Assembly (NCBI GenBank): GCA_035347995.1
Contig: DAOPQD010000001.1
Span: 46,012-110,011 of the forward strand
From: Anaerolineae bacterium
GTDB taxonomy: Bacteria > Chloroflexota > Anaerolineae > B4-G1 > SLSP01
Length of the DNA: 64,000 bases
Direction of reading: 5' to 3'
Position numbers and translations under genes: made by a program. The first letter of the stretch is position 1. Every line of letters begins with the position of its first letter. The notes beneath the pieces were generated by a model that was not told the origin of the DNA, searched no databases, and saw nothing but the letters and a program-made list of their open reading frames with translations. This document shows, one piece after another, positions 1 through 64,000 of the stretch.

Positions 1-980
1 CGGTCACCTTGATTTCTGAGCGTCTGGGCTATCCGGGAGTGGCGCTCTTTTTGCAAGAGGAAGCTGGCGCGGAGGACGACCCACAATCCCGTCACGGGTT
101 GCTGTTGCGCGCGGCTGCGGGCGAGCGTGCGGCGGAGCACCTGCAGGCCGGCTTGCGATTGCCGCTAGAGGGAGGAAGTCCAGCCGCGCGCAGCCTCGCA
201 CTGCGTGGGGCCCAGCTGTCGGAGGAGGTCAGTCTTCCTTTGCTGACGGCGCCGGAGGGGAATGGGCATGTGACTGAGATCGCCTTGCCGCTGCTGCGGG
301 GCGAAAAGGCCCTGGGCGCGTTGTGTATCCATACCCTCGCCGCTGAGGGCTTCAGTGCGGACGACGTGGCGATGTTGCAGACGCTGGCTGACCAGCTGGC
401 CAATGCGCTGGAGATCGCGCGCTTGCTGGCGGAAGCGGATCGTAATGTGCGCCAGCTCGAGGCGGCCATTGGAACGTACACGGTGGACTCCTGGCGGGAG
501 TACCTCACCCGCACCCGGCGCCTGCGGGCGTATCGCTACGACGGCGTGGACCTGGAAATGATGACCGAACGCACTCCTGAAGCGCAACAGGCCTGGCGTG
601 AGGGGCGCGCTGTGGTGTATCGGCAGCCGTCTTCCGATGGGACGGAAACTGAGGGAGAGGTCACGACCCTGGCCTTGCCCATCCGTGTGCGCGAGCAGGT
701 CATCGGCGTGCTCCACATTCGCTCACGGGGGGAGCAGCTGGCTGCGGATACGCTGCCCCTCCTTGAAGAAATCGGCTCACGGTTGGGGCAGGCGCTCGAG
801 GTGGCCCGCTTGTTGGAAGACACCCGGGCGCGGGCGGCGCGCGAACAACTGGCCGGCGCCATCTCTGGACGGGTGCGTGCTGAAATGGAAGTGGAATCGC
901 TGTTGGAACGGGCCTTGCGTGAGCTCAGCCAGGCGCTCGGCGTGCGCCGGGCGGCCGTGGAATTGGAAGTGAAGGAGTAG
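1..980 (+). CDS. GAF domain-containing sensor protein, C-terminal part (5' partial; gene begins upstream of the window)
   Basis: The reading frame is open from base 3 with no upstream stop; the track ORF 9..980 starts at a TTG. It contains GAF-like modules and the conserved C-terminal cap motif ...LLEDTRARAAREQLAGAISGRVRAEMEVESLLERALRELSQALGVRRAAVELEVKE shared with the following paralogs. An RBS for the next gene (GAAGGAG) lies at its 3' end. Confidence 0.6.
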   Translation, partial: VTLISERLGYPGVALFLQEEAGAEDDPQSRHGLLLRAAAGERAAEHLQAGLRLPLEGGSPAARSLALRGAQLSEEVSLPLLTAPEGNGHVTEIALPLLRGEKALGALCIHTLAAEGFSADDVAMLQTLADQLANALEIARLLAEADRNVRQLEAAIGTYTVDSWREYLTRTRRLRAYRYDGVDLEMMTERTPEAQQAWREGRAVVYRQPSSDGTETEGEVTTLALPIRVREQVIGVLHIRSRGEQLAADTLPLLEEIGSRLGQALEVARLLEDTRARAAREQLAGAISGRVRAEMEVESLLERALRELSQALGVRRAAVELEVKE

Positions 981-983
981 GCC

Positions 984-2732
984 ATGGCGACGAATGGCGT
1001 GATGAGGGAGCCCTCAGATCGGGAAATGCAGCTCCCCCGGCGGAAGAAGACGGATCCCCAACCTGCGCTGGCGCGGTGGCTCCGTGTCTGGGATGCCAAC
1101 GGCGACGAGGTGCGCATGGCGACGCTCCTCAACCTCGCGTTGCTGATGGGCGGCATTGCCTCGATCGGGGTGCCGGCGTTCTTCGCGGGGATGCGCGCTC
1201 TGACGTCGCCGCTGCTTGTTTTGGGCGGGGTGAGCCTGGTGGGGCATGGCCTGGGGCTGTTCTTCAACAAACGGGGCGCTTATCATCCTGTCGCTGCGAC
1301 CTATGTGCCCTTCGTCTTCGTGTTGGTGGCGCTGGCGATTCTCACCGGGGGGGGATCGCGTTCCAGCCTGTGGGTATTTTTCGTGTGGCCGATGGTGATT
1401 GCTACGAGTTTCCTCTCCCGCACGGCGGCGCGCGGCCTGTTTCTGGGGACCGTACTGTTGGGGGTGGGGATCCTCGTGGCGGAGGAGACCGGCGTTTATG
1501 TGCCACCCGGGGAAGCGGCTGTCGAGGCCCGGCGTGTTATTCCTCTGTTTGTGGTGCTGCTGTTGGGCATGTGTATGCCGTTGTTGGGAGACGTTTTGGG
1601 CTATCTCTCGGCGATGCGAGCCGAATTTGAAAAGGCTGTGATGACCCTGCAGCATCACCGGGCGTCGTTGGAACTGCAGGCGCGCGAGCGTACCGCTGAG
1701 GCGGAATACTTCTCCCGCAATCTGATGATGTTGGAGGAACTTGATGCTATCATCGCTCTGGCGACCGATCTGGGGGAGCTGCTGGACCGGACGGTGCATT
1801 TGCTCTCCGAGACTTTCAATGCCTATGAGGTGATGGTGTTCCTGGCGGATGAGAGCGGCAAGCGCCTGGTGTTGGAGGCATCGGTGCGGGGATTGTCCCC
1901 TGACATTCAGCTGCGTCTGGGCGAGGAAGGGATTGTCGGCTATGCCACGGCCATCGGACGCCCTTATGTGGCGACCGACGTGCGCGCCGATCCTTACTAC
2001 AAGCCATTCCCCGAGCTGGCGGCTTCGGCCTCGGCGGCGGCTTTGCCCATCATCTTGCAGGGGGAGGTGCTGGGCGTGGTGGCTTTGGAGAGCACGGCGC
2101 CCGACGCGTTCTCCGAAATGGTCATGGAAGTGCTCTCGGCGGTGACCAACGTCGTGGGTGTGGCCATTCTCAATGTTCGTCATCTGGAGCAGTCCCGCCG
2201 TCTGCAGGAACGGCTCTCGCGGTACGAACAGGAAGAGTTCCTGGGGCAATGGCGGCAGCTCTTCGCGCGGCGGCAGGGGCACATCGGCTTGTTGTATGAC
2301 CTGGTGCAGGTACGGCCGGTCGTGCCGGAGGAGGGTGAGGCACTTTTTGGCGGCCTCCAACCCGTGCAGATTGAGGCCCAGGATCGCCCGGACGGCGGGC
2401 ACGTCTTGCTCGTGCCTCTCAATGTGGGTGAGCGCACGTTGGGGCGGATGGCATTCGAATCCGACCGCCCCTGGCGTGAGGATGAGCGCGCTTTGGTGGA
2501 AGCGGTCACCAGTCAGCTCGGCCTGGCGTTGGAGAACGCCCGGCTGCTGGAGGCGACCCGGCGCAGCGCTCTATTGGAACAGACTGCCGGCGAATTGACC
2601 TCGCGTTTCCGCCAGCAGGTGGAAATCGAGGCCGTCTTGCAGCAGGCGCTGGCAGACCTGGCGCAGGCGTTAGGCTCGGAACGCGCTGCCGTGCGGCTGA
2701 TGTTGGAAGAGGAAAGGGAGGGCCAGGCCTGA
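984..2732 (+). CDS. Membrane-anchored GAF sensor protein with no output domain (multi-TM N-terminal domain plus two GAF modules)
   Basis: ATG at 984 is preceded by GAAGGAG. Residues ~35-200 are strongly hydrophobic with 5-6 predicted TM helices. Two GAF-like modules follow (for example GIVGYATAIGRPYVATDVRADPYY ... ALPIILQGEVLGVVALES) and the conserved C-terminal cap. The stop overlaps the next ATG (TGATG at 2730-2734). Confidence 0.7.
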   Translation: MATNGVMREPSDREMQLPRRKKTDPQPALARWLRVWDANGDEVRMATLLNLALLMGGIASIGVPAFFAGMRALTSPLLVLGGVSLVGHGLGLFFNKRGAYHPVAATYVPFVFVLVALAILTGGGSRSSLWVFFVWPMVIATSFLSRTAARGLFLGTVLLGVGILVAEETGVYVPPGEAAVEARRVIPLFVVLLLGMCMPLLGDVLGYLSAMRAEFEKAVMTLQHHRASLELQARERTAEAEYFSRNLMMLEELDAIIALATDLGELLDRTVHLLSETFNAYEVMVFLADESGKRLVLEASVRGLSPDIQLRLGEEGIVGYATAIGRPYVATDVRADPYYKPFPELAASASAAALPIILQGEVLGVVALESTAPDAFSEMVMEVLSAVTNVVGVAILNVRHLEQSRRLQERLSRYEQEEFLGQWRQLFARRQGHIGLLYDLVQVRPVVPEEGEALFGGLQPVQIEAQDRPDGGHVLLVPLNVGERTLGRMAFESDRPWREDERALVEAVTSQLGLALENARLLEATRRSALLEQTAGELTSRFRQQVEIEAVLQQALADLAQALGSERAAVRLMLEEEREGQA

Positions 2733-4492
2733 TGGAAACTCAAACCGCGCCTGCAGCGGCCTCTTTGAACTGGTGGGAACGGCTGATACGGGTGGCGTCC
2801 CCTGATCCTGAAATAGAACGTCAGGGGCGGGTTTTCAATATTTTGATGTTGGTCAGCACGGGATTGGTGTTGTACCTCGCCACTTCTTTTCTCGCGAGCT
2901 ACCTGTTAGGGTATCTGGACGTGACGACGGCGGCCATTGCAGCGGCGTTTCCGCTGGCGTTTGTGCCTGTCTCTCTAGGCTGCATCGCGGTAGTCAAGCG
3001 CGGCCATCTGCGGCAGGCGGTTCCTGCATATGTCTGGATCAATTTTGTGGGGATCGGGGCCGCGGTGTATGTGTTTGACGGCCCGGTGTCTGCCGCGTGG
3101 GTGTTGTTCATCTGGACGGTCACCGTCGCGGGCATTTTGATTGCCCCCCGCTACGCGCTGCTGATGACGGGGCTGGTTGTCGGCTGCTATGGGTTGTTGC
3201 TGGGGGCCTCGCGGCTGGGGCTCTATACCCCACCTATCTTGTTGCCGCCGCAAGGCAGGACTTTTTTGACCTTTGCGTTCATCCTCGGGGTGCTGGTCAC
3301 CACGGGGGGACTGCTCACGTATCTGAACATGCGCAGCCTGAATGCCGCCTTCAGCAATGTGACCGCGATGAAACAGCAGTTGGAGCTCTCGCAGCAGCAA
3401 TTGGAGCAGCGCGTCGCCGACCGCACGGAGGCATTGCAGCGCCGGACGGCGCAGTTCGGGGCCATCGTCGCGGTAGGACAGGGAATCGCGGGGCTCACGG
3501 ATTTGGGCGCGCTCTTGCAGACGGCAGCTGACTTGATCTGCCAGCATTTCGCTATCACGCATGTGGGCATTTATCTGGTAGATGATGTCCGCGCCTCGCT
3601 GCGTTTGCGGGCGGCGGCGGGTGGAGTGGGATCGCAGCGCTTCGCGGAGCGCGCCAATCTGCTCCTGGCCGAACACGGTATGGTGCAGAGCGTCGTGAAC
3701 ACCGGGCGCCTGCGGCTGGCCACGACGCCCATGGAACTGGCGCGTTGGGCGGGGCCGCCAGAATGGCCCGTCATTCAGGCCGAGCTGGCTTTGCCTCTGG
3801 TGAGCGGCGGCGCGGTGATAGGGGTCCTGGACCTCCTGAGTGTTGAGGTGGGGACATTCGACCAGGAAGCTCGTGAGGCCTTGACTTTGATGGCGAACAA
3901 CCTGACGAGCACCCTTGAAAATACACGCCTGCTGGCCGATATGCGGGAATCGTTGAGCCGTTTGGAAAAGTACCAGGAGGAAGATGTGGTGCGCGGTTGG
4001 CGAACGGCGCTGGCGCGGCGAAACCGCCGGGTGGATTATGCCTATGATCGCCTGATGATCCAACCCGGTCTCTCCGAAGAGCTGGAGCAGCTGGTGGAAA
4101 ATTATGCGCCTGCAGGCGTGGAGACGCTCGAATACGGCGGAGCCTATTGGCTGATGGCGCCGCTGCGGGTGCAACAACGCTTGTTGGGTACCCTGGCCTT
4201 CGAATCGCCGCGCCCCTGGACTGAGGATCAACAGCGTCTGGCGACGACGGTGGTGGACCAATTGGGGCTGGCGCTTGAAAACGCCCGGCTGCTGGAGGAC
4301 ACCCGGCTCAGCGCCCAACGTGAGCGCGCCCGGGGTGAGATTGTGGGACGGGTGCGCGGCTCGGTGCAGATAGATGCCGTCTTGCGCAGCGCCGTGGAAG
4401 AGCTGGGACGCGCGCTCCAGGTGGATCGCGCCCGGATTCAGCTGCTGCCGCCTTCTGGCTCCGGCAGGGCCAATCCCAAGGTTGGGGGATGA
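2732..4492 (+). CDS. Membrane-anchored GAF sensor protein, paralog of the upstream gene (multi-TM N-terminus plus GAF modules)
   Basis: Same architecture as 984..2732: hydrophobic N-terminal ~200 aa, GAF module (HVGIYLVDDVRASLRLRAAAGG...ELALPLVSGGAVIGVLDL), and the conserved C-terminal cap (IDAVLRSAVEELGRALQVDRARIQL). It is translationally coupled to both neighbours. Confidence 0.7.
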   Translation: METQTAPAAASLNWWERLIRVASPDPEIERQGRVFNILMLVSTGLVLYLATSFLASYLLGYLDVTTAAIAAAFPLAFVPVSLGCIAVVKRGHLRQAVPAYVWINFVGIGAAVYVFDGPVSAAWVLFIWTVTVAGILIAPRYALLMTGLVVGCYGLLLGASRLGLYTPPILLPPQGRTFLTFAFILGVLVTTGGLLTYLNMRSLNAAFSNVTAMKQQLELSQQQLEQRVADRTEALQRRTAQFGAIVAVGQGIAGLTDLGALLQTAADLICQHFAITHVGIYLVDDVRASLRLRAAAGGVGSQRFAERANLLLAEHGMVQSVVNTGRLRLATTPMELARWAGPPEWPVIQAELALPLVSGGAVIGVLDLLSVEVGTFDQEAREALTLMANNLTSTLENTRLLADMRESLSRLEKYQEEDVVRGWRTALARRNRRVDYAYDRLMIQPGLSEELEQLVENYAPAGVETLEYGGAYWLMAPLRVQQRLLGTLAFESPRPWTEDQQRLATTVVDQLGLALENARLLEDTRLSAQRERARGEIVGRVRGSVQIDAVLRSAVEELGRALQVDRARIQLLPPSGSGRANPKVGG

Positions 4493-4493
4493 C

Positions 4494-5588
4494 ATGAGGC
4501 CGCTACGGAAATCGCGGAAAGGGTGGGCGGTGTTGGGCTTTTGCCTCTCGCTGGCGTTGCTGGCTTCGGCCTGTGCGCGAACGCCGGCCCCGACCGCGTC
4601 GCTTGCTCCCGTTGCTTTGACGCCGGCGCCGTCGGCCTCGCTGCGGCTGTTTCTCATTTATGGCGGAGACGTATCGGAGACCTGGGGCGGGCAGGTGCGG
4701 ATTGGCCTGGTTGAAACCCTGGTCAGGGAAGGAGAATATCGGCTGGGGGAGACCCTGGTGTTGGGTGAATATCGGCTGCCCCTCGATGTCGGAACACTGG
4801 TCGCGCCGGGCACGACGGCGATCGCGGAGGCCATCGCCCAGAGCCAGGCGTTTGCCCCTGATATTCTCATCACGGTGGGCAATCAGGCGACCCGACAGGT
4901 GATTTCGGCTTACCCCGATCCCCATCAGCGGATCGTGTTTTGCAGTTTCAGCGGCAACGTCATCGCCAGCGGCTTGAACCGTCCCAACGTGACGGGCGTT
5001 TTGGAGCTGCCCTACCCGATCCAGACGGGGCGCCTGGCGGTGAGCATGCTCGAAAATCCCGCGAAATTTATGGTTCTCGGGGACGTTTCCTCAACCGATA
5101 ACGTGGCGACGGAGGCCATCTTCGAGGCCCTGCTCAAGGATCCGCCGCACCCGGCCACACCCGTCTGGCGTCAGACGGATGATTGGGAGGAATGGCAGAC
5201 GTTCGTGCAGGAAGCCGCGACGCTGGATTTCGTGATTTTGGGCAAATACGATCACGTGCACGACGCTGCTGGCGCGCCGGTGCTGCCTGACGAAGTCCTG
5301 CGCTGGACGCTCCTGAATTCCGAGGCGCCGGTGTTTGGCCTGTGGCAGGAGACGGTCACGCAAGGCGCTGTGGGCGGCCTGGTTCTGTCGGGCGAGGAGC
5401 AGGGCAAATCCGCGGCCCGGCTGGCGCTCAGGATTGTGGGTGGGACGGATCCGGCGGCGCTGTTGCCACAGCGTCCTGAGCGCAACATCCTGACGCTCAA
5501 CCTGGCTGCAGCGCGACATTGGGGGTTGCTGGCGCCTTTTGAGCTGTTGGTCACCGCCAGTGTTGGCGGCACTTTCCCGGTGCCGTGA
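4494..5588 (+). CDS. Periplasmic substrate-binding lipoprotein, ABC_sub_bind family (PF04392-like)
   Basis: ATG at 4494 is preceded by GGGGGA and lies 2 nt after the upstream stop. A signal peptide with lipobox (LALLASAC) is present. The core ILITVGNQATRQVISAYPDPHQRIVFCSFSGNVIASGLNRPNVTGVLEL matches the PF04392 pattern (Dlil..gT..a......P.vF....dP.....n.TGv). The track ORF 4374..5588 includes an in-gene upstream ATG, which I rejected. Confidence 0.7.
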   Translation: MRPLRKSRKGWAVLGFCLSLALLASACARTPAPTASLAPVALTPAPSASLRLFLIYGGDVSETWGGQVRIGLVETLVREGEYRLGETLVLGEYRLPLDVGTLVAPGTTAIAEAIAQSQAFAPDILITVGNQATRQVISAYPDPHQRIVFCSFSGNVIASGLNRPNVTGVLELPYPIQTGRLAVSMLENPAKFMVLGDVSSTDNVATEAIFEALLKDPPHPATPVWRQTDDWEEWQTFVQEAATLDFVILGKYDHVHDAAGAPVLPDEVLRWTLLNSEAPVFGLWQETVTQGAVGGLVLSGEEQGKSAARLALRIVGGTDPAALLPQRPERNILTLNLAAARHWGLLAPFELLVTASVGGTFPVP

Positions 5589-5752
5589 GCCGTTGGCATT
5601 GTCGCGGGGAAGCTGCTGGCGGAGTTGGGTGAAGGGAAACAAGGGCGCAATAAAAGTTACCAGTGCGGAACCGGAGCGTTTCCAATTGGGAACCGCATCG
5701 TTTCCCACCTGGCAGAGAGTTTTACATGCCTGGTAAAGAATTTTGCAAGCAT

Positions 5753-5814
5753 GAGAACGTAGACGTGCGAACGTGCGAACGTAAGATCCGCTGACTTGCT
5801 GATTCGCTTATTTT
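5753..5814. repeat. Promoter-proximal 8-bp-period tandem repeats upstream of the HAMP-GAF sensor gene (GAACGTGC type followed by GATTCGCT type)
   Basis: gagaacgt|agacgtgc|gaacgtgc|gaacgtaa followed by ctgacttg|ctgattcg|cttatttt, ending 2 nt before the RBS GGGGAG. Confidence 0.65.
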
Positions 5815-5829
5815 CAGGGGAGATTGAGC

Positions 5830-8800
5830 ATGCACAGAAAAGGCTTGAGCCTGCGTTGGCAGATGGTGCTCATCATCGTCGTGTTGCCCTTGCTGCTATT
5901 GACGCCGTTGCTGTTTTTCGCGGGTGCGCAATTCCGCAGCGAGTATCGGGAGGCGCGCTTGGGAAAAGGGCACATGATCACGCAGCAGGTACGTCAGCAC
6001 GTGGATGTAGTCGCGCCGTTCATTGCTTCGGTGCGTGATGTGCCGGGCCTGGAGCGTTACCTGCGCGATAGTATTGCCGGTCAGCCGGAGCTGGCTTTCG
6101 CGGCCCTGGTACGCGGCGATGGCATCATCGTGCTGCATTCGACGTCGGGTATGGCGGGGCAGGTCCTGATGGATCTGAACGTCCCGGATGTGCAAGTTCT
6201 CCAGACGCGCGTGCCGCAGTACGGTAACCTGCATCTCGTGGTCCGCCGCATGACTCGTCCCGACATCTCCGGGCAACGCTTGTACGCCGTGGTGGGGGCT
6301 TATAGCCCGATCGTCGATCCCCCCTGGTTGCCCTGGTTGCCGGTGGGCGGTGTGCTGATTTTGGCGCTGTTGTTACTGGTGCTGTTGCAGGTCTTCATGC
6401 GGCGCGCGGTGCTCAAACCCTTGGAGCAGCTCGCTGAGGGCGCTGCGATCGTGGGGGCGGGCGACCTTTCCTATGAAATTGGCATCCGCCGCGGCGATGA
6501 GATCGGCTTCCTGGCGCAATCGTTCAACGCCATGAGCGGTCGGTTGCGGGAGCTGGTGACGACGCTCGAGCAGCAAGTCGAAACGCGCACGGCAGACCTC
6601 GCGCGCCGTAATCAACAGCTTCAGGCGGTCTCTCTGGTCGCCCGGGAGGCGGTGACCATTCAGGACTTGCCCACGCTGTTGGAGACCACGGTCAACGCGA
6701 TTTCCCGACACTTCGGGTATTATCACGCCGGCATCTTTTGGGTAGATCAGCCGCGGGAATGGGCCGTGCTGCGCGCTGCTTCTTCAGAGGGCGGACAGCG
6801 CATGTTGGCGCGGGGACACCGTCTGCGGGTAGGACAGCAGGGCCTCGTGGGGAGCGTGGCGGCGACAGGGCAACCGCGCATCGCCCTGGATGTGGGGGAG
6901 GACGCCGTTTGGTTCGACAACCCCGACCTGCCCGAGACCCGCTCGGAGATGGCGTTGCCGCTGGTGGACACCGAGCAGCACGTTGTGGGCGTGTTGGACG
7001 TGCAGAGTTCTCAGGTGAGCGCTTTCTCTCCCGCCGACATTGAGGTCTTACAGCTGCTGGCAGATCAAGTCTCGGTGGGGCTGCGCAATGCGCTGCTCAT
7101 CGAACAGACGCAGAGCACGCTGGCCGAGCTCCAGGCCATTCAGCAGGACTACCGGCGGGAAGGCTGGGCGCGCGTGCTGAGTCGGCTCCAGGTGCAGGCG
7201 TATGAATACGATGGCGTGTTGGTCGAGCCGGTGTTGCCCTTGCCGGTGCCGGTGGAGCGCCTGACCGAAAGTAACACCCCCCTGGCCACTGGCGAGGCCG
7301 CGACGGTGATGACGCCGATGCAATACCGGGATCAGACCATCGGCATGTTGACGCTGTCGGATCCGGGGCGCGTGTGGACGGAAGAGGAATTCGCGTTGAT
7401 TCGCAGTGTGACGGATCAGGTCGCTTCGGCGCTGGAGACGGCGCGCCTCTTCGAGGAGACGCAGCGCACGGCGCGGCAGCAGGCGTTGCTCAACGCGGTC
7501 TTGCAGACAGCGGCCATGACCCTCGACCCCGATCAGGCGCTTGAGGAGATCGCGACGATTCTGGCGCGGGGTTTGGCGATGGCAGTGGGAGTCTTTATCT
7601 TCCCGCGCCGCGCCGCGACGGCGGAAGGCGGCGTGCCGCTGCCTCAAGAAGTGCGCTTGCAGGCCTTCGTGCTGCCCGAAGGTGAGAAGGCGCTCGACGC
7701 CGGGGCCTTCTATATGCTGCCCGCTGATTTGCAGATTTTCTTCCATGGGTTGATGGAGCCAGAACTGGGGAAACTGCTGCCGCTAGGACAGGTGCCATCG
7801 TTGGCCGGGAGTTACGACCTCGAGCGTGTGCTGTATGTGCCCATCCGCACGGCGACAGCGCAGGCGGGTTTCCTGGCGCTGGTGCGCCGGCAACAGGACG
7901 TGTTGCTTGACCCGGACACCCGCGCCCTGGCGCGCAACCTCGCCGGCCAGGTCGCCGTGGTCCTGGAAAACCTGCACCTCATGGAAGAGACACAGCGCCG
8001 TTCCGCCGAATTGCAGCTGCTGTATGAGGCCTCGCTGCGCTTTGGTCAGGTGCGGGATCCCGAAGCGACGGAAAGACTGGTCGTGGAAGAGGCGCAGGAG
8101 CTGCTCGTAGCGGCTGGGGCCGCCTTCTGGCGTTACGACGAGGCTCACGAGACCCTCCAGTGCGTGTGCGCGCAAGGGACGCTCACGTCCTATCAGGGGC
8201 TCGGGGTGCAACCGGGGCAGGGGCTGCCGGGCACGGCCTGGAGCGAGCGTCGGGTCATTCAGACCGGGGATTACATGACCTGGGAGCAGCTCGGTGCGGG
8301 GGAACTTTCGACCGTGGGGCCGGCGTTGGGCATCCCCTTGCTGGCAGCGCGCGGCGTGATTGGTGTGCTGTTGGTCACCCGTCCTCGCGGCGGGATGCCT
8401 TTCGACGCGGTAGTGAGCCGGCTGGCGGAACTCTTCGCCGCACAGGCGACGGTGGCTTTGGAAAACGCGCGTCTGTACCAGGAAAGCGCCCGGCGCGCGC
8501 GCGACCTGCAGCAGCTGTACGAGGCTGGCCTCGACATGATCGGGATGCGCGAGGTAGAGGCGGTGCTCACGCGGGGCGCGGAGTGGGCCTTGCGCCTCCT
8601 GGGCGTGCAGCGGACCCGCGCTTTCTTCTGGGCGCGTGGCAACGCCACTCCTTTCTCCGGTCATGCCGGGGCATCGCCCGCCTATGTGACTCCCGAAACG
8701 CTAGCCCCGCCTCGGGTCGCGGGTGTGACGGCCCGCGTGTTGCACGAGGGACAGCCGGTGATCGTCAATCGCTTGATTTCTGGGGACGAGATTGCGCCGG

Positions 8801-10308
8801 CCTTGCAAGAGCTGGGCCTGGTTTCCCAGGCCGCGGTGCCGTTGCGCCTGGGTGCGGAGACGGTGGGCGTGCTTTTCGCCAACAGCACCCAGGAGGGCTT
8901 CTTCACCGAGGAGGCGGTGCGTTTGCTGGAGTTCTTGGGGTCGCAGCTGGCGACGTCGGCGCAGAACGCGCTGCAATTCGGGCAGCTGCAGCAGACCCTG
9001 GCGGTGGTGGAGATGCAGGCCCGTTACCGCGATGCCGTCGCGCAGGGGACGGCGCAGCTGGCGGAACGGGGCACCGAATCCCTGCCGACGGTGTTGCAGC
9101 TTCTGGGGGAAACACTGGAAACTGACGCGGCGCAATACTGTGAATTGCGTTCGGAGGGCGCCGGTGGGTACTGGGAAGTGGCCGCACGGTGGACGCAGTC
9201 GAGCGCTGCCGGCCAGGCCGTGGCCGCCGCGTCCAAATGGCGCCGGGAAGATGTCCTGGAATGGCTGCCGGCCTTGCGCGCGGAGGGGATTGTCCGTGCG
9301 GATTGGCATGGCGCCAGTGCGGCGGAGCAGCGGATGTTGCAGGCCTTGGGCTTCCACTCGTTGCTGTTGATCGCGGTGCCGGGCGAGACGGCGGAGCCGA
9401 ACTTCATGGCTTTTGGCAACAGTCAGCGGGAACGCGATTGGAAGCCGGAGGAGCTGATTTCGGTGCGCACGGTGGCGGCGGCGCTTTCCAGCACCCTGGC
9501 GCGGGAGCGGCTGTTCCGCGAAGTGCAGGCGGCGCTGGCCGAGACCGAGATGTTGTACGAAGCCGGGGGCGCGCTGAACGCTGCGCAGACTTACGGGCAG
9601 ATTCTGGACGTGATGCGCCAGTACACGGCGCTCGGCAGCGGGGCGCACTTCGCGGCGACGTTGTTGTATGACCGGCCCTGGACCGAGCGTCAGCGCCCGA
9701 CGAAGGCCCTGCTGGCGGCCCGCTGGACCGCGACGCCGGCAAGCGACGTTTCCCTCCTGGCGCGGGGCAACGCCTTCTCTTTGCTGGAACCCTACCTGCG
9801 GCGCGAGCGCAGCTCGACGATCACGGACGTGACCCGCGAAGTGGAGCCCCTCGCCCCGGCGCGCATCTTTTTCGAGGAAGACCTGGGGGCGCGCACCCTC
9901 GTGTTCGCCCCGCTGGCGGCAGGCGGGCAGACCATCGGCACGCTGATGGCGGCCTTTGATGCCGTGACTCGCCTCACAGAGGAAGAGCAACGCCGATTGA
10001 GCACCCTCACAGGGCAGGCGGCGATCGCCATCCAGAACCTCTATCAGCTGGAAGCCACTGCGGCGCGGGCGCGGCGCGAGCAGCTCATCCGCGAGATCGG
10101 CGAGCAGTTGCAGGCAGCGCCGGACGTGCAGAGCGTGTTGCAGACGGCAGCGCGCGAATTGGGACGCGCTTTGGAGACGCCGCGGGCGGTAGTGCGCCTT
10201 GGCGCTGTGGGACCCGCGCGACGCAAGAAACCTACCGGAGAGCTGGCGTCGCGCGCTGCTGACGAGCCGAATCCCGTGGAAGATGATGGCGCGTCCACGG
10301 AGGAGTAG
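5830..10308 (+). CDS. Membrane sensor protein with periplasmic sensor domain, TM2, HAMP, about eight GAF modules, and no kinase or other output domain
   Basis: The track start is TTG 5824; an ATG at 5830 has RBS GGGGAG 8 nt upstream. TM1 is LIIVVLPLLLLTPLLFFAGA, followed by an extracytoplasmic region of ~150 aa, then TM2 (GGVLILALLLLVLLQVF) and HAMP (LEQLAEGAAIVGAGDLSYEIGIRRGDEIGFLAQSFNAMSGRLRELV). Repeated GAF modules follow, including the signature FGYYHAGIFWVDQPREWAVLRAASSEGG...RSEMALPL. It ends with the conserved cap motif. Confidence 0.75.
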   Translation: MHRKGLSLRWQMVLIIVVLPLLLLTPLLFFAGAQFRSEYREARLGKGHMITQQVRQHVDVVAPFIASVRDVPGLERYLRDSIAGQPELAFAALVRGDGIIVLHSTSGMAGQVLMDLNVPDVQVLQTRVPQYGNLHLVVRRMTRPDISGQRLYAVVGAYSPIVDPPWLPWLPVGGVLILALLLLVLLQVFMRRAVLKPLEQLAEGAAIVGAGDLSYEIGIRRGDEIGFLAQSFNAMSGRLRELVTTLEQQVETRTADLARRNQQLQAVSLVAREAVTIQDLPTLLETTVNAISRHFGYYHAGIFWVDQPREWAVLRAASSEGGQRMLARGHRLRVGQQGLVGSVAATGQPRIALDVGEDAVWFDNPDLPETRSEMALPLVDTEQHVVGVLDVQSSQVSAFSPADIEVLQLLADQVSVGLRNALLIEQTQSTLAELQAIQQDYRREGWARVLSRLQVQAYEYDGVLVEPVLPLPVPVERLTESNTPLATGEAATVMTPMQYRDQTIGMLTLSDPGRVWTEEEFALIRSVTDQVASALETARLFEETQRTARQQALLNAVLQTAAMTLDPDQALEEIATILARGLAMAVGVFIFPRRAATAEGGVPLPQEVRLQAFVLPEGEKALDAGAFYMLPADLQIFFHGLMEPELGKLLPLGQVPSLAGSYDLERVLYVPIRTATAQAGFLALVRRQQDVLLDPDTRALARNLAGQVAVVLENLHLMEETQRRSAELQLLYEASLRFGQVRDPEATERLVVEEAQELLVAAGAAFWRYDEAHETLQCVCAQGTLTSYQGLGVQPGQGLPGTAWSERRVIQTGDYMTWEQLGAGELSTVGPALGIPLLAARGVIGVLLVTRPRGGMPFDAVVSRLAELFAAQATVALENARLYQESARRARDLQQLYEAGLDMIGMREVEAVLTRGAEWALRLLGVQRTRAFFWARGNATPFSGHAGASPAYVTPETLAPPRVAGVTARVLHEGQPVIVNRLISGDEIAPALQELGLVSQAAVPLRLGAETVGVLFANSTQEGFFTEEAVRLLEFLGSQLATSAQNALQFGQLQQTLAVVEMQARYRDAVAQGTAQLAERGTESLPTVLQLLGETLETDAAQYCELRSEGAGGYWEVAARWTQSSAAGQAVAAASKWRREDVLEWLPALRAEGIVRADWHGASAAEQRMLQALGFHSLLLIAVPGETAEPNFMAFGNSQRERDWKPEELISVRTVAAALSSTLARERLFREVQAALAETEMLYEAGGALNAAQTYGQILDVMRQYTALGSGAHFAATLLYDRPWTERQRPTKALLAARWTATPASDVSLLARGNAFSLLEPYLRRERSSTITDVTREVEPLAPARIFFEEDLGARTLVFAPLAAGGQTIGTLMAAFDAVTRLTEEEQRRLSTLTGQAAIAIQNLYQLEATAARARREQLIREIGEQLQAAPDVQSVLQTAARELGRALETPRAVVRLGAVGPARRKKPTGELASRAADEPNPVEDDGASTEE

Positions 10309-10322
10309 GGAGACCTGAGAGT

Positions 10323-13300
10323 ATGAATGCTGATGCCTTGCAATTTGACCCGGGTGTTTCGCTGGCTGCCATAACGGCGATTTCCAGGTCCGCGCTGCGT
10401 GCGGGGGGACTTGCGCAGCTGGGCGAACAGATCGTGGCTCTTGTCACGCAGCTGTGCTCTTGCCCGGCGGCGCTCTTCTATGCTGCCGATGGCGACTCCA
10501 AGACGGCGTCCCGCCTGCTTCCGCGCGCGGCGGTGGGGCTGCCCCTTGTGCAGCTCCCGCCGCTGGGAGTGGTCAACCTGGAACGGGACGGGGTGCGTGA
10601 AGAGCCGGTGGTATGGCAGACGCCGGAACAGATGGCGGTGTTGCAGTTGCCAACGTCCCCGCAGGGCGTGCTCCTGGCGCCGGTCACCCTCGCCGGGAAA
10701 ATAATTGGCCTGATCTGCGCACTGCAGCTGGAGCCGGGCAAGGCCTTCTCACCCGCCGCGCCGCCGCTGTTGGGCTTGCTGGCGGCCCACGTCGGGGACA
10801 CGCTGGAATCCATGACCGCTTATCGGGAGCTGGAGCAGGATTACGAGCTATTACAACGGCGGTATCAGGCGATGAGCTCGATGTACGAGATCTCGCTCGA
10901 ACTGGCGCGACAACAGCGCGAGCTGGATCCCATGCTTGAGAGTTTGGGGCCCCGCATTGTGAGATTGCTCGATGCTACCGGCGGCGGTATCTGGCTCTGG
11001 CGTGAGGGAGAGCAGCAGTTGGAGCTGGTGCTGTCACTGCAGAGCGGCTACGCGACCAAAGTGGGGACGCGGTTGGCGCCGGGTGAGGGGTTGGTGGGCC
11101 AGGCCTATGTCGCCAAACAGCTCCAGGTACGGAATGATTACGGACAGTGGGCCAATCGTCCTGCCGAATTCCAGGCCGCGCCTTTCCGCGCGGCCATGGC
11201 CATTCCTCTTTTGTGGCAGGATCAGGTCGTCGGCGTCCTTGTGGCGACGGATGACCGGGAGGGGCGAGCTTTCACGCCTTACGATCAGTATCTGGGACAG
11301 TTGCTGGCCAGCCAGGTGGTGATCTTCATTCAAAACGCGCAGCTTTTCGGTCAGACCCAAAGATCTCTGGCACGGACTGAGGCGTTGTATCGGGCGAACC
11401 GTTCTGTCACCTCCCTGGTGAGCGTTGAAGAGACGTTGCAAACGGTGGTGGACGGCGTGGCCGAGGTGCTCGACGCGGATCAGGTGGTGATCTACACCTT
11501 CAACTTTACGGCTGAAGAGGTCACGCACGCGGTGAGAGGCGGCCGGATCCGGGAAGAGCATAATTTGCTTTCCTTCGATGAGTTACAGCACGGCTTGAGT
11601 GGCTGGGTGATTGCTAACCGGCAACCGGTCTATTCGCCTAAGGGCTTTGAGGACCCCCGTGAAGGTCGGGAGGCCAGCGAGCGACGCAAACGCCATCGCA
11701 CCGGGGCTGTCATTGTGGTCCCGTTGCAGTATCGCGGCGAGTTGCTAGGGACAATGACGGCTTTCAACAGCCTGGATCGCCCTGATTTTTCTCCTGAGGA
11801 TGTAGACCTGATGGTCGCCATGGCCTCACAGGCGGCGGCAGCGGTGGCCAACGCGCAGCTGTTTGAAAACATGCGCCGGGCTCTCGTCCGCACGCAGGCC
11901 CTGTATCAGGTGGGGCGCGCGGTCATGCTGGTGAAAGACCTGGAGGAAGTGTTGCAGGAGATCACCGAGCAGGTCGCCGCTACGTTGCCGGCCAATCGGG
12001 TGTCCCTCATGACCTTCGATGTGGAAACGGAGCGGGTAACGCATTTCGCGCGCGGCGGACCGGGCAAGGAATTCATCGCCTTGGACGTGTCATATCAGGA
12101 ACTCTGGGCGGGGTTGAGCGGGTGGGTGCTGCGCGAGGGCCATCCGACGCTCTCTCCAAAGGACCGGCCCGACCCGCGTGAGACGCCGGAGGTGCAGCAA
12201 CGCCGCCTGGAAACGCACTGCGGTTCCATCATGGTGGCGCCGATTATCTACCGCGGCGTGACGTTGGGCACGATGACGGCGATCAACTTGCCGGAGGAGC
12301 GCGACTTCAACGACGAGGATCTGGAACTCCTCGTGGGCATGGTCAATCAGGCGGCGGCAGCGATCGCCAACGCGCAGTTGTTTGCGGCGGCACAGCGCCG
12401 CACGCAGTTGTTGAGCACGGGGGCGGAGGTCTCGCGGGCGGCGTATTCGATCCTTGACGTGGATGAATTGCTGCCCCAGCTCGCGGCCCTCATTCGCGAG
12501 CGCTTCGGTCTCTACTACGTGGGGATTTTCCTGGTGGACGCGGAAGGACAGTGGGCCGTGTTGCGCGCCGGCACCGGGGAAGCCGGCGCGCGGATGCTGG
12601 CGGCGGGACATCGGTTGCGGGTCGGGGGGCAATCCATGATCGGGGCGTGCGTGGCCACCCGTCAGGCGCGCATTGCCCTGGACGTGGGGGCGGAGGCGGT
12701 GCGTTTTGACAACCCCGAACTGCCGGCGACGCGCTCTGAAATGGCGCTGCCCCTCGTCGCGCGCGGCGAGGCGGTCGGCGCCATGACCATTCAATCGGAG
12801 CTGCCGCGAGCCTTCAGCGAGGACGACATCCTCATGTTGCAGACGATGGCGGATCAGATCGCGACGGCGATTGTGAATGCCCGGCTGTTCAGTCAGGCGC
12901 GCCGGGCGGCGTTAGAGGCCGAGTCCAACCAGATTTTGCTCAGGTCCATCATCGAATCTATCCCCAACCCCGTCTTCTACAAGGACATCCACGGAGTCCA
13001 TCGCATCGTCAACAAGGCCTTTGCTGAGGAGGTGTTGGGCCTGCCGCCAGAACAGATTTTGGGCAAGACTATGCTCGAATTGCCGGAAGCCATTGATCCC
13101 GAAGTGGCGCGGCCACAGCATGAATCCGATATGGCGTTGATTCGTGAGCCGGGGGTGCAGACGTTCGAGACGCGGTCGCGGTATGCGGATGGCGTCGAGC
13201 ATGACGTGATTTTCAGCAAATCTACGGTTTTTGATGCTCAGGGCGCCGTGATCGGCATGGTGGGGGTGATGAACGATATTACCTCCCGCAAGCAGCTGCT

Positions 13301-16300
13301 CGCTGCCCTGGAATACCGCACGCAGCAATTGCAGACGGCGGCGGAGATTTCGCGGGCGACCTCCTCGATCCTCAACCTGGAGGAATTGCTGCCTCGCGCT
13401 GTGGAACTCGTCCGCGAGCGTTTTGGATATTACTACGTCGGCGCTTTCCTGATTGACGATACGGGAAAATGGGCCGTGTTGCGCGCTGGCACCGGCGCGG
13501 CCGGCGCGCAGATGCTGCAGATGGGACACCGCCTGCTGATTGGCGGGCAATCCATGGTGGGAATGGCGATGCAGGAACGCCAGTCCCGTATCGCCTTCGA
13601 CGTGGGCCGTGAGGCGGTGCGTTTCGACAATCCGCTTTTGCCGGAGACCCGCTCGGAGATTGCCCTGCCCTTGATCTCGCGCGGCGACGTGATCGGTGCG
13701 CTGACCATTCAATCCGCCTTGCCGGAGGCGTTCTCCGAAAGCGACATTCTGGTGCTGGAGACGGTGGCGGATCAGATCGCCAGTGCCATTGCGAACGCCT
13801 GGCTCTTTGCTGAGGCCCAGGAGCGGTTCGAGGAGTTGCAGCGTCTGCAACGCGAACTTACCGGTGAAGCCTGGGCCCACTATGTGCGCGGACAGACAGT
13901 GGTAGGATATGCCTACGATGCGGCCCGCCTGGTTCCGTTGCTGGAATCCGGCTCGGAACCGGCGGATGAAGTGAGCCAGCTGTGGCGGCAACGTGAAGCG
14001 TTAGCGCTGGCCGACCTGACGCACGGGGAGATGGTGCAGCGACAGGACGATCAGGGGGCCTTTGTGCTGGCGCCTATCACCTCGCCGCTGGGCGAACCCT
14101 TGGGGGTTTTGGGGGTGGATACCACGCTCGAGACGCCGGAGGCGGGTTGGTCGGAGGAGGATCTGGAGCTGCTTCAGGCGGTGCGCGAGCAGGTCGGCAT
14201 GGCCTTGGAAAACCGGCTGTTGTTTGAGCAGACGACGTCGGTGCTGACCGAGACCACGACCCTGTATGAGGTGGGACAGAAGATCACCGAGGCGCACACC
14301 GAGGCGGACATCTTCCACGCGGTGATCGAGGGCCTCAGCCGTCGTCCGGAGTCAGAACGGGTGTCGGTAGGGCTTTTCGAGCCGCTGGACAATCCGGCGC
14401 AGCTGCGTGTGGTAGATGGTTGGGCGCGCGAAGGGCAAGCCGTGGCAGCGGGTAATGTCTATCCGCTGTTGTACTGGCAGGCGGTGTATACATCCCTGGA
14501 GGGTGAGGGCGCGTTTATATGCCCGAATATTGATCAGGAGTCGCGGTTCGGTCCGGAAATCCGGGGCATGTTCGAGTATTTGAAGGTGCGCGGCTTTGTG
14601 GCTTTCCAGCTGCGGGTGCGCGGGATGCTTTACGGCACCATTCTCGTCTACACGAAAGAGCCGCATGAGTTCACCCCTGAGGAATTGCGCTTCTATGCCA
14701 CGCTGACACGCAACACCTCCGTAGCGTTGGAGAACCTGTTCCTGTTGGAGACGACGCGGCAGGAGGCCGAACGTCGCGCCCTGCTCAATGAAGTGATGAG
14801 CACCGCCTCCGCCAGCCTCGATCCTGACGATCTGGTCCATGACACGACACAGCTGATCGCGCAACGGCTTGAAATGCCGGCCCTCTACTGGGTCTACCGC
14901 GGTGGAGTGCTTGAAGCTGCGGCTGTGTACCGTTTTGACGGTTCGGCGCTGGTCGTGGAAGGGCCTCAGGAGCGGTTTGTGCCCGAAGATGTCCCGGAGT
15001 TGACCGAAGCGGTGTTGTCAAAGCTCGATTATCGGTGGAACTTTACGTCCTCACCGGGATTGGTGAGTCCCTTCGATGTCTATCGTACGGCGCTCGATCT
15101 GGAGGAGCTCCTCGTGCTCCCCGTGCTGATCCGTGACGAGGTGTTGGGGGTGCTGGTGCTGGGACAGCAGCGCGGACATCCGGCCATTGACGAGAATGAG
15201 ACGGCCTTCTTGCGCAACGCCGCGGTGAACATCGGCGTGGCGCTGGAAAACGCGCAGCTGTACCAGGAAGCCCAGGAGACGGCGGAAAAACTCAAGGAGG
15301 TTGACCGCCTGAAGAGCGAATTCCTGGCGAACATGTCGCACGAGTTGCGCACGCCCCTCAACTCCATCATCGGCTTCTCGCGGGTGATCCTCAAGGGGAT
15401 TGACGGCCCGATTACCGATCTGCAGAAGACAGACCTGGAGGCGATCTATCAGAGCGGACGGCACTTGCTGGAATTGATCAACGACATCCTCGATCAATCC
15501 AAGATCGAAGCGGGTAAGATGGAGTACACCTTCGAGCCAACAGACTTGATGGAGATTATTCGGGGGGTGATGTCAACCTCGATTGCTCTGGTCAAGGACA
15601 AGCCGATCGAGCTGCAGCAGCAGCTGCCCGAAGCCCTGCCCACGATCATCGCTGATAGCCGGCGGATACGCCAGGTGTTGTTGAACCTGGTGGGCAATGC
15701 CGCCAAATTCACCGAGCAGGGCTTCATCTCGCTGTCGGCGTGGGCGGACGAGGAATGGGTCACGATTGCCGTGCAGGACTCCGGTGTAGGGATTCCCAGG
15801 GACCGCTATGGCGCGGTGTTCACCCCCTTTGAGCAGGTGGATTCCTCCTCATCGCGGCGCTTTGGAGGCACGGGACTGGGGCTGCCGGTAAGCAAGCGGT
15901 TTGTCGAAGCCCATGGCGGTTCGATCTGGTTTGAGAGCGAGCTGGGCGTCGGCTCGACCTTCTATGTGAAATTGCCCATCGCCGGCCCGCCGGCAGAAAA
16001 GCCCGCTGAGGAAGAATGGCCCGTCCGCGCTCCCCGCTCCGAGGGCGAGGACTCCAAGGGATTGCTGGTGTTGACCGTGGATGACGACGCCGGCGTGATC
16101 ACGCTGTTCCGACGGTATCTGAGCAAGCAGGGATACCGGGTTGTGGGCCTCACACGTGGCGACCGCGTGGTGGAGGAGGCCAAACGCCTCAAGCCGTATG
16201 CCATCACCCTGGACATTTTGATGCCGGATCGCAGTGGCTGGGAGGTGATTCGTGATCTCAAATCCGATCCGCTCACCCGCAATATTCCCGTGATCGTGTG

Positions 16301-16817
16301 CTCTATCCTCGCCGAGCGCGACAAAGGCCTCAGTATGGGCGTGGCGGACTATCTGGTGAAGCCTATTCTGGAGCAAGATTTGTTGAGCGCGTTGGCCCGG
16401 CTTTCCCATGACCTTACCAAGACGCATGTGCTGGTGGTGGACGACAATCCAGATGATCGGAACCTGCTTGAACGTATATTGGCTGATGCTGGCTACATCG
16501 TCGCTACTGCCAGCAACGGCGTGGAAGCGATTGCGGATCTGGCTCTGTCGCCGCCCGACCTGGTAGTGCTCGACCTGATGATGCCCGACGTGGATGGCTT
16601 CGCCGTCCTGGAGAACATGAAGGCGCGCCCGGAGACCTGCGATATTCCCGTCATCGTTGCCACGGCCAAGGAACTCAGTGCGGCTGAGCGGGCCGCCTTG
16701 ACGGTGCGGGTGCAGGCTCTGTTGCAGAAGGGCCTCTTTGACCAGGAGCGCCTCTTAGAGGATGTGGCAGCGGCGTTGGCGCGGTTGGGCCCGGCGCGTC
16801 AAGATACCCATCGGTGA
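10323..16817 (+). CDS. Giant cytoplasmic hybrid sensor histidine kinase: about ten GAF modules, PAS, HisKA, HATPase_c and two receiver domains
   Basis: Single 2164-aa ORF, ATG 14 nt after the upstream stop. No TM segments. Duplicated GAF-PAS-GAF module (FGLYYVGIFLVDAEGQWAVLRAGTGEAG.. / FGYYYVGAFLIDDTGKWAVLRAGTGAAG..). PAS is IIESIPNPVFYKDIHGVHRIVNKAF.., and the H-box is EFLANMSHELRTPLNSIIGFS. G-boxes are GTGLGLPVSKRFVEAHGGSIWFESELGVGSTFYV. REC1 carries LVLTVDDDAG...ITLDILMPDRSG and REC2 carries VLVVDDNPDD...VVLDLMMPDVDG. Confidence 0.85.
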   Translation: MNADALQFDPGVSLAAITAISRSALRAGGLAQLGEQIVALVTQLCSCPAALFYAADGDSKTASRLLPRAAVGLPLVQLPPLGVVNLERDGVREEPVVWQTPEQMAVLQLPTSPQGVLLAPVTLAGKIIGLICALQLEPGKAFSPAAPPLLGLLAAHVGDTLESMTAYRELEQDYELLQRRYQAMSSMYEISLELARQQRELDPMLESLGPRIVRLLDATGGGIWLWREGEQQLELVLSLQSGYATKVGTRLAPGEGLVGQAYVAKQLQVRNDYGQWANRPAEFQAAPFRAAMAIPLLWQDQVVGVLVATDDREGRAFTPYDQYLGQLLASQVVIFIQNAQLFGQTQRSLARTEALYRANRSVTSLVSVEETLQTVVDGVAEVLDADQVVIYTFNFTAEEVTHAVRGGRIREEHNLLSFDELQHGLSGWVIANRQPVYSPKGFEDPREGREASERRKRHRTGAVIVVPLQYRGELLGTMTAFNSLDRPDFSPEDVDLMVAMASQAAAAVANAQLFENMRRALVRTQALYQVGRAVMLVKDLEEVLQEITEQVAATLPANRVSLMTFDVETERVTHFARGGPGKEFIALDVSYQELWAGLSGWVLREGHPTLSPKDRPDPRETPEVQQRRLETHCGSIMVAPIIYRGVTLGTMTAINLPEERDFNDEDLELLVGMVNQAAAAIANAQLFAAAQRRTQLLSTGAEVSRAAYSILDVDELLPQLAALIRERFGLYYVGIFLVDAEGQWAVLRAGTGEAGARMLAAGHRLRVGGQSMIGACVATRQARIALDVGAEAVRFDNPELPATRSEMALPLVARGEAVGAMTIQSELPRAFSEDDILMLQTMADQIATAIVNARLFSQARRAALEAESNQILLRSIIESIPNPVFYKDIHGVHRIVNKAFAEEVLGLPPEQILGKTMLELPEAIDPEVARPQHESDMALIREPGVQTFETRSRYADGVEHDVIFSKSTVFDAQGAVIGMVGVMNDITSRKQLLAALEYRTQQLQTAAEISRATSSILNLEELLPRAVELVRERFGYYYVGAFLIDDTGKWAVLRAGTGAAGAQMLQMGHRLLIGGQSMVGMAMQERQSRIAFDVGREAVRFDNPLLPETRSEIALPLISRGDVIGALTIQSALPEAFSESDILVLETVADQIASAIANAWLFAEAQERFEELQRLQRELTGEAWAHYVRGQTVVGYAYDAARLVPLLESGSEPADEVSQLWRQREALALADLTHGEMVQRQDDQGAFVLAPITSPLGEPLGVLGVDTTLETPEAGWSEEDLELLQAVREQVGMALENRLLFEQTTSVLTETTTLYEVGQKITEAHTEADIFHAVIEGLSRRPESERVSVGLFEPLDNPAQLRVVDGWAREGQAVAAGNVYPLLYWQAVYTSLEGEGAFICPNIDQESRFGPEIRGMFEYLKVRGFVAFQLRVRGMLYGTILVYTKEPHEFTPEELRFYATLTRNTSVALENLFLLETTRQEAERRALLNEVMSTASASLDPDDLVHDTTQLIAQRLEMPALYWVYRGGVLEAAAVYRFDGSALVVEGPQERFVPEDVPELTEAVLSKLDYRWNFTSSPGLVSPFDVYRTALDLEELLVLPVLIRDEVLGVLVLGQQRGHPAIDENETAFLRNAAVNIGVALENAQLYQEAQETAEKLKEVDRLKSEFLANMSHELRTPLNSIIGFSRVILKGIDGPITDLQKTDLEAIYQSGRHLLELINDILDQSKIEAGKMEYTFEPTDLMEIIRGVMSTSIALVKDKPIELQQQLPEALPTIIADSRRIRQVLLNLVGNAAKFTEQGFISLSAWADEEWVTIAVQDSGVGIPRDRYGAVFTPFEQVDSSSSRRFGGTGLGLPVSKRFVEAHGGSIWFESELGVGSTFYVKLPIAGPPAEKPAEEEWPVRAPRSEGEDSKGLLVLTVDDDAGVITLFRRYLSKQGYRVVGLTRGDRVVEEAKRLKPYAITLDILMPDRSGWEVIRDLKSDPLTRNIPVIVCSILAERDKGLSMGVADYLVKPILEQDLLSALARLSHDLTKTHVLVVDDNPDDRNLLERILADAGYIVATASNGVEAIADLALSPPDLVVLDLMMPDVDGFAVLENMKARPETCDIPVIVATAKELSAAERAALTVRVQALLQKGLFDQERLLEDVAAALARLGPARQDTHR

Positions 16818-16842
16818 GGCTTTGTTGCACTGCCAACCTTTC

Positions 16843-16871
16843 TTGACAGTGCTGACTCTTCGTTGTACAAT
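16843..16871 (+). promoter_or_regulatory. Consensus sigma70-type promoter TTGACA-N17-TACAAT for the ferredoxin gene
   Basis: cTTGACAgtgctgactcttcgttgTACAATgggg, about 70 nt upstream of the ATG at 16941, with RBS AGGAGG at 16928-16933. Confidence 0.6.
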
Positions 16872-16940
16872 GGGGACATTGCTGGCGGGACAGCCCCAGG
16901 CAAGGAGTGCATTTTCAGATAATTCACAGGAGGTAGAATC

Positions 16941-17207
16941 ATGCCGTACGTAATCACTCGCATTTGTGAACGGGTAGGCGCTTGTGTGGAGGTGTGCCCC
17001 ACGGAATCAATTCACTTTGTGGATGACAACAAGGACTGGCCTACTTACTATATCAACCCTGATACCTGCATTGATTGCGGCGCCTGCGCTGCGGAGTGCC
17101 CTAATGAGGCCATCTTCCCGGAGGAGGACGTGCCGGACGCCTATCAGGATGATATTAAGAAGAACGCCAAGTTTTATGAGAGCGGTCCGGGGGCGGATCT
17201 GATCTAA
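16941..17207 (+). CDS. fdxA: 7Fe ferredoxin ([3Fe-4S][4Fe-4S], FdxA-type)
   Basis: 88 aa. The first motif CERVGACVEVCP has three Cys and the second CIDCGACAAECP is CxxCxxCxxxCP. The C-terminal acidic tail is typical of FdxA. It has a strong RBS and promoter. Confidence 0.85.
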   Translation: MPYVITRICERVGACVEVCPTESIHFVDDNKDWPTYYINPDTCIDCGACAAECPNEAIFPEEDVPDAYQDDIKKNAKFYESGPGADLI

Positions 17208-17230
17208 GGTTTCCCTGGGTTATTTGAAAA

Positions 17231-17272
17231 CAATCGGGTTCGTGACAGGGTGCCCTTTCACGAACCCGATTG
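17231..17272. terminator. Intrinsic terminator hairpin between convergent fdxA and the PHP gene (15-bp perfect stem)
   Basis: caatcgggttcgtga-cagggtgccctt-tcacgaacccgattg. On the minus strand it is followed by TTTTCAAATAA (U-tract for the PHP gene transcript). It lies 18 nt past the PHP stop and 24 nt past the fdxA stop. Confidence 0.6.
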
Positions 17273-17289
17273 CTTGCGTATGGCAGAGG

Positions 17290-18351
17290 TTAGCTGATAT
17301 AAATGGGGCTGGAGAAAATCCATCCGACGCGCCGACCCCGGAAGTGTCGGTAAACTTCGACGCGATAGATGCCGGCTTCTGCCGACGTGTAGCTGAGTAC
17401 GGTGTCCGTCTTCTTGCTGACCAGTCGTCCATCGCGCAACAGACGGATTTCGCCTTTCGCCGGCACGCTGACTTCCAGCGTCACGGCGCCCAGCCGTTTG
17501 AGCTCTTCGCCCATCGTGCGCCGCGCGGCGCCGCTGCGGGCGAGGAATTGAAAGCCATGTGTGGGGTAGGGCAGGTCGTAGCCCGCCCAGGTGCGCCCCG
17601 CGCGCAGGGCGTCATAAATCAGGCGGCGATCCCGGCTTTCCTCGCCGGTCAGCGGGCCATCGGTGAGGATGTGCGTGTTGACGCAACGGAAAAGATAGGC
17701 ATAGGGGAAGACCACTCGCTGCAGGCCGGCCATTTTGTACAGGCCAGCGTGCGCGTCGGCGCCGCCGAGCGCCGCCAGGCGCGCGCCCTTGCTTAGCAGC
17801 TCGTCCCACAGTCGCAGGGTCGCTCGATAGGGGCCTCGAATGCCCCAATCGGGGAGCAGAGCATAGATCAACGCCGCGAGATGAGACCAGAGCAGGCCCT
17901 TGAACTCCGACATGTAGTTCCAGATTTCCAGGCCGGTGATGCCCTCGATGGGCCAGTCCGTCCAGGGAATGGCGTCGAAATCTTCCCCCAGCGGGCTGCT
18001 GCGTTCGATGGGATGTGCGAGGTAGCAGATGCCCTGGCATTCGCCGGCTTTCTGGATGAGCGTTTGGGCGCTGCCGAAGGTGTAGGGCGCCAGTTCCTGC
18101 TGCGCGCCATAGATCAGCAGGTGATTGGCCTGGGGACGGCGGCGGCTATTGTGGGCCTCTTCGCCTATCAGCAGGAGCACGCGCCCGTAGTAGCCTTCGA
18201 GTCCTTCCACACGCACGTTGTGATCGGTGACGATGACGAAATTCAGCCCGGCAGCGGCGGCGGCCTCGGCGATTTCGGCATGTCGCCCGGAGCCGTCGGA
18301 GTAAACGCTGTGAATATGAAGGTTGCCTGCATATTCGCGGTAATTTTCCAT
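17290..18351 (-). CDS. PHP-domain metal-dependent phosphoesterase (CehA/McbA-like)
   Basis: The N-terminus NLHIHSVYSDGSGRHAEIAEAAAAAGLNFVIVTDHNV is the PHP motif (HxH ... D..H); further His/Asp motifs are GGADAHAG and YLAHPIE. RBS GAAGG lies upstream. Confidence 0.7.
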   Translation of the reverse strand: MENYREYAGNLHIHSVYSDGSGRHAEIAEAAAAAGLNFVIVTDHNVRVEGLEGYYGRVLLLIGEEAHNSRRRPQANHLLIYGAQQELAPYTFGSAQTLIQKAGECQGICYLAHPIERSSPLGEDFDAIPWTDWPIEGITGLEIWNYMSEFKGLLWSHLAALIYALLPDWGIRGPYRATLRLWDELLSKGARLAALGGADAHAGLYKMAGLQRVVFPYAYLFRCVNTHILTDGPLTGEESRDRRLIYDALRAGRTWAGYDLPYPTHGFQFLARSGAARRTMGEELKRLGAVTLEVSVPAKGEIRLLRDGRLVSKKTDTVLSYTSAEAGIYRVEVYRHFRGRRVGWIFSSPIYIS

Positions 18352-18415
18352 AGGCCTTCATCTTACTGCCAACGGGCAGGTTGTCAACTCTCGTGCCAGA
18401 GCCCAGACCCAGCGT

Positions 18416-20110
18416 ATGAATCTTGCACAGTGGTTCCGCAATCTTCGTCATCGTTTCGTTGAATTCCTCTACCGGCTGCGCTTTCAGCGAGCTGTGGCGG
18501 GTCTCGAGACGCCGCCGCCGGCGACACGGGCTTTTGTGGTGCTTCAGATTGACGCGCTGGCTTTTTCGGCGCTGCAGGAAGTGCTTGAGCGGGGTGACAT
18601 GCCGCATCTGGCACGGCTGTTGCAACAGGGGGAGTATCGGCTGCGCCGGTGGCGTTGCGGCCTGCCCTCGACCACGACCGCGATCCAATCCGGCTTTTTC
18701 TACGGCGCTCGTACCGCGCCGGGGTTTCGCTGGTACAACAAGGCGGCGGGTGCGCCGGTCACTTCACACCGTCCTGATCACATGCGCGCCCTGGAGGAAA
18801 GTCTCAGCACCGCGCATGATGGCCTGCTGGTCGGCGGGGGGGTCTACACCAGCTTGTTAAGCGGGGAAGCCGAGCACGCCGTGTTTACGGTCTCGCGGGT
18901 CTTCGGACGGCAGCTGCAGGGCTACCTGGAGGGCACGGGGCTGTTGTTGAGCTTCCTTTTACGTCCCCTGCGTGTGCTCCGGCTGCTCCATTACACCCTG
19001 GTGCGTTTTGGGCGGCGCGTCTGGGCCGGCCTGCGACATTGGAAGACGTTGCTGGTGCCGTTATCCCTGCTGCGCTCACTCCTCGATGCTGCGGCTGATG
19101 CCACCCTGACCGAATTCATGACCTTCTGTGTGCTGCTCGACCTCTATCGCGGCGTCCCCAGGATGTACGCGAATTTCAACGGCTACGATGAAATGGCGCA
19201 TGCCCATGGGCTGCTTCACCGTGAGGCCCTGTGGGTGCTGCACTGGATTGACGCCCGGCTTGAGGAAATCGAGAAATTGGGGCGCGCCAGCCCTGGCGCC
19301 AGCTATGATATTTTTATCCTCTCGGACCACGGCATGGCTCCGGCGATTCCTTTTCGCGTTCGCTTCGGGCAGACGCTGGGTGAATTTGTGGCGCAGGGGG
19401 TGCACCTGGATGTGAGTTTCGATGCCGGTGAGATGGATGCCGCGGCGGCACGCGCCCTCCGCGCGCGCTATCTCATCACGGTGTTGCGGGATTCCGAGCA
19501 GCGTTTGCCGCCGTGGATCCGGCGCCTCGTGCACATGGTGCGACGGCCGTTGTTGGCCTATCTCTCGCCGCAGGAACTGGCCTACGATTGGAATTTGGGA
19601 AGCGACGTGGTCGTTCAGGCTTCGGGGCCCTTAGCGCATGTGTATTTCCGCGTCGCCGCCCACCAGATGGATTTGCCGGAAGTGACGCTGTTGTATGCAG
19701 AATTCATGGGGCGACTGGTGGGGCATGAGGGCATCGAGCTCGTTGCCGGACGCGATACCGGTCAGGTCGTCATTCTGGGACGCAAGGGCGGGGTGTTGAC
19801 GGTCGCCGACGAAAAGACGGAGCTGCAAGGTCCCGATCCCCTGGAGGCGTTTGCCGATCGGGAGTATGTGCTGCGCGAGCTGCGCCATTTGCTGCAGCTG
19901 CCCACGTCCGGCGACCTGGTGTTGCTGGGACGGCTCCTGGAGACCGGTGAGGTGATCACCTTTGAGGAGCAATACGCGACGCACGGCAGTCTCGGAGGCG
20001 GCCAGGATGAGCCTTTCCTCATCTATCCGGCGGCGCTCGAGGGCGAGATGCCGGAGCTGGACAGCCCGGAGGCGTTGTATTGCTGGTTCAAGGCGCGCTA
20101 TTCGGCGTAG
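18416..20110 (+). CDS. Alkaline-phosphatase-superfamily type I phosphodiesterase / nucleotide pyrophosphatase family protein (PF01663-like)
   Basis: AFVVLQIDALAF...GDMPHLARLL..GLPSTTTAIQSGFFYG carries the Thr nucleophile motif PSTT. The downstream ILSDHGM and HGSLGG motifs are typical of the family. It is divergent from the PHP gene across a 64-bp intergenic region. Confidence 0.65.
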   Translation: MNLAQWFRNLRHRFVEFLYRLRFQRAVAGLETPPPATRAFVVLQIDALAFSALQEVLERGDMPHLARLLQQGEYRLRRWRCGLPSTTTAIQSGFFYGARTAPGFRWYNKAAGAPVTSHRPDHMRALEESLSTAHDGLLVGGGVYTSLLSGEAEHAVFTVSRVFGRQLQGYLEGTGLLLSFLLRPLRVLRLLHYTLVRFGRRVWAGLRHWKTLLVPLSLLRSLLDAAADATLTEFMTFCVLLDLYRGVPRMYANFNGYDEMAHAHGLLHREALWVLHWIDARLEEIEKLGRASPGASYDIFILSDHGMAPAIPFRVRFGQTLGEFVAQGVHLDVSFDAGEMDAAAARALRARYLITVLRDSEQRLPPWIRRLVHMVRRPLLAYLSPQELAYDWNLGSDVVVQASGPLAHVYFRVAAHQMDLPEVTLLYAEFMGRLVGHEGIELVAGRDTGQVVILGRKGGVLTVADEKTELQGPDPLEAFADREYVLRELRHLLQLPTSGDLVLLGRLLETGEVITFEEQYATHGSLGGGQDEPFLIYPAALEGEMPELDSPEALYCWFKARYSA

Positions 20111-20139
20111 CCCCTGCTCCGCGCTGCGCGGGGCAGGGG
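20111..20139. terminator. GC-rich hairpin filling the 30-nt gap between convergent stop codons (no U-tract)
   Basis: cccctgctccgcgc-t-gcgcggggcagggg forms an imperfect 13-bp stem. It is flanked directly by the TAG (20108-20110) of the plus-strand gene and the TGA (20141-20143) of the minus-strand gene. Confidence 0.45.
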
Positions 20140-20140
20140 A

Positions 20141-20632
20141 TCACCAGGCCCAAATGCTCCAGGCGACGATCATCAACGCGCCCAGGCCGAAGCGCGCCAC
20201 AAAGGCCCACCCCCAGCCGATGAGCATGTCGCGCACGACCACCAGGGTCTCATCGGTGTTGCGGCGATGCGCGTATTCTGCCGCAAAGAGGGCCGCCAGA
20301 CAGCCCACGATGCCGACGAGCGGGGTGAGGATCAGACTGAAGATCACGCCGGCTGCCAGTGCCAGGGCAATGGAGCTCCAGCGCGCGCCGCTCTGACGGG
20401 CTTTCGCGCTCATCAGCAGATTGTCGGAAAGCCAGCCCGCCACCGCCAGCACGGTGAGCAACGCGAACCACCAGCCGCCCCCGCTCTCGAAGCGGCTGAA
20501 GATGCCGTAAACCAATCCCAGTGCCCAGATGATGGTGATGCCGGGGAAAACGGGGATGACCAGCCCGCCTAATCCCAGGATCATGCCAGCAAGGATGATC
20601 CATTTGATGCTTGATTCCAGCCAGTTTGCCAT
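20141..20632 (-). CDS. DUF456-family small membrane protein
   Basis: 163 aa with four hydrophobic helices (ILAGMILGLGGLVIPVFPGITIIWALGLVYGIF..; GIVGCLAALFAAEY). Pattern similarity to DUF456/YqaE-like proteins; function unknown. Confidence 0.55.
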   Translation of the reverse strand: MANWLESSIKWIILAGMILGLGGLVIPVFPGITIIWALGLVYGIFSRFESGGGWWFALLTVLAVAGWLSDNLLMSAKARQSGARWSSIALALAAGVIFSLILTPLVGIVGCLAALFAAEYAHRRNTDETLVVVRDMLIGWGWAFVARFGLGALMIVAWSIWAW

Positions 20633-20779
20633 GATGTCAGGTACACTCTCAACTATGTAGATTGAACTTGCGTCACACCCTCAATGTTAACCGCCGAGGG
20701 CACCCTCTTTCAAACTATAACAGAGAATCGGTAGTTGACAATCGGTTTATTTCTTCCCTCGCCCGATCCTTTTGAAATG

Positions 20780-20820
20780 CGTCACGGGTAATGCCCGCGC
20801 GCGAAGCATTACCCGTGACG
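20780..20820. terminator. 15-bp perfect inverted repeat downstream of the moaD-like/AOR operon
   Basis: cgtcacgggtaatgc-ccgcgcgcgaa-gcattacccgtgacg lies 24-64 nt past the moaD-like stop (20844). It is followed on the plus strand by TTTCCTGGCATTT and on the minus strand by ATTTCAAAAGG. Confidence 0.5.
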
Positions 20821-20843
20821 TTTCCTGGCATTTGCCGGCGAGC

Positions 20844-21044
20844 CTATCCGCCGGCAATCAGATGGATGACGCGCACATCGGCGTCATCGGGGATCAACGT
20901 TTGGGCATAGGCGTCGTGATTGACCACGGTCCCATTGATTGAGACGACGATGTGCGGGTAGGTGAACTTCTCCTGCTCCAGGAGATCTTGCACCGTCAGC
21001 CCTTCATGCCACGGCAATTTTTCACGTCGGTTCAGCGTAATCAT
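20844..21044 (-). CDS. MoaD/ThiS-family sulfur-carrier protein (C-terminal GG)
   Basis: 66 aa ending ...VIHLIAGG with a beta-grasp-like pattern. Its start lies 2 nt after the AOR stop (operon). Such small GG proteins are commonly encoded next to AOR-family genes. Confidence 0.65.
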   Translation of the reverse strand: MITLNRREKLPWHEGLTVQDLLEQEKFTYPHIVVSINGTVVNHDAYAQTLIPDDADVRVIHLIAGG

Positions 21045-21045
21045 C

Positions 21046-23190
21046 TCACAGATACTTTTCCACTACCGCCAGCACTTCCGGGTAATCAATTCCCAGCGCT
21101 CGCAGCTTTTCCACCGTCGGCACACCGTTCCGCGTCCAGCCACGCCGTTGATAGACCGCGTCCATCAGCTGCTCGTAGCGTCCCATGCGATACTGGCGGT
21201 GCGCCGCAATTTTTTCCTGAAGCGTCATGCGATCAGGATCGAGGCCGAGCCACTCGCGCAGCTGCTTGTCGTAACGCTCCTGGCGGGATATGTATTCCTC
21301 CTCGGTCACCGGCCCGACGCCCCGGTAGGGCGGATAATCGTGCGCGCGCAACCCCTTGCCCAGGCGAATGTTGAACACGCGCTGCAAATTATATACCCGC
21401 TCGGACATGGCGATGATCTCTTGAAGGTCTATCTCGCGGCCCGTCACCCCGGAGAAAATGTCCACGTAGTTCTGCACGTGATGTGGAATTTTGGCGGGTT
21501 CGGCGCTCTTCGAGTTTTTGGGATCCACCACATCATTCCAGGGCAGCTTGCAGAAGCCACACAGGCCGAACCAGGTGCGCCACATGGGGAAGTAGTGCAG
21601 CGCCTCGGCCTTGTCCTCAAAAGTGGGCAGCTGATTGTTCACCATGTCCATGAAGATGAGCCAGGCCTCGTCGTGCTGCGGCCCTTTGTTGGTGAGCGCA
21701 TAACCGCCCTGCTGTGCGAGCGATTCCTTCGCCATGTACATGGAATACTCCATGCCCTTGTTCTCCATGCCGATGTCGTCCAGGAACTGCGGATCGGCGC
21801 CGTAGTGCTCGACGAGGTAGGCTTTGGCTTTATGGATGCCCAATCCGACGATCTTGCCGATCCCTTCGCCGCGCGCCAGCTGGTGGAGCGCTTCCAGGGA
21901 CGCCGCCGCATTCCCGAAGGTCAGCTCCAGCCCGCCGGTCTTTTCCCGGTCGAGAATGCCGGCCTCGTAACACTCCATCAGAAAGCCCACGGTGTTGCCG
22001 AAGGAGATCGTGTCAATGCCGTAGGTGTCGCAATAGAAGTTGAGTTCGAGGATCGCATCGGGGTTGAAGATGCCACACGTGCTTCCGACCGCGCCGATGG
22101 TCTCGTACTCCGGCCCGTCCACGATAACCTTTTGCCCTTTGTAGGGGCCGGTTTGCAGCTCGAAGCCATCCACGGCATGGGCGCAGGCCACGGTGCAGCC
22201 GTACCAGCAGCCATCGGGCAGGCCCTGCGTGAGGCGTTGTTCCCAATAGGCGCCGTCAATCTCATGCGCCTGTGGATGCGAGCCGAATTTGAAGTTGTTG
22301 ACCGGCAGCAGATCGTAGTCGCTCATGACGCCCACCAGATAGGGGGTGCCGCGATTGCGCATCCGGTTCTGGACGGGATCCCAGGTGGCGACTTCCTTTT
22401 GCATGTCTGCGCCCACGCGCGCGAGACGCTCCGGGTCGGCGGGATGATTGGCGTCGCCGTGGAAAGCGTGGGCGCGCACGACCAGGGCTTTGACATGCTT
22501 GTGGCGCAGCACCGTGCCGGGACCGCCACGCGCGGCCTGTTTGTAGCGGATGGCCCGCCGCTTGCGGTCGTAGAGGCTGAAGTTGAGGCAGCCCAACAAC
22601 GAGTGCTCTGCCCCCGTGCCGGCGGAGACCATGGCGATGTAGTATTTCTCTTCGGGCTTTTCGGCGAGCGCTTCATAGAGCCACGCGCCGAGGAGATGGG
22701 TGTCGGTCGGCGCGTCAGGCAGCTCCTCGATGGTGACCTTGCCGGCGATGGCGTCCACCACGACGATGACGTCCTGAGCTGCAATGCCCTGCACTTCGAT
22801 TGCGTCCCAACCGCTGAACTTGAGCAGCGGCCCGAAGTGCCCCCCGGCGTTGCAGTCGGTCACAATATCCGTGGTCGGTGAGATCGTGGTCACGAGCGAT
22901 TTGCCGGAGCCGGGATACTGCGTGACGCCGCCGCACGGTCCACTGGAGATGACAATCTCGTTTTCGGGACTGTCCCATCTCGTGTCGTCTCTCACGGCGT
23001 GCCAGAGCAGCCACAGATCAAAACCCTTGCCGCCGGTGAACTTTAGTTTCATCTCCTCCGAGACGGGCTTTGCCTTGATCTCGCCCGTCCCGACGTTGAC
23101 ATAGAGGGTCTGATTGGCGTAACCGCGCTCAACTTGGGGGGCCTGATAGGGATATTCTGCCAGTACATGACGAGTGATTTTTTTAGTCAT
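21046..23190 (-). CDS. aor: Aldehyde:ferredoxin oxidoreductase family protein (tungsten/molybdopterin, AOR)
   Basis: The N-terminal domain GYANQTLYVNVGTGEIKAKPVSEEMKLKFTGGKGFDLWLLW matches the AOR_N pattern. A large C-terminal catalytic domain with EXXH/Cys-ligand regions is present. The start is taken at MTKKITRH (ATG at 23190) because GAGGAGA lies 7 nt upstream; the track's longer ORF to 23247 has no RBS. Confidence 0.85.
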   Translation of the reverse strand: MTKKITRHVLAEYPYQAPQVERGYANQTLYVNVGTGEIKAKPVSEEMKLKFTGGKGFDLWLLWHAVRDDTRWDSPENEIVISSGPCGGVTQYPGSGKSLVTTISPTTDIVTDCNAGGHFGPLLKFSGWDAIEVQGIAAQDVIVVVDAIAGKVTIEELPDAPTDTHLLGAWLYEALAEKPEEKYYIAMVSAGTGAEHSLLGCLNFSLYDRKRRAIRYKQAARGGPGTVLRHKHVKALVVRAHAFHGDANHPADPERLARVGADMQKEVATWDPVQNRMRNRGTPYLVGVMSDYDLLPVNNFKFGSHPQAHEIDGAYWEQRLTQGLPDGCWYGCTVACAHAVDGFELQTGPYKGQKVIVDGPEYETIGAVGSTCGIFNPDAILELNFYCDTYGIDTISFGNTVGFLMECYEAGILDREKTGGLELTFGNAAASLEALHQLARGEGIGKIVGLGIHKAKAYLVEHYGADPQFLDDIGMENKGMEYSMYMAKESLAQQGGYALTNKGPQHDEAWLIFMDMVNNQLPTFEDKAEALHYFPMWRTWFGLCGFCKLPWNDVVDPKNSKSAEPAKIPHHVQNYVDIFSGVTGREIDLQEIIAMSERVYNLQRVFNIRLGKGLRAHDYPPYRGVGPVTEEEYISRQERYDKQLREWLGLDPDRMTLQEKIAAHRQYRMGRYEQLMDAVYQRRGWTRNGVPTVEKLRALGIDYPEVLAVVEKYL

Positions 23191-23331
23191 AGGGGGTCTC
23201 CTCAAAAAATAGAAATCAGTGAGCCGTGAGGAGAAGGCCGTCGCCACCTCTGCTCACGACTCCCAGCTCATAACTCACATTTTTTCATCGGCGGTGGTGT
23301 GCTGCAGGAACATGTCAACTCCTCAAGAGGC

Positions 23332-23766
23332 CTAAAATTGCCAGGTCCACACGGCCGTCGAGGCCTCTTCGACCTCGACGATCTTCAGCGCCTGAGCCGG
23401 ACAGGGCTTGACGCATTGTCCACAGGCGACGCATTTGAAGGCCAGCGCCTCTTGAGGGGCGTAATCCATCACGCCGTAGGGACAGAATCCCACGCACGAC
23501 ATACAGCCCACACAGAGAGCCTTCTTCAGCATCACAATGCCCTGTTTGTTGTAGTACAGCGCTTCCGTGGGGCAGACTTCGATGCACTTGCCGCATTGGA
23601 TGCAGAATGCGGCGGCAAAGCCGTCTTCCTGGGCCCGGATGTGGATGCTGGAGCGCGCTATGTCCGACGTTTTGAACCATGTCTGAGCGCATGTCGCCTC
23701 GCAGACGTGCGCTCCCTGGCATTTTTGGGGATCGAAAGCCAATACTTTCATCTTGCCTCCTCGCAT
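23332..23766 (-). CDS. 4Fe-4S dicluster ferredoxin-type protein (likely AOR electron-transfer partner)
   Basis: Multiple CxxCxxCxxxCP-like motifs (CIQCGKCIEVCP, CVGCMSCVGFCP, CVACGQCVKPCP). RBS GAGGAGG lies 4 nt before the ATG at 23766; an alternative start is MKVLAF at 23751 with GGGGAGG upstream. It sits immediately upstream of aor. Confidence 0.7.
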   Translation of the reverse strand: MRGGKMKVLAFDPQKCQGAHVCEATCAQTWFKTSDIARSSIHIRAQEDGFAAAFCIQCGKCIEVCPTEALYYNKQGIVMLKKALCVGCMSCVGFCPYGVMDYAPQEALAFKCVACGQCVKPCPAQALKIVEVEEASTAVWTWQF

Positions 23767-23784
23767 AAAATAGTCTTCGAAAAT

Positions 23785-23865
23785 AGCGAATCTGCGAATG
23801 GCGAATCAGCGAATTACTTACGTTCTTACGTTCGCCCGTTCCCATGTTCGCCCGTTCCCATGTTC
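23785..23865. repeat. Promoter-proximal 8-bp-period tandem repeats in the divergent intergenic region: GCGAAT(N2) x4 then GAAC(N4)-type x6
   Basis: agcgaatctgcgaatggcgaatcagcgaatta ... cgttcttacgttcgcccgttcccatgttcgcccgttcccatgttc. Read in the orientation of the minus-strand ferredoxin/AOR operon this is gaacatgg|gaacgggc|gaacatgg|gaacgggc|gaacgtaa|gaacgtaa followed by attcgctg|attcgcca|ttcgcaga|ttcgct. Confidence 0.7.
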
Positions 23866-23905
23866 AGAGGTTGTGATACGGATATTCCGTATTATAGTGT
23901 AGCGG

Positions 23906-25399
23906 ATGATGACGGCAAATGTAGTGTCAGATTGTCCTGATAGCGACTATCGAATATCCTTATCCTTGCGGCGGTCGTGGCGGTTGCTGGCGTTGGTGGG
24001 AGTGACGTTTGTGTTGCGGGTGGTCTTCCTCGACGCGCAAAGCCTCTGGCGGGATGAGGTGGACGCCCTCAATTTTGCTACTGCGCCCTGGTCCGAGGTG
24101 TGGGGCAATTTCCTCCGCCCCGGTTGGAATGGCCCCCTCTATTTTTTGCTGCTGCGCGGTTGGGTGGCTCTCACGGGCAGAACGGCGTTTGCCCTGCGTT
24201 TTTTCTCGTTGCTGTGGGGCGTGCTCGCGATCCCCTTGATGTACGCCTTGGGGCGGCGTCACCTCGACGCGCGGACGGCGCGATGGGCGGCGGTGTTGGC
24301 GGCCTTTTCACCTTATCTCATCTGGTACTCGGCGGAAGTCAAGATGTACAGCTGGGTGCCGTTTCTGATCCTGTTGGCGCTCTATGCGCTGGATCGCGCC
24401 TGCGTCACGCCCCGGTGGAGCTGGTGGGCGCTGACCGTGGCAGGGCTCTCCCTGGCGGTCTACAGTCACATCCTTGCTACGTTGAGCATCCCCGTCGCCG
24501 TCCTCTGGTTCTGTTTGCACCCGAGGCGACATCCGCGCGCCTGGGTGGGGGCGCTGGCGGCGCTGGCGGCGCTCACGCTCCCTTATCTCCCGCTGCTTGC
24601 CTGGCAGTTCCCCATGGTGTTGGCCGATCGCGGAGTGACCGGTTTCCCGGCGCTCACCTTCGGGCAGATGGCGGGAAGCCTGCTGGTAGGGTGGAGCGCC
24701 GGCGTGCCGGCTATGGGAGGCGCCGTCGCGTCCTGGGGCAGCGCCCTCTTGGGCGTGTGGGGCGCCTGGACTCTGATCCGGCGTCGCCGCTGGCGGACCG
24801 CTGCCGCATTGGGAGCGTGGATTTTCGCGCCGCTAGGGCTGATCTGGTGGGTCTCGTTGCGCGGCCCTCTCTTCACGGATCGTTACCTGATCTGGGCCGC
24901 GCCGGCTTTCTACTTGCTTTTGGGCGCTGGATTGGCGGGACTGCGAGGACGCTGGGTGCGTCAGGGGGCGTTGGTGGCGCTGATTCTGATCGCCGGAGCG
25001 AACCTCAGCGCGCAGCTGCTGCATCCCTACAAGCCACAGTTTCGGGAGGCCGCGGCGTCCCTCCGGCTGCGGCGTTTGCCGGAGGATTTGCTGCTGTTTC
25101 AGATCCCTTACAATCGCATCATGCTGGACTATTATTCGCCAACGCCTCTGGAACCCTGGGCTGACGCGCCTTACACCAATTTCCGCGATGCGGAGGGACG
25201 TTACACGGTGACCTTCGAGGCGGTGGATGCTCAGCTGCGCGCGCTCACGCAGGGGTATCAGCGGGTGTGGCTGGTGTATTCTGAAGCCACGCTCTGGGAC
25301 GAGCGCGAGCTGGTGAAGGCCTGGCTGGACATTCACGGGCGCCTCCTCTATGAGCAGCAGTTCCTGATGGTCTCGCTGGCGTGTTACGAACTGCCATGA
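23906..25399 (+). CDS. GT-C fold glycosyltransferase, PMT/ArnT (GT39/GT83)-like membrane protein
   Basis: An 11-12 TM protein. The first extracytoplasmic loop has the catalytic DE motif (QSLWRDEVDALNF) of PMT/ArnT-family enzymes, followed by W/R-rich loops. There is a TATAGT hexamer 7 nt upstream of the ATG and no RBS, making it a possible leaderless transcript. Confidence 0.7.
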   Translation: MMTANVVSDCPDSDYRISLSLRRSWRLLALVGVTFVLRVVFLDAQSLWRDEVDALNFATAPWSEVWGNFLRPGWNGPLYFLLLRGWVALTGRTAFALRFFSLLWGVLAIPLMYALGRRHLDARTARWAAVLAAFSPYLIWYSAEVKMYSWVPFLILLALYALDRACVTPRWSWWALTVAGLSLAVYSHILATLSIPVAVLWFCLHPRRHPRAWVGALAALAALTLPYLPLLAWQFPMVLADRGVTGFPALTFGQMAGSLLVGWSAGVPAMGGAVASWGSALLGVWGAWTLIRRRRWRTAAALGAWIFAPLGLIWWVSLRGPLFTDRYLIWAAPAFYLLLGAGLAGLRGRWVRQGALVALILIAGANLSAQLLHPYKPQFREAAASLRLRRLPEDLLLFQIPYNRIMLDYYSPTPLEPWADAPYTNFRDAEGRYTVTFEAVDAQLRALTQGYQRVWLVYSEATLWDERELVKAWLDIHGRLLYEQQFLMVSLACYELP

Positions 25400-25409
25400 G
25401 GTGCACAAA

Positions 25410-25440
25410 AACAGAGGGCGGCACTTTTCCGCCCTCTGTT
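25410..25440. terminator. Rho-independent terminator (12-bp stem) for the LysM gene, between convergent genes
   Basis: aacagagggcgg-cactttt-ccgccctctgtt. On the minus strand it is followed by TTTTGTG. It lies 30 nt past the LysM gene stop (25470) and 11 nt past the GT-C stop (25399). Confidence 0.65.
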
Positions 25441-25469
25441 GGTGAATGGGGCGCTGTCGCGATCGGCTT

Positions 25470-25919
25470 TCAGGGGATGCAGAGCACCTGTCCGGCGTAG
25501 ATCAGGTTGAGATTGTAAATGTGGTTGGCGGCCGCAATTGTCCACATGCTGACGCCGTACATGTAACCGATGCGGGTGAGGGTCTCGCCGTAACGCACGG
25601 TGTGGTAATAGCGGCAGGCGGGCGTCGGTTCGCTGTCGCTAAACTGTCGCACCGCCACCGGCCCCGGCGGGATGGGACTCCACGGCGCGACGGGGATCGC
25701 CAGACGTTGTCCGACCCACAGGCGATTGGGGTTGGCGATGCCGTTGGCCGCGGCGATGACTTCGGGGCGCGTGGCATAGGCGCGACCGATGGCGTACAGG
25801 CTCTCGCCGGGGCGGACGACGTGATACCCCTGGATACTCCACCCGGCAGCCAGCGCTGCCGCTGGAAGCGTGCTCAGCACTATCACCAATGCGAGCACCA
25901 GCAGCAATTTCTTGCGCAT
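25470..25919 (-). CDS. Secreted protein with two LysM peptidoglycan-binding domains
   Basis: Signal peptide MRKKLLLVLALVIVLSTLPAAALA. LysM repeat 1 is YHVVRPGESLYAIGRAYATRPEVIAAANGIANPNRLWVGQRLAIP; repeat 2 is YHTVRYGETLTRIGYMYGVSMWTIAAANHIYNLNLIYAGQVLCIP. Confidence 0.8.
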   Translation of the reverse strand: MRKKLLLVLALVIVLSTLPAAALAAGWSIQGYHVVRPGESLYAIGRAYATRPEVIAAANGIANPNRLWVGQRLAIPVAPWSPIPPGPVAVRQFSDSEPTPACRYYHTVRYGETLTRIGYMYGVSMWTIAAANHIYNLNLIYAGQVLCIP

Positions 25920-26196
25920 TCTTGACCTCCTTTTTGCTTGCTATGGCACGATACACCTGACAACAGAGTCATTTGTGGCGGGCGGGGATTCATGACCCTA
26001 TTTTTATTCTAAGGCCATTGGGGGATTTGTGAATTCCGATGCGGTTACAGAGTGATTACAAGGTGTGTCGGGCTGGGACCCTGCGGCCGGCGGCGTTTTG
26101 CGGAGGGGCGCGTCCTTGTCTTTTTGGGGAAGCACGGTAAAATCTAACTGGCCCAGCGAGTTCAGATTACTACCTGGATTGAGGAGTGTATTGACC

Positions 26197-26544
26197 ATGT
26201 CGTTGACATACGCTGAATTGCAGCAGCTGCTTCTTAAGCAAGAAGGTGAGCTGCGGAGTCAGTTGGAAAGCATCCATAGCGAAGTTCGTGAAGATGGGGT
26301 AGGTTATAGCAATCACATCGCCGATGCGGCGAGCGAGGTCTTCGAGCAGGCGCGCAATGTCTCCGTGTTGCAACAGCTCCGCCGTTCCTACGAAGATGTG
26401 CAGCACGCGCTCCAGAAATTCGAGGACGCTACTTATGGCATCTGCGAATCCTGCGGCGCGCTGATTGACATCCCCCGCCTGGAAGCTTTGCCCTCCGCCC
26501 GCTATTGCGTCACCTGCCAGACTCGCCTCGAAGGCAAACGATGA
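26197..26544 (+). CDS. DksA/TraR-family C4-type zinc-finger protein
   Basis: 115 aa, ATG with RBS GAGGAG. The C-terminal CESCGALI...YCVTCQ is a C4 zinc finger, and the N-terminus is a coiled coil. The track ORF 26065 starts at a GTG upstream, which I rejected. The stop overlaps the lspA ATG (ATGA). Confidence 0.7.
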   Translation: MSLTYAELQQLLLKQEGELRSQLESIHSEVREDGVGYSNHIADAASEVFEQARNVSVLQQLRRSYEDVQHALQKFEDATYGICESCGALIDIPRLEALPSARYCVTCQTRLEGKR

Positions 26545-27068
26545 GGCATTGGCGACTGCATCCGAGTCGCCTGTTGTTGTGGGGACTGGCGGCCGTTATC
26601 ATCCTTGCGGATCGTCTGTCCAAGGCATGGGTGCTGGCGCATCTCACGGAGTATGTGCCGACGGATGTTTTTCCCTGGCTGGCTCCCCTTGCGTCTTTCA
26701 CTCGCTTGCCCAACACCGGGGTCGCTTTTGGGATGTTCCCGCAGTTGGGGGACGTCTTCAAGGCCCTTTCTGCGGTGGTGATTGTCGCGATCATCTTTTT
26801 TTCCCGCAGCCTCGATCCCCACGATTGGTTTACCCATGTGGCGCTGGGCTTCATGATCGGCGGCGCGACAGGTAACCTCATAGATCGGCTGATTTATGGG
26901 TACGTGGTAGATTTCATTGATTTGAACTTCTGGCCCTTCCGTTCGTTTGCAGTTTTCAACCTCGCCGACGCCAGCATCGTCATTGGTGTGGGCTTATTGT
27001 TGGTGGTAGTTTGGGTTCAAGAGAGGCGCGCTGCCCATGTCAACCGAGCCGAAAATTCTGACAGCTGA
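26541..27068 (+). CDS. lspA: Lipoprotein signal peptidase (signal peptidase II)
   Basis: Four TM helices with conserved LspA motifs (NTGVAFG, FNLADASIVIG, GGATGNLIDR). It overlaps the upstream stop and the downstream rluD start. Confidence 0.85.
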   Translation: MRHWRLHPSRLLLWGLAAVIILADRLSKAWVLAHLTEYVPTDVFPWLAPLASFTRLPNTGVAFGMFPQLGDVFKALSAVVIVAIIFFSRSLDPHDWFTHVALGFMIGGATGNLIDRLIYGYVVDFIDLNFWPFRSFAVFNLADASIVIGVGLLLVVVWVQERRAAHVNRAENSDS

Positions 27069-27969
27069 AGAATCGCAACGTCTGGATCTGATCCTGGTTC
27101 AGCAATGGCCGGAACTGGGGCGACGGGCTTTGCGGGAGCTCGTCCAGCAGGGCGGCGTCCGCATCAACGGCGAGCTGGCCCTCAAGGCCGGGCAGTACGT
27201 GCAGGCGGGCGAGCGTGTGGAAGTTGCGGTCCCGCCCCTGGAGGAGAGCTTGTCGGCGTCAGAGGTCGCGCCCTCCGGTTTGGACGTCGTCTACGAGGAT
27301 GCGTCTATTGTGGTGGCGGACAAACCGGCGGGTATGCCCACGAACGCCACCCGTCGCGGCGGGGAAGTGACGTTGGCGGCGCTGTTGGGGCAGGCCTATC
27401 CTGACCTGTGGCATGTCGGCGGCGTGGAGCGCGCCGGCATTCTGCAGCGCCTTGACGCGGAGTGCTCCGGCCTGGTGGTGGCGGCGCGCACGGAGGAGGC
27501 CTATCGCACCCTCAAGCGCGAGGCCAGCCGTCAGCGGCTCGTGGGATCATACATGGCGCTGGTTGAGGGCCGTCTGACCGAGACTGGCGAGATCGAGGCG
27601 CCGATTGGAAACCTCAAGCATGAGCGGGAGCGGGCCAGCGTGATGCGCGAGGGGCGGGTCGCGCGGACGCGCTATCGGGCCGTGCATCACTACCGGGACG
27701 AGGGGCGTTACTACACCCTGCTGGAGGTCGCGCCCGAGTCGGCGCGCTTGCATCAAGTCCGCGTGCATCTGGCCTGGTATGGGTATCCCGTTGTGGGGGA
27801 CCGGCTGTACGGTTCGCCACGGCAGCCGGATTGGGTGACCCGCCTGTACCTGCACTTGTCTGAAGTGACGTTTCAGCATCCGCTTACCGGCGCGATGATG
27901 GCTCTGGATTCGCCGCTGCCCGCCGAGATTTACGGCGTGTTGCATTTCATGGCGCGCCGTAAGCGGTGA
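27037..27969 (+). CDS. rluD: RluA-family 23S rRNA pseudouridine synthase (RluD-like) with N-terminal S4 domain
   Basis: The S4-like N-terminus is LRELVQQGGVRINGELALKAGQYVQAGERVEV. The catalytic motifs are VVADKPAGMPT and HRLDAECSGLVVAAR (catalytic Asp). It has a 32-nt overlap with lspA. Confidence 0.8.
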   Translation: MSTEPKILTAEESQRLDLILVQQWPELGRRALRELVQQGGVRINGELALKAGQYVQAGERVEVAVPPLEESLSASEVAPSGLDVVYEDASIVVADKPAGMPTNATRRGGEVTLAALLGQAYPDLWHVGGVERAGILQRLDAECSGLVVAARTEEAYRTLKREASRQRLVGSYMALVEGRLTETGEIEAPIGNLKHERERASVMREGRVARTRYRAVHHYRDEGRYYTLLEVAPESARLHQVRVHLAWYGYPVVGDRLYGSPRQPDWVTRLYLHLSEVTFQHPLTGAMMALDSPLPAEIYGVLHFMARRKR

Positions 27970-28033
27970 GGATGGTCTTCTCTTGGCTTGATTTCAATAA
28001 CCTGCTTGTCAAACTGCTTGTCGAGGTGGGGAT

Positions 28034-28867
28034 ATGCGTGAATTGAACATCGCTGTCGTGCAGATGGCCCCGGAATTGGGCAAGATGGAAGCCAACATCG
28101 CCAGGATGGCGGATTGGATTCGCATCATTGCTACGGCGCAGCCGGTGGACATCATCGTCTTCCCGGAGCTCTCGGTCACCGGCTATGAGGGAGGGCAGCG
28201 CTTCGCGCAGATGGCGCAGCGCGTGCCCGGCGCGGCTTCCAACATCCTGGGGCAACACGCCAGCGAGTTTGGCGTCTATGTGCTGGTGGGGATGGCGACC
28301 AAGGAGAAGGTGGAAAGTGTGATTTACAACAGCGCCGTGCTCATCGGCCCCGATGGCGCGCCGGCAGGGGAATACCGCAAATTGCATTTGCCCGCCGAGG
28401 AGCGGCTGGTTTTCCGCCCCGGCTATCGGTTGGCGCCGGTGGAAACTGAGTTCGGCGTCATCGGCATCTTGCTCGGCTGGGACCTGGTGTTCCCAGAGGT
28501 GGCCCGGAATTTGGTGCTGGATGGCGCCGAGGTGTTGTTGCTGCCTGCGGCGTGGGAAGCGCGCCAGGCGGCGATCTGGCGCACGCTGCTCGTCGCCCGC
28601 GCTTATGAGAACGAGGTCTTCCTGGCCGCCGCGAACCGCATTGGACAGGAGCCCTCCTACACCTTCGGCGGGGAATCGGCGATTTTGGGGCCGCGCGGTG
28701 AGATGCTGGGGACTATCGCGCCCCCCGAGGAAGGCGAGGTCGGCCCGACGGAGGGATACGTGGTCGCCCGCCTGGACCTGGATGAAATTCGGCGGCGGCG
28801 GGAGGAATCGCAGATCATCTCAGCGCGCCAGCCGGCGGCGTATCGCGCCATCGTGCGCAAATATTGA
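28034..28867 (+). CDS. Carbon-nitrogen hydrolase family protein (nitrilase/amidase superfamily)
   Basis: NIAVVQMAP.. and the catalytic triad context (VFPELSVTGY for the Glu; the Cys nucleophile region GILLGWDLVFPE is less clear; a Lys-containing EYRKLHLP). About 277 aa, typical of Nit2/CN-hydrolase family members. Confidence 0.75.
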   Translation: MRELNIAVVQMAPELGKMEANIARMADWIRIIATAQPVDIIVFPELSVTGYEGGQRFAQMAQRVPGAASNILGQHASEFGVYVLVGMATKEKVESVIYNSAVLIGPDGAPAGEYRKLHLPAEERLVFRPGYRLAPVETEFGVIGILLGWDLVFPEVARNLVLDGAEVLLLPAAWEARQAAIWRTLLVARAYENEVFLAAANRIGQEPSYTFGGESAILGPRGEMLGTIAPPEEGEVGPTEGYVVARLDLDEIRRRREESQIISARQPAAYRAIVRKY

Positions 28868-28908
28868 GTTTTGGCCAGGGGGAGCGGGCCGTTCGGCCTG
28901 ACTTTGAG

Positions 28909-28943
28909 AAAACGCCGCAGGGAGAGCCTCCCTGCGGCGTTTT
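28909..28943. terminator. Bidirectional rho-independent terminator (16-bp perfect stem flanked by A-run and T-run)
   Basis: aaaacgccgcagggag-agc-ctccctgcggcgtttt lies between the convergent CN-hydrolase (+) and GNAT (-) genes. Confidence 0.75.
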
Positions 28944-28953
28944 GGGTGAAGTT

Positions 28954-30111
28954 TTACAGCGCTTTGTCGTACATGCGATAGGTCCGATAGAGCTCGCCGT
29001 TGAAATTGGCCGCGGTCTGCCGCATCGGGATATTCGATTCCAGCACCCAGGAGATCTCACAGCGCTTGTAGCCCTGTCGAATCCCCGCCTTGAGCGTTTC
29101 CAGGAACAGCAGGGCATCCACGCCCTGGCCCCGGTACTCCTCGACGATCCCGCCGACGGCGGCGCGGATGGTGGTGATGCAGTGGCGGACTTTCCACCAG
29201 TAGGCCAGCTTCACCGTCGTCCACCATTCCGGCTCACCGGGGCGGGGATAGGCCTTGAGTAAGGGCTGGCACAGATCAATGAACGGCAACATGAAGGCGA
29301 TCGGCTCCCCATCTCTTTCGGCGAAGAAAACTGTCTTGGGATCGAGGATCACCTTCAAAGCTTCGCCGAGGTGCTCCAACTCGCGTTCTGTCAAGGGCAC
29401 AAATCCCCAGTTCTTGGCCCAGGCGGCGTTGTAGACTTTCTTGACCTTCTGTTTCTCTTCTTCGAACTTGTGCATGTTGATGGGGCGGATCGTGATGTTC
29501 AGCCGGTCGCGGACGCGCTCGGCGACGCGGAGCAGCTTGGGGTTGATGCCGGTGCCGTCCTCCTTCATCGTCGTGAGATCGAAGGTGTACGCGTACAGGT
29601 CCATGGCCTTGGCGTAGCCGGCCGCTTCGAGGTAGTCCACGTAATAGCGCGGATTGTAGGTCATCATCACCACCGGCGGGCCATTCCAGCCGTCCACCAG
29701 CAAGCCGACCTCTTCATTGGTGGAGAAGTTGGCCGGTCCTCGCGAGGTGGTCATCCCTTGTGCTCTGAGGGTTTCCTCCGCGGTCTCCAGCAGCGCCTGG
29801 GAAGCTTCGGGATCCTCGAGCACCTCATACATCCCAAAGAAGCCCACTTTGTCGTTCCAGACCTCATTGTGGCGGTGATTGACAATCGCTGAGATGCGCC
29901 CGACCACTTTGTCGCCACGCCAGGCGAGAAAAGACTTCACGTTTGCGTGCTCATAAAAGGGATGGCGCTCCGGATCCATGATCTCGAAGCGCTCCGAAAG
30001 CAGCGGCGGGACCCACAGCGGGTCGTTTTTGTAGACTTCCCACTGAAAATAGATGAAGGTCTTGATGTCTGCTGCCGTTTCCACCGGGGTGATGCGAAGC
30101 TGTTCTGTCAT
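28954..30111 (-). CDS. GNAT-fold N-acetyltransferase family protein (385 aa, two-lobed)
   Basis: The C-terminal lobe has an acetyl-CoA-binding-like segment (RGQGVDALLFLETLKAGIRQGYKRCEISWVLESN). Overall pattern resembles uncharacterized ~380-aa GNAT proteins; the substrate is unknown. Confidence 0.55.
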   Translation of the reverse strand: MTEQLRITPVETAADIKTFIYFQWEVYKNDPLWVPPLLSERFEIMDPERHPFYEHANVKSFLAWRGDKVVGRISAIVNHRHNEVWNDKVGFFGMYEVLEDPEASQALLETAEETLRAQGMTTSRGPANFSTNEEVGLLVDGWNGPPVVMMTYNPRYYVDYLEAAGYAKAMDLYAYTFDLTTMKEDGTGINPKLLRVAERVRDRLNITIRPINMHKFEEEKQKVKKVYNAAWAKNWGFVPLTERELEHLGEALKVILDPKTVFFAERDGEPIAFMLPFIDLCQPLLKAYPRPGEPEWWTTVKLAYWWKVRHCITTIRAAVGGIVEEYRGQGVDALLFLETLKAGIRQGYKRCEISWVLESNIPMRQTAANFNGELYRTYRMYDKAL

Positions 30112-30268
30112 AATGCCTCCTTCTCATAAGTGCGACGCCGAATCATTTACGATTATACGACCGATTGGCGTCGTCGTCAAAAAACGCCCTTTACTTTCAG
30201 CGCATCTTCTAATGTAATTCTAACATTGTCTTGCTAAAATAATACAAAATTCTACGTGAGGTGAACTT

Positions 30269-32845
30269 ATGGATCTGAATCGTTATACAGAAAAAGCTCA
30301 AGAGGCGCTGCTGCGGGCGCAAGGGTTAACGGTTGAACACGGGCATCCGCAGATCGAGCCCGAACATCTGTTGTTGGCCTTGCTGGAGCAGGCGGACGGC
30401 GTGGTCCCGCAGGTGATCCTGCAGCTCGGCGGCGATCCGCAACGCCTTGCTGGCGATGTGCGGCAGGTGCTGTCGCGTCGGCCGCGGACGCAAGGGGGCG
30501 CCGCGCAGGTAGGACTCTCGCCTGCAACCGCTCGCCTGTTGCAGGCGGCCGAGCGTGAGGCCGATGGCTTGCATGATGACTACGTGAGCACCGAGCATTT
30601 GCTGCTGGCGATGGCGGACACGAGCACGGGCGACCTTTCCCGTTTCCTGGCGACCTTTGGCGTCACCCGTGATGCGGTATTGCGCGCTCTCCAGGGAATT
30701 CGCGGCGGACAGCGCGTCACGACGCCGACCCCCGAAGGGACCTACTCGGCGTTGGAGCGCTATGGGCGCGACCTGACAGTGTTGGCGCAGCAGGGCAAGC
30801 TCGACCCGGTGATTGGCCGCGACGATGAAGTCCGGCGGGTGATGCAGATTCTCTCCCGCCGTACGAAGAACAACCCCGTGCTGGTAGGCGAGGCCGGCGT
30901 GGGGAAGACCGCCATTGTCGAGGGGTTGGCGCAGCGCATCGTGCGGGGCGACGTCCCCGAAAGCCTGAAGGACAAGCGCATCTTCCAGCTGGACATGGGC
31001 GCGCTCATTGCCGGCGCCAAGTATCGCGGCGAGTTCGAGGAGCGCCTCAAGGCGGTGCTCAACGAGGTGGCGCGCTCGGAAGGGAAAATTTTGCTGTTCA
31101 TTGATGAGCTGCATACCGTCGTTGGCGCGGGCAAGGCGGAGGGCGCGATGGATGCCGGCAACCTCCTTAAACCCATGCTGGCGCGCGGCGAGCTACACAC
31201 CATTGGCGCGACGACGCTGGATGAATATCGCCAGTACATCGAGAAAGACGCGGCGTTGGAGCGACGTTTCCAGCCGGTCTATGTGGACGAGCCGTCGGTA
31301 GAGGACACCGTCAGCATCCTGCGCGGCCTCAAGGAGCGCTATGAGGCGCATCACGGCGTCCGCATTCAGGACGCGGCGCTCATCGCGGCGGCCTCGCTGA
31401 GCCGGCGCTACATCACCGACCGGCAGCTGCCCGACAAGGCCATTGACTTGATAGACGAGGCTGCGGCGCGGCTGAAAATGGAGATTGATTCCAAGCCGGA
31501 GGATCTGGACGAATGTGATCGCCGCATCATGCAGCTGGAAATCGAGCGCGAGGCGTTGCGGAAGGAAAAAGATGAGGCCAGCCGCCAGCGCCTGCAGAAA
31601 CTGGAACAGGAGCTGGCGGACCTGCACGAGCGCGAGCGCGCGCTGCGTTCGCGGTGGGAGCAGGAGAAATCGCTGATCCAGGAATTGCAGGCCACGCAGC
31701 AGGCGATGGAGGCGCTCAAGGTTGAGATTGAACAGGCGGAGCGGGCCTTTGACCTGGAGCGGGCGGCGCGGCTGCGCTATGGCAAAGCTCTGGAATTGCA
31801 GAAGCAACAGGAGGAGTTGCAGGAACAGCTGCGAAAGGTGCAGGGGGATCGCCCCCTTCTGCGCCTGGAGGTCAGCCCGGAGGAAATCGCGCGCGTGGTC
31901 TCGGAGTGGACGGGGATTCCGGTCTCTCGACTGTTGGAGGGCGAACGCGCCAAGCTGCTCCGCATGGAGGAGGAGCTCCATCGGCGTGTGGTAGGACAGG
32001 ATGAGGCGGTCGCCGCCGTCTCTAACGCCGTGCGACGTTCGCGCGCCGGCTTGCAGGACCCCAACCGTCCTATCGGCTCGTTCCTGTTCCTGGGGCCGAC
32101 GGGTGTGGGGAAGACGGAGCTGGCCCGAGCCCTGGCCGAATTCCTGTTCGATACCGAGGACGCGCTCATTCGCATTGACATGAGCGAGTATCAGGAGAAG
32201 CACACCGTCTCGCGGCTCATCGGCGCGCCGCCGGGATATGTCGGCTATGAGGAAGGCGGGCAGTTGACCGAGGCTGTGCGGCGTCGGCCTTACAGTGTGT
32301 TACTGTTGGATGAGATCGAGAAGGCGCATCCCGAAGTCTTCAACGTGCTGTTGCAGCTGCTGGATGACGGACGTCTCACCGATGGGCATGGTCGGACGGT
32401 GGACTTCAAAAATACCATCGTCATTTTGACCAGCAACGTGGGCAGCCGGTGGATCAAGGAGCTGGGGGTGGAGGCGGCCCGTTCGCAGGTGCTGGCGGAG
32501 CTGGATCAGGCGTTCCGACCGGAGTTCCTGAACCGGATTGACGCGGTGATTCTCTTCCGTAATCTCACTCGCGAAGACCTGGCGCAGATCGTGGACATTC
32601 AGGCGCGGCATTTGCAGGCTCTGTTGGCCGAGCGACACATCGAGGTGACCTTGACCGAGGCGGCGCGCCATTACCTGGCGGACGTGGGGTATGATCCCGT
32701 GTATGGCGCCCGCCCGCTCAAGCGCGCCATCCAGCGCGAGCTGCAAGATCCGCTGGCGCTGGCGGTGTTGGAAGGCCGCTTTGGCGAGGGGTCGCACGTT
32801 ACCGTGGAGGTACGCGAGGGCAAACTGACCTTTGTCGAGGGCTGA
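30269..32845 (+). CDS. clpB: ATP-dependent chaperone ClpB (disaggregase)
   Basis: Clp_N repeats are followed by NBD1 Walker A ([21 protein letters not shown]). A long coiled-coil M-domain ([24 protein letters not shown]...) distinguishes ClpB from ClpA/C. NBD2 Walker A is [19 protein letters not shown] with sensor motifs. 858 aa. The upstream ~140-bp region is AT-rich. Confidence 0.95.
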
Positions 32846-32870
32846 TAGCGTCTGATGTCTGGCCGGAATC

Positions 32871-32914
32871 AACACCGTCGTGGTGGAATGAAGTTCCCAT
32901 CACGACGGTGTTTT
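32871..32914 (+). terminator. Rho-independent terminator of clpB
   Basis: aacaccgtcgtggtgg-aatgaagttcc-ccatcacgacggtgtt followed by TTTTG. It begins 26 nt after the clpB stop. Confidence 0.7.
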
Positions 32915-32915
32915 G

Positions 32916-33137
32916 TCAGAAGACCGCGCGGATCATGAGCATCACCCCCAGAATGGCGAGAGGGATCCCCACAATCGCGCCGATGAGGGTGAGGCTCAGA
33001 AGCACTCCCACGATCAGCAGCACTACGCCTAGCACTGCCGTGACCAGCCGGCCAGTCAGCTTCAAAATCCCACACACCAGATTCCAGAGCACGGCAAAGG
33101 GCCATAAAAACCACGGAACTGTCGTTGTATCAATCAT
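32916..33137 (-). CDS. Small two-TM inner-membrane protein (YccF/DUF307-like)
   Basis: 73 aa with two hydrophobic helices. The motif IGAIVGIPLAILGV resembles the YccF-type IGIPFG signature. RBS GAGGTGAAGG is present. Confidence 0.45.
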   Translation of the reverse strand: MIDTTTVPWFLWPFAVLWNLVCGILKLTGRLVTAVLGVVLLIVGVLLSLTLIGAIVGIPLAILGVMLMIRAVF

Positions 33138-33166
33138 CCTTCACCTCTTTTTTTCGCGTAGCCAGA

Positions 33167-33194
33167 TTGGGATTTACACATTGGGATTTACACA
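33167..33194. repeat. Perfect tandem 14-bp direct repeat (TTGGGATTTACACA x2) about 30 nt upstream of the small membrane protein gene
   Basis: ttgggatttacacattgggatttacaca. In gene orientation this reads TGTGTAAATCCCAA x2 directly followed by the RBS region. Confidence 0.7.
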
Positions 33195-33267
33195 AGATTC
33201 CAACGTGCTGCGTTTGCTTTATCAATTACGCAGAGGAGCTAAAAAGGTCGCAGGGCCTTTGTGGACG

Positions 33268-35535
33268 TCATCCCCCGGCGCGAACCCGAACGCTCCCCAG
33301 GGGAACCAGGGCATTAGGAAGCGGGGCCTCGTCCTCTGAGGCGGGGAGGCGCGTCCCATCGGCAGCGCGATACAACCCTGCCCACAGATGATAGTCGCCG
33401 GGCGGGAGCGTTGCCGGGACGGCGAGGACATGCGTGTCGGGGACGATGTCCCCTGGCTGCCAGAGCGGGGTGGGGAACCAGCCGTCACGCGGTTCGCTGT
33501 CGTGCTGGGCGTAGGCCGTTGCCGCCCCGGGCTCCCAGAGATGCACGAAGGCTATCAGCGGCTCGTTGATGGTCGAGGCGGCTTCCCAGTACAGGGTCAC
33601 GGTGAGAGGCTGTCCCGCCTGCACCGTGGGACTGCGGTCATAGCCCCGCAGGACAGTGGCCTCGCCGAAGTCCACCGCCAGCGGATATGCCGGCTCTGGA
33701 ACGTGCGCTTCTTTTGGAGCCAGCACGACCGAGGCGACGATGGGTGGCGCGACGGGAATGTCCCCCGCGGTCGCCGGAAGCCGCTCGCCCGTTGCGGCGT
33801 CGAAAAGTCCGATTTCTAGCAGCGCGCGGAGCGGCGTGTCTACCTGGGAGGGGAGCGTCAGCTCGTACACATCGCAGAACGCGCGGCCCACAGGCCATAG
33901 CGAGGTGGGGAACCGTCCCAGCCCTGGATACGTGCGCCGTGAGGTGATGATCCCGTTTTCGGGACCGAGAAGCTGGACGAAGACGGTGTAATCGCGCGTC
34001 ATGGGGCGGGCAGCCTGCCAGCAGGCGCGCACGGCGAAGTCATCTCCGGGCGCCAGTCGCTCTGTTTTCACGAGGGCGGCGCTCAACAGCAGCGCTTCAT
34101 CGTCGTAGCGCAGTTGGGGCGTCGAGATCATCGTCGGCGAGAACAATTTTGGCGGCGCAAAAGTCGCCAGAATCCGCGCGCCGGGGGCCAGGACGGTGAG
34201 GGTGACGAGCAGCGTGAGGAAGAGCTTCTGGTAACGGCGGGGAGCGCGGCCGGAACCTTGAAATCCCGCCGCTATCAGCACTGCCCACGCTCCAATCGCC
34301 GGGAACAGCAGCCGTCCGTGGGGCGCTTCGACCTGTCGCATCCAGTGCAACAGCGCGGCGAAAACCCCCATCAACCAGAAAGTGCAGAGCAGGTAGATGG
34401 CTCGCGAGCGCCGGGAGGGGACGGCTGAGGCAGGCCGGGGGCTGCGGAGCATCCGATAGAGCCCATGGAGGAGGGCTCCTAGCGTGAGCAGCGTCAGCGC
34501 GACGTAAATCCAGTCGGGCCACCAGACGTGTCCCCATCCATACGCGCCCCAGAAGGAGCGCCACAGCAGGGGGAACTCCGGGACCAGCGCCAGCAGGGAA
34601 ACCGGCGCCGGGCGCCCCCACAAGGTATTGACGTGATGGGACATGCCCAACGGGTCCCCGTAGAGGAACAGATTGCGGAGATACCACCCCCCACCGACGA
34701 GCAGCGCCGTCAGCCCAAAGGCCAGCGCCGCGCGCCATGTGTCCCGATAGCGTCGCATTCCCCGCGGCGGCGCGGGCTGCTCCTGCGTCTGTCGCCATCC
34801 CTGCCAGAGCAGGCTCAGGCCGGTGAGGGGGAGCAGCAACAGCGCGCTCGTTTTCGTCAGCGCTGCCAGGCCGGCAAGGGCGCCGGCGAGGGCGGCGCGG
34901 TGCGGGGTGATTCCCCGCCGCAGAAAACGCGCCGTGGCCCACAGGGTGGCGGTAGAAAGGGCGGCGGTAGCGCTGTCGTTGCTGACCACGCTGCTCATGA
35001 AGACGAATTGGGGATGAAAGCCCACCAGGGCCGCGGTGAGCAGTGCCGCGCGCTGATTCCCAAATGCCTCGTAGCCCATTCCCCACGCGGCGCAGACGGT
35101 CACCAGGCCGAAGAGCAGCGAGGCGAAGCGAGCGATCCGCACGGCGAGGACGGCGCCGCGGCCCGGAAAGCCTTCCCGTGGGGTGTGGATGAGCATGTTT
35201 TTGTTGTCGGGCGTAGTTCCCGGCGCCTGATAGCCGAAATGTGGATTGTGCCAGAACAACGTCTGCAGGTCGTCATCGGGGAAGGGGGCGCTGAGCAACG
35301 CCGCGACGGCGTAATAGAGCGGCGGTTGCGCCACTTCCTGATTCGCGCCGCTGGCATTGTCCTTCATGGAGGGCAGGCCGTGTCCTTCGGCGAGCCAGCG
35401 GACGTAGGCGTAGTGCCAGACCTCATCGGGCGCTTCGAAAAGTGGCGTGGCCCAGCCATGCAGCACCACCAACACCGCGAATGCGGCGAGGAGCGGGATG
35501 AGCGGATGCAGGCTGCGGCGACGGCTACAGTTCAT
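33268..35535 (-). CDS. GT-C fold (PMT/ArnT-like) membrane glycosyltransferase, paralog 1, with C-terminal periplasmic tandem beta-domains
   Basis: The DE motif sits in loop 1 (LFEAPDEVWHYAYV), followed by a multi-TM core (~450 aa). The C-terminal ~280 aa carries two copies of a ~85-aa module (YTVFVQLLGPENG...SLWPVG.. and IAFVHLWEPGAA...PLWQPGDIV...GDYHLWAGLYRAADGTRLPA). The start overlaps the stop of the upstream paralog (ATGA). Confidence 0.7.
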   Translation of the reverse strand: MNCSRRRSLHPLIPLLAAFAVLVVLHGWATPLFEAPDEVWHYAYVRWLAEGHGLPSMKDNASGANQEVAQPPLYYAVAALLSAPFPDDDLQTLFWHNPHFGYQAPGTTPDNKNMLIHTPREGFPGRGAVLAVRIARFASLLFGLVTVCAAWGMGYEAFGNQRAALLTAALVGFHPQFVFMSSVVSNDSATAALSTATLWATARFLRRGITPHRAALAGALAGLAALTKTSALLLLPLTGLSLLWQGWRQTQEQPAPPRGMRRYRDTWRAALAFGLTALLVGGGWYLRNLFLYGDPLGMSHHVNTLWGRPAPVSLLALVPEFPLLWRSFWGAYGWGHVWWPDWIYVALTLLTLGALLHGLYRMLRSPRPASAVPSRRSRAIYLLCTFWLMGVFAALLHWMRQVEAPHGRLLFPAIGAWAVLIAAGFQGSGRAPRRYQKLFLTLLVTLTVLAPGARILATFAPPKLFSPTMISTPQLRYDDEALLLSAALVKTERLAPGDDFAVRACWQAARPMTRDYTVFVQLLGPENGIITSRRTYPGLGRFPTSLWPVGRAFCDVYELTLPSQVDTPLRALLEIGLFDAATGERLPATAGDIPVAPPIVASVVLAPKEAHVPEPAYPLAVDFGEATVLRGYDRSPTVQAGQPLTVTLYWEAASTINEPLIAFVHLWEPGAATAYAQHDSEPRDGWFPTPLWQPGDIVPDTHVLAVPATLPPGDYHLWAGLYRAADGTRLPASEDEAPLPNALVPLGSVRVRAGG

Positions 35536-38390
35536 TGGGGCCTCACGGTGAGGGGAATCACGACGGCGTTCTGCGGCGGAACCGATGCGGCGCTGCTCAC
35601 GGCGAGCGGCCCCGCTTCATCATACAGGCCGACGCGCAGGTCGTAGCTTCCCGCCGGCAATCCTGCCAGGGGATGCTCATCGGCGACGATCTCGCCGGTC
35701 ACCCAGGTGGTGGTAGGTTTTCCTCCCAGCGCGGGCCAGCTGTCATGTTGCCCGAGGAGCGGGCTGATGGTGCCGGGGGCCGTGACGTGGACGAACACGT
35801 TGTAGGGCGAGTTGCCGGTCTCCTCAGCGCGCCAGTAAAGGGTGAGGGTGAAGGGTTGTCCGGCGCCAGGCTCCGGCTCCAGCCGATAGCCAAGCAGTGC
35901 GGCGACGCCTGGACCGAAGTCCCCCGTCGCGGGCAGCAGGCCGTCCGGCGGCTGGAATTCCCGCCCGGCCACGATAGAGATCTCTGGCCCGCGCCATCGG
36001 GCCAGCGGCGCGCCCGCGGCAGTGAGGAGCTCCGCGGTGAGGGGGGCCTCGGCATCCAGCGCGCGGCAGGAGATGGGCAGGCGGAACTGCGTGGCGAAGC
36101 GGGTCCCGGCGGGAAGGGGAGAGGTCACGTTGGCCGCCGTCAGGGGCAGCGTCACCGCGTGTTCGGCGAGAGATAGGCGCAGGACATCGCGCCTGTCGGC
36201 AACGGCATAGGGCGCTGGGACCGCCCAAAATGCCCGGCCCTCGAGCGGCTCGCAGGGCCGCATGGTTTCCCGGCTGAGCCAGAACCCCAGCAGCTCGAGC
36301 GGGGAAGCTCCGGCGGTCGCCGCGCCGGGCTCTACCGGGATGGCATTTTCGGGGAGCGGGGGCGGCGCGGTCGCCGGCAACAGTTCGACCGGCTGCAGGG
36401 TGACGCTCGCCGAGGCGGCTCCTGCCACGTAGACGGTGAGGGTGGGCGTGGTGCTGCCGGGAGGCGTCCAGGGGTCAGGCGTCAGCGGATAGCGACCCAG
36501 CACGGGCGTCCCCGCCTGCCAACGCGAGGGACGGTAATCGCCGCTCGCCGGGGTGCCGTTGAAGCGCGCCCACTCATCGCCGCGAGCGTCGAGCAGGCGC
36601 AGCGCTACCTGATAGAAGCGCTCGCCGTGCGCGGCAGGATCTTCGGTGACCCAAAAGGTCCACACATCCAGGGTGCTGTCAACGGGCTGCGGCGCTTGGG
36701 GAAGCCGATAGCCCCACAGCGTCAGGTGAGGCAAAGTGGGCGTCGCCAGGCGTTCGGTGAGGTCGGGCTCTGGCGGGAAGTCGGCGCGGCGCGCAAGTGC
36801 AAAACGGCGCAGGCCCAGCCCGTGGAATTCCGGCGTGGGCACTTCGGCGCCCAGCTCCCCCAGCAGCGCGGGGACGACGCCGGTGGGATCGGTGATGGTC
36901 TCGAGCCAGGTGACGAGCCAGACCTGGGACGTGTTCTGGAGCGCCGCGTTCAGAGCGGCGGCGCCATTCGCGTAGTCAAGAACGTGGGTCACGTCCAGCA
37001 GTTTGTCATCAGGGAGGGGCAGCAGCCCCTCGAAGCCGGCATAGTACGCCCATGCCGGGAAGACCGAGCCTGTCTCTACGATGATGACGTCGCCGGGCGC
37101 GCGATTTTCCATGACGTAGTGCGCAACGCTGCGCCAGTCCTCCGTGGCGTAGGTCGGATCGGTGAGGAGATTGGCGTCCGCCTGCGCCGAAAGCGCGACG
37201 ACGAGCACGCTACACACGCCCAGGCCCAGTCGGGCCAGCGTGCGTCGGCGTCGGCCATGAAGCTGCGCCGCCATCCCCCAGCCGATGGCCAGGGCCAGCA
37301 CGGGCAGTGGTGCAAAGCCTGAGGCATGGCGACTGCCCCATTTGGGCAGATTGCGGAAAACTACTGCCATGAGCCCCAGGGGCATCAGTTGCAGCAGGGG
37401 ATAGAGTCCCGCAAGGGGACGACGGCGCGTCAGGATCAAGGCCCCAAACGAGGCCACCAGTATCAGGCCTCCCGCCGCGACCTTCCAGGCTGAGGGTAGA
37501 AAGTCGAAGACCGTCATGCCGGCAATGGAAGTGCGCAAAAATTCGGCGATGGGCAAATATCCTTCCCAGTAGGTGGCGTTTTGTCCCAGGGAGGGGAGGG
37601 CCTCCAGGACCCAGGGCAGAAAGATCAGCCCGGCGAGGAGTGTAGGGGGGAACATCGCCTGAAGCCACGCGCGCACCTCTTGCCAGGGACGACGGATCAG
37701 CGCGAGGAGCGCGAAGAGCGCCTGCCCCACCAGCCAGAACGCCGACAGCGTTAATGAAGCCATGGCACCCAGGGCGGCGGCACCCCACAGCCAGGCCCAC
37801 CGTCGGCGGGGACGTGGTTCGAGGGCGAGGAGCGTCTCGACTAACGCCATCCCCGCCAGGAGTGACCAGGCGATGAACGCGCCGTACATTCGGGTCTCGC
37901 GCGAGGCCCAAATTAAGGTGGGGGCAAGCGCGCCCAAAAGCAAGGCCCAAGTGCCGGCTGAGCGTTTGCCGGACAGTCGGCGGGCCATGTGGGCCAGCGC
38001 CGCGAGCGCGAGCAGGCCGTAGAGGGCCGAGGGGAACCGCAGGGCGAATTCGCTGGCGCCGGCGAGCGGAATCCAGGCGCGGAGCAAGAAATAGTGGGCC
38101 GGCGGGACGAGTTCGCTCGCGCTGAGCGCCAGCATCTCGCGCACGCTTACCTGAGTGGTCGCCCACCACAGATAGGCCTCGTCATACCACAGGCTACGCG
38201 CGCCGAGGCCTCCAACGCGCAACGCGAACGCCATCCACGGGAGCAGTATCACCCCTGCGTGTCGCTCAAGCCATCGTTTCACGGGCAGCCCTTGACTGAG
38301 TTCATAGAAGAGCACTTTTCTAACCGCTGAGCGGACCAGAGACACAGAGGCAAAAGCCCCCTGGCAGACAAAACGGTGGCCAGAGAACAT
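35532..38390 (-). CDS. GT-C fold (PMT/ArnT-like) membrane glycosyltransferase, paralog 2 (952 aa), with long C-terminal periplasmic repeat region
   Basis: DE motif RSLWYDEAYLWW and a multi-TM core. The C-terminal ~450 aa contains the same repeated module (YQVALRLLDARGDEW...RWQAGTPV; YNVFVHVTAPGTISPLLGQHDSWP...WVTGEIV...GSYDLRVGLYDEAGPLAV). The exact start is uncertain (38390 or an internal Met). Confidence 0.65.
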   Translation of the reverse strand: MFSGHRFVCQGAFASVSLVRSAVRKVLFYELSQGLPVKRWLERHAGVILLPWMAFALRVGGLGARSLWYDEAYLWWATTQVSVREMLALSASELVPPAHYFLLRAWIPLAGASEFALRFPSALYGLLALAALAHMARRLSGKRSAGTWALLLGALAPTLIWASRETRMYGAFIAWSLLAGMALVETLLALEPRPRRRWAWLWGAAALGAMASLTLSAFWLVGQALFALLALIRRPWQEVRAWLQAMFPPTLLAGLIFLPWVLEALPSLGQNATYWEGYLPIAEFLRTSIAGMTVFDFLPSAWKVAAGGLILVASFGALILTRRRPLAGLYPLLQLMPLGLMAVVFRNLPKWGSRHASGFAPLPVLALAIGWGMAAQLHGRRRRTLARLGLGVCSVLVVALSAQADANLLTDPTYATEDWRSVAHYVMENRAPGDVIIVETGSVFPAWAYYAGFEGLLPLPDDKLLDVTHVLDYANGAAALNAALQNTSQVWLVTWLETITDPTGVVPALLGELGAEVPTPEFHGLGLRRFALARRADFPPEPDLTERLATPTLPHLTLWGYRLPQAPQPVDSTLDVWTFWVTEDPAAHGERFYQVALRLLDARGDEWARFNGTPASGDYRPSRWQAGTPVLGRYPLTPDPWTPPGSTTPTLTVYVAGAASASVTLQPVELLPATAPPPLPENAIPVEPGAATAGASPLELLGFWLSRETMRPCEPLEGRAFWAVPAPYAVADRRDVLRLSLAEHAVTLPLTAANVTSPLPAGTRFATQFRLPISCRALDAEAPLTAELLTAAGAPLARWRGPEISIVAGREFQPPDGLLPATGDFGPGVAALLGYRLEPEPGAGQPFTLTLYWRAEETGNSPYNVFVHVTAPGTISPLLGQHDSWPALGGKPTTTWVTGEIVADEHPLAGLPAGSYDLRVGLYDEAGPLAVSSAASVPPQNAVVIPLTVRPQ

Positions 38391-38448
38391 GGAGTTTTAG
38401 TGGTTTTCTCTTCAAGAGTGTCTCATGCTCCCAGGCTGGACGGTCGTC

Positions 38449-39546
38449 TTACGGTTTTACGATTTCGATGTTGCCGTATCCCTCGGTGACACAGGCGTCG
38501 GCAGTGGGGCGGCGGGAAAGCAGCCGGACGATGATTTTGTCGCCGGATTGCAGGGATTGCATTCCCGGAATGCTCACGCTGTGGCTAGTCGTAGGGGTCG
38601 GATTGAGCACAGTGGCCTGCCATATATCGCGCATTATCAATGGCAGGAACATCGTGTGACTCATGGGAGCCGTCGTTGTGACAGGGGCCGTGCTGCCCAC
38701 TATCTGATACCATACCTGTGTCGAGCCGGGGACAGTGGTGTTCCAGTTCAGGAGGAGGTTATCGCCGTCGAAGGTGTGCTGCACTGAGGCAGAATCAATG
38801 TAAGGCGAGTTCCATGAGGTCGGCTCCGGCAGCTTGCCGTTGGGGAATCCAACCTGTACCAGGGCGCCGTTGTCCCACCAGGCATCGTACCAGGCGGTCT
38901 GATCGCCGGTGTAGGAGGGATTGGCGTAGGTGATAGCGGTGAGCCGGGTTCCCAGTGGTTCTGCCGTCGTCGCGAGGCGTTCCCACGTGGTCAAGATGGT
39001 CTGTTCGGCTGACCAGGCCGTGCGTGGCGGCATTTGTCCGCCGATGAGATCGTTGTGATCGTGATCCAGGGTGATTTGCGTGCCTTGCAGGTCGAGGCCG
39101 ATGCGTGTATGGGGCACTGTCCCCGCGTTGCCGCGGCTATTGACGTACATCGAGAACTCGTAGGGCACACAGGGGGTCAAATTCTCCACGACCTGATAGA
39201 CCCCTGCCTGGTAGTTGGCGCCCCATTTGAAGTATACTTGCGCGTGACGCCCGCTGTAAGGGGGCCATCGGAGGGCGCCGGAACGCATGTCATCGTATTC
39301 GGGGATCATGGTGTTTGCCGCCGGCATGTTCACCCACTAGCGATACCAGTTCAAAGCCAGAAAGTGGTTTGGAGGAAACCAGATGAAACCGTGGGTCGCA
39401 GGATCTTCGGCTTCAAAGTCGCCGTTTACCAGAACGTTGCCGTTGTTGGCCTGCACTGCGGGGGCAGGGTTGGCGTTGGGCTGGAACAGCAGCAAGCTGC
39501 CCAGCATCACCAGAATCCAAACGTAACGCAAACGCGAAGTTTTCAT
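38449..39546 (-). pseudogene. Secreted CBM4/9-like carbohydrate-binding protein interrupted by an in-frame TAG (39337-39339), making it a candidate pseudogene or readthrough gene
   Basis: The track gives ORF 39337..39546 (69 aa: signal peptide MKTSRLRYVWILVMLGSLLLFQPNANPAPAVQA followed by NGNVLVNGDFEAED..., a CBM_4_9-type start) and ORF 38449..39333 (294 aa, no signal peptide, GTG start). They are in the same frame and separated only by TAG plus one TGG codon. RBS GGGGGGA lies upstream of the 39546 ATG. Confidence 0.5.
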
Positions 39547-39649
39547 GGAATCCCCCCTTTTCTATAGCATAAATGTAGATGGATAAGTCCAGAGAGGCAG
39601 TTTTCCGTTTGGACTTTCCTGTGTGATTCTACCACAATTTTGCCGAGCT

Positions 39650-41845
39650 TCAGCGCGACCAGAGGACAAGGGCGTCGTTGGGCTGACGTTCGGCGCCGAC
39701 GAAAGCGGCCAGGCGCGCGCCGGTCTCCGGATGATAAAGCCCCACGGCGATGGTGACGGGGGCCTCTGCCGCGGTGAGCCGGTGACTATCCAGGACGCGG
39801 TCGCCGGGAAGCCAGAGGTGGGTGGGGAAGGCCTGTCCCATTGGTGGAGCGTCGCCTGTCGCCAGGAGCGCGCCATCGGCGGCGCAGGCATGGACGAAGA
39901 CGGTGTAGTCCGCATCCACCGGCGCGAGGCTCTCCCAACACAGGGTCACTTCCCACGCATCGTCCCGTTCCGTGAGGGCAGCGTGGGTGAGCGCGAGCGC
40001 CTCCCCAAAGCGGGCTGGCATTTCCAGCGGGGGGAGGGTGTCGCACGGCGGCTGACTTCCCTGGATTCGCAGGGTGTCCAGCCTTGCCGCATCGCCCGCG
40101 GGCTGTCCCGCGAGGGTGACGGGGAGCCGTGCCTTGGTCTCGCCATCGTAAAAGGCAAGGTGAAGCTCCCATGCCTGCGTGGGAAGGTCGCTTGCGGGCA
40201 GCGGTAACAGCAATTTCTCGCGGAGCAGGGCCCCGGCAGGCCAGGCAGAGGTCGGCAGATTGCCATGTCCAGGCCAGGCATCGTAGGTGAGGCGGAGGGT
40301 GTTGTCGCCAGACCGGGCGGAGACGAGTTGCACGGCGAGCGCCCACTCCTCATCGAGGGGACGCAACGCTTCCAGGTAGAGCTGCAGCTCCAGGGCGGGA
40401 CGACAGTAGCTGGATTGCACCAGCCAGCAGGCCAGGCGCGACTCCGTCAACCGCACCTCATAGCCGCGCAAAGCGATGGCTTCCGCGCCGAAGACGACGT
40501 CGGTGGTGTAGGGGAGGGGTGTTGAGTCTTCCAGACGGGCGGGAGGAGCGAAGAGCGGCGCTGCGCCGGCGAGGAGCGTGATCAGTGCGCCGAGCGGCAG
40601 CCAGATGGCCCAGGCGCGCGCCAGTCGCGGCTGAAGCTGCTGCCAGCCGACCGCGAGGAGCACCGCGAGGGCGGGGGCTGCGGGAAAGAGCAGCCGTCCT
40701 CCCGTCGCCGGGGTGAGGGCATTCCAGCGCACCCATGCGACCACGATGATGACGAACCAGCCGCCCAGGAGCGCCAGCTCCGTCCGCCGCGCAAGGGTGC
40801 GGAAGTGCGCCATGAGGCCCACGCAGCCGCCTCCGAGCAGCGCGAAAAAGGGCCAGTAGAGCGCCCGGGGATAGAAAGCGCACGGCAGCTGTCCCCAATA
40901 GGAGCGCAGCATCAGCTGGAACGTGCCCCAGAGATCCACGCGTACCGCCGTGCGCCCGACGACGTCCAGCATGGGGGCGAGGGCGGTCAGATCGCCGTAG
41001 AGCCGCCAGTTGCGTCCCAGCCACGGCGTGACGAGTGCCAGCGCCGGAACAACGAGCAGCACTCCCCAGCGCAGCAGCCGGGTCAGTGGGGCGCGTTGCC
41101 GCCAGGCGTAGGCCAGGAGGGTCAATCCGCCCAATCCGAGCAGTCCCAGTCCGCTGAGTTTGCTCAGCGCTGCCAGTCCCGTCAGGATGCCAAAGCCGAG
41201 GAGGCGCGTTGGCGTCGGACCACGCTGCCAGATGTCCACCAACAGCACCAGCGCCCAGGTGGCCAGCGGGATGACGAGGTTATCGTTGTTCACCCCGGCC
41301 GCGAGGAGCAGGAATTGCGGGTTGAAGGCGACGACGGCCGTCGCCAGCGGCGCGACGAATCCTCGGGGCGCCAGCCGTCGGGCAAGAGCCCACGTCCCTG
41401 CGACGGTGGCGCATTGTAGAAGGGTGGAAAGCAGCCGCAGCGCGTAGACCGTGCGGCGATGTCCTTCCGGAGGGAACCCGGTGTAGGGATCGCGGCTCCA
41501 GGTGACGCGATTGTAGAGCGTATCGCCAGAGCCACAGGCGACGAAGGTGGCGGGAATGGGCCGCACGTCCGGCGCTTCGCGGGGCAGACCCCACAGGCGC
41601 ACCCACGCCGCGCCAAGGAGATGGTACAGCGGCGGCTGCGAGGCTTCTTGCCGGACATGGAAGCCGGCCGCCTCGGCCTCGCCATGGACGGGCAGCCGGC
41701 CGGTCACGGCGATGTGGCGGATGACCTCCGCGTGTTCGATCTCGTCGAGGTTTTCGTAGGGTGGGATCGTTATGTTCCAGGCCAGCGCCAGGCTTACGAA
41801 GGTCACCAGAATCAGCCATAGGCCGGCGCGTGAGGAGTGCATCAT
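39650..41845 (-). CDS. GT-C fold (PMT/ArnT-like) membrane glycosyltransferase, paralog 3, with C-terminal tandem beta-domains
   Basis: The start is taken at MMHSS (41845), which overlaps the esterase stop as ATGA; the track start at 41875 is also possible. DE motif is YENLDEIEHAEV, followed by a multi-TM core. C-terminal repeats are WALAVQLVSARSGDN...SAWPAG.. and YTVFVHACAADGALLATGDAPPMGQAFPTHLWLPGDRV...GLYHPETGARLAA. Confidence 0.7.
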   Translation of the reverse strand: MMHSSRAGLWLILVTFVSLALAWNITIPPYENLDEIEHAEVIRHIAVTGRLPVHGEAEAAGFHVRQEASQPPLYHLLGAAWVRLWGLPREAPDVRPIPATFVACGSGDTLYNRVTWSRDPYTGFPPEGHRRTVYALRLLSTLLQCATVAGTWALARRLAPRGFVAPLATAVVAFNPQFLLLAAGVNNDNLVIPLATWALVLLVDIWQRGPTPTRLLGFGILTGLAALSKLSGLGLLGLGGLTLLAYAWRQRAPLTRLLRWGVLLVVPALALVTPWLGRNWRLYGDLTALAPMLDVVGRTAVRVDLWGTFQLMLRSYWGQLPCAFYPRALYWPFFALLGGGCVGLMAHFRTLARRTELALLGGWFVIIVVAWVRWNALTPATGGRLLFPAAPALAVLLAVGWQQLQPRLARAWAIWLPLGALITLLAGAAPLFAPPARLEDSTPLPYTTDVVFGAEAIALRGYEVRLTESRLACWLVQSSYCRPALELQLYLEALRPLDEEWALAVQLVSARSGDNTLRLTYDAWPGHGNLPTSAWPAGALLREKLLLPLPASDLPTQAWELHLAFYDGETKARLPVTLAGQPAGDAARLDTLRIQGSQPPCDTLPPLEMPARFGEALALTHAALTERDDAWEVTLCWESLAPVDADYTVFVHACAADGALLATGDAPPMGQAFPTHLWLPGDRVLDSHRLTAAEAPVTIAVGLYHPETGARLAAFVGAERQPNDALVLWSR

Positions 41846-42609
41846 TCCATTCCTTCGGGAGGCCTCTCGAACCATTCTCGCGCTGCCTGCCAGGCGCGTT
41901 CGCGGTCAAGATCGAGGACCACGGTGTGTCCGCCGCGTTCCAGCCAGAGCAGCTGCTGTGGTCCGCCGAGCCGCGCCGCGACTTGACGGACCACGCGCGG
42001 GGGAACGGCGTGATCATGGCGGGCGTGGACGAGCAGGGTGGGGACACGCACGTCGGGCAGGCGCGCGTCCATGGCGAGCAGAAAACTGCCCAGTTCTGCC
42101 ACGGCCCGTAAGGGAATGCGCCGGTAAATGAAGCGGGCGCGACGAGCGGCGGCGTCGTGCATGTCGGAGCCGATTTTGGGCAGATAGGGGATCACGCGGG
42201 CGAGATGAGAGAGCCAGCCAGGCGGTAAGCCGTGGAAGGCAAAGCCGCCGGGGGTAGCGAAGGCGACTACCCGCTCCACGGGGTCCTCGGCGGCGACGTA
42301 GAGCGCCAGCGCCGCGCCGAGCGAGACCCCGGCGATGCCCAGGTGCTGACGTTGGCGGCGCAGTTCGGCGAGGCCGGCGCGGACGTCCGCGACCCAATCC
42401 TGCCAGTGGACGGCGGCGAGATCTTCGGGAGTGGTGCCGTGGCCGCGCAGCCGGATGCCAGAGACGGTCATGCCGGCGCGCGCCAGCGCTTCGCCGAGGG
42501 GCCGGACTTCATCCGGTGCAGTGAGGAAACCGTGAATGAGCAGGATGCCCGGCTCTCCGCCGGGCAGAAAGAACGGCGTCGGTTCTGGTCGCGCGCGATC
42601 TTCTTTCAT
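41842..42609 (-). CDS. Alpha/beta-hydrolase fold esterase/lipase-like protein (first gene of the envelope operon)
   Basis: GILLIHGF (oxyanion region) and the nucleophile elbow GVSLGAALAL (GxSxG). The His/Asp region is VHARHDHAVP. 255 aa. Confidence 0.75.
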   Translation of the reverse strand: MKEDRARPEPTPFFLPGGEPGILLIHGFLTAPDEVRPLGEALARAGMTVSGIRLRGHGTTPEDLAAVHWQDWVADVRAGLAELRRQRQHLGIAGVSLGAALALYVAAEDPVERVVAFATPGGFAFHGLPPGWLSHLARVIPYLPKIGSDMHDAAARRARFIYRRIPLRAVAELGSFLLAMDARLPDVRVPTLLVHARHDHAVPPRVVRQVAARLGGPQQLLWLERGGHTVVLDLDRERAWQAAREWFERPPEGME

Positions 42610-42657
42610 ACAGCCATGGAGTATAGCACACTCCCGGCAGGGTCAAACCGCGCGCGC

Positions 42658-42685
42658 GTTGACAAAAGGCCCCGGCGGACTATAA
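42658..42685 (+). promoter_or_regulatory. Consensus sigma70-type promoter TTGACA-N16-TATAAT for secDF
   Basis: cgcgTTGACAaaaggccccggcggacTATAATccgcc, about 65 nt upstream of the secD ATG, with RBS GAGTGAGGGG. Confidence 0.6.
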
Positions 42686-42748
42686 TCCGCCTTTGGCTTG
42701 CCGCAGGGATTTCCCCGTACAACGGCGCTATTCCTTGAGTGAGGGGCT

Positions 42749-44122
42749 ATGAATAGAAAGACGCTAACTTCCCTGGTGTTGATCTTGTTGTTGGCGGCCG
42801 TGGCGCTTTATCTGGTGGTGCCGTCGCAGCATCCTGAGTGGCTGAAGCGCCTGCTGCTGTGGCAACCGGAGACCGCGCGCTCCCTGGAATTCATGCAGGG
42901 GTTGGACCTGCAAGGTGGGCTGCAACTCTCGATGGTGGCCGACGTGCCTGCCGGACAGCAGCTCTCCGCCGAAACGATGCGTGCGGCGGCGCAGGTGGTC
43001 GAGGGCCGCGTCAACGCGCTGGGCTTGAGCGAGCCGGTGGTGCAGGTGCAGGGGACGCGGCGCATCATCGTCGAGCTGCCCGGCATCGCCGACCCGGAGC
43101 AGGCGATTGATACCATCCGCGATACGGCGCTGCTTGAATTCGCCGAACCGCCTGCCGGCGCCGGCGAGGCGGAACTGACGCCCGGACGGGTCGTCAGCAC
43201 CACCTACGGCATGGGCGAGGACGTCACGGCGCCGCCCGGCTACTACAAGACGATTCTCATCGGTGATGCGCTGGATTCGGCCTTCAACACGGTGGATGAG
43301 ACTACCGGGCAGCCCATGGTGATCGTGCGCTTCAAAGCGGCGGATACACAGCGTTTTTACGAGTACACGAGCAATAACATCGGGCGCCCTCTGTGCATGG
43401 TGCTCGACAAAACTATCCTCTCGTGCCCTACCATCCGTGATGCCATCCCTGATGGCGAGGCGCAGATTTCCGGCGGGTTCACGTCGGAGAGCGCGCAGCA
43501 GCTCGCGATTCAGTTGCGCTACGGCGCCCTGCCGGTGCCGCTGAAAATCGAAAGCTACCGGGCGATTGGCCCGTCGCTGGGTGCAATTTCAGTTGAGAAA
43601 AGCATCCGCGCCGGCGTGGTCGGTCTGCTGGTGGTGTTCCTGTTCATGTTGATTTACTATCGCCTCAATGGCCTGGCGGCGGATCTGGCGCTGGCGCTCT
43701 ACGTGTTGCTCAACCTGTTGCTCTACAAATTGTTGCCCGTTACGCTGACCCTGCCAGGGATCGCAGGCTTCTTGCTCTCGGCGGGCATGGCCGTGGATGC
43801 CAACATTTTGGTCTTCGAGCGCATGAAGGAGGAATTGCGCCATGGGCGCTCGTTGGAACGGGGCGCGGAGGCGGGATTCAGCCGCGCGTGGACCTCGGTG
43901 CGCGACTCCAATCTGGCAACGCTTTTGACGTGTGCCATTCTCTGGTTCTTTGGCAACGCTTTTGCCGCGAGCCTCGTCAAAGGCTTCGCGCTGACGCTGG
44001 CGCTCGGTACGCTGATCAACATGTTCACCGCGCTGATGGTGACCCGAACTTTCGTCCGTACGGCCCTGGGGGTGCTGGGCGAAGAACGGGTGCGGCGCCA
44101 TCCCTGGTTGCTGGGAATTTAG
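42749..44122 (+). CDS. secD: Protein translocase subunit SecD
   Basis: The N-terminal TM is followed by a large periplasmic domain, then six C-terminal TM helices with SecD motifs (LPGIAGFLLSAGMAVDANILVFERMKEE). It is followed 12 nt later by secF. Confidence 0.9.
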   Translation: MNRKTLTSLVLILLLAAVALYLVVPSQHPEWLKRLLLWQPETARSLEFMQGLDLQGGLQLSMVADVPAGQQLSAETMRAAAQVVEGRVNALGLSEPVVQVQGTRRIIVELPGIADPEQAIDTIRDTALLEFAEPPAGAGEAELTPGRVVSTTYGMGEDVTAPPGYYKTILIGDALDSAFNTVDETTGQPMVIVRFKAADTQRFYEYTSNNIGRPLCMVLDKTILSCPTIRDAIPDGEAQISGGFTSESAQQLAIQLRYGALPVPLKIESYRAIGPSLGAISVEKSIRAGVVGLLVVFLFMLIYYRLNGLAADLALALYVLLNLLLYKLLPVTLTLPGIAGFLLSAGMAVDANILVFERMKEELRHGRSLERGAEAGFSRAWTSVRDSNLATLLTCAILWFFGNAFAASLVKGFALTLALGTLINMFTALMVTRTFVRTALGVLGEERVRRHPWLLGI

Positions 44123-44134
44123 GAGGCTGACGAG

Positions 44135-45061
44135 ATGATTGACTTTGTTCACAATCGCAGGACCTATTTCATCCTGGCCGGGGTGTTGGTGGCGCTGAGC
44201 GTGGCGGCGATGCTGGTGTCTTATGTCACCTATGGACAGCTGGTGCGCATTGGCATTGATTTCAAGGGTGGCAGTCTGTTCTCAGTGCACTTCACGGCTC
44301 CTGTCACCGAGGACGTGATCCGTGAGGCTTTTGCAGAGGAAGGCTATACCAGCACCATCGTGCAGCAGTTGGGCGACCCCGCCGACAATACCTGGCAGAT
44401 TCGGACCAGTTTTGCGACGACCGATCAGATCAACGCCGTGTTGGAGCGCCTCGAGGAAATCACCGGCGCGGTGGATCGCAGCAGCTCGGTGGTGGATACG
44501 GTGGAAGCCACGGTGGGGGCGGAAGTGGCGCGCAGCGCCGCGCAGGCAGCTGGCGTGGCGGCGCTCGTCGTGCTGACGTTTATCTGGTTCTCGTTCCGTA
44601 AGGTGCCCCATCCGCTGCACTATGGCGTCGCTTCGGTCGTGGCGATGCTGATCAACGTGATCGTGGCCATGGGCTTCTATGCGCTCATGGGCTTGCTACA
44701 GGGGTGGGAAGCCGATGCGCTGTTCCTCACGGCGATCCTCACGGTGATCGGGTTCTCGGTTCAGGACATCATCGTGGTGTTCGACCGCATCCGCGAAAAT
44801 ATCCCGCGTCATCGCGGCGAGCCTTTCTCGCTGATCGTGAACCGCAGCATCATGGAGACGCTGCACCGTTCACTGGCGACGCAGCTGAACGCGATGTTCG
44901 TGATGATTGCCATCTTGTTGTTCGGCGGTGCGACGCTCAAGCCCTTCATTGCCGTGATGCTGGTAGGAATGCTCAGCGAGACCTTCACTTCGATGTTTGT
45001 GGCGGTTCACATTGTCGGGTTGTGGGAGGAGCATCGGAAGTCGCGTCCTGCGCGGGCGTGA
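44135..45061 (+). CDS. secF: Protein translocase subunit SecF
   Basis: RBS AGGAGG. The signature IDFKGGSLFSVHF is present, with C-terminal TM helices carrying GFSVQDIIVVFDRIREN. Confidence 0.9.
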   Translation: MIDFVHNRRTYFILAGVLVALSVAAMLVSYVTYGQLVRIGIDFKGGSLFSVHFTAPVTEDVIREAFAEEGYTSTIVQQLGDPADNTWQIRTSFATTDQINAVLERLEEITGAVDRSSSVVDTVEATVGAEVARSAAQAAGVAALVVLTFIWFSFRKVPHPLHYGVASVVAMLINVIVAMGFYALMGLLQGWEADALFLTAILTVIGFSVQDIIVVFDRIRENIPRHRGEPFSLIVNRSIMETLHRSLATQLNAMFVMIAILLFGGATLKPFIAVMLVGMLSETFTSMFVAVHIVGLWEEHRKSRPARA

Positions 45062-45156
45062 TGCCGGGGATGAGTGAGCGGGCCACCGACATGTGGCCCG
45101 CTTGCAGTAACGGGCTCCCTCTCAAAAAAACAACGCGCTTCAGCGCCGTCGTCTGG

Positions 45157-45198
45157 GTCAGGCTGGAGATGGAATCCCCAGCCTGACTTTATTTTTGC
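45157..45198 (+). terminator. Rho-independent terminator of secF; the hairpin is a copy of the REP-like module X
   Basis: gtcaggctgg-agatggaatcc-ccagcctgac followed by TTTATTTTTG. The stem sequence GGCTGG(A/G)GAT...CCCAGCC recurs at ~49790 and ~63025. Confidence 0.7.
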
Positions 45199-45229
45199 GT
45201 GACCCCCATTCGGTGCTATAGTGCTGCGT

Positions 45230-48200
45230 ATGCGGTTTCTGACTCCAAACAGCTTGTGGCTTCTGGCCCTGGCGCTGCCCATCATTGCCCTCTATCTGCT
45301 GCGCCTGCACCGACGGGAGACCCCTGTCGCCAGCGTGTTGCTCTGGCAGGCGGCGGCCGTCGAGCGTCGCGCCAATCGCCCCTGGCAGAAATTACGCCGT
45401 CACTGGCTGTTGGCGCTGCAGCTGCTGATTCTGGCGACGCTGGTCGCGGCGGCCGCTCACCCTGCCGTTCCCGCGCCGTCAACGCCGCAGGGACGGCTGT
45501 TGATCCTGCTGGACGCTTCCGCGAGTATGCAGGCGCGCCGCGAGGACGGCAACACGCGCTTCGAGGCGGCGCTCGCGGAACTGCGGGCGCTCTCTGAGGC
45601 GCTGGATGCGCGCAGCCGGGTGACGCTCATCACCACGAGCGCGACACCGCAGGTGGTGTTGCGCGACGGGGATGCTGCGGCGTTGCGGCGGACGCTCCCC
45701 GCGCTGCAGCCGACCGATGGCGGCGCCGATTGGGACGCGGCGGCGAGTCTGGCGCTCGGCCTCGCGGCCGGGGAAGAGGTCACGACGCTGGTGTTCACCG
45801 ATGCGGCGCTGGCGGAGTCCCTGCCCCCTCTGCCGGGCCGGGCGCAGCTCTTTACCGTAGGGGAGGCCGCCCCCAACGTGGGACTGGTGGATTTTTCTCT
45901 CCGCCGCAGCGCCGAGACTTTCACCGCGTTTGTGCGTGTGCTGAACGCCGGCCCGGCGCGACAGGTCACATTGCTGTTGCTTGCCGGCAGTGAAGTCCTC
46001 GCCCGTCAGGCGCTGGAGCTGCCCGCTGCGGGCGAGGTGACGCTCTCTTTCCCGGATCTGCCCACCTGGGGGTGGTTCGAGGCGCGCCTTGAGGACGCCG
46101 ATGATCGTTTCCCTTTGGATGATCGCGCCTGGGTGACACCGCCGCTCTCTGGCAGCGGGCAGGTGCTGCTGGTGACGTCGGGCAACCGCTTCCTCGAACT
46201 GGCATTGCGCGCCCTGCCGGGGATCGCCGTGCAACAGGCGACGACGCTGCCCCAAGACACCGCCGAGATGAGCGCCGCGGTGTTGGACGGCGCAGGCAGC
46301 GGGGGGACGTTCAGCGGCCCGGCGTGGTTGATTGCCCCCGGCGCGGGGACGCCCTGCGGCGAGCCGACAGGTGTTTTCACGCCGACAACGCCCCTGCGCA
46401 CCGGGTCCCATCCGCTGCTGGAATATGTCACCTGGGATGACGTGCACATTGCCCGCGCCACACGCTATGCCGCGCCCGCCGACGCCGTGACCTTGCTGGA
46501 AACGGCGGAAGGCCCCTTGCTCTGGGTGCTGAACCGGCCAGGGCAGCGGCTTATCTGCCAGGCGTTTGCCCTGCAGGACTCCGATCTGCCGCTGCGGGTG
46601 GCTTTCCCCATCCTCACCAACAATCTGATGGGCTGGCTGCTGCCGCAGACGTCACAGGCGCCGATTACCCCCCTGCCGGCAGGACAGCCCTGGACGCCAG
46701 CGCTCCCTCTCGCGGCGACGGCGGCTGTGTTGGTCACACCCACGGGGGAGCGCGTGGACTTGCTGGACGTGACAGCGTCCCTTCCGCAGCGCGCGGGGCT
46801 GTACCGCCTGGAATTGGAGACGGCGGGCGGGCCGGCAACGCACTATGTGGCGCTGTCGTTGCTCGATGCGGCGGAAAGCGATCTGCACCCCCATCCGCTG
46901 ATGATCGAGGGGCAGGCGCCTTTGAGCGCTGCCCCCGGCGCGACCGGTTGGCGCGACTTCAGCCGCTGGGTCGCTGCGGCGGCCCTCGCGTTGTTGCTCC
47001 TCGAAGGGGCGCTCTGGTGGGGGCGCGCGGCTGCCTGGCATGGGGTGCGCGCGGCCCTCTCCGCGTTGCGCTATGACTGGCGCCCTGTGGCGTTGCGGCT
47101 GATCCTGGTAGGGGCATTGATCCTGGCCCTCGCGGACGTGCGCCTGCCCCAGGCGACGCGCAATCTGGCGACGGTGTTCGTCGTGGATCGGTCTGCGAGC
47201 GTCGCGGCGGAGGAGGGGGAGATTGAGGCGCTATTGACCGCTGCCTGGGAGGCCAAAGGCGCGCAGGACCGCGCCGCGGTGGTCGTTTTTGGCGGGGAAG
47301 CGCGGGTCGCACAGCCGTTGTCTGAGGGGTCTTTCGCGGCTGATCTGCGCCTGGCGCCCCAACCGGATGCCACCGACATTGCCGCTGCCGTGCGGTTGGG
47401 GGCGAGCCTCGTCCCTGAGGGAGCGCCGGGGCGGCTGGTACTCATCACCGATGGGCTGGAGACGCGCGACGATGGGGCGACTGCCCTGCTTCAGGCACGT
47501 GCGCGGGGCCTGGAGACGCTGGTGGCCGCCGTGACGCCGGCGGCGTCGGCGGAAGTGTGGATCGAGGCGACGCGCCTGCCCGCGCGGGCCTATCCGGGGG
47601 ACACAGTGGCGGTTGCTGTGACGCTGGGGGCGACGGCTGCTCAGCCCGTCCGCCTCACCTGGGCGGCAGGTTCGCAAGAAGGGGATGTTGTGTGGGAGGT
47701 CTCCCGTGGGCAGGGCAGGTATTTGTTCACCTTCAGTGCGCCAGAAAGGGGATGGGTGCCCGTGCGTTTTTGCGTGGCGGCGGAGGCGGATTTTTTCGTG
47801 GAAAACAACTGTGGCGGCGGTTGGCTGCGCGTGGAAGGGGTGCCTCGCGTGCTCATTGTGGGGGCGGTGGAGGAACGGCAGGCTTTGGCGGCGGCGTTGC
47901 GCGCCACCGGCCTGGAAGTGGTGGAACTGCAGCCGGAGGCGCTGCCGTTCACTGCTCCGGCCTTGGGCGACTATGCTGCGGTGATCCTGGTCAACACGCC
48001 CGCCCGCGCTTTGCCGTTGCAGGCCGGCTCAGCGCTGCAAGCTTATGTCCGCGATCTGGGCGGGGGCCTGGTGACGCTCGGCGGACCGGAAAGCTACGGG
48101 GTGGGTGGATGGTCTGCCACCGCTCTGGAGGCGGCGTTGCCCGTCTCCACGCAGGTGCAGGATCCACGCCGGTTTCCTCCGCTGGCGATGGTCATCGTGA

Positions 48201-49705
48201 TTGACAAATCGGGCAGCATGGCAGAGTCGGACGCGGAAGGGGGGACTCCAAAAATCCGGCTTGCGGCGGAAGCGGCCGCGCGTGTGGCGGAGGCATTGAA
48301 CGACAACGACGCGCTCGCGGTGGTGGCCTACGACGATCGGCCGGCGGACACTCTGGGTCCGGTGTCGGGGAGCGAGCGGCAGCTGTTGCTCGGACGTTTG
48401 TCGCAGTTGCAGGCGGGCGGCGGCGGCATCTACGTGCGCGACGGCCTGGCCTATGCCCGGCAGCTGCTCGCGGAGAGCTTCGAGCCGCTGTCGGAGCAAC
48501 AGCGGCATGTGCTGTTGGTGGCGGATGGCAGCGACGCGGAACAACAGGCGGGCGCGCTGGCGCAGGTGGCCGCTTTGCGCGCTCAGGGGGCGACGGTGAG
48601 CGTGATCGCGATCGGCGCTGGCGGTGATGTCCCCTTTCTGCAGGAGGTGGCGCGTCAGGGCGAGGGGCGCTTCTATCTCACGGAGCGTGCTGCGGACCTG
48701 CCGGTGATTTTCACGGAGGAACTGGCTCACACGCGACGCTCCTACATCGTCGAGCAGAGCTTCTCTCCTATCGCCGGAATGGCCTGGGAGCCGCTGGAGA
48801 GCTTCACGGCGCTGCCAGCTCTGGCGGGATATGTGGCGACGACTCCCAAACCCGGCGCGGATGTGCCGTTGTGGGGCGCCGTGACCGGGGATCCACTGCT
48901 GGCAGCGTGGTCCTATGGCTTGGGGCGCGCTGTGGCCTGGACCTCTGATGCGACAGGTCGCTGGGCCGTGGAGTGGCTGGGCTGGGAGGACTTCGCGCGC
49001 TTCTGGGGTGATGTGGTGCGGTGGGTGTTGCCCGCACCCGCGGAGGAGGGGGTGACGCTGAACGTCGCCGCGGAGGATAGACAGGCGCGCGTCACCCTCG
49101 ATGTGCTGGATCCGACGACGGGCCGCTATGTGGATGGCCTGGATCTCGTGCTGCAGGCGTCGCAGCTGGAAGCCAGGGTGTCTGTCCCGCCGACGGCATT
49201 GCGCCAGACGGCGCCGGGCCGTTATGAGACCACCCTGCCCCTGGGGGATGACACTGCCCCGTGGCTTTTCCATGTCACTGGCGCATTGCAGGCTACCGCG
49301 GGATGGATGCCGCCCTACGCGGCCGAATTCGTGCCGGGCGATGCCGCCGCCGCGACCGCGCGCTTGATCGCCCGGGGACAGGCGCAGCCTCTCACGGCGC
49401 CGGAACAGGCGTTTGCGCCGACCCTGCGCGGACGTCAGGCAGGAGCGCCGCTGGCTCCCTGGTTGGTCACCATCGTGGCGTGGCTCTGGCCCCTCGATAT
49501 TGCCGCGCGGCGCCTGGGGATTTCATGGGACGAGGTGCGGCGGTGGGGAAGGCGTTGGCGCAAGAGTGGTCGGAGGGAATCGCGTTCTGCATCGCGGAGC
49601 GTCGCGTCCCTGCCGGTGGAAAGCCCGCCTCCGGCGCCGCCGCCATCTCAGGAAGAAGCGCTGGCGGCGCGGCTGAAGGAGCGCTTACGCGGGTCCCGGC
49701 GCTGA
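45230..49705 (+). CDS. BatA-like multi-VWA fusion protein (N-terminal double-TM BatA domain, three vWFA domains, GATase1-like/DUF1355-like domain, C-terminal TM and Arg/Ser-rich tail)
   Basis: The start is taken at ATG 45230 (the track's GTG is at 45221). The N-terminus MRFLTPNSLWLLALALPIIALYLLRLHRR is the BatA/TIGR02226-type pattern. VWA MIDAS motifs are LLILLDASASM, VFVVDRSASV and MVIVIDKSGSMAESD...AYDDRP..QAGGGGIYVRDGLAYA. The GATase1-like segment is RVLIVGAV...VILVNTPARALP...GGGLVTLGG. A TM helix (WLVTIVAWLWPL) is followed by the tail RRWGRRWRKSGRRESRSASRS..PPPAPPPSQEE. No MoxR ATPase gene is adjacent. Confidence 0.75.
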   Translation: MRFLTPNSLWLLALALPIIALYLLRLHRRETPVASVLLWQAAAVERRANRPWQKLRRHWLLALQLLILATLVAAAAHPAVPAPSTPQGRLLILLDASASMQARREDGNTRFEAALAELRALSEALDARSRVTLITTSATPQVVLRDGDAAALRRTLPALQPTDGGADWDAAASLALGLAAGEEVTTLVFTDAALAESLPPLPGRAQLFTVGEAAPNVGLVDFSLRRSAETFTAFVRVLNAGPARQVTLLLLAGSEVLARQALELPAAGEVTLSFPDLPTWGWFEARLEDADDRFPLDDRAWVTPPLSGSGQVLLVTSGNRFLELALRALPGIAVQQATTLPQDTAEMSAAVLDGAGSGGTFSGPAWLIAPGAGTPCGEPTGVFTPTTPLRTGSHPLLEYVTWDDVHIARATRYAAPADAVTLLETAEGPLLWVLNRPGQRLICQAFALQDSDLPLRVAFPILTNNLMGWLLPQTSQAPITPLPAGQPWTPALPLAATAAVLVTPTGERVDLLDVTASLPQRAGLYRLELETAGGPATHYVALSLLDAAESDLHPHPLMIEGQAPLSAAPGATGWRDFSRWVAAAALALLLLEGALWWGRAAAWHGVRAALSALRYDWRPVALRLILVGALILALADVRLPQATRNLATVFVVDRSASVAAEEGEIEALLTAAWEAKGAQDRAAVVVFGGEARVAQPLSEGSFAADLRLAPQPDATDIAAAVRLGASLVPEGAPGRLVLITDGLETRDDGATALLQARARGLETLVAAVTPAASAEVWIEATRLPARAYPGDTVAVAVTLGATAAQPVRLTWAAGSQEGDVVWEVSRGQGRYLFTFSAPERGWVPVRFCVAAEADFFVENNCGGGWLRVEGVPRVLIVGAVEERQALAAALRATGLEVVELQPEALPFTAPALGDYAAVILVNTPARALPLQAGSALQAYVRDLGGGLVTLGGPESYGVGGWSATALEAALPVSTQVQDPRRFPPLAMVIVIDKSGSMAESDAEGGTPKIRLAAEAAARVAEALNDNDALAVVAYDDRPADTLGPVSGSERQLLLGRLSQLQAGGGGIYVRDGLAYARQLLAESFEPLSEQQRHVLLVADGSDAEQQAGALAQVAALRAQGATVSVIAIGAGGDVPFLQEVARQGEGRFYLTERAADLPVIFTEELAHTRRSYIVEQSFSPIAGMAWEPLESFTALPALAGYVATTPKPGADVPLWGAVTGDPLLAAWSYGLGRAVAWTSDATGRWAVEWLGWEDFARFWGDVVRWVLPAPAEEGVTLNVAAEDRQARVTLDVLDPTTGRYVDGLDLVLQASQLEARVSVPPTALRQTAPGRYETTLPLGDDTAPWLFHVTGALQATAGWMPPYAAEFVPGDAAAATARLIARGQAQPLTAPEQAFAPTLRGRQAGAPLAPWLVTIVAWLWPLDIAARRLGISWDEVRRWGRRWRKSGRRESRSASRSVASLPVESPPPAPPPSQEEALAARLKERLRGSRR

Positions 49706-49784
49706 GGCAGCGCGTCAAGCTCAGAAAGATGCCATGTGCTGGCGCACCTCATCCAGGCATGAAAATGTAAGTCGTGAGGCGTGA

Positions 49785-49849
49785 GTTCGGCTGGGGATTC
49801 CATCCCCAGCCTGACAGGAGCCAACCGCGCTGAAGCGCGGTGTTGGAGG
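49785..49849. repeat. REP-like mosaic palindromic element (modules X and Y) downstream of the VWA gene
   Basis: gttcggctggggattccatccccagcctgacaggagccaaccgcgctgaagcgcggtgttgg. Hairpin 1 is ggctgggga/tccccagcc and hairpin 2 is caaccgcgc-tgaa-gcgcggtg. It is related to the copies at ~45160, ~63021 and ~63241. Confidence 0.7.
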
Positions 49850-49940
49850 ACGTAGCAGCCCCGGGGGCCAGGAATTTCTAATCTTACTTGTGAAATTCGT
49901 GTTCATTCGAGGCCATTTTCGAAGGAAGATCTCATACAGA

Positions 49941-49971
49941 CAAGGCCCCGATCACCGCGATCGGGGCCTTG
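49941..49971. terminator. 13-bp perfect stem hairpin between the convergent VWA gene and rpiR-like gene 1
   Basis: caaggccccgatc-accgc-gatcggggccttg lies 23 nt downstream of the RpiR-1 stop (49994) on the minus strand. It has weak flanking T-runs. Confidence 0.5.
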
Positions 49972-49993
49972 TGGCGAATTTGCTTCCGTGGGA

Positions 49994-50833
49994 TTAGTTG
50001 CCGGGGGCTTCTTGCCTGGCAGCCTCGATGCCGCTCTGAACCTCGGCCGCATGGGCCAGAGTGGCTTCCTTTTTGCTGCTTAGCAGGGCGTCCTTGAGCG
50101 TGGCGATAATCAGCAGCGAGATGGCGAAGCTGCCGATATCGAGCGGGCTTTGGCCGGGGGTGGTGATGGCCATCTCGGCCTCGCGCGCGGCCAGGGTCGT
50201 CCCGCTGTCGGCAATGCAGACGGTAGGGATGCCTTTGGCGTTCGCCAGTTTAACCGCGTGACCGGTGTCCACGCCGGGGGTGCCAAAGACCAGCGCCAGC
50301 AGCACATCCCCAGCCTGCATGTCGTTAGTGGCCTTGGCGACTTCCACCATACTGGGGGCGAAGTGGAAGACGGGAATCCCCAAGGGGACGAGGCTTTCCG
50401 CCAGATACCGGGCAATGTCGTAGCTGGGGAATTCCCCGACGATCCAGATGCGTTCTGCATTCTGGAGCATCTTCAACGCCTGGGCCAGGTGAGGGGCCTC
50501 GGTGGTTGCAAACTGCTCCAGGTCCTGGGCCTTACTGGCAAAGAGCGCCTGCACGAGATCCTCTTCGTTGCCTGCCTCGACGGCCTTGTGATAGGTCTGC
50601 GCGATCTCCCCGCGCACGTAGGCCTTGATTTCCCTGGAGAGCTCCCGGAACCCGCTATAGCCGATTTCCTGTGAGAAACGCACGACGGTCGCCGGATCAA
50701 TCCCAACGCGCCGGGACAGTTCTGTCGCTGTCAGGAAGGCAACGTCAAGGGTTTGATTGAGGATGAAATCTGCCAGGCGGCGAAATCCAGGGGTCAAATT
50801 AGCATAATGCTCTTCAATCCGTTCTCGAAACAT
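49994..50833 (-). CDS. RpiR/MurR-family transcriptional regulator (HTH_6 + SIS domain), paralog 1
   Basis: The N-terminal HTH is LTPGFRRLADFILNQTLDVAFLTATELSRRVGIDPATVVRFSQEIGYSGFRELS. The C-terminal SIS domain is RIWIVGEFPSYDIARYLAE...GDVLLALVFGTPGVDT. Confidence 0.8.
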   Translation of the reverse strand: MFRERIEEHYANLTPGFRRLADFILNQTLDVAFLTATELSRRVGIDPATVVRFSQEIGYSGFRELSREIKAYVRGEIAQTYHKAVEAGNEEDLVQALFASKAQDLEQFATTEAPHLAQALKMLQNAERIWIVGEFPSYDIARYLAESLVPLGIPVFHFAPSMVEVAKATNDMQAGDVLLALVFGTPGVDTGHAVKLANAKGIPTVCIADSGTTLAAREAEMAITTPGQSPLDIGSFAISLLIIATLKDALLSSKKEATLAHAAEVQSGIEAARQEAPGN

Positions 50834-50888
50834 GGTAGTCTCCTTTCCTTATACTGAATGCGTTGATGCTGCAAGGCCGAATCAGCTG

Positions 50889-51764
50889 TCAATCTTTCGT
50901 CTGAGGGAGGATTGCCTCGTAAGCGGCAGTGTGGGTGCGCAGCTCCAGGATTTCGCTGAGATACTCGTTGTAGGCGGCGAAGGACTCTGCCGTCTTGGCC
51001 GCCGTGGTGCCCGCCAGCGCTTCCCAGATCAGCGCGATGATCGCGAGCGCGGCGCCGGTGTTCGGGATGCCGGTCTCGCCGGCGGTGGGAACAAGGACGA
51101 CCAGTTCGGCTTCGTGGGCCGGCGCGCCGAGGGTGTTGTCGGCGATCGTGATCGTGTGCACGCCTTTCTCTCGCGCCATCCGCACCAGATACCCGGAATC
51201 AATGTCCGGCACGCTGATGGCCAGCACCAAGAGTGCGTCTCCCGGCTCCATCTTGCTGAGGGCAGCGGCGACGTTGAGCATATCCGGCGCAAACGCCCTG
51301 GCCTGGATGTCGGCGACTTGCAACATCCGTGCCAGGAACTGCGCGATGGCTTGCTGGGGGCCTTCCCCTGTGATCCAGACGCGCGGCGCCTGTTTGAGGA
51401 TCCGGAGCGCTTCACCGAGTTTGGCCGTCTCGGTCATGGAAAAATCTGCGAGGTTTTGGCGTGTGCTGTCCAGAAGCTGGTGCACCAGCGCCTCTTCACT
51501 TTCGGCCTCGACGCTTTTGCGGTAGGTAGTCGTCACCTGATCGCGCACGTAATGTTTGATCTCGTGTGAGAGCTCGCGATACCCGCTATAGCCGATCTCC
51601 TGCGCAAAGCGGACGACGGTGGCCGGATCCACTCCTACACGGCGGGAGATTTCGGTGACGGTGAGGAAGGCCGCGTCGAGTGTGTGGTCCATGATGAAAT
51701 CGGCCAATTTGCGAAAACCCGGCGTCAAACTATCGTAATACTGTCGAATTTGCTCTTGAAACAT
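50889..51764 (-). CDS. RpiR/MurR-family transcriptional regulator, paralog 2
   Basis: The start is taken at MFQEQIRQYYDSL (51764) with RBS AAGGAGA 8 nt upstream; the track ORF extends to 51803 without an RBS. The HTH is LTPGFRKLADFIMDHTLDAAFLTVTEISRRVGVDPATVVRFAQEIGYSGYRELS, and a SIS domain follows. Confidence 0.8.
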   Translation of the reverse strand: MFQEQIRQYYDSLTPGFRKLADFIMDHTLDAAFLTVTEISRRVGVDPATVVRFAQEIGYSGYRELSHEIKHYVRDQVTTTYRKSVEAESEEALVHQLLDSTRQNLADFSMTETAKLGEALRILKQAPRVWITGEGPQQAIAQFLARMLQVADIQARAFAPDMLNVAAALSKMEPGDALLVLAISVPDIDSGYLVRMAREKGVHTITIADNTLGAPAHEAELVVLVPTAGETGIPNTGAALAIIALIWEALAGTTAAKTAESFAAYNEYLSEILELRTHTAAYEAILPQTKD

Positions 51765-51825
51765 GGTTGAAATCTCCTTACTTTGATTTGCTGATGGTGA
51801 CAATGCTGGAACGATATCCTTACGG

Positions 51826-52752
51826 TCACAAAATAGGAGGACGATTTGCCTGGCTCAGTATCTTAGACCAAATGGCAAGGGCCAGGCCCGGGTCAGCGTG
51901 TCCCTGCTGACGCAACTCTACCAGCTGTTGGAGATACTTTTGCCGTAATTCTTCCTGCTGTTGAAGGCTTTCCTTTCGCTGTTGGCTGATCATGTTGGCA
52001 ATGGCTGCCAGCACTGCAGCGATGAGCGCCAGACCTGACATGGCGGAGGGCGTGCCGAGAGAAAAAGCGAGGGTCAATTGCGCCTCTCTGGCCGCAGCCT
52101 GCATCCCATTGCTGCTGATGCAGAGGGTGCGCCCGCCTTTTGCCTGCCCCAGACGCAGAACGTAGCTTAGATTGAGTTGCGGGCCTTCATGGCCTAAGGC
52201 CAACAGCGCATCTCCCGCCTGGACCTGATCCAGGTACATCGCCGTGCTCAACAGGTTGGATTCAAACGCTTCCGCCGCCAATCCGAGATTTTGCAGTTCT
52301 TGCGCGAACGCCTGTCCCAAATGTATCGCCGAGCCTTCTGCGGTGATCCAGATAGCGGGAACTGCGTTGAGCGTCGCGCCGATTTCTTCCAGCAGCCGCA
52401 AGTCTGCAGGGGAGAGGTATTGGAGCGGTTGGTAGATCTTTTGGAGCTGGGCTGCCAGACGCTGTTCTTCCGTTGCCTCTGATGCCTTTGAGTCCATGTC
52501 CGACAGCTGGCGCGGCGCGGTGATGTGTTCGTGAATGTACTGTTTGATCTCCTGGGAAAGTTCGCGATAGCCCGTATAGCCCAGTTCTTGCGCAAACCGC
52601 ACGACGGTCGCCGGATCAACTTCCAACCGCTGCGCGAGCTCGGTCGCCGTGAGGAGCGCCGCCTCGAGAGTGTGGTTCAGGATGAAATCGGCCAGCCGGC
52701 GGAATCCCGGGGAGAACTGCGCGTAGCCGTTTCTGATGCGGTCTTTAAACAT
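51826..52752 (-). CDS. RpiR/MurR-family transcriptional regulator, paralog 3
   Basis: The HTH is FSPGFRRLADFILNHTLEAALLTATELAQRLEVDPATVVRFAQELGYTGYRELS. A SIS domain follows, and the C-terminal tail is longer. The gap to paralog 2 is only 22 nt. Confidence 0.8.
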   Translation of the reverse strand: MFKDRIRNGYAQFSPGFRRLADFILNHTLEAALLTATELAQRLEVDPATVVRFAQELGYTGYRELSQEIKQYIHEHITAPRQLSDMDSKASEATEEQRLAAQLQKIYQPLQYLSPADLRLLEEIGATLNAVPAIWITAEGSAIHLGQAFAQELQNLGLAAEAFESNLLSTAMYLDQVQAGDALLALGHEGPQLNLSYVLRLGQAKGGRTLCISSNGMQAAAREAQLTLAFSLGTPSAMSGLALIAAVLAAIANMISQQRKESLQQQEELRQKYLQQLVELRQQGHADPGLALAIWSKILSQANRPPIL

Positions 52753-52773
52753 TTGAATCCCTTGTTAATGTTT

Positions 52774-52841
52774 GCATATGCATTGTAACTGGTATCAACC
52801 AGTTGTGAGGCTCAGTTTTTGAATACATGTATTATATCACA
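52774..52841 (-). promoter_or_regulatory. Candidate promoter/operator of the RpiR triple operon: extended -10 (TGaTATAAT on the minus strand) plus an 18-bp perfect palindrome and a GCATATGC palindrome in the leader
   Basis: On the plus strand, attatatcac at 52831-52840 corresponds to minus-strand gTGaTATAATac. AACTGGTATCAACCAGTT lies at 52787-52804 (arms AACTGGT/ACCAGTT) and GCATATGC at 52774-52781. All lie within ~90 nt upstream of the paralog 3 ATG at 52752. Confidence 0.5.
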
Positions 52842-53063
52842 CCCAATCAGAAACGCAAGAGTCAAATGTCATTCCATCCAAAACTTGATTCTGTCTCCGG
52901 GCTCCATGGAGCGGTATTTGTTGAATCGGGGACGCTGCGCTGGGCCGGCGGAATGGCGTTTGATTGCTGCCGGGTTTCGGCTACAATCGAGGGGCGGCCA
53001 TGCCCGGCGCTGACGTGTCAGGCGTGACTTTACCCTTCCCGGGTCGGTTCAACGAGGATACCC

Positions 53064-53603
53064 ATGCGTGCGTTGATGCGATTTTTGAGTGGCTGTTGTC
53101 TGCTGGTGACGCTGGCGGCGTGCAGGGGGGATCGCATGCCGGCCGAAGTGACGCCGAAACCGGCAGTTGTGGCGGAGCAATGGGCGATTGCTGCTGAGGC
53201 GAGCTCGCGCTACGCTTCCCCGGATTGGAGCCCCGCGCGGGCGACGGGAGCGCCGGACGTGCAGATGTGCGCCGACGACCCCCGCGCCTGGGCCTCGGCG
53301 CGGGGCAATGGTCTGGAGTGGTTGCAGCTGCGTTTCGAGAAGCCGGTCTACGCCACGGAAGTCCGCGTCTTTCAGACCCTGGGGCCGGGCGCTATCGCGC
53401 GCGTGCATTTGCTGGATGTGGCCGGCGGGCAAAATCTGGTGTGGGAAGGGACGGATACCTCTCTGATCTGTCCAGGGGTGTTCACGGCCTCATTCCCGCG
53501 CACCGACTACCTCGTTGTGGGGGTGCGTCTCGAACTGGATGAATCGCGCACTGGCTTTTGGAATCAGATTGACGCAGTCGAGCTGGTCGGCATTCTGCCG
53601 TAA
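53064..53603 (+). CDS. Predicted lipoprotein of unknown function (179 aa)
   Basis: Signal peptide with lipobox: MRALMRFLSGCCLLVTLAAC. RBS GAGGA. The body is a beta-rich domain (LEWLQLRFEKPVYATEVRVFQT...) with no recognizable family. Confidence 0.55.
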   Translation: MRALMRFLSGCCLLVTLAACRGDRMPAEVTPKPAVVAEQWAIAAEASSRYASPDWSPARATGAPDVQMCADDPRAWASARGNGLEWLQLRFEKPVYATEVRVFQTLGPGAIARVHLLDVAGGQNLVWEGTDTSLICPGVFTASFPRTDYLVVGVRLELDESRTGFWNQIDAVELVGILP

Positions 53604-53608
53604 GGGAG

Positions 53609-54562
53609 TTATTTCCCCAGCAGCCGACGCCGCAGCACTTCGGGGATGGCGCCGCCGCGTTCCAGAATGCGCAGCGCTTCTGCCGGGGGCAGGGGAGGCA
53701 AAGGCGGCGCTGTGAGAGGGGCTTCCGCGGGAGGGGCCGGCGGTTCACCCCCGCTTTGACTCAGCCAGAGCAGCACCTCGCCCGGTTCATCGGTGACGTG
53801 CAATCCCAGCAGCGGCGTCGCGGGAGGGGGCGTCGGCGTGAGCCATAGCGTCCGCGCCGCCGGGAGAGAAGCGATCGGGGGGGCGGTACTGACCCACAAA
53901 AGCAGCTCTGCCGCGCCGAGCTCTACTTGCAGCAGGGAGGCGTCCCATTTGGCGTTGGCGGTCGCGCCGGGAGTCAGCGGGCTGACCAACAACAGGCGTC
54001 CCTCTGCCAGAAAGTGCTGTTCCTGAGGGCTGAGCTCGAGCGTTTCGAGCCCCTGCCGCGCAAAAAGGAGCGCCTCCCCTTCGGAATCGGCGAGCTCGCT
54101 GAGCAGGAGCGTGGCTTGTGCGGCGCCCCGCGTCGCGGCGGGCAACATCCCCTCGCCGAGCAGCTGACTCAACGCCTCCTGCAACAGGGCGGCCGCGGCT
54201 TCGTCGAGGGGGGCGGGGGGCACGACCAGGAGCGGGCGGGCCAGGAGGCGGGGGTCGCCGCGGTAGAACAACAGCGCCGGGCGCAACTTCGCCTCGAGTT
54301 GTAGCAGTCTGGAGGGATAGAGCGGCTCATTCCACCGAATTGCGGCGACGGACTCGAGACTCTCCGGGGGGCGCAGGGCGGCGATCTCCGCGTCGGAAAA
54401 CCCCGCGGCGAGAGCGCTTTCCGGCAGGGCGGCTAGCGCCGCTTCTAGTGTGATCCCCTGCGTGCGCCAGGTCTCCAGCAGGCTTTTGGCGCGCGAGGTG
54501 GCGAGCCCCTCTTTGTAAAGAAGCCAGTACCAGAGCTGGGTTTCGCGGTTGGCAGCGTTCAT
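53609..54562 (-). CDS. DprA-like protein with SAM-like N-domain and a degenerate Rossmann-like core lacking canonical DprA motifs; Pro/Ala-rich C-terminus
   Basis: [38 protein letters not shown] matches the DprA pattern YPxxLxxIxdPPxvLfxrGdxxLLxxpxvAiVG. However, the following GSRxaSxyG/SGlAxGID motifs are replaced by [17 protein letters not shown].... The later segment [37 protein letters not shown] resembles the DprA GGLLISEFPPGT..RNRII..LS..VLVVEA region. The C-terminus is [20 protein letters not shown]. The start overlaps the dtd stop by 4 nt. Confidence 0.45.
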
Positions 54563-55026
54563 GGTGCGCTCGCCGGCTCTTTTTCGAGGATGAGGGTGAC
54601 CGGCCCGTCGTTGACGAGCTCGACTTCCATGTGAGCGCCGAAGATGCCGGTTTCCACGGGCAATTGCAGCTCGCGCAGCGCCTCCCGCAGGGCCGCGCAG
54701 TATTGCGTGACCAGAGGTTCGGCGATTTCCGGCGGCGCGGCCTGGGTGAAGGAAGGACGAAAGCCGCGACGAATGTCTCCGTGCAGGGTGAATTGGGAGA
54801 TCACCAACACGCCGCCCTGGATGTCCTGTACCGACAGATTCATCTTCCCCTCAGCATCGGAAAAAATGCGCAGGTTGGCGGTCTTGTGCGCCAGCCAGCG
54901 AGCCTCCTTTTCCGTATCCCCTGCGGCGATGCCGAGCAGGACCAGCAATCCCGGCCCGATGGCGCCGACGCGGTGGCCTTCCACGGTGACCGAAGCGCGA
55001 GTGACCCGTTGAATGACGGCACGCAT
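54559..55026 (-). CDS. dtd: D-aminoacyl-tRNA deacylase
   Basis: The start is taken at MRAVIQRV (55026); the track ORF extends to 55095 in-frame upstream. Conserved Dtd motifs are present: SQFTL and NDGPVTLIL. About 155 aa. Confidence 0.85.
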
Positions 55027-55028
55027 CG

Positions 55029-55409
55029 TTATCTCCCGGCGGCGACGACTGAGGCGATGGCCTGTCCCCCGTCGTGGGTGAGGCTCACGGCCCATTCGGT
55101 GAGCTGTTGTGAGCGGGCCAACGTTTCGGCATAGCCATTCAAGACGATGATGGGGCGTCCGCTGGGGGTGTTGAGGATTTCGACTTCATGCCAGCGGATG
55201 CCTACCGGCGACAACAATCTCAAGCCCACTCCTAGCGTCTTGGCGACGGCTTCTTTGGCCGCGAAGTGCGCGGCCACCTCTGCCGGTTCCCGCCGAAGGT
55301 GCAGCAGCTCCCTGGGGGTGAAGATGCGCTCCAGAAACCGTTCGCCGTGCCGTTCGAGGACGCGCGCCATCCGGCGAATTTCGACGACGTCAATGCCATT
55401 GGCCAACAT
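55029..55409 (-). CDS. acpS: Holo-[acyl-carrier-protein] synthase (4'-phosphopantetheinyl transferase)
   Basis: 126 aa beginning [17 protein letters not shown] (AcpS pattern GiDiveixR) and containing FTPRE...[12 protein letters not shown]. The track ORF is extended upstream in-frame (55817) with no homology, which I rejected. Confidence 0.8.
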
Positions 55410-55422
55410 TTGCCCCTCGACT

Positions 55423-56703
55423 TCAGGCCTGCGGCGGCCCCGAGACACCCAGCGCGAAGGCGGCGGGATTGAGCCAGCGCTGTGCGACGCTTTGGATGTC
55501 CGCTGCGGTGATCGCGGAAATGCGTTCTTCGTAGCGCAGCAGATAATCCAATCCCAACTCGAAGCGCTCGATGTGGGTGAGGTTGCCGGCGACGCCCTCG
55601 TTCGTCTCCAGGCGCAGCGGCAGGCTGCCGATGAGGTAGGCCTGGTTGTCCGCGAGTTCAGCGGCAGGGACGGGTTCCTCGTGCAGGCGCTGGACTTCGT
55701 CCAGGATGAGGGCGATGGCTTTCTCGACCTGGGCGGGATGCACGCCGGCGCGGGCCTGCCAGGGCCCCGGGCCGATAGCGCTCTCGAGGCTGCTGTAGAC
55801 GTAGTAGGCGAGGCCATTTTGCGAACGCACTTGCTCGCCGAGCCGTCCCATCATCCCAAAGATGCCCAGGACGGTGTTGGCGAGCTGGCACGCGAGGAAA
55901 TCCGGCGAGCGTCGCGCCGGTCCGGGCCAGCCGAGCACCAGGTCGGTCTGCGTTTTTTCCGGCAAGGGGACGTATTGCTCGCGGCGCGTGGTAAGCGGCG
56001 GCACTGCGGGCAGCGGCGGGCGCGGGGGACGGGCGCCTTCCCAATCCCCAAAGGCATTTTGAACGGCGGTGAGAGCGGCCTCTACCTTGACGGCGCCGAC
56101 GATGGTGATGACCATCCCCTGTGGCTTGATGCAGCGTTCGTGGAAGCTGCGCAAGTCGTCGCGGCGCAGGCGTCTCACACTGTCCAGGGTGCCGCTGACC
56201 TGGCGGTGGTAGGGATGCGCAGCGGGATAGGCGAGTTCGTGAAAGGCGCGGGAGGCGCGGGCGCGGGTGTCGAATTCTTGCTCACGCAGGGCGCTGAGCA
56301 GCTCGGCGCGCGCGCGTTCGACTTGCTCTGGCGCGAAGGTGGGATTTCGCATCACGTCGCTGCAGATGTCCAGCAGCAGCGGCAGCTGCTCCGTCAGCCC
56401 CTTGGCACCGAAGGCGGTGCTGTGCACACCGGCAGAAAAGCCGAAGGTCGCACCGACGGACTCCACTTCCTCATACAGCTGCTCGAAGGGACGGCGACGG
56501 GTGCCGCGCTCCATGACGTCCACGGCCAGACTGGCGAGGCCTTCCTGGTCTTGGGGGTCGTCTTCCGCTCCGGCGAGCAGATAGCCGTCAAGGACCACGG
56601 ACGGGCTGGCAAAGTTCTCGCGGGCCAGGACGGTGATGCCGTTGGGCAGAGTCTGCCGCAGCACATCGGCGGGGCCGGGTAACGCAACCTTGTTTCGGCG
56701 CAT
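55423..56703 (-). CDS. M16-family peptidase homolog lacking the HxxEH zinc motif (likely non-catalytic partner subunit)
   Basis: The start is taken at MRRNKVALPG (56703) with RBS AAGGAGA. There is an M16 fold pattern (N-terminal LPNGITVLARENF..), but no HxxEH is found in the N-domain. Confidence 0.7.
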   Translation of the reverse strand: MRRNKVALPGPADVLRQTLPNGITVLARENFASPSVVLDGYLLAGAEDDPQDQEGLASLAVDVMERGTRRRPFEQLYEEVESVGATFGFSAGVHSTAFGAKGLTEQLPLLLDICSDVMRNPTFAPEQVERARAELLSALREQEFDTRARASRAFHELAYPAAHPYHRQVSGTLDSVRRLRRDDLRSFHERCIKPQGMVITIVGAVKVEAALTAVQNAFGDWEGARPPRPPLPAVPPLTTRREQYVPLPEKTQTDLVLGWPGPARRSPDFLACQLANTVLGIFGMMGRLGEQVRSQNGLAYYVYSSLESAIGPGPWQARAGVHPAQVEKAIALILDEVQRLHEEPVPAAELADNQAYLIGSLPLRLETNEGVAGNLTHIERFELGLDYLLRYEERISAITAADIQSVAQRWLNPAAFALGVSGPPQA

Positions 56704-56730
56704 ACAATCTCCTTCGAATTTTTTCTCCCC

Positions 56731-56759
56731 CTCCCCGACGGCGCATCGCCGTCGGGGAG
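56731..56759. repeat. 13-bp perfect-stem hairpin in the intergenic region between the two M16 peptidase genes
   Basis: ctccccgacggcg-cat-cgccgtcggggag is flanked by G/C-rich runs and lies ~25 nt upstream of the downstream M16 gene RBS. It is a candidate mRNA processing/stability element, or a REP-like element. Confidence 0.5.
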
Positions 56760-56870
56760 GGGGCAGGGGGTGGGGCAAAAGCTACAGATTACAAAGGTTC
56801 AGCCATCGCCGTCTGGCTACCTGGCGCCAGGCTGAACAGTTACAAAAATATAGAAACCGTGCCTACGGGT

Positions 56871-56905
56871 CCCCGTTCGCACGTTCCCCCGTTCGCACGT
56901 TTGCG
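56871..56905. repeat. 8-bp-period tandem repeats (AACGTGCG/AACGGGGG type) just downstream of the catalytic M16 gene stop
   Basis: ccccgttcgcacgttcccccgttcgcacgtttgcg. In gene (minus) orientation this reads cgcaaacgtgcgaacgggggaacgtgcgaacgggg, the same family as the repeats at 5753-5785, 23817-23865 and 62350-62379. Confidence 0.65.
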
Positions 56906-56927
56906 CGTTACTTTGCGTCCCCGGCGG

Positions 56928-58217
56928 TCAATCTTGGGTGAGGTAGTGCCCCACGGTCATGTTTTGGGGGCGCAGGTAGGCATCGGCGACGCGCAGGACA
57001 TCCTCGGCCGTGACCGCTTCCAGCCGCTCAAGGTAGTGCAGGAACCAGCTCGTGTCGGCGAAAATCTCGCTGAATCCCAGCCAGAAAGCCTGATTGGTGA
57101 TGCTTTCGCTGGAGAACGCGAAAAGCGCCCGCGCCTGGCGGATGGCTTTGGCCAGCTCTTCGGCGGTGATGGGTTCATGGCGGAGGAGCTCCAGTTCGGC
57201 GCGGAGGGCGTCTTCGACTTCCGTGGACGAGTGGCCGGGGAGAACCGTGGCGCTGATGCGGTACAGGCCGGGGTCCACGGTGGGAATCAGGCTGGCGTTG
57301 ACATCTGCAGCGAGCTCGCGGGCCACGACGGCGCGATAGAGCCGGCTGGTGTAGTTGGTGAGGCTGCCGCTTCCAACCAGCGAGCCGGCGCCGCCTGCCA
57401 GGACCGTGCTCAAGACCGTGAGCGCGTGCAGATCGGGATGGGTGGCTGGCGGCGTGTGAAAGGCCAGGGTCAGGTAATCTGTGCCGGCGTTCCCTTCGAC
57501 GATCACCCGGCGTTCCCCGTGCTGCGGCGGTTCCTGCGCGGTGACGTGCGGCAGAGGTTCCCGCGGCGGGATTTTGTCGAAGGCCCTTTCGGTCATGCGC
57601 AGCATTTCCCCCGCATTGAAGTCTCCAGCGGCGGCGAGGATGGCGTTGTTGGGGGTGTAGTAGGTGCGGTAGTGCGCGTAGAGGTCGTCGCGGGTCAGCG
57701 TTTGCAGATCGCACAGGTGCCCGATCGTGTCGTGGCCGTAGGGGTGAACCCGAAAGGCGGCTGCCGTCAGCTCTTCGTCCAGCAGGAAGGTGGGATCGTT
57801 TTCGTTGCCCTGGCGCTCGCTGATGACGACCGTGCGCTCAGCGGCGACCTCGTCGGCGTCGAAGAGGGCGTTGGTCATGCGGTCGGCTTCGATGTCGAGG
57901 GCGAGGTAGGCCTTGGCCGAAGGCAGCGTCTCAAAGTAAGTGGTGAAGTCATACCAGGTCATGCCGTTGAGATAGCCGCCTTCCCGCGCGATGGCCTGAT
58001 CGAGCTTTTGCCGGGGCCAACTGGCGGTCCCCTTGAACAGCATGTGTTCCACCCAGTGGGAGATGCCGGTGATTCCCAGGTGTTCGTTGCGGCTGCCGAC
58101 GCGATACCAGATCCAGACACTGGTCACCGGCGCACTGTGCGTTTCGCGCAGCACGACCGTCAGACCGTTTCCCAGCGTGGTTTTGAGCAAATTCACGGAT
58201 GCCTCCCAGAGGCGCAC
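56928..58217 (-). CDS. M16-family zinc metallopeptidase (catalytic subunit, HxxEH present)
   Basis: The inverted zincin motif HWVEH lies in GISHWVEHMLFKGT, with downstream Glu-containing regions. The M16 N/C-domain organisation is present; 429 aa. Confidence 0.8.
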   Translation of the reverse strand: MRLWEASVNLLKTTLGNGLTVVLRETHSAPVTSVWIWYRVGSRNEHLGITGISHWVEHMLFKGTASWPRQKLDQAIAREGGYLNGMTWYDFTTYFETLPSAKAYLALDIEADRMTNALFDADEVAAERTVVISERQGNENDPTFLLDEELTAAAFRVHPYGHDTIGHLCDLQTLTRDDLYAHYRTYYTPNNAILAAAGDFNAGEMLRMTERAFDKIPPREPLPHVTAQEPPQHGERRVIVEGNAGTDYLTLAFHTPPATHPDLHALTVLSTVLAGGAGSLVGSGSLTNYTSRLYRAVVARELAADVNASLIPTVDPGLYRISATVLPGHSSTEVEDALRAELELLRHEPITAEELAKAIRQARALFAFSSESITNQAFWLGFSEIFADTSWFLHYLERLEAVTAEDVLRVADAYLRPQNMTVGHYLTQD

Positions 58218-58253
58218 GAGCGCCGGATGGCTGGCCGGCGCCAGAAAGGGTTT

Positions 58254-59585
58254 TTAGCAGGCGCTTTCGCTCACGCCTTCGCCGTTGTAACCGCGTCCGA
58301 TGCCCCGGTAGATGAACCCCAGGGCCGCCATCGTCTGCGGGTCATAGATATTGCGTCCATCAATGAACACCGGCGCGCGCAGCACGGTTTTGATCCGCGC
58401 CAGGTCCAGGTGTTTGAACTCATTCCATTCGGTAACGAGGATGAGCGCGTCGGCACCCTCGGCGAGCGTGTAAGGATCGGGCATCATTTCCACGTCAGGG
58501 AGAAGAGCGCTGGCGCCGGGCATGGCAACGGGATCGTAGGCGCGGACTCTCGCCCCGGCGCGCAGGAGGCTGTGCACGATGTCTATCGAGGGGGCGTCGC
58601 GCATGTCATCCGTGTTGGGCTTGAAGGCGAGCCCCAGCAGGCCGACGACTTTGCCCTTCAGGTCTTCGGGGAAAATCTCGCGGAGCTTGCGGACCGGCGC
58701 CTGACGTTGATCGGCGTTGATGTCCATCACGGCATGGAGCAGATGGGGATGGCGTCCCTCGGTTTCGGCCATGTACGCCAGCGCTTTGACGTCCTTGGGG
58801 AAGCAGGAACCGCCCCAGCCGATGCCCGCATCGAGGAAGAAGCGCCCGATGCGCTTGTCGAGGCCCATGCCGGCGGCGACTTCCTTCACGTCGGCACCCA
58901 GGGCCTCGCAGATATTGGCAATCTCGTTGATGAACGAGATCTTGGTCGCCAGGAAAGCGTTGGAGGCGTATTTGATCATCTCCGCCGTGCGCAGGTCGGT
59001 GATCATGATGGCGGAGCGCAGCGGCAGATGCAGCTGCGCCACTTTGGCGGCGGCGTCCTTGTGGGTGGAGCCCAGCACGGTGCGGTCGGGATTCATGAAA
59101 TCGCTGATGGCGCTGCCTTCCCGCAGGAATTCCGGGCAGGAGACGACGGCGAATTCGGGCGCGTCGGGGCGACGATTGCGGATGATTTCGGCGACCCAAT
59201 CGCCCGTGCCGACGGGAACGGTGGATTTGTTGACGATGATCAGCGGATGGTCCATCACATCGGCGATGGATTCGGTGGCCATGCGCACATAGCGCAGATC
59301 GGCCTGCCCGTCTACATCCGAGGGGGTGCCGACGGCGATGAAGACGAATTCCGCCTCCTGAATCGCTTCGGCATACGACGTGGTGAAGGACAGCCGTCCC
59401 GCTTTGACATTGCGCTCAACCAGCTCCTCAAGCCCGGGCTCGTAGATGGGCAAGATGTTCTGTTTGAGGTTGGCGATACGTTCCGTGTTGATATCGAGGC
59501 AGATGACGCGGTTGCCCAGGTCAGCAAAACAGGCCCCGCTGACCAATCCCACGTAGCCGACGCCAATTACGGCAATGTTTTTCAT
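58254..59585 (-). CDS. ugd: UDP-glucose 6-dehydrogenase / nucleotide-sugar dehydrogenase family
   Basis: The N-terminal Rossmann motif is [24 protein letters not shown]. The catalytic Cys region is GGSCFPKDV, and a C-terminal UDP-binding domain is present. RBS AAAGGAG. Confidence 0.85.
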
Positions 59586-59630
59586 GCATGAACTCCTTTA
59601 CCTGTTGGGATACGAATGAAGATGATACCA

Positions 59631-59668
59631 CGAATCAGCGAATCGGCGAGTAAGCGAATAAGCGAATC
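59631..59668. repeat. 8-bp-period tandem repeats of GCGAAT(N2) type in the ugd upstream region
   Basis: cgaatcagcgaatcggcgagtaagcgaataagcgaatc. In gene orientation this reads gattcgct|tattcgct|tactcgcc|gattcgct|gattcg, about 45 nt upstream of the ugd ATG. Confidence 0.65.
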
Positions 59669-59683
59669 TGTGGAGTATTGCCC

Positions 59684-60505
59684 TCACAGGAACAAGATCA
59701 GCGCGCTCATTCCTGCGGCGATGAGGAGGGCGACGGCGTCGCCGGCGCGAAAGTGTAACTCGGTCATCGAGGTGCGCCCCTTGCCGCTGTGATAGCCCCG
59801 CGCTTCCATCGCCAGCGCCAGCGCCTCGGCCCGTTGCAGGCTGTTGAGGAAGAGCGGCACGAGTAACGGCAGGGTCTGACGTACCCGTTGCAGGATGCTG
59901 GTCTTGCCCGTGCCCCATTCCGCGCCGCGAGAGGCCTGCGCCTTGGCGATGCGTTCAGCCTCCAGCGCCAGGAGCGGCAGAAAACGCAAGGTTACCTGCG
60001 CCATGAGGACGAGGTCCTGCGTGGGCAGGCCGAGGGTGGTGAAGGGCCGCAACAACGTCTCGAGGCCGTGGACGAACTCCGAGGTGGAGATGATGGCCGA
60101 TGTGAGGCTGATGAGCAAAATCAAGGCGATGAAACGCGCGATGATGATGACGCCCGCCAGTACGTCTTGCGCCGAGACTTGCAGGGGTCCCAGGCTTACC
60201 AGCGCGGGGACATCGGCGGCCTGCGGCCCGATCAACATCTGCAACACGGCGAGGAATAAGATGAAGGGCAGTGGCGCGAGCAATCCGCGCAGGGCGTAGT
60301 TCAGCGGGACGCGGGCGAACAGCAGCGCCGCCAACGCGATCCCCAGGGCCAGGCCCAGCCCCTGGAGGTGCCGCGCGGCAGTGATGGCGATCAGCAGGCA
60401 GGCCCCGCTCAACAATCGCGTGCGCGGGTCGAGCCGGTGCAGCGGCGAGCCTGTCGCCAGGTATTGGCCGATGGTGACGTAACGCTGAAACTCGAAGTCA
60501 GGCAC
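59684..60505 (-). CDS. ecfT: Energy-coupling factor transporter transmembrane (T) component
   Basis: CbiQ/EcfT family pattern: the N-terminus YVTIGQYLATGSPLHRLDPRTRLL, about 5 TM helices, and the conserved C-terminal arginine-containing coupling helices (ARxxxG-like: AMEARGYHSG). Confidence 0.85.
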   Translation of the reverse strand: MPDFEFQRYVTIGQYLATGSPLHRLDPRTRLLSGACLLIAITAARHLQGLGLALGIALAALLFARVPLNYALRGLLAPLPFILFLAVLQMLIGPQAADVPALVSLGPLQVSAQDVLAGVIIIARFIALILLISLTSAIISTSEFVHGLETLLRPFTTLGLPTQDLVLMAQVTLRFLPLLALEAERIAKAQASRGAEWGTGKTSILQRVRQTLPLLVPLFLNSLQRAEALALAMEARGYHSGKGRTSMTELHFRAGDAVALLIAAGMSALILFL

Positions 60506-62219
60506 GAGGGATGAGCTCCTCCAATTGAGCTGCGAGAGCTTCCGCGGTCAGCACGCCGGGCGAGAGGGGCCAGCCGCGCGCGCGCAGCGCGCTGGCAATT
60601 TCCGCAACGGCGGGCAGACCCAGCCCCAGCGTGCGCAACTGTCCTTCATGGGAAAAGACCTCCACCGCTGGGCCGCTCAGGAGGCTGCGGCCGTCTTCCA
60701 TCACCGTCAGCGTCTCCGCCAGCCGCGCCAGGTCTTCCATGCGATGGGAGGAAGTCACCAACGTCATGCCGGCGCCGCGGAATGTCTGCAGATGCGTCAG
60801 CAGCTCGCGCCGGGAGAGGGGGTCGAGCCCGGCGGTCGGCTCGTCGAGCAGCAAAATGGCGGGCTGAAGCGCGAGAACCGCGGCCAGGGCCACTTTGCGG
60901 CGTTCCCCGCCGCTCAGCGCGAAGGTCAGACGATCCTTGAAGGCGTTAAAGTCGAGGCCGACCAGCTCCATGGCCCACCGCACGCGCTCGCGCAGAGCCT
61001 GGCCCTCCAGCCCCTGCAGCCGCGGCCCGAAGGCAATTTCATCCCCGACGTACTGTTCGAAGATTTGCAGCTCCGGCATCTGGAATGCCAGCCCGGCGGT
61101 GCGACGGACGGCCCGCAGGTCCAGGCGCGGGTCGTTGAGGTCGAATTCGCCGATGCGCACGCGGCCTTCCTGCGGACGCAGCAAGCCGTTAAGATGCTGC
61201 AGCAGCGTGGATTTTCCTGAGCCTGTCGCGCCGAGTAAGCCATGCGCTCCATGGTCGGGGATGCTCAGGGTCACATTGCGCAGCGCGCGGTGTTCGAGGG
61301 GCGTGCCCTTGAGGTAGACGTGGCCTAGTGCCTCGACCTCGATCAGCTCGGGGCCGACGACGTGCGGTTCTGGCGGGGGCGGGGGCGGCGCCGGCGTCGC
61401 GGTGACCCGATGCGGCAGCGCATCGAGGGCGCTGGTCAGCGCGGGGGCGGTGAGCAGATTCGGCGGCAGGGCCGGGAAACTCTGGCGCAGGCGACGGCTC
61501 AGCAGCGCGATGGGGGGCAGTTCCAGGCTGAGTGTGTGCAGCGTGTCCTCGTCGGCGAAGACCTCTGACGGTGGGCCATCGAGAGCCACGCGGCCGCGAT
61601 CCATCACGATCACGCGCCCGGCATCGGTGGCCTCGTCCATGAAGTGTGTGATGGTGATGACAGTGACGCCTTCCGCGTGCAGCTGCGCCATCATCAGCCG
61701 GACGGTGCGCCGCCCGGCGGGGTCGAGCATCGCAGTGGCCTCGTCGAAGACGATGCAGCGCGGTTGCACGGCGAGCACACCGGCTAACGCCGCGCGCTGC
61801 ATCTGTCCTGCCGAGAGGTGATGGGGCGGGCGCAGGCGCACTTCCCAGAGACCGACCGTCTCCAGAGCCTGGCGCACTCGCGCGCGGATTTCATCGGGCG
61901 GCAAGCCCATGTTTTCGGGGCCGAAGGCGACATCTTCCTCGATAGTCGCGGCGATGATCTGATCATCGGGGCGTTGGAAGACCATGCCTACCGTCTGACG
62001 GATGGCGAGACGATGCGTGCGCTCGCGGGTGTCCATCCCGGCGATGGCAACTGTCCCGGCGGTGGGGATTAGCAGGGCGTTGAGGTGGCGCGCGAGCGTG
62101 GACTTGCCGGAGCCGTTCGCCCCAACGATGGCGACATATTCGCCGGCTTCGATGCGAAGCGTGACGCCGTCGAGCGCGGGAGGTGTGTTGGGGTCAGGCG
62201 CGGCGTAAGTAAAACGCAC
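60498..62219 (-). CDS. ecfA: Fused duplicated ECF transporter ATPase (EcfA1-EcfA2 fusion, two ABC nucleotide-binding domains)
   Basis: Two Walker A motifs (GANGSGKSTL and GATGSGKSTL), two ABC signatures (LSAGQMQRAAL and LSGGERRKVAL) and two Walker B motifs (IVFDEATAMLD and LLLDEPTAGLD). It overlaps ecfT by 8 nt. Confidence 0.85.
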   Translation of the reverse strand: MRFTYAAPDPNTPPALDGVTLRIEAGEYVAIVGANGSGKSTLARHLNALLIPTAGTVAIAGMDTRERTHRLAIRQTVGMVFQRPDDQIIAATIEEDVAFGPENMGLPPDEIRARVRQALETVGLWEVRLRPPHHLSAGQMQRAALAGVLAVQPRCIVFDEATAMLDPAGRRTVRLMMAQLHAEGVTVITITHFMDEATDAGRVIVMDRGRVALDGPPSEVFADEDTLHTLSLELPPIALLSRRLRQSFPALPPNLLTAPALTSALDALPHRVTATPAPPPPPPEPHVVGPELIEVEALGHVYLKGTPLEHRALRNVTLSIPDHGAHGLLGATGSGKSTLLQHLNGLLRPQEGRVRIGEFDLNDPRLDLRAVRRTAGLAFQMPELQIFEQYVGDEIAFGPRLQGLEGQALRERVRWAMELVGLDFNAFKDRLTFALSGGERRKVALAAVLALQPAILLLDEPTAGLDPLSRRELLTHLQTFRGAGMTLVTSSHRMEDLARLAETLTVMEDGRSLLSGPAVEVFSHEGQLRTLGLGLPAVAEIASALRARGWPLSPGVLTAEALAAQLEELIPRA

Positions 62220-62349
62220 GTCATGAAATTCGATGAGCGCCGTCGTGCACCTCCTGCTCTCTGAAATGGATCGGCCTTGCAGGCCGCATTATAACCTTGG
62301 TGAGGGGGAGTGTCAAAGCGGCGCTTCGCGGTATAATAGCCGTGGCAAA

Positions 62350-62379
62350 GACGTGGGGACGTGCGAACGTGGGCACGTG
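62350..62379. repeat. 8-bp-period tandem repeats ACGTG(G/C)G type between the -10 element and the RBS of the ECF S-component gene
   Basis: gacgtggg|gacgtgcg|aacgtggg|cacgtg. It is preceded by TATAAT (62332-62337) and followed by the RBS GAAGGAGGAGG. Confidence 0.65.
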
Positions 62380-62406
62380 TTTATTTTTGAAGGAGGAGGT
62401 ATTCAA

Positions 62407-62964
62407 ATGCAGGAGTCGCGTACGCGGAAAGTTGTGATTGCCGGGGTCCTGGGGGCGATAGCCGCTTTTCTCGGTTGGACACATTGGGGTTTCATCCCCT
62501 GGTTTAGCGGCGCTTCGCTGACGATCATGCACGTGCCGGTCATCATCGGCGCGGTGTTGGAAGGGCCGGTGGTGGGCACCGCTGTGGGCCTGATTTTTGG
62601 CTTGTTCAGCATGTTGCAGGCGGCGATCGCGCCCTCGGGGCCGACCGACGTGTGGTTCACCAATCCGGTGCTTGCGGTGTTGCCCCGGCTCTTTATCGGC
62701 CCGGTGGCGTGGCTGGTGTGGCGCGCGTTGCAGCGCTGGCCGGCCGCCGGCCTGATCGGCGCAGGGATCGCCGGGAGCCTCACGAACACGGTGCTGGTCC
62801 TGGGCGTCATTGGCCTGTTGGGATACGTGCCCTGGGCGGCGTTGCCCCCGATCGTCCTGGCGAACGGCCTGCCGGAGGCGGCGGCTGCGGCGGTCATTAC
62901 CCTGGTTGTGGTGGCCGCGTGGCGCCGCATTGAAATCGGCAGGCGTAAAGGCGCCAATCTCTAG
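62407..62964 (+). CDS. ECF transporter substrate-specific (S) component, putatively pantothenate (PanT-like) given the adjacency to coaX
   Basis: The start is taken at MQESRT (62407) with RBS GGAGGAGG; the track ORF begins at an upstream in-frame codon at 62233. It is a small hydrophobic protein with about 6 TM helices. Substrate assignment is by gene context only. Confidence 0.6.
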   Translation: MQESRTRKVVIAGVLGAIAAFLGWTHWGFIPWFSGASLTIMHVPVIIGAVLEGPVVGTAVGLIFGLFSMLQAAIAPSGPTDVWFTNPVLAVLPRLFIGPVAWLVWRALQRWPAAGLIGAGIAGSLTNTVLVLGVIGLLGYVPWAALPPIVLANGLPEAAAAAVITLVVVAAWRRIEIGRRKGANL

Positions 62965-63020
62965 CACAAAAAATGTGGATTGTGAGCCGTGAATCGTAAG
63001 CGGAGATTGCAACGGCTCGC

Positions 63021-63075
63021 CAGTTCGGCTGGGGACGGAATTCCTGGCCTGGCAGGAGTCAACCGCGCTGCTGAA
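63021..63075. repeat. REP-like mosaic element copy (modules X and Y)
   Basis: agttcggctggggacggaattcctggcctggcaggagtcaaccgcgctgctgaag shares agttcggctgggga...cctg.caggag.caaccgcgctg with the copy at ~49785. Confidence 0.6.
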
Positions 63076-63240
63076 GTTTAAAAAATAATCCGGTAATAAA
63101 CGGGATTTTCCCCATTCCCCCCCCGGCCTCCCTCCACCGGGGGAAGGGGGGGAGAAAAAATAAAGGTTTTTTGCAGGCGGGCGCCGCCCGCCTGCAAAAT
63201 CCCACAAAAAAGTTCCCCTTTCCCCCGCGTGCGCGGGGGG

Positions 63241-63290
63241 AAGCCAACCGCGCTGAAGCGCGCTGTTTAGGGAGCTCGCTTCAGCGAACT
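63241..63290. repeat. REP-like element copy (module Y) with additional hairpin
   Basis: gccaaccgcgctgaagcgcgctgtttagggagctcgcttcagcg contains the module Y core ccaaccgcgctgaagcgcg plus an inverted repeat cgctgaagcg / cgcttcagcg. Confidence 0.6.
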
Positions 63291-63410
63291 GGACCTGTCA
63301 GACCCGAAATTCATTCCGGGGCAGCTTGAGGGCAGCCTGAAGTTTGCATTACTTTTCTGATCCGTGAAATCCGTGGCCATCTGTGAGCCATTTTCCGAGG
63401 AGACGTTTCT

Positions 63411-64000
63411 ATGCTTTTGGCGGTAGACATCGGCAACACCAACATCGTCTTCGCCGCGCATGACGGCGAGTCGTGGATCCATCACTGGCGCGTGCAGACG
63501 GTCAAGGAGAAGATGCCCGACGAGTACGGGCTGCTCTTCCATGCTTTTCTGCGCGAGGCGGCCTTCGACACGGTGGAATTCGAGCAGGTGGTCCTGGGCA
63601 GCGTCGTGCCGCCCGTCACGTGGAAGATCGAGCAGATGTTGCAGAAGCAGACGGGGCGCACGCCGTTGGTCATCAGCCATCTCGTGGAGACGGGGTTGAC
63701 GTTCCGGGTGAAGAATCCGGCGGAAGTGGGCGCCGATTTGATCGCCGACGCCGTCGCGGCCTATGCTCGCTTCGGCGGCGCGTGCATCTCCGTGGATTTC
63801 GGCACGGCGACGACGTTTGTGGCGGTGTCGGACCGCGCGGAATTCCTCGGCGTGGCGATTGCGCCGGGCGCCAATCTGATGGCGGCTTCGCTGGCCGGCG
63901 GCACCTCACAGCTGCCGCAGATCGCGCTGGAGCTGCCCGAGTCCGCCATCGGCACCGACACCGTCTCGGCGTTGAGCGCCGGCATCATGGTGGGGTATCT
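63411..64000 (+). CDS. coaX: Type III pantothenate kinase (3' partial; continues beyond the window)
   Basis: ATG at 63411 with RBS GAGGAG. MLLAVDIGNTNIVFAAHDGE matches the CoaX N-terminal phosphate-binding motif (DxGNT). The later ISVDFGTATTF matches the second CoaX motif. It is open at the window end. Confidence 0.75.
   Translation, partial: MLLAVDIGNTNIVFAAHDGESWIHHWRVQTVKEKMPDEYGLLFHAFLREAAFDTVEFEQVVLGSVVPPVTWKIEQMLQKQTGRTPLVISHLVETGLTFRVKNPAEVGADLIADAVAAYARFGGACISVDFGTATTFVAVSDRAEFLGVAIAPGANLMAASLAGGTSQLPQIALELPESAIGTDTVSALSAGIMVGY

Follow-up and report, generated by a model that had tools for sequence, protein, structure and literature searches.

The window analysed here, a stretch of 64 kb from an Anaerolineae bacterium, opens with a cluster of genes on the same strand, in which GAF-domain sensors without an output domain precede a soluble hybrid histidine kinase. 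Four of the encoded sensors, referred to as p1, p2, p3 and p5, end in a common module of 58 residues. The features considered in this work are the following.

3..980, + strand: p1, an output-less GAF sensor; only the 3' part of its gene is in the window, the rest lying beyond the window start
795..968, + strand: p1 module (58 aa, LEVARLLEDTR...AAVELE), then a 3-aa tail and the stop codon at 978-980
984..2732, + strand: p2, an output-less sensor
2529..2702, + strand: p2 module (LENARLLEATR...AAVRLM), then an acidic 9-aa tail and the stop codon at 2730-2732
2732..4492, + strand: p3, a paralog of p2 with identical architecture (5-6 transmembrane helices, GAF, short GAF, module)
3923..4273, + strand: Trp-linker helix and short GAF of p3, matching only Pfam GAF profile positions ~70/83-133
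4274..4447, + strand: p3 module (LENARLLEDTR...ARIQLL), then a 14-aa tail and the stop codon at 4490-4492
4491..5588, + strand: lipoprotein resembling an ABC-transporter substrate-binding protein, within the sensor array
5824..10308, + strand: p5, an output-less sensor
10030..10203, + strand: p5 module (IQNLYQLEAT...AVVRLG), then a 34-aa tail with RRKKPTGEL and the stop codon at 10306-10308
10323..16817, + strand: soluble hybrid histidine kinase, the final gene of the cluster
14205..14387, + strand: internal GAF-GAF junction of the kinase, with a module-like layout, a distant relative

The visible part of p1, whose ortholog in the related locus L003 is ~1380 aa long, contains a GAF, a short GAF and the module, while p2 starts with ~5 transmembrane helices followed by a coiled coil, a full GAF, the Trp-linker helix, a short GAF and the module. 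The longer p5 carries two transmembrane helices, HAMP, several GAF domains, one of which is short, and a full GAF immediately before the module. The lipoprotein gene is found at the equivalent position in L001 and L003 as well. The kinase, composed of five GAF, PAS, GAF, short GAF, two GAF, HisKA, HATPase and two REC domains, is soluble, and the sensors are integral membrane proteins; these assignments come from inspected hydropathy segments, since a crude hydropathy count over-calls transmembrane helices in GAF beta-hairpins and was used only after such inspection. The kinase is probably the recipient of the sensor signals.

A conserved module at a fixed terminal position

The initial annotation had proposed that the C-termini ending at 980, 2732, 4492 and 10308 align with each other, and this is confirmed: the alignment is gap-free over 58-61 columns, 13 of which are invariant, and the copies of the window paralogs share 34-48% identity with that of p3. 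Even for the most divergent pair, p3 and p5, the ungapped BLASTP alignment reaches an E-value of 2e-8 after composition adjustment, which speaks against a merely compositional similarity. A six-frame scan of the window returned exactly four copies, at 93-100 bits (93.6 for p1 and 93.9 for p2). Some details of that description need amendment. The LE(N/V)ARLLE motif attributed to each copy is present in three of them, p5 reading IQNLYQLEAT instead; the supposedly variable linker of ~15 aa contains residues conserved across the family (A14, R/K16, E17, I23 and K/R26); and the stop codon does not always follow within a few residues, the low-complexity tails after the conserved strand being 3, 9, 14 and 34 residues long in p1, p2, p3 and p5, respectively.

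It had also been suggested that the same module recurs inside the kinase. The junction at 14205-14387 shares only its layout: on a profile built from those same four terminal copies its score is -2.5 bits and the highest-scoring internal junction reaches 10 bits, compared with 88-113 bits for the terminal copies themselves, and its pairwise comparison with the p3 module gives an E-value of 0.33. Furthermore, the terminal copies carry a signature (A14, R/K16, E17, T39 and E43) that is absent from internal GAF junctions, where E17 is replaced by Leu. As these residues are missing there, the internal junctions of the kinase are only distant relatives, and the module is a specialised subfamily with invariant polar positions of its own.

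Outside the window, the four-module profile matches 7480 representatives at E<=1e-3, a number that falls to 955 at E<=1e-10. In the 83 related Anaerolineae loci (the genome scan for such loci used a narrower alignment, A4), 331 matches reach 40 bits or more; in 329 a stop codon comes no more than 60 residues later, and the two remaining ones are followed only by low-complexity sequence, so that a folded domain after the module was found in none of the 331. Among the retrieved proteins, the 141 terminal matches have a median score of 74 bits versus 16 bits for the 232 internal ones. A short-GAF element directly precedes the module in 91% of cases in the related loci, and it matches only GAF profile positions ~30/80-133, the module corresponding to positions ~1-30; in p5 and in P0100 the module comes instead after a complete GAF. 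We propose to define the family, the terminal GAF-stub module of Anaerolineae sensors, by a match of at least 40 bits to the 58-aa profile, located at most 60 aa from the C-terminus and after a GAF alpha5 ending in LENARL(F/L); all four window copies belong to it. Proteins consisting of little more than the module (matches of 57-107 aa) were considered and set aside: P0247 and P0268, found on long contigs, sit in loci with many broken genes, directly after GAF genes that lack their end, and therefore most likely result from frameshifts in long-read assemblies.

The shared ending had been taken as an argument against random truncation, and a comparison with orthologs had been suggested as the check. 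All p3 orthologs, which come from many MAGs and extend down to ~42% identity, terminate at the identical position, as do hundreds of relatives. The module is the most conserved portion of p3, with 86% identity among orthologs versus 44-56% for the transmembrane region and the GAF domains, and its codon differences between the window and L003 are 34 synonymous and one nonsynonymous. It is thus under strong purifying selection. A local truncation, a pseudogene or a purely compositional resemblance, in favour of which there is nothing except the missing output domain, is refuted by the common stop, by the overwhelmingly synonymous codon changes and by the composition-adjusted alignments, the stand-alone module ORFs being accounted for by frameshifts.

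Relation to the GAF fold

In a profile search of the PDB, module positions 2/10-55 match the segment of 45-55 residues at the N-terminus of GAF domains of known structure from cyanobacterial phytochromes and cyanobacteriochromes, namely SyB-Cph1 (2lb5 and 8w26), 6oap, NpR6012g4 (6bhn) and AnPixJg2 (3w2z), with E-values from 3e-14 to 1e-2. Weak matches to GAF families (PF01590, PF13185 and PF13492) occur in 12 of 45 modules, the best at E 0.003, and GAF is the only family that recurs; a Pfam scan of the isolated p3 module gave no match. The layout of helix, turn, helix and strand is the same in the module and in the N-terminus of cyanobacterial-type GAF domains, and the AF2 model of p3 shows it at GAF1 too. 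The homology is clear, and the module descends from the start of a cyanobacterial-type GAF, comprising its linker helix, alpha1 and beta1. However, such a GAF continues from beta2 to alpha5 for ~110 residues, while the module proteins end; its strand is buried, while that of the module is amphipathic; and E17, T39 and E43 are specific to the module. The description as half a GAF is therefore correct in pointing to the N-terminal part of the domain and too generous in extent, as only the linker helix, alpha1 and beta1 are represented, equivalent to roughly GAF profile positions 1-30 of 133 or about one fifth of the domain. Only ~45 residues past alpha5 are conserved before the low-complexity tail and the stop, and the complete fold, a five- to six-stranded antiparallel sheet with flanking helices, ~130-150 residues in all, is not found in the module, which is a GAF fragment and not a GAF domain.

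The AF2 model of p3 shows a stalk helix at aa 498-544, a second helix at aa 547-561 and a tail whose strand has no partner in the monomer. The covarying pairs 23-45, 26-43 and 30-39 support a hairpin on which the third segment packs (28-50, 39-55 and 16-57), and the hydrophobic residues I20, I23 and I27 covary with the fold-back helix, showing no zipper pattern. In outline, the module is a helical stalk of fixed length that prolongs the final helix of the GAF before it, then a turn, a 15-residue helix predicted to fold back against the stalk, and a short segment that is amphipathic and strand-like. The matches of a Foldseek search with the full-length p3 model were all generic GAF or tandem-GAF proteins, uninformative on the stub.

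The label of signalling helix, given to the stalk in the initial annotation, is not established. The S-helix almost always connects one signalling domain to another, has 'ERT' as the signature of the central one of its five heptads, and has been described as distinct from inter-GAF linkers (Anantharaman, Balaji and Aravind 2006, PMC1592074). Both elements are conserved helical connectors that leave a sensory domain and carry polar residues (R16-E17-R/Q18 in the module), but the module is followed by nothing in the 329 terminal matches. Furthermore, 'ERT' is not clearly matched: positions 17-19 read E (90%), then R (53%) or Q (27%), then L, T or A, with T in only 17%, and the a/d register implied by placing 'ERT' there is not hydrophobic. 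A DHp or HisKA_3 reading, raised by an NCBIfam MadS match of p5, was likewise rejected: this match spans only the GAF and the linker and is far below the family cut-off, the H-box spacing differs, the modules have no HisKA match, and no module column contains a conserved His.

Sensor arrays and the possible role of the module

Genes for module-bearing sensors form co-directional arrays in the related loci, the largest holding at least 8 modules in 16 kb, with inputs as varied as multi-transmembrane regions, MASE11, dCache-HAMP, HAMP and periplasmic-binding fusions. A histidine kinase is encoded on the same strand in the next downstream gene set in 31 of the 34 arrays with a visible 3' end, and many of the loci also encode a ParA-like ATPase. 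Since the module marks rows of sensors directly upstream of one kinase, it probably connects them to that kinase. A pairing of one sensor with each kinase GAF was rejected, as the numbers of sensors and GAF domains disagree (for example in L037, where five sensors precede a 906-aa kinase).

In about 21 of the related kinases the first domain, after a disordered linker, is a GAF reduced to its C-terminal half (profile positions 57-133). The N-terminus of the window kinase is instead a complete GAF (positions 4-130), and no orphan half-GAF occurs in the 64-kb window. The module signature is unchanged whether the kinase of the array starts with a half-GAF, a transmembrane region or a full GAF, and therefore the N-terminal half-GAF cannot be the general socket for the module. 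In two natural fusions, P0085 and P0303, the stub is internal, and the AF2 models, in which its strand (221-226) is paired and followed by a beta-hairpin (244-261) and a helix at pLDDT 83-91, show the stub predicted to complete the following half-GAF in cis.

The module likely serves as a conserved output or docking head. In its fuller form, to which we give slightly less than an even chance, the proposal is that the enzyme-less, membrane-anchored GAF sensors of a very large family in Anaerolineae have no output element other than the module, and that this terminal head docks on a GAF surface. The input domain would alter the GAF chain, rotating or shifting the stalk and thereby the presentation of the head, which would bind a GAF-type surface (the last beta-hairpin and alpha5) of the kinase encoded with it or of adjacent sensors, through the contacts made by alpha1 and beta1 within a GAF. 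A single kinase could in this way hold many membrane sensors and have its activity tuned by them. We infer both that the head binds in trans and that the sensors control the kinase. Against docking stand the complete N-terminal GAF of the window kinase, the disagreeing numbers of sensors and kinase GAF domains, a signature indifferent to the kinase type and a head that covariation shows to be self-contained; nor does operon linkage prove physical coupling. A more specific version is rather unlikely: in this version, the stub would be a plug that docks by fold complementation on a shared kinase, often positioned by ParA, at surfaces offered by its half-GAF or GAF, giving a complex similar to a chemoreceptor array and assembled entirely from GAF parts. 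Leads in its favour are the cis fusions and the half-GAF kinases, which suggest gene fission within a mini-GAF.

Chemoreceptors offer an analogy of similar logic, in which many membrane sensors with diverse inputs end in one conserved helical hairpin, the MCP tip, and work alongside a soluble kinase (CheA, with CheW); a ParA-like ATPase accompanies some chemotaxis clusters. However, the module loci lack CheA and CheW, the kinase is a multi-GAF hybrid HisKA protein, the hairpin spans 30 residues versus ~300, and no MCPsignal (PF00015) match was found in any of the six window proteins. A further analogy is the stressosome, in which RsbR paralogs combine a variable N-terminal sensor with a conserved C-terminal STAS that assembles with the kinase RsbT. 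In both cases paralogous sensors with variable inputs share a conserved C-terminal element and feed, or in the case of the module sensors would feed, one kinase, but the module sensors have no STAS domain and are membrane-bound.

The docking proposal has to be weighed against a simpler one, in which the stub is only a structural cap that closes and stabilises the end of the dimeric stalk in each sensor homodimer and sets paralog-specific homodimerisation without an external partner, the sensors acting via different surfaces or by buffering ligands with their GAF domains. The self-contained head of three elements recovered by covariation agrees with a cap, as do the packing of the AF2 hairpin on its own stalk and the independence of the signature from the kinase class; moreover, paralog modules that are 34-48% identical to each other and each nearly invariant among its orthologs are what dimerisation specificity would predict. 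From a mere cap, on the other hand, one would expect neither the strongest conservation in the protein nor invariant polar residues of surface type (E17, T39 and E43), and it leaves the enzyme-less sensors without an output and the strict coupling of arrays and kinases unexplained; we regard it as somewhat unlikely.

Also considered was a circularly permuted or domain-swapped GAF, in which the stub would give alpha1 and beta1 to the preceding short GAF, in cis or in an antiparallel dimer. The complementary profile positions of the two elements, so frequently adjacent, would fit this arrangement, and inter-GAF coiled coils of prokaryotes can be antiparallel (PMC1592074). It is nevertheless improbable, because AF2 predicts a continuous helix of 47 residues, which places the stub ~65 Å from the short GAF (as estimated from helix length), and a short GAF already provided with a five-stranded sheet; covariation in the cassette recovers the internal contacts of the short GAF and none between the stub and its sheet; the p5 and P0100 modules come after a complete GAF; and antiparallel pairing would be hard to reconcile with both chains in the same membrane. 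Far less probable, and rejected, is a small helix-turn-helix tail for DNA binding. Its ELGxALGVSRAxV motif resembles the turns of such domains and sub-threshold Pfam matches (Sigma70_r4, HTH_6, GntR and HTH_23) occur in 1-2 of the 45 modules each, but the recurrent family and the PDB matches both point to GAF, the putative recognition helix would have ~7 residues, predicted as coil or strand, before a Gly/Pro-rich tail, and the proteins are integral to the membrane.

No description of the module ending or of such sensor arrays was found in Pfam, NCBIfam or the literature searched; the module region is at present without a family model of its own and merits one. Thousands of output-less proteins in Chloroflexota MAGs carry the annotation 'GAF domain-containing protein', and the module provides a concrete handle of 58 residues, with E17, T39 and E43, by which they can be approached. 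If the stub docks the sensors on the kinase, bacteria would have a new way of bringing many environmental inputs together in one two-component pathway, and the stub would be a natural case of protein-fragment complementation within a common sensory fold.

The sensor gene cluster and its shared protein ending

Positions 1-16817 of the window hold six co-directional genes, in which the module is a conserved C-terminal piece of 58 residues (columns 1-58) and the short GAF is an element matching only the C-terminal part of the GAF profile.

Gene cluster of the window
..980 (5' end beyond the window), + strand, p1: GAF, short GAF, module
984-2732, + strand, p2: about 5 TM helices, GAF, short GAF, module
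2732-4492, + strand, p3: 5-6 TM helices, GAF, short GAF, module
~4491-5588, + strand, lipoprotein: ABC_sub_bind-like
5824-10308, + strand, p5: 2 TM helices, HAMP, several GAF domains, module
10323-16817, + strand, kinase: 2164 aa, soluble hybrid with GAF and PAS domains, HisKA, HATPase and two REC

Inspection of the hydrophobic segments one by one identified the sensors as integral membrane proteins, and the apparent TM helices of the kinase as GAF beta-hairpins. The genes downstream of 16817 are unrelated to the cluster. The lipoprotein, with a signal peptide (lipobox LLASAC) and weak similarity to ABC-transporter substrate-binding proteins, lies within the sensor array, in a position identical in the related Anaerolineae loci L001 and L003, and may bind ligands in the periplasm as the partner of a sensor.

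A gap-free alignment of 58-61 columns, 13 of them invariant, covers the final 61-92 residues of p1, p2, p3 and p5, and even the most distant pair, p3 and p5, gives E 2e-8 (composition-adjusted BLASTP), confirming that the four C-termini share one ending. Scanned in six frames, the window contains exactly four copies, each at the end of one of these proteins, with tails of 3, 9, 14 and 34 residues beyond the conserved strand. The LE(N/V)ARLLE motif that the initial annotation ascribed to all four is present in p1, p2 and p3 and deviates in p5, and the ~15-aa linker, described there as variable, is conserved family-wide. As for the tails, that of p5 (window 10204-10305) and its equivalents in L001, L003 and L007 share the motif [KR]KKPxTGEL, which occurs in 4 of 331 tails, representing three distinct sensors, one shared by L001 and L002. 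The kinase directly follows the bearer of this motif in L001/L002 and L007 as in the window; in L003 the bearer precedes a large multi-GAF gene whose kinase core falls beyond the locus.

All 28 p3 orthologs, found in Anaerolineae metagenomes down to about 42% identity, close with the module and a brief low-complexity tail. The module is their most conserved region: its mean identity to p3 is 86%, ahead of the short GAF (56%), the TM region (53%) and GAF1 (44%), and in distant orthologs it is still 77% identical, against 32-42% elsewhere. In nucleotide sequence, the p3 modules of the window and L003 are separated by 34 synonymous codon changes and one nonsynonymous change, and the other three window modules show 23-35 synonymous vs 5-6 nonsynonymous differences; therefore, selection acts on the protein.

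Origin and terminal position of the module

No Pfam or NCBIfam model covers the module, and GAF is the only recurrent weak match (12 of 45 modules). A search of PDB sequences with the module profile hit the N-terminal parts of GAF domains from cyanobacterial phytochromes and cyanobacteriochromes: 8w26 (E 3e-14), 6oap (1.5e-10), 2lb5 (1e-8), 6bhn and 3w2z, aligned over module positions 2/10-55 (linker helix, alpha1 and beta1). In an AF2 model of full-length p3 (96-sequence alignment, mean pLDDT 84.9), the last short-GAF helix runs on as a single helix, 498-544, followed by a break, a helix (547-561) and unpaired coil, a layout matching the start of GAF1 within the same model. A hairpin folded back on itself (pairs 23-45, 26-43, 30-39, 19-47), with the last segment packed on both helices (28-50, 39-55, 16-57), is supported by mean-field covariation across 570 unique modules (Neff 371) and across 426 cassettes (short GAF, stalk and module). 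Taken together, these results identify the module as a stalk bearing a stub of ~45 residues from the GAF N-terminus: the proposed half GAF is thus GAF-derived, but comprises about one fifth of the domain. The label of signalling helix is not established. The paper defining S-helices (PMC1592074) keeps them apart from linkers between GAFs and demands a further domain after the helix.

Covariation over the cassettes also couples p3 404-408, the helix just past GAF1, with 528-532 (module positions 14-18) in parallel register (window ~3941-3955 and ~4313-4327); these segments are far apart in the AF2 model, and their coupling may be an artefact of paralogy or reflect contact between two molecules.

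The four-module profile matched 7480 cluster representatives at E<=1e-3 and 955 at E<=1e-10. A rescan of the best 150 profile matches and the p3 homologs separated C-terminal matches (n=141, median 74 bits) from internal ones (n=232, median 16 bits), the latter being ordinary GAF starts. A genome scan gave 80 loci, nearly all from Chloroflexota class Anaerolineae (Anaerolineales, Caldilineaceae, Thermoflexales, Villigracilaceae, Ornatilinea). With three metagenome loci added, 329 of 331 matches of at least 40 bits lie within 60 residues of the stop, and in the other two only low-complexity sequence follows the module. This distribution and the uniform ending of the p3 orthologs, which stop at the same position, uphold the earlier argument against random truncation. 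ORFs that seem to consist of the module alone most likely arise from frameshift errors in long-read assemblies: on the 942-kb and 400-kb contigs of L084 and L085, many sensor genes are split into 50-180-aa ORFs, apparently by frameshift errors, hence the spurious 'stand-alone module' entries in public protein sets.

In 91% of cases the module is preceded by the short GAF, entered via a Trp-containing helix; a complete GAF directly precedes it in p5 and in the 224-aa P0100, and the module also terminates proteins whose input domains differ (MASE11, dCache-HAMP, HAMP and periplasmic-binding fusions). The short GAF measures ~115 aa, carries the Trp-helix motif W..W/Y...YxY and matches the C-terminal two-thirds or less of GAF profiles.

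Short GAF copies
420-794, 2175-2528, 3923-4273 (window): directly before modules
p5 aa ~425-537, kinase aa ~1156-1295: internal

Specific columns distinguish terminal modules from internal GAF junctions in the same genomes, and kinase junction 14205-14387, previously taken for a recurrence of the module between kinase GAFs, gives E 0.33 against the p3 module.

Terminal modules compared with internal GAF junctions
Column 14: A 92%; internal A 64%
Column 16: R/K 77%; internal 13%
Column 17: E 90%; internal mostly Leu
Column 39: T 75%; internal 11%
Column 43: E 92%; internal about 0%
Columns 56, 58: polar; internal hydrophobic

Sensor arrays and their kinases

The whole cluster is kept in orthologous loci, in the order of six or seven consecutive module-ending sensors, lipoprotein, HAMP multi-GAF sensor and kinase. 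Across the 83 loci, up to eight modules occur per 16 kb, all co-directional, and a same-strand kinase lies downstream of 31 of the 34 arrays with a visible 3' end, immediately adjoining (gaps of -12 to +34 nt) or separated by a single gene of roughly 765 nt, encoding a ParA/MinD-like ATPase (Pfam AAA_31, E 5e-49). The latter, found between last sensor and kinase in L042 (8213-9010) and about 20 further loci, is absent between 10308 and 10323 in the window; where present, it may point to positioned or partitioned signalling clusters.

Three types of kinase occur. The window kinase belongs to the soluble type with a complete GAF at the N-terminus, and a second type has TM segments there. A third, large type, in about 21 loci, opens with the conserved basic peptide MPKKKPxxKRLxxLFxxIxPE and a disordered Pro/Ala/Lys-rich linker of 50-100 aa, after which only profile positions 57-133 of a GAF, its C-terminal half, are present. 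The peptide may serve for interaction with ParA, and the half-GAF may act as the socket of a sensor stub.

Half-GAF kinases
L042 8964-9500; L038, L040, L044, L045, L055, L056, L059, L061
Further loci: L065, L067, L070, L075-L078, L080, L081, L083

Possible roles of the module

Several proteins (P0066, P0068, P0084, P0085, P0092, P0303) carry both an internal and a terminal module, separated by a low-complexity linker and then a half or short GAF. In the AF2 model of P0085 (mean pLDDT 87.3), the internal stub strand 221-226 is paired and is followed, at pLDDT 83-91, by a hairpin (244-261) and a helix (270-314), which looks like a mini-GAF built in cis from stub and half-GAF, the pairing partner being deduced from the secondary-structure string. 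This agrees with GAF topology, in which alpha1 and beta1 touch the last hairpin and alpha5, and makes completion of a GAF in trans conceivable, especially for kinases starting with a half-GAF. Several results argue against it as a general mechanism: the module signature is identical across kinase types, the window kinase begins with a full GAF, the window contains no orphan half-GAF, and the number of sensors is not matched to that of kinase GAFs. The idea that circular permutation completes the short GAF ahead of the module is not supported: the AF2 model puts the stub at the far end of a continuous 47-residue helix, and cassette covariation finds contacts internal to the short GAF and none from stub to sheet.

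It is well supported that the module is a specialised C-terminal element derived from a GAF, that no other part of the enzyme-less membrane sensors, a very large family, is as constrained, and that these sensors are genetically coupled to a histidine kinase. Most likely, it is a putative output or assembly head linking sensors to the kinase or to each other, to which the stalk helix would relay the sensor state; the chief alternative is a homodimer-specific cap with a structural role alone. The closest functional analogies, without homology, are chemoreceptor tips with CheA and the RsbR paralogs of the stressosome. Literature searches found no description of this ending or of these sensor arrays, and what is new here is a GAF fragment turned into a terminal module, together with an operon architecture of multiple sensors and one kinase.

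Follow-up and report, generated by a model that had tools for sequence, protein, structure and literature searches.

Octamer arrays in the window

The stretch analysed here (the window, 64,000 nucleotides) derives from an uncultured member of the Anaerolineae from anaerobic digesters. It bears short tandem arrays of 8-nt units at five places, the units belonging to a purine-rich GAACGTGC-type family (T1) and a pyrimidine-rich GATTCGCT-type family (T2); the arrays, written (GAACGUGC)n and (GAUUCGCU)n, are G+C-rich in both cases. Site 1 precedes the gene for a HAMP-GAF sensor (5830-10308) on the plus strand, where a T1 array (5755-5784; GAACGTAG ACGTGC GAACGTGC GAACGTAA) is followed by a T2 array (5785-5808; GATCCGCT GACTTGCT GATTCGCT) and then by an AU-rich box (TATTTTCA), the SD GGGGAG and the ATG of the sensor gene (5809-5832). 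In the ortholog L137 (96.8% identical) the T1 array is the same and the T2 array is one unit longer. Site 2, on the minus strand, lies upstream of a 4Fe-4S ferredoxin gene, the first of the AOR pair. Here a promoter-like TTGCCG-16-TATAAT (23891-23918) is found 26 nt upstream of six T1 units (23818-23865; GAACATGG GAACGGGC twice, then GAACGTAA twice), followed by a T2 array (23785-23815; ATTCGCTG ATTCGCC ATTCGCAG ATTCGCT) and by the SD GAGGAGG and the ATG of the ferredoxin gene (23749-23762). The T1 units of this site have a perfect 16-nt super-period, which points to duplication of two-unit blocks.

The other three sites share one divergent cluster (ECF-S / ABC-ABC, CbiQ, ugd, M16, M16), so that the five unrelated transcription units of the preliminary description were somewhat overstated; its gene names (HAMP-GAF sensor, AOR with 4Fe-4S ferredoxin, PMT_2/GT-C and ECF S component) were confirmed by Pfam. 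Site 3 is a minus-strand T1 array (56871-56910; TAACGCGC AAACGTGC GAACGGGG GAACGTGC GAACGGGG) that starts 18 nt past the first M16 gene's stop codon and lies about 170 nt upstream of the start of the second (ATG at 56703). Other repeat modules lie between it and the second gene, among them the hairpin module hp1 (TTCAGCCTGGCGCCAGGT...GGCTGAACCTTTGTAATCTGTAGC; 56772-56850, minus strand), which is dispersed and also present in L132, L138 and L133. Site 4 is a minus-strand T2 array (59629-59668; GATTCGCT TATTCGCT TACTCGCC GATTCGCT GATTCGTG) starting 16 nt past the CbiQ stop. It does not lie between promoter and RBS but upstream of the extended -10 box of ugd (TGGTATCAT; 59622-59630, minus strand), which is conserved in five genomes. 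Site 5 is a plus-strand T1 array (62350-62379; GACGTGGG GACGTGCG AACGTGGG CACGTG) starting 13 nt past the -10 of the ECF S-component promoter GTGTCA-16-TATAAT (62310-62337, plus strand) and followed by an AU-rich box (TTTATTTTTG), the SD AAGGAGGAGG and the ATG (62380-62409) of the gene (62407-62964). The promoter preceding this array is conserved in four genomes, relatives without arrays included.

Besides T1 and T2, the cassettes hold further modules: T3 heptamers (CATTACG-like, sometimes after T2), the AU-rich/SD box, hp1 and mod2. The last is a multi-hairpin leader module which, together with ATCCGTGA-type repeats and the SD and ATG of coaX, spans 63236-63413 on the plus strand. A mosaic copy without a gene (49728-49930, plus strand) combines a small-ORF-like hairpin module, heptamers (GTAAGTC GTGAGGC GTGA) and a mod2 core; an SD-like CCATTTTCGAAGGAAG is also present, with a terminator hairpin after it.

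It is clear that the arrays are not random. All five that had been described are present at their stated positions, and TRF reported period-8 arrays at 5763-5782, 23785-23865, 56871-56909, 59631-59668 and 62350-62379. An autocorrelation scan at lag 8 over the whole window returned these five regions and no others, against a mean of 0.44 and a maximum of 3 in 200 block shuffles. Matches to 14-mers with up to three mismatches numbered 18 for T1 (7.0 +/- 2.6 in shuffles) and 17 for T2 (8.0 +/- 2.9), counts that no shuffle reached. Furthermore, the arrays do not differ between six independent assemblies of the strain and are therefore not assembly artefacts.

Orientation, order and folding

All five window arrays are intergenic, in agreement with the leader or spacer location first proposed. 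In a lineage sample of about 190 kb, every spacer with arrays and an identifiable downstream gene (16 of 16) had them in sense to that gene; these spacers are the five of the window and those at L001:1677, L129, L126 (two), L130 (two), L133:3919, L128, L134:1844 and L135 (two). The proposal that orientation flips with the gene strand was thus borne out, and neither reversed orientation nor reversed order was found in the spacers of this lineage. Wherever T1 and T2 occur together, in the window or on related contigs, T1 comes first and T2 never does, although about six of the related composites came from a search pattern that itself required T1 and then T2; the order also holds in composites independent of that pattern (L126:4097, L130:1, and sites 4 and 5 in L139, L143 and L145). 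The invariable succession of T1, T2 and RBS described earlier was directly seen only twice in the window, since sites 1 and 2 alone hold both families; it stands for these and for every related composite, whereas sites 3 and 5 have T1 alone and site 4 has T2 alone. Towards the gene, the layout is T1, T2, AU-rich box, SD and start codon.

One possible reading is that T1 and T2 pair in the mRNA to give a long imperfect leader hairpin, serving as a 5' stabiliser, as a processing site or, with the U-rich box, as an attenuator. The reverse complement of T2 (AGCGAATC) has GCGAA in common with T1, the predicted MFE structure of site 2 pairs T1 with T2, T2 is succeeded by a U-rich tract, and site 5 has a terminator-like hairpin call; perfectly inverted arrays come after many of the arrays of other phyla, and the GAGCAGT/CTGCTCA pair of L141 is of this kind. 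Against dinucleotide shuffles, however, ten composite leaders gave a mean z of -0.15 (range -2.6 to +2.2), and T2 ranked 64th of 210 octamers of the same composition for pairing with T1, at -22.6 kcal/mol compared with -65.5 for a perfect complement. The unit numbers of T1 and T2 are not matched, three of the five window sites have a single family, terminator-like calls are no more frequent than expected by chance (4 versus 4.2) and Rfam gave no family match. A hairpin of this type is highly improbable, and the structured 5'-UTR RNA of the preliminary description is not supported.

Promoters, relatives and strain turnover

The position of the arrays relative to promoters varies: they follow the -10 at sites 2 and 5, precede it at site 4 and are operon-internal elsewhere, with related contigs having them in gaps between co-directional genes where no promoter is visible. 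At L001:1677 the array begins directly after TTGTCA-17-TATACT, and at sites 3 and 4, L126:1637 and L130:7842 it begins about 10-35 nt past the upstream stop codon. The distance from the end of T2 to the SD is often about 8-14 nt, but is 28 nt at site 2, and site 4 has no adjacent SD. Judged from this sequence context, the arrays sit in untranslated spacers that would be transcribed.

Orthologous spacers in relatives (82-90% amino-acid identity in ugd) are without such arrays. L140, L141 and L142 keep both the synteny and the promoter boxes, with short spacers that have neither T1 nor T2 arrays; the UTR equivalent to site 5 is 25-30 nt long, the spacer equivalent to site 3 is 24 or 93 nt, and at the equivalent of site 4 there is no array in L140 or L142 and just a two-unit TTACAGGA repeat in L141. 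A lag-7/8 scan over the whole syntenic stretches of L140 and L142 found no arrays. Arrays are present, by contrast, in strains with about 96% nucleotide identity in ugd, where their units and modules vary: site 4 has 0, 5, 8 or 11 T1 units with 5, 13, 3 or 3 T2 units, respectively, site 5 has either four T1 units or nine T1 with four to five T2 units, and site 3 has entirely different modules. Several of the length differences between strains are exact multiples of 8 (+8, +24 and +24 nt) and others are not. The absence of arrays from syntenic relatives that keep the promoters suggests that they are dispensable and recent.

These observations bear on the idea that the arrays are DNA sites, either for a global transcription factor or nucleoid-associated protein or as a UP-like promoter element. 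Both families contain a conserved 5-bp core (GCGAA/TTCGC) as direct repeats, in opposite orientation, and the site 4 array would cover about -15 to -55 from the presumed transcription start of ugd; binding of IHF or HU has been speculated for the tandem octamers of Geobacter metallireducens (PMC2700814). The lack of a fixed place relative to the -10, the occurrence in gaps without a promoter and the high G+C content, contrary to UP elements, speak against the promoter element proposed earlier. An operator array for a global regulator, proposed likewise, is at odds with relatives whose conserved promoters appear to work without it, and with unit numbers from 0 to 13 among strains about 96% identical. 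Moreover, orientation tracks transcription, which an architectural site in double-stranded DNA need not do, and with a period of 8 bp neighbouring sites would not face the same side of the helix. We regard DNA sites as very unlikely.

Alternatively, the arrays could be relics or ends of a mobile element, with foldback or MITE-like inverted arms, or 8-bp target-site duplications that stacked up as a site-specific transposon repeatedly inserted and excised. Junctions such as GAACGTAAG[2-6 nt]YCGCTGA and GCTGATCTCTATTTTCGAAGGAG recur before unrelated genes, module content is replaced between close strains, the mosaic copy at 49728-49930 has no gene, and each of T1 and T2 is a diverged, inverted form of the other. 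Periods of 7 and 8 nt are dominant in many phyla, and in G. metallireducens a constant distance separates IS elements from paired octamer arrays (PMC2700814). Yet no transposase gene was seen beside the arrays in the gene tables inspected, no flanking target-site duplication could be defined, and transposon insertion does not explain strict orientation with transcription. Furthermore, site 4 changes stepwise between strains with its 3'-most T2 units conserved, changes that look like slippage in situ. A mobile origin is unlikely.

Precedents and interpretation

The preliminary description did not recognise a described motif; at the level of the class this was wrong, dispersed families of 7-8-nt tandem repeats having been published (PMC4679880, PMC4692102, PMC2700814, PMC6749651). 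The octamer arrays belong to this class, short tandem repeats of bacteria that are known but whose function is unexplained. The closest precedent is the TAACTGA heptamer upstream of start codons in marine Beggiatoaceae, with sets of 2-6 or more units that number on the order of 170 per genome, for which a translational role was proposed (MacGregor 2015, PMC4679880). It too is a dispersed short-unit family, nearly all intergenic, before genes unrelated in function, and it is oriented, overwhelmingly forward, toward the downstream start codon (PMC4679880). The TAACTGA repeat is however a single 7-nt unit that ends within a few nt of the start codon, where it takes the place of a recognisable RBS (PMC4679880), whereas here, in the class Anaerolineae of the phylum Chloroflexota, two or three families of 8-nt units come in a fixed order and end about 8 to more than 150 nt upstream of a canonical SD, and in one case (site 4) lie upstream of a -10.

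The STRR of cyanobacteria and the GGGAATC / GGGGAYT repeats of Xanthomonas and Nostoc are likewise species-specific, dispersed tandem arrays, of 7-nt units, about 90% intergenic, single or in inverted pairs, variable in length and with no established function (Rehm et al. 2015, PMC4692102). They differ in having no strand preference relative to neighbouring genes, in lying nearer the upstream ORF and in forming G-quadruplexes (G3+), T1 and T2 being mostly without G-runs; the Xanthomonas repeats are also positionally conserved between species (PMC4692102), in contrast to the turnover between close strains seen here. Octanucleotide and heptanucleotide tandem repeats of G. metallireducens were labelled 'global regulator sites' (Aklujkar et al. 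2009, PMC2700814), and satellites of 6-8-nt units include (GATAGRA)n of Chloroflexus aurantiacus, from the same phylum as the present host (Subirana and Messeguer 2019, PMC6749651). These resemble the arrays in forming multicopy families, with 3-5 units of 7-8 nt in tandem, often in opposite-strand pairs, unique to a species and missing in sister species; they were read as IHF/HU DNA sites or transposed satellites, and neither gene-ward orientation nor an ordered multi-family composite beside an SD was reported (PMC2700814, PMC6749651).

At sites 3 and 4, which are not beside an SD, the strict sense orientation is not predicted by a purely mutational or filler model, nor is the fixed order of T1 before T2; both suit an RNA-level function, or an unrecognised transcription-linked process, at least as well. 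It is also possible, though less probable than the reading favoured below, that the arrays are mRNA platforms for a protein that binds single-stranded RNA and is either abundant or lineage-specific (S1-, Csp- or CsrA-like, or of an oligomeric attenuation type) in a global post-transcriptional network, T1 and T2 being two distinct sites and unit number setting occupancy. Short repeats recurring every 5-7 nt can be recognised by oligomeric proteins, as TRAP and HutP show. The fixed succession toward the SD, the frequent proximity of T2 to it and the restriction to presumably transcribed spacers, post-promoter and operon-internal, would fit such a platform, and the forward-oriented TAACTGA repeats have been given a similar proposed role (PMC4679880). 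Against this, no candidate protein was identified, the downstream genes are unrelated in function, either family can be absent, and relatives have the same leaders without arrays.

We favour, at about 50% probability, the reading that the arrays are lineage-specific, dispersed families of microsatellite modules of the STRR/LSSR type (long-unit simple sequence repeats), with 8-nt units, in mosaic leader cassettes. They would occupy 5' leaders and gaps between co-directional genes, in cassettes read one way, from purine-rich T1 through pyrimidine-rich T2 (with or without T3) and the AU-rich box to SD and start codon. Arrays would gain and lose units through slipped-strand mispairing or unequal recombination, and the mosaic patterns suggest that whole modules are swapped among leaders through recombination between dispersed copies. 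They would be dispensable for expression of the downstream gene, setting leader length and placing a weakly structured pyrimidine-rich stretch beside the ribosome-binding site; any effect would probably be quantitative, at most a tuning of the leader, and they would not act as operator, UP element or folded RNA. The arrays are akin to the BIMEs/REP of E. coli and the MIRUs of mycobacteria, short dispersed modules that form mosaics in transcribed extragenic DNA, MIRUs also being intercistronic, operon-oriented and variable in copy number between strains. REP units are nevertheless imperfect palindromes of 20-40 nt and MIRU units are 40-100 bp long, with small ORFs for translational coupling, unlike the arrays here, whose units are 7-8 nt and not palindromic.

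Octamer arrays in the window and their layout in the lineage

Direct reading of the window located octamer arrays at all five positions reported in the preliminary description: before a HAMP-GAF sensor gene (site 1, 5755-5808, + strand), before a 4Fe-4S ferredoxin/AOR pair (site 2, 23785-23865, − strand), between two M16 genes (site 3, 56871-56910, − strand), before ugd (site 4, 59629-59668, − strand) and before an ECF S-component gene (site 5, 62350-62379, + strand); the gene names given there are supported by Pfam. The repeat units are written as the octamers GAACGUGC and GAUUCGCU, and the two families are named T1 (GAACGTGC-like) and T2 (GATTCGCT-like). It is clear that these arrays are non-random, as had been claimed. 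Tandem Repeats Finder gave a period of 8 and 2.5-4.8 copies at every site, and lag-8 autocorrelation over the whole 64 kb flagged exactly these five regions and no others, compared to a mean of 0.44 and a maximum of 3 in 200 block shuffles. In agreement with this, 14-mer searches allowing up to 3 mismatches returned 18 T1-type matches (7.0 ± 2.6 in shuffles) and 17 T2-type matches (8.0 ± 2.9), both above every shuffle. Arrays of the same strain are identical across six independent assemblies (JGI, ENA, three SRA runs), which excludes an assembly artefact.

The five arrays, like all T1/T2 arrays of the related loci, are intergenic. Sites 3, 4 and 5 fall within one gene cluster of this uncultured Anaerolineae of anaerobic digesters, in which the ECF S-component gene is divergent from ABC-ABC, CbiQ, site 4, ugd, M16, site 3 and the second M16 gene. 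Elsewhere in the window (33166-33194) there is a perfect 14-nt tandem duplication, ATTGGGATTTACAC x2.1, with no relation to the octamer families.

A metagenome scan with a T1-T2 junction pattern recovered 13 contigs carrying about seven distinct composite sites; further arrays, unselected by the junction pattern, were found on those contigs and just outside the window. Altogether 154 kb of non-redundant lineage sequence contains 21 lag-8 and 10 lag-7 arrays, far above other non-coding periods. The arrays had been proposed to be an oriented leader element, and this is borne out: wherever the downstream gene of an array-bearing spacer could be identified, which was so for 16 distinct spacers, the arrays are sense to that gene (16/16). 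The proposed order of T1, then T2, then the RBS is borne out wherever both families occur; T1 precedes T2 in every composite and the reverse order occurs in none, but within the window both families are present together only at sites 1 and 2, sites 3 and 5 having T1 only and site 4 T2 only.

The leaders share one layout. T1 units (GAACGTGN or GAAGGTGN, the final unit often GAACGTAAG) come after either a sigma-70-type -10 box or a stop codon located upstream; next are T2 units (GAYTCGCY, TTTTCGCC, GACTGCT), then in some leaders heptamers of a third family, T3 (CATTACG/CACTTACG), and finally an AU-rich box with the Shine-Dalgarno sequence (SD), typically (TC)TATTTTCGAAGGAG, and the start codon. 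A canonical, GGAGG-like SD lies 3' of every array, the end of the array being about 8-170 nt before it. Two contigs (L025, L130) start inside a T1 array; arrays break metagenome assemblies, and array counts derived from MAGs are therefore underestimates.

Promoters and variation among relatives

The position of the arrays relative to promoters is variable. At site 5 the promoter GTGTCA-16-TATAAT, which is conserved in relatives, ends at 62337 and the array begins at 62350; at site 2 TTGCCG-16-TATAAT ends 26 nt upstream of the array; and just outside the window a near-consensus TTGTCA-17-TATACT is immediately followed by a T1 array. At site 4, on the other hand, the CbiQ stop codon precedes the array and an extended -10 box (TGGTATCAT), conserved across five genomes, comes after it, which places the array upstream of the ugd promoter. 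Several arrays of related contigs sit between co-directional genes and start at most a few tens of nt past the stop codon. The shared feature is a presumably transcribed, untranslated spacer read one way. A perfect consensus promoter of the ABC-CbiQ-ugd operon (TTGACA-17-TATAAT, 62288-62316, − strand) was also observed, overlapping the ECF-S promoter back-to-back.

Homologs of ugd were chosen at graded identity and their contigs compared. Synteny is kept in four close strains (L139, L143, L144 and L145; ugd about 96% identical in nucleotides) and in two more distant relatives, L140 (90% in amino acids) and L141 (88%), while a third, L142 (82%), has only ugd and the first M16 gene in common. 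In L140-L142 the promoter boxes and SDs are kept and the spacers are short, without T1/T2 arrays; the equivalent of site 5 in distant relatives is a UTR of 25-30 nt and that of site 3 is 24 or 93 nt. L141 has unit families of its own: GCAGAGGT-type, CTCACCC-type, a GAGCAGT/CTGCTCA inverted pair and TTACAGGA x2. A regulator binding array or UP-like element, as had been suggested, would call for a fixed position relative to the promoter and for conservation with it in orthologs; with the position not fixed, and with the promoters of these relatives conserved in spacers free of T1/T2 arrays, an operator or UP element appears very improbable. A resemblance to the LexA box (GAAC-N4-GTTC) was dropped on anatomy, as were CRISPR, REP and UP-element identities.

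A lag-7/8 scan of the syntenic stretches of L140 and L142 found arrays absent throughout. Among the strains at roughly 96% identity, site 4 carries 0/5/8/11 T1 units and 5/13/3/3 T2 units, the three promoter-proximal T2 units being conserved; site 5 has T1x4 in the window versus T1x9 plus T2x4-5. Site 3 is occupied by entirely different modules, namely a hairpin module (hp1) in one type and, in other strain types, a small-ORF-like module with the tail of a further dispersed element (mod2) and T2, or these followed by T3. Lengths differ in several cases by an exact multiple of 8, with +8 and +24 nt seen outside site 4. Because they are absent in distant relatives and variable among close strains, the arrays are recent, dispensable and fast-evolving, units being gained or lost and modules exchanged. 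Within a clonal strain they stay the same, and in this they are unlike phase-variable contingency loci.

RNA folding and class assignment

The reverse complement of T2, AGCGAATC, has GCGAA in common with T1, which raised the idea of a T1:T2 hairpin. Folding of ten composite leaders was no more stable than that of dinucleotide shuffles (mean z -0.15, range -2.6 to +2.2), and the five window sites gave z of +0.8 to -1.6 against shuffles, the range for window sites also being given as -0.27 to -1.58. T2 ranked 64th of 210 octamers of the same composition for pairing with T1 (-22.6 kcal/mol, compared to -65.5 for a true complement), and T1 and T2 unit numbers do not match each other. For their composition the arrays have close to median self-structure, neither unusually high nor low; taken absolutely, the T2 and T3 arrays near the SD have weak structure, and 32 nt of T1 or T2 alone fold at -10.1 or -5.5 kcal/mol. 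Rfam searches at gathering thresholds over the window and nine related loci returned two tRNAs and nothing else, and terminator-like calls were at chance level. The structured 5'-UTR RNA that had been put forward, whether riboswitch, attenuator or Rfam family, is not supported by folding, Rfam or T1:T2 complementarity, and a hairpin or attenuator role is highly improbable.

The arrays are a long-unit SSR or STRR-type dispersed tandem repeat family: their units stand head-to-tail and are of the size of that class (about 5-11 nt), they recur at dispersed places, they are mostly intergenic and they are polymorphic in unit number. A CRISPR array has repeats of 21-48 nt with unique spacers of similar length, whereas the units here are 8 nt, abutting and spacerless. 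The REP/BIME unit is an imperfect palindrome of 20-40 nt, as opposed to weakly folding arrays of 8-nt T1/T2 units, although the mosaic, transcribed-spacer habit is similar. A G-quadruplex would suit site 2 alone and, in other phyla, arrays that contain G3; it does not suit T1/T2 generally.

Dispersed 7-8-nt tandem repeats have been known for about 35 years, in cyanobacteria, Xanthomonas, Geobacter, Chloroflexus and Beggiatoaceae; to our knowledge neither function nor origin has been demonstrated for any such family. The motif had been taken as undescribed, but its class is in the literature (PMC6749651, PMC4692102, PMC2700814, PMC4679880). Species-specific dispersed satellites are built from 6-8-nt units, for example (GATAGRA)n of Chloroflexus aurantiacus (PMC6749651); intergenic heptamers are over-represented in Xanthomonas and Nostoc, in single or inverted arrays without strand preference (PMC4692102); and Geobacter metallireducens has paired tandem octanucleotide/heptanucleotide sites, with IS elements at a fixed distance and speculated IHF/HU binding (PMC2700814). 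The closest described case is the TAACTGA heptamer of a Beggiatoaceae genome, with about 170 sets, most of which are "forward" and sit directly before start codons, and for which S1, Csp or CsrA have been proposed as binding proteins (PMC4679880); a literature search found no functional follow-up on these repeats. The forward orientation toward the start codon is common to both systems; TAACTGA repeats, however, end a few nt from the start codon and replace the canonical RBS, whereas the arrays here precede a canonical SD.

A scan of one genome per species with a pattern of three GAACG[KR]N units found at least 119 loci. The matches listed include Gemmatimonadota (especially Longimicrobium), Bacteroidota, Chloroflexota, Acidobacteriota, Planctomycetota, Betaproteobacteria, cyanobacteria and Streptomyces, and in many of them arrays built on different octamers lie side by side, or an array has its own inverted copy behind it. 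Further arrays of the listed loci are mostly of period 7 (n=50) or 8 (n=34), any other period from 4 to 20 reaching at most 14. The GAACG-type arrays among these matches show no sense bias relative to downstream starts (13 sense versus 23 antisense of 100); it follows that the leader-oriented architecture is peculiar to this Anaerolineae group and that the cross-phylum matches, which miss it, are not one functional family. What they have in common is a repeat habit, not a function. Also among the matches listed are very long, near-perfect octamer arrays such as (GAACGGGT)n, of up to about 16 units, in GTDB genomes of many phyla in the range L007-L125, for example L055, L088, L019 (Longimicrobium) and L050 (Gemmatimonadales); these arrays adjoin other octamer arrays (GTGAGGGT, GATGGGGT, CACTCACG), often with an inverted array next.

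Interpretation and other dispersed modules

We consider it about an even chance (roughly 0.5) that T1, T2 and T3 are STRR/long-unit-SSR-type microsatellite modules of mosaic leader cassettes. They would lie in spacers that are transcribed but not translated, vary through slippage or unequal recombination and swap between leaders via recombination among dispersed copies; expression would not depend on them, and their influence would go no further than tuning the length of the leader and the local structure near the RBS. The main weakness is that a neutral-only model fails to predict either the strict orientation, including that of sites 3 and 4, which have no adjacent SD, or the order of T1 before T2. 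These same two features speak for the arrays being an mRNA binding platform, which is a less likely but live alternative. They also leave room for a mobile-element origin, which is improbable; transposases were absent from the gene tables of the loci read, and the available empty sites are too diverged to give exact insertion borders.

It is also conceivable, if doubtful, that orientation and the T1>T2(>T3)>SD order reflect a lineage-wide post-transcriptional code or an unrecognised, transcription-linked enzymatic process of laying units. In the first case, dedicated factors that bind single strands would recognise two or three types of repeat in the mRNA, unit number being a heritable expression dial for hundreds of unrelated genes; in the second, enzymatic activity would add 7-8-nt units to transcribed spacers, and the predominance of periods 7 and 8 among tandem arrays of many bacterial phyla would then be accounted for as well.

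The lineage is an unusually clean natural experiment, with 0 to 13 units in the same leaders of strains about 4% apart, with conserved promoters and SDs as fixed landmarks, and with a strict orientation and order rule. Were unit number to alter expression, the arrays would give a dominant digester organism evolvable "tuning knobs"; were it without effect, they would be a model of selfish or neutral microsatellites colonising mRNA leaders. Annotation should avoid labelling such arrays operators or riboswitches.

Other modules recur in the same leaders. The element mod2 stands upstream of unrelated genes such as coaX and PPK2, at 63236-63410 (+), 49800-49930 (+) and 45134-45180 in the window and at L001:1532-1676(-), L133:332-460(-) and 3951-4080(-), L134:1715-1843 and L135:5220-5350(-) elsewhere. 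It is itself modular, with an invariant core, AACCGCGCTGA(A/T)GCGCG, and optional AGCTCGCTTCAGCGAAC and CCCGGAATTCATTCCGGGG hairpins; it has no Rfam match and may be either REP/MITE-like or a leader RNA not described before. The hp1 module (56772-56850, − strand) is a conserved hairpin, TTCAGCCTGGCGCCAGGT..GGCGATGGCTGAACCTTTGTAATCTGTAGCTTTTGCCCC, followed by a C-rich/G-rich hairpin; it separates the site 3 array from the second M16 gene, a position at which about 96% identical strains have other modules, and copies occur in L132, L138 and L133. At 49728-49790 (+) there is a recurrent module consisting of an SD, ATGTGCTGGCGCAC...ATGAAAATGT and GTGAGTC/GTGAGCC heptamers, also found in leaders of L131, L132, L134, L139 and L143. 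From its sequence it may be a mini-ORF of 16-22 codons (MCWRT...), its start reading equally as a hairpin, TGTGC-TGGC-GCACA; the window copy has a terminator, and no gene, after it. Periodic tracts, of lag 8 and lag 7, were also seen within the methionine synthase (metH) coding sequence, at L001:2632-2679, just outside the window, and at L141:1552-1585; these may be repeat-derived linker insertions that preserve the reading frame.

Follow-up and report, generated by a model that had tools for sequence, protein, structure and literature searches.

Among described glycosyltransferases of the GT-C type, the protein O-mannosyltransferases (PMT; CAZy GT39) include yeast Pmt1/2/4 and actinobacterial Pmt, and the eukaryotic members carry MIR domains in a large luminal loop. 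ArnT and the PMT_2-type GT-Cs fall into GT83, and the mycobacterial arabinofuranosyltransferases of embCAB together with AftA-D into GT53 and relatives. Three-component systems for extracytoplasmic glycosylation (GtrA/B/V; C. youngae GT136 ORF12) use a GT-C with a C-terminal Ig-like carbohydrate-binding module (CBM) to modify polymers on the outer side of the membrane (Kelly et al., 2024, PMC11127046), which sets a precedent for CBM-bearing GT-Cs with polysaccharide targets. For lactococcal DUF2142-type GT-Cs, a role as polymerase or transferase of cell-wall polysaccharide has been proposed (PMC12599335); the roles assigned to the lactococcal and streptococcal proteins (WpsI as polymerase with WpsH as co-polymerase, and WpsJ as transferase) are predictions (PMC12599335, PMC9746298). 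Chloroflexota have layered envelopes but lack genes for an outer membrane or LPS; polysaccharide or protein is the presumed material of the layers, for which no biosynthetic route is known (PMC13319060). Literature searches found no work dealing directly with GT-C systems in Chloroflexi.

We analyzed a 64,000-nucleotide stretch of DNA from an uncultured member of the Anaerolineae (hereafter the window, with positions counted from its first nucleotide). The enzyme class is well known, and automated pipelines label such GT-Cs GT39 or ArnT-like; a conserved cluster in which several GT-Cs share a module of glycan-binding type and are joined by a secreted partner restricted to the lineage offers a concrete candidate for the machinery that makes Chloroflexota envelope layers. 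Positions 33268-42609 are occupied by five ORFs, all on the minus strand. In gene order these encode an alpha/beta-hydrolase (41842..42609, 255 aa), GT-C P3 (39650..41875, 741 aa counted from the first ATG), a two-domain secreted protein (38449..39546) whose reading frame contains a stop codon in this genome, GT-C P2 (35532..38390, 952 aa maximum), and GT-C P1 (33268..35535, 755 aa). The original prediction described a six-gene operon in this range; we count five genes, and a conserved gene for a 73-aa membrane protein (32916-33137) lies downstream, beyond the range. An 81-aa ORF in the same place (32869-33114) was discarded as non-protein-like.

The ATGA overlaps reported earlier were read directly from the sequence, at 41845-41842 (hydrolase stop and P3 Met11) and 35535-35532 (P2 stop and P1 start). 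P3 likely starts at Met11 or Met12 (41845 or 41842), and the true start of P2, for which gene calls of 952 and 900 aa exist, may lie 30-52 codons further in. There is a possible internal promoter ahead of the secreted-protein gene. A consensus scan for promoters and terminators performed, for terminators, no better than on shuffled sequence, so the operon boundaries are provisional. Elsewhere in the window, the two outlying genes named in the original prediction were found where expected: a fourth GT-C of PMT_2 type (23906..25399, plus strand, 497 aa) and ugd (58254-59585). As it had also stated, none of the window ORFs scanned encodes a polyprenyl-phosphate sugar synthase, and the same scan found neither a GT2 nor a flippase gene. 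Two ORFs of 1494 aa were compared for kinship and are unrelated.

P1, P2, and P3 are GT-C-fold enzymes with a multi-pass membrane domain of GT-C architecture, the fold being modeled for P1 and assigned through homology for P2 and P3. In P1 the membrane domain has about 11 helices and is followed by two tandem beta-sandwich modules, and in P2 a membrane domain of PMT_2 type precedes a central extracytoplasmic region and the C-terminal module. The description of the three as tandem paralogs holds for P1 and P3, which can be aligned from end to end (30% identity, E 5e-40), but not for P2, which has the C-terminal module alone in common with them and in its N-terminal membrane region resembles the fourth GT-C instead (37% identity, E 2e-15). 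The three GT-Cs of the cluster are two subfamilies.

In Pfam, P1 (48.7 bits), P2 (32.0), and the fourth GT-C (52.7) exceed the threshold of PMT_2, the family of ArnT-like enzymes (PF13231, 26.1 bits); P3 from the window has no PMT_2 match, though its ortholog in locus L003 does. For PMT itself (PF02366, 22.7 bits), P1 lies above the threshold (29.5), and P2 (21.3) and P3 (17.1) below. DUF2142 (PF09913) gives 18.1 bits for P1, under the threshold of 30.1, in contrast to 44.5 for its ortholog P0109, and many P1 orthologs carry a precomputed match; in this the orthologs, though not P1 from the window, resemble the lactococcal and streptococcal proteins. None of the proteins has a MIR domain in Pfam, unlike eukaryotic PMTs, with C-terminal beta-sandwich modules present instead, and none belongs to an Arabinose_trans-type sequence family like that of the mycobacterial enzymes. 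A separate Pfam search with the central region of P2 returned nothing significant.

Profile searches of the PDB, with the P1 alignment as with the secreted protein, gave chance matches alone (E > 0.4), so that only the fold comparison is informative; unlike a PMT, P1 shows no profile-level similarity to any PDB chain. Protein O-mannosyltransferases provide the best single match both in structure and in Pfam. ArnT is also among the top structural matches, and ALG12, ArnT, and AftB score nearly level with Pmt4, so the fold rank is no guide to the acceptor.

An Asp-Glu pair directly follows the first transmembrane helix (TM1) in all four GT-Cs, as the original prediction had stated. In P1 (Asp37-Glu38, 35422..35427, minus strand) and P3 (Asp44-Glu45, 41741..41746, minus strand, first loop after TM1) it is embedded in an E-x-x-D-E-x-x-H motif; P2 (Asp70-Glu71, 38178..38183, minus strand) has LWYDEAY, of the class LWxDE, and the pair of the fourth GT-C is at 24053-24058 on the plus strand. 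Arginine-rich N-termini before TM1 in P1, P2, and P3 place the loop with the pair outside. Orthologs retain the pair without exception (65/65 P1-type, 34/34 P3-type, 9/9 P2-type, and 3/3 of the fourth type), and it is nearly invariant in the P1 alignment A2, in agreement with a catalytic role. We looked for evidence that the proteins are something other than GT-Cs and for loss of the pair among orthologs, and found neither.

The pair fits the PMT loop-1 motif. Together with the PMT and PMT_2 matches it brings in PMT-type protein O-glycosylation, in which sugars would pass from polyprenyl phosphate to Ser/Thr of secreted or wall proteins emerging from Sec, with the secreted protein of the cluster as dedicated acceptor or one among several. 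We consider this a live alternative, though rather unlikely, for reasons that begin with the C-terminal modules, which look like polysaccharide-binding domains, and with the near equality of ALG12, ArnT, and AftB to Pmt4.

Module A of P1 (33718..34116, minus strand, residues ~474-606) is a beta-strand domain in the model and is homologous to module B (33280..33702, minus strand, residues ~612-752). A hidden Markov model built from the P1 modules finds two copies in P3 on the same strand (40103..40438, i-E 9e-11 and 3e-10; 39662..40024, i-E 7e-25) and also detects the module in P2 (35610..35906, minus strand, i-E 4e-25; hhalign probability 98.9), where it is 39% identical to a P1 module over 145 aa. 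Among all window ORFs, the model recovers two copies in P1, two in P3, one or two in P2, and nothing elsewhere, the fourth GT-C included. Structurally, the C-terminal beta-sandwich region in the P1 model comes closest to Wzt O-antigen-binding domains, followed among its best neighbors by GH2 sugar-binding domains and RbmA. In Pfam the isolated modules gave nothing significant (Wzt_C, E 0.12), and a query of 139 aa alone, used to look for the module more widely, returned 11 short fragment proteins and was uninformative.

Because this Wzt-like/Ig-like module is present in all three clustered enzymes and absent from the unlinked fourth, a single common acceptor is most likely. We favor a reading of the cluster, which we hold to have about an even chance of being correct, as a system that assembles or decorates a glycopolymer of the envelope, beyond the membrane, from lipid-linked sugars. 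By analogy with all characterized GT-C enzymes, the donors would be polyprenyl-phosphate-linked sugars that have been flipped across the membrane to its outer side, with the donor-synthesizing GT2 and the flippase presumably encoded elsewhere in the genome. P1, P2, and P3 would most likely work in succession on the common acceptor, a cell-envelope glycopolymer rather than a lipid, and their modules would grip the chain in the manner of the CBMs in EmbC, AftD, and GT136 ORF12. The secreted protein would be an accessory kept across the family; it might bind glycan as a scaffold, work like a co-polymerase, or be a partner associated with the wall. Counting against this reading are the PMT-type best single matches, the absence of a donor synthase and flippase from the window, the possible internal promoter ahead of the secreted-protein gene, and the dispensability of the secreted partner described below.

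The GT-Cs with C-terminal modules resemble those of three-component systems, and in two distantly related loci (L069 and L074) a small GT2 lies beside the GT-Cs, in some cases together with a candidate flippase. The window itself has neither synthase nor flippase gene, however, and it encodes three GT-Cs rather than one, as well as a dedicated secreted jelly-roll protein of a kind that those systems lack. The DUF2142 systems are also alike in that a GT-C with an extracytoplasmic partner is proposed to act on cell-wall polysaccharide, but WpsH is membrane-anchored, whereas the partner here is soluble and secreted.

We found 62 related loci, and the clustering is conserved across Anaerolineae. 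The order hydrolase, P3, secreted protein, P2, P1 is identical in L004-L007, and in 21 of 49 loci the P1-type gene has a secreted-protein gene as its immediate upstream neighbor. The triad of P3-type, secreted, and P1-type genes is still seen at a secreted-protein identity of no more than 36%. Synteny of the hydrolase, secDF, clpB, and the 73-aa ORF is confined to close relatives. At more distant loci the neighbors are of polysaccharide type: GT4, GT2, and polysaccharide deacetylase in L001; a small GT2, UDP-GlcNAc 2-epimerase, and YfhO in L069; GT2, LPG_synthase_TM, and pyruvyl transferase in L074; and Wzy_C in L075. In combination with the Wzt-like modules, these genes tilt the acceptor toward glycan over protein, and so away from O-glycosylation.

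GT-C genes are numerous in these genomes (at least five each in L069 and L075). This, with the restricted synteny of the flanking genes, would be expected if there were no integrated system at all, and independent GT-C genes were kept adjacent by inherited synteny and tandem duplication. We regard that explanation as very unlikely, since the genes share 4-nt start/stop overlaps, the module is exclusive to the three clustered enzymes and missing from the fourth, and the order P3-type/secreted/P1-type recurs with different flanking genes, at secreted-protein identities of 31-40%.

The hydrolase matches Pfam Hydrolase_4 (4e-19) and, by sequence, the PDB entries 7e0n, 4fbl, and 5xks (E 1e-30 to 1e-34), which makes it, judging from these matches, an enzyme of the bacterial monoacylglycerol-lipase/LipS/Est30 carboxylesterase type. 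It has no signal peptide and looks cytoplasmic and lipase-like. The proposal that it is an esterase acting on a surface polymer is thus unsupported, given also that its linkage upstream of P3-type genes is limited to closer relatives; within this subclade it is probably coupled translationally to P3. Such coupling to a lipase-family enzyme could instead point to ArnT-style glycosylation of a membrane lipid or lipoglycan, possibly tied to lipid remodeling by the hydrolase. We find this highly doubtful. Many related clusters have no hydrolase gene (L023, L060, and most distant loci), and ArnT-type enzymes can do without the tandem extracytoplasmic beta-sandwich modules that the cluster enzymes bear in addition. 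Lipid A is moreover an implausible acceptor, since the lipopolysaccharide pathway is reported to be absent from the phylum (PMC13319060).

The secreted protein was previously described as a secreted CBM protein, which is borne out by its signal peptide and by a jelly-roll fold of CBM type; it falls outside any CBM sequence family, however, and its gene is interrupted here. The signal peptide is followed by the jelly-roll, which opens with an N-G-D-F-E signature; a linker containing Thr and Pro then leads to a beta-sandwich domain. In a model of a 91%-identical ortholog (P0121, pLDDT 90.4), the N-terminal domain appears as a beta-jelly-roll of the CBM4/9/22 type. Foldseek matches it to CBM70 4d0q, CBM61 2xom, CBM4-2 4bj0, CBM22 4xup, and 2y64 (E 1e-5 to 2e-4, target TM-score 0.69-0.71). 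Unlike members of these families, the protein has no attached catalytic domain; it also has no Pfam family and no sequence relatives in the PDB. Homologs form 98 clusters, and those with a named source are hypothetical proteins of Anaerolineae, Thermoflexia, or Chloroflexota. The E-x-x-D-E-x-x-H motif, the C-terminal module, and this jelly-roll protein family could serve as markers in other genomes.

Several features of the protein and its surroundings would suit O-glycosylation. The linker motif P-I/V-T-P/S-T is conserved and has a Ser/Thr fraction of 0.23 (vs. 0.15 overall), the jelly-roll domain is also found in LysM, TIG, PKD, and DUF11 surface proteins, secD/secF are divergently adjacent here and in L004-L007, L009, L010, L023, and L060, and a TMEM260_N GT-C adjoins the triad in L075. 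The Ser/Thr enrichment is modest, however, with a single near-invariant Thr, and the GT-C trio persists where the secreted-protein gene is missing (L001, L003, L012, and L013) and alongside a truncated copy here. The partner is thus dispensable, which weakens any model of an obligatory complex; under the favored glycopolymer reading, the transferases would probably function without it in this population.

The recurrent triad of P3-type, secreted, and P1-type genes could also be a Chloroflexota-specific machine that polymerizes or anchors the non-lipid outer layer or sheath of filamentous Anaerolineae, with the secreted protein serving outside the cell as co-polymerase or scaffold while the growing chain is held by the Wzt-like modules. 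This more specific proposal seems to us quite unlikely; if it were true, the nonsense allele in this genome would be a natural knock-out of the accessory.

What interrupts the secreted-protein gene is a TAG, in frame at codon 70 (39337..39339, minus strand), which would cut the protein there in this population. All six aligned relatives have TGG (Trp) at this position, in the motif WYRWWVN. A one-off assembly error is unlikely, as the same codon occurs in contigs of two metagenome assemblies, JGI 3300010346 and Logan SRR4236650, which may not be independent of the source of the window. Recoding of TAG is unsupported, the relatives encoding Trp and the change being a single G-to-A; readthrough is possible. 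With a nonsense codon in the secreted partner, the full system is probably not intact in this genome. Relative to the L004 ortholog, the secreted-protein gene and P1 both have a dN/dS of 0.24; long-term decay is not visible, which indicates that the TAG mutation is recent or tolerated.

Within 33268-42609 the minus strand has five open reading frames, one fewer than the six-gene operon of the original prediction: an alpha/beta-hydrolase (42609-41842, 255 aa), the GT-C protein P3 (41875-39650, 741 aa), a secreted protein with an in-frame TAG (39546-38449), and the GT-C proteins P2 (38390-35532, up to 952 aa) and P1 (35535-33268, 755 aa). The sixth gene may have been one for a 73-aa two-helix membrane protein on the same strand (32916-33137), 131 nt downstream of P1. 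It has a weak DUF5362 match (E 3e-4), and its position is kept in related loci L003-L008 and shifted by ~6 kb in L025, L035 and L051. Both predicted ATGA overlaps are present, one (41845-41842) laying the hydrolase TGA over Met11 of P3, the other (35535-35532) the P2 TGA over the P1 ATG; at the sequence level, the hydrolase-P3 coupling is real. Gaps of 103 nt after P3 and at least 58 nt before P2 bracket the secreted-protein gene. By eye, TGgTAGAAT in the first gap (39626-39634, minus strand, ~80 nt before the start codon of the secreted-protein gene) resembles an extended -10 element, which suggests a possible internal promoter; it was absent from the scan output. A perfect sigma-70 consensus (TTGACA-16 nt-TATAAT, 12/12) lies on the plus strand at 42659-42686, within the 139-nt region between the hydrolase and divergent secD. 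The cluster is flanked by secD/secF (divergent, 42749-45061), a BatA/VWA protein gene and clpB. A JGI metagenome contig of 277.8 kb and GCA_022707685.1 both encode an identical P1, whose closest named relatives come from Anaerolineae MAGs.

The clustered enzymes and a fourth, separate gene (23906-25399, plus strand) have the GT-C fold. Pfam PMT_2 was matched above threshold by P1 (48.7 bits), P2 (32.0) and the fourth protein (52.7), and PMT by P1; P3 fell below threshold, and its ortholog in L003 matches PMT_2. The AlphaFold model of P1, built from 73 homologs, has a pLDDT of 89.6. Profile searches against PDB sequences gave no match for P1, so its lineage is remote in sequence from every solved GT-C. 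As predicted, all four proteins carry Asp-Glu a few residues past the first transmembrane helix (P1 D37E38, P3 D44E45, P2 D70E71, fourth D50E51), and their Arg-rich N-termini place this loop outside the cell. The pair is invariant in orthologs from 62 related loci (P1-type 65/65, P3-type 34/34, P2-type 9/9, fourth 3/3), which argues against both a non-GT-C identity and an unconserved motif. The extended motif E-x-x-D-E-x-x-H is common to the P1 and P3 types, and L-W-x-D-E to P2 and the fourth GT-C.

The description of three tandem paralogs holds for P1 and P3, which are 30% identical over their whole length (E 5e-40), but P2 matches them in its C-terminal ~145 residues only (39% identity; hhalign probability 98.9, limited to that region). 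Its N-terminal membrane region is instead related to the fourth GT-C (37% identity, E 2e-15). A hidden Markov model of the P1 C-terminal module, run across all window ORFs, found two copies in P1, two in P3, and one strong plus one marginal in P2, with none in the fourth GT-C or any other ORF; within the window, the module is exclusive to the three clustered enzymes. Pfam gave only an insignificant Wzt_C hint for it (E 0.12).

The secreted-protein gene starts at ATG 39546, and its product opens with a typical signal peptide (MKTSRLRYVWILVMLGSLLLF...AVQA). At codon 70, an in-frame TAG (39339-39337, minus strand) stands where 6/6 aligned relatives have Trp (TGG; motif WYRWWVN), and the window genome thus carries a nonsense allele. 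Contigs of JGI 3300010346 and Logan SRR4236650 share this TAG, and gene callers split the gene there as well, so it seems to be a genuine allele and not an assembly artefact. The gene's dN/dS against L004 (a 94%-related genome) is 0.24, equal to that of P1, so the lesion is recent or tolerated; the 294 codons past the TAG are intact (dN/dS 0.28). The prediction of a secreted CBM protein is supported by the signal peptide and, at the level of fold, by the model of intact ortholog P0121 (91% identical, pLDDT 90.4), whose N-terminal jelly-roll, followed by a C-terminal beta-sandwich, resembles CBM70, CBM61, CBM4-2 and CBM22 structures (target TM-score ~0.7), but not by any Pfam family match, and the window copy is interrupted. 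No sequence relative was found among PDB entries. Full-length members make up a small family, with 98 clusters at 90% identity and 64 representative ones at E < 1e-30; its source-named clusters are Chloroflexota "hypothetical proteins". The jelly-roll alone has ~1,000 representative clusters; in ten sampled proteins it was joined to LysM, SdrD_B, TIG, PKD or DUF11 surface-protein domains and in none to a catalytic domain.

The order secF-secD, then divergently hydrolase-P3-secreted-P2-P1, is identical in L004-L007 (P1 identity 69-94%); in L004, L005 and L007 a divergent clpB follows downstream. L003 lacks the secreted-protein gene, and L001, L012 and L013 retain only hydrolase-P3-P1. In distant loci the recurrent unit is P3-type/secreted/P1-type or P2/secreted/P1; the secreted-protein gene directly precedes a P1-type gene in 21 of the 49 loci with enough upstream sequence, and searches starting from its distant homologs (36-40% identity) led again to GT-C arrays such as those of L069, L074 and L075. 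The secreted partner is conserved and lineage-restricted. That these genes form no integrated system is improbable. Only in closer relatives is the hydrolase gene found with the cluster. The enzyme lacks a signal peptide, and its nearest matches are bacterial monoacylglycerol lipases, LipS and Est30 carboxylesterases (E 1e-25 to 1e-34), so a role for it as an esterase on a surface polymer is unsupported. Lipid modification by the system is improbable.

Polysaccharide genes accompany several related loci. GT4, GT2 and deacetylase genes lie directly upstream in L001; L074 combines the P3-type/secreted/P1-type triad with GT2, LPG_synthase_TM and pyruvyl transferase, and L075 combines it with TMEM260_N and Wzy_C proteins. 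L069 encodes YfhO, five further PMT/PMT_2-type or P1/P3-like GT-Cs, a second secreted paralog, a 247-aa GT2 and a UDP-GlcNAc 2-epimerase. These last two arrays (L069 335-21068, L075 1-18035) are much larger, with five to seven GT-C genes including YfhO and TMEM260_N types, two secreted jelly-roll paralogs, a LysM/SdrD_B protein, the small GT2, the epimerase and Wzy_C, and are probably a fuller version of the window system.

Their shared module suggests that P1, P2 and P3 would act on a common acceptor. Its Wzt-like fold, the polysaccharide genes, and precedents among CBM-bearing GT-Cs (EmbC, AftD, GT136 ORF12; PMC11127046) and DUF2142 GT-Cs of wall-polysaccharide assembly (PMC12599335) point to a glycopolymer. 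By analogy with known GT-C transferases, like which the enzymes may work, donors would be lipid-linked sugars; we give this glycopolymer reading about an even chance. Protein O-glycosylation, consistent with the PMT-like matches, the adjoining secDF and a PITPT-like linker, seems rather unlikely. Pipelines already label the enzymes GT39, ArnT or DUF2142. Unlike GT39 proper, the window enzymes lack a MIR domain, and with P2 and P3 under the PMT threshold membership is not demonstrable; nor are they members of the Emb/Aft families. Literature searches returned nothing on the shared-module GT-C combination, the secreted jelly-roll protein or the triad order. Two GT-C subfamilies unified by a Wzt-like module, a dedicated secreted jelly-roll protein, and a recurrent triad across Anaerolineae and Thermoflexales thus appear undescribed. 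The enzyme class is ordinary and the organism uncultured; the cluster offers a candidate way into the still unexplained non-lipid layers of the Chloroflexota envelope.

Elsewhere in the window, the plus strand encodes a run of GAF-rich signalling proteins (9-16817) of very large size (323, 582, 586, 1494 and 2164 aa). The last has six GAF domains together with PAS, histidine kinase and two receiver domains. Three sizeable ORFs had no Pfam match at E < 1e-4: 53609-54562 (317 aa), 55147-56682 (511 aa) and 62221-63207 (328 aa). Three tandem RpiR-type (HTH_6 + SIS) regulator genes lie at 49994-52752 (minus strand); L076 has two similar genes near a P1 homolog, with ugd and dtd, indicating conserved synteny of this neighbourhood, and also conserves the 330-aa gene that follows dtd.
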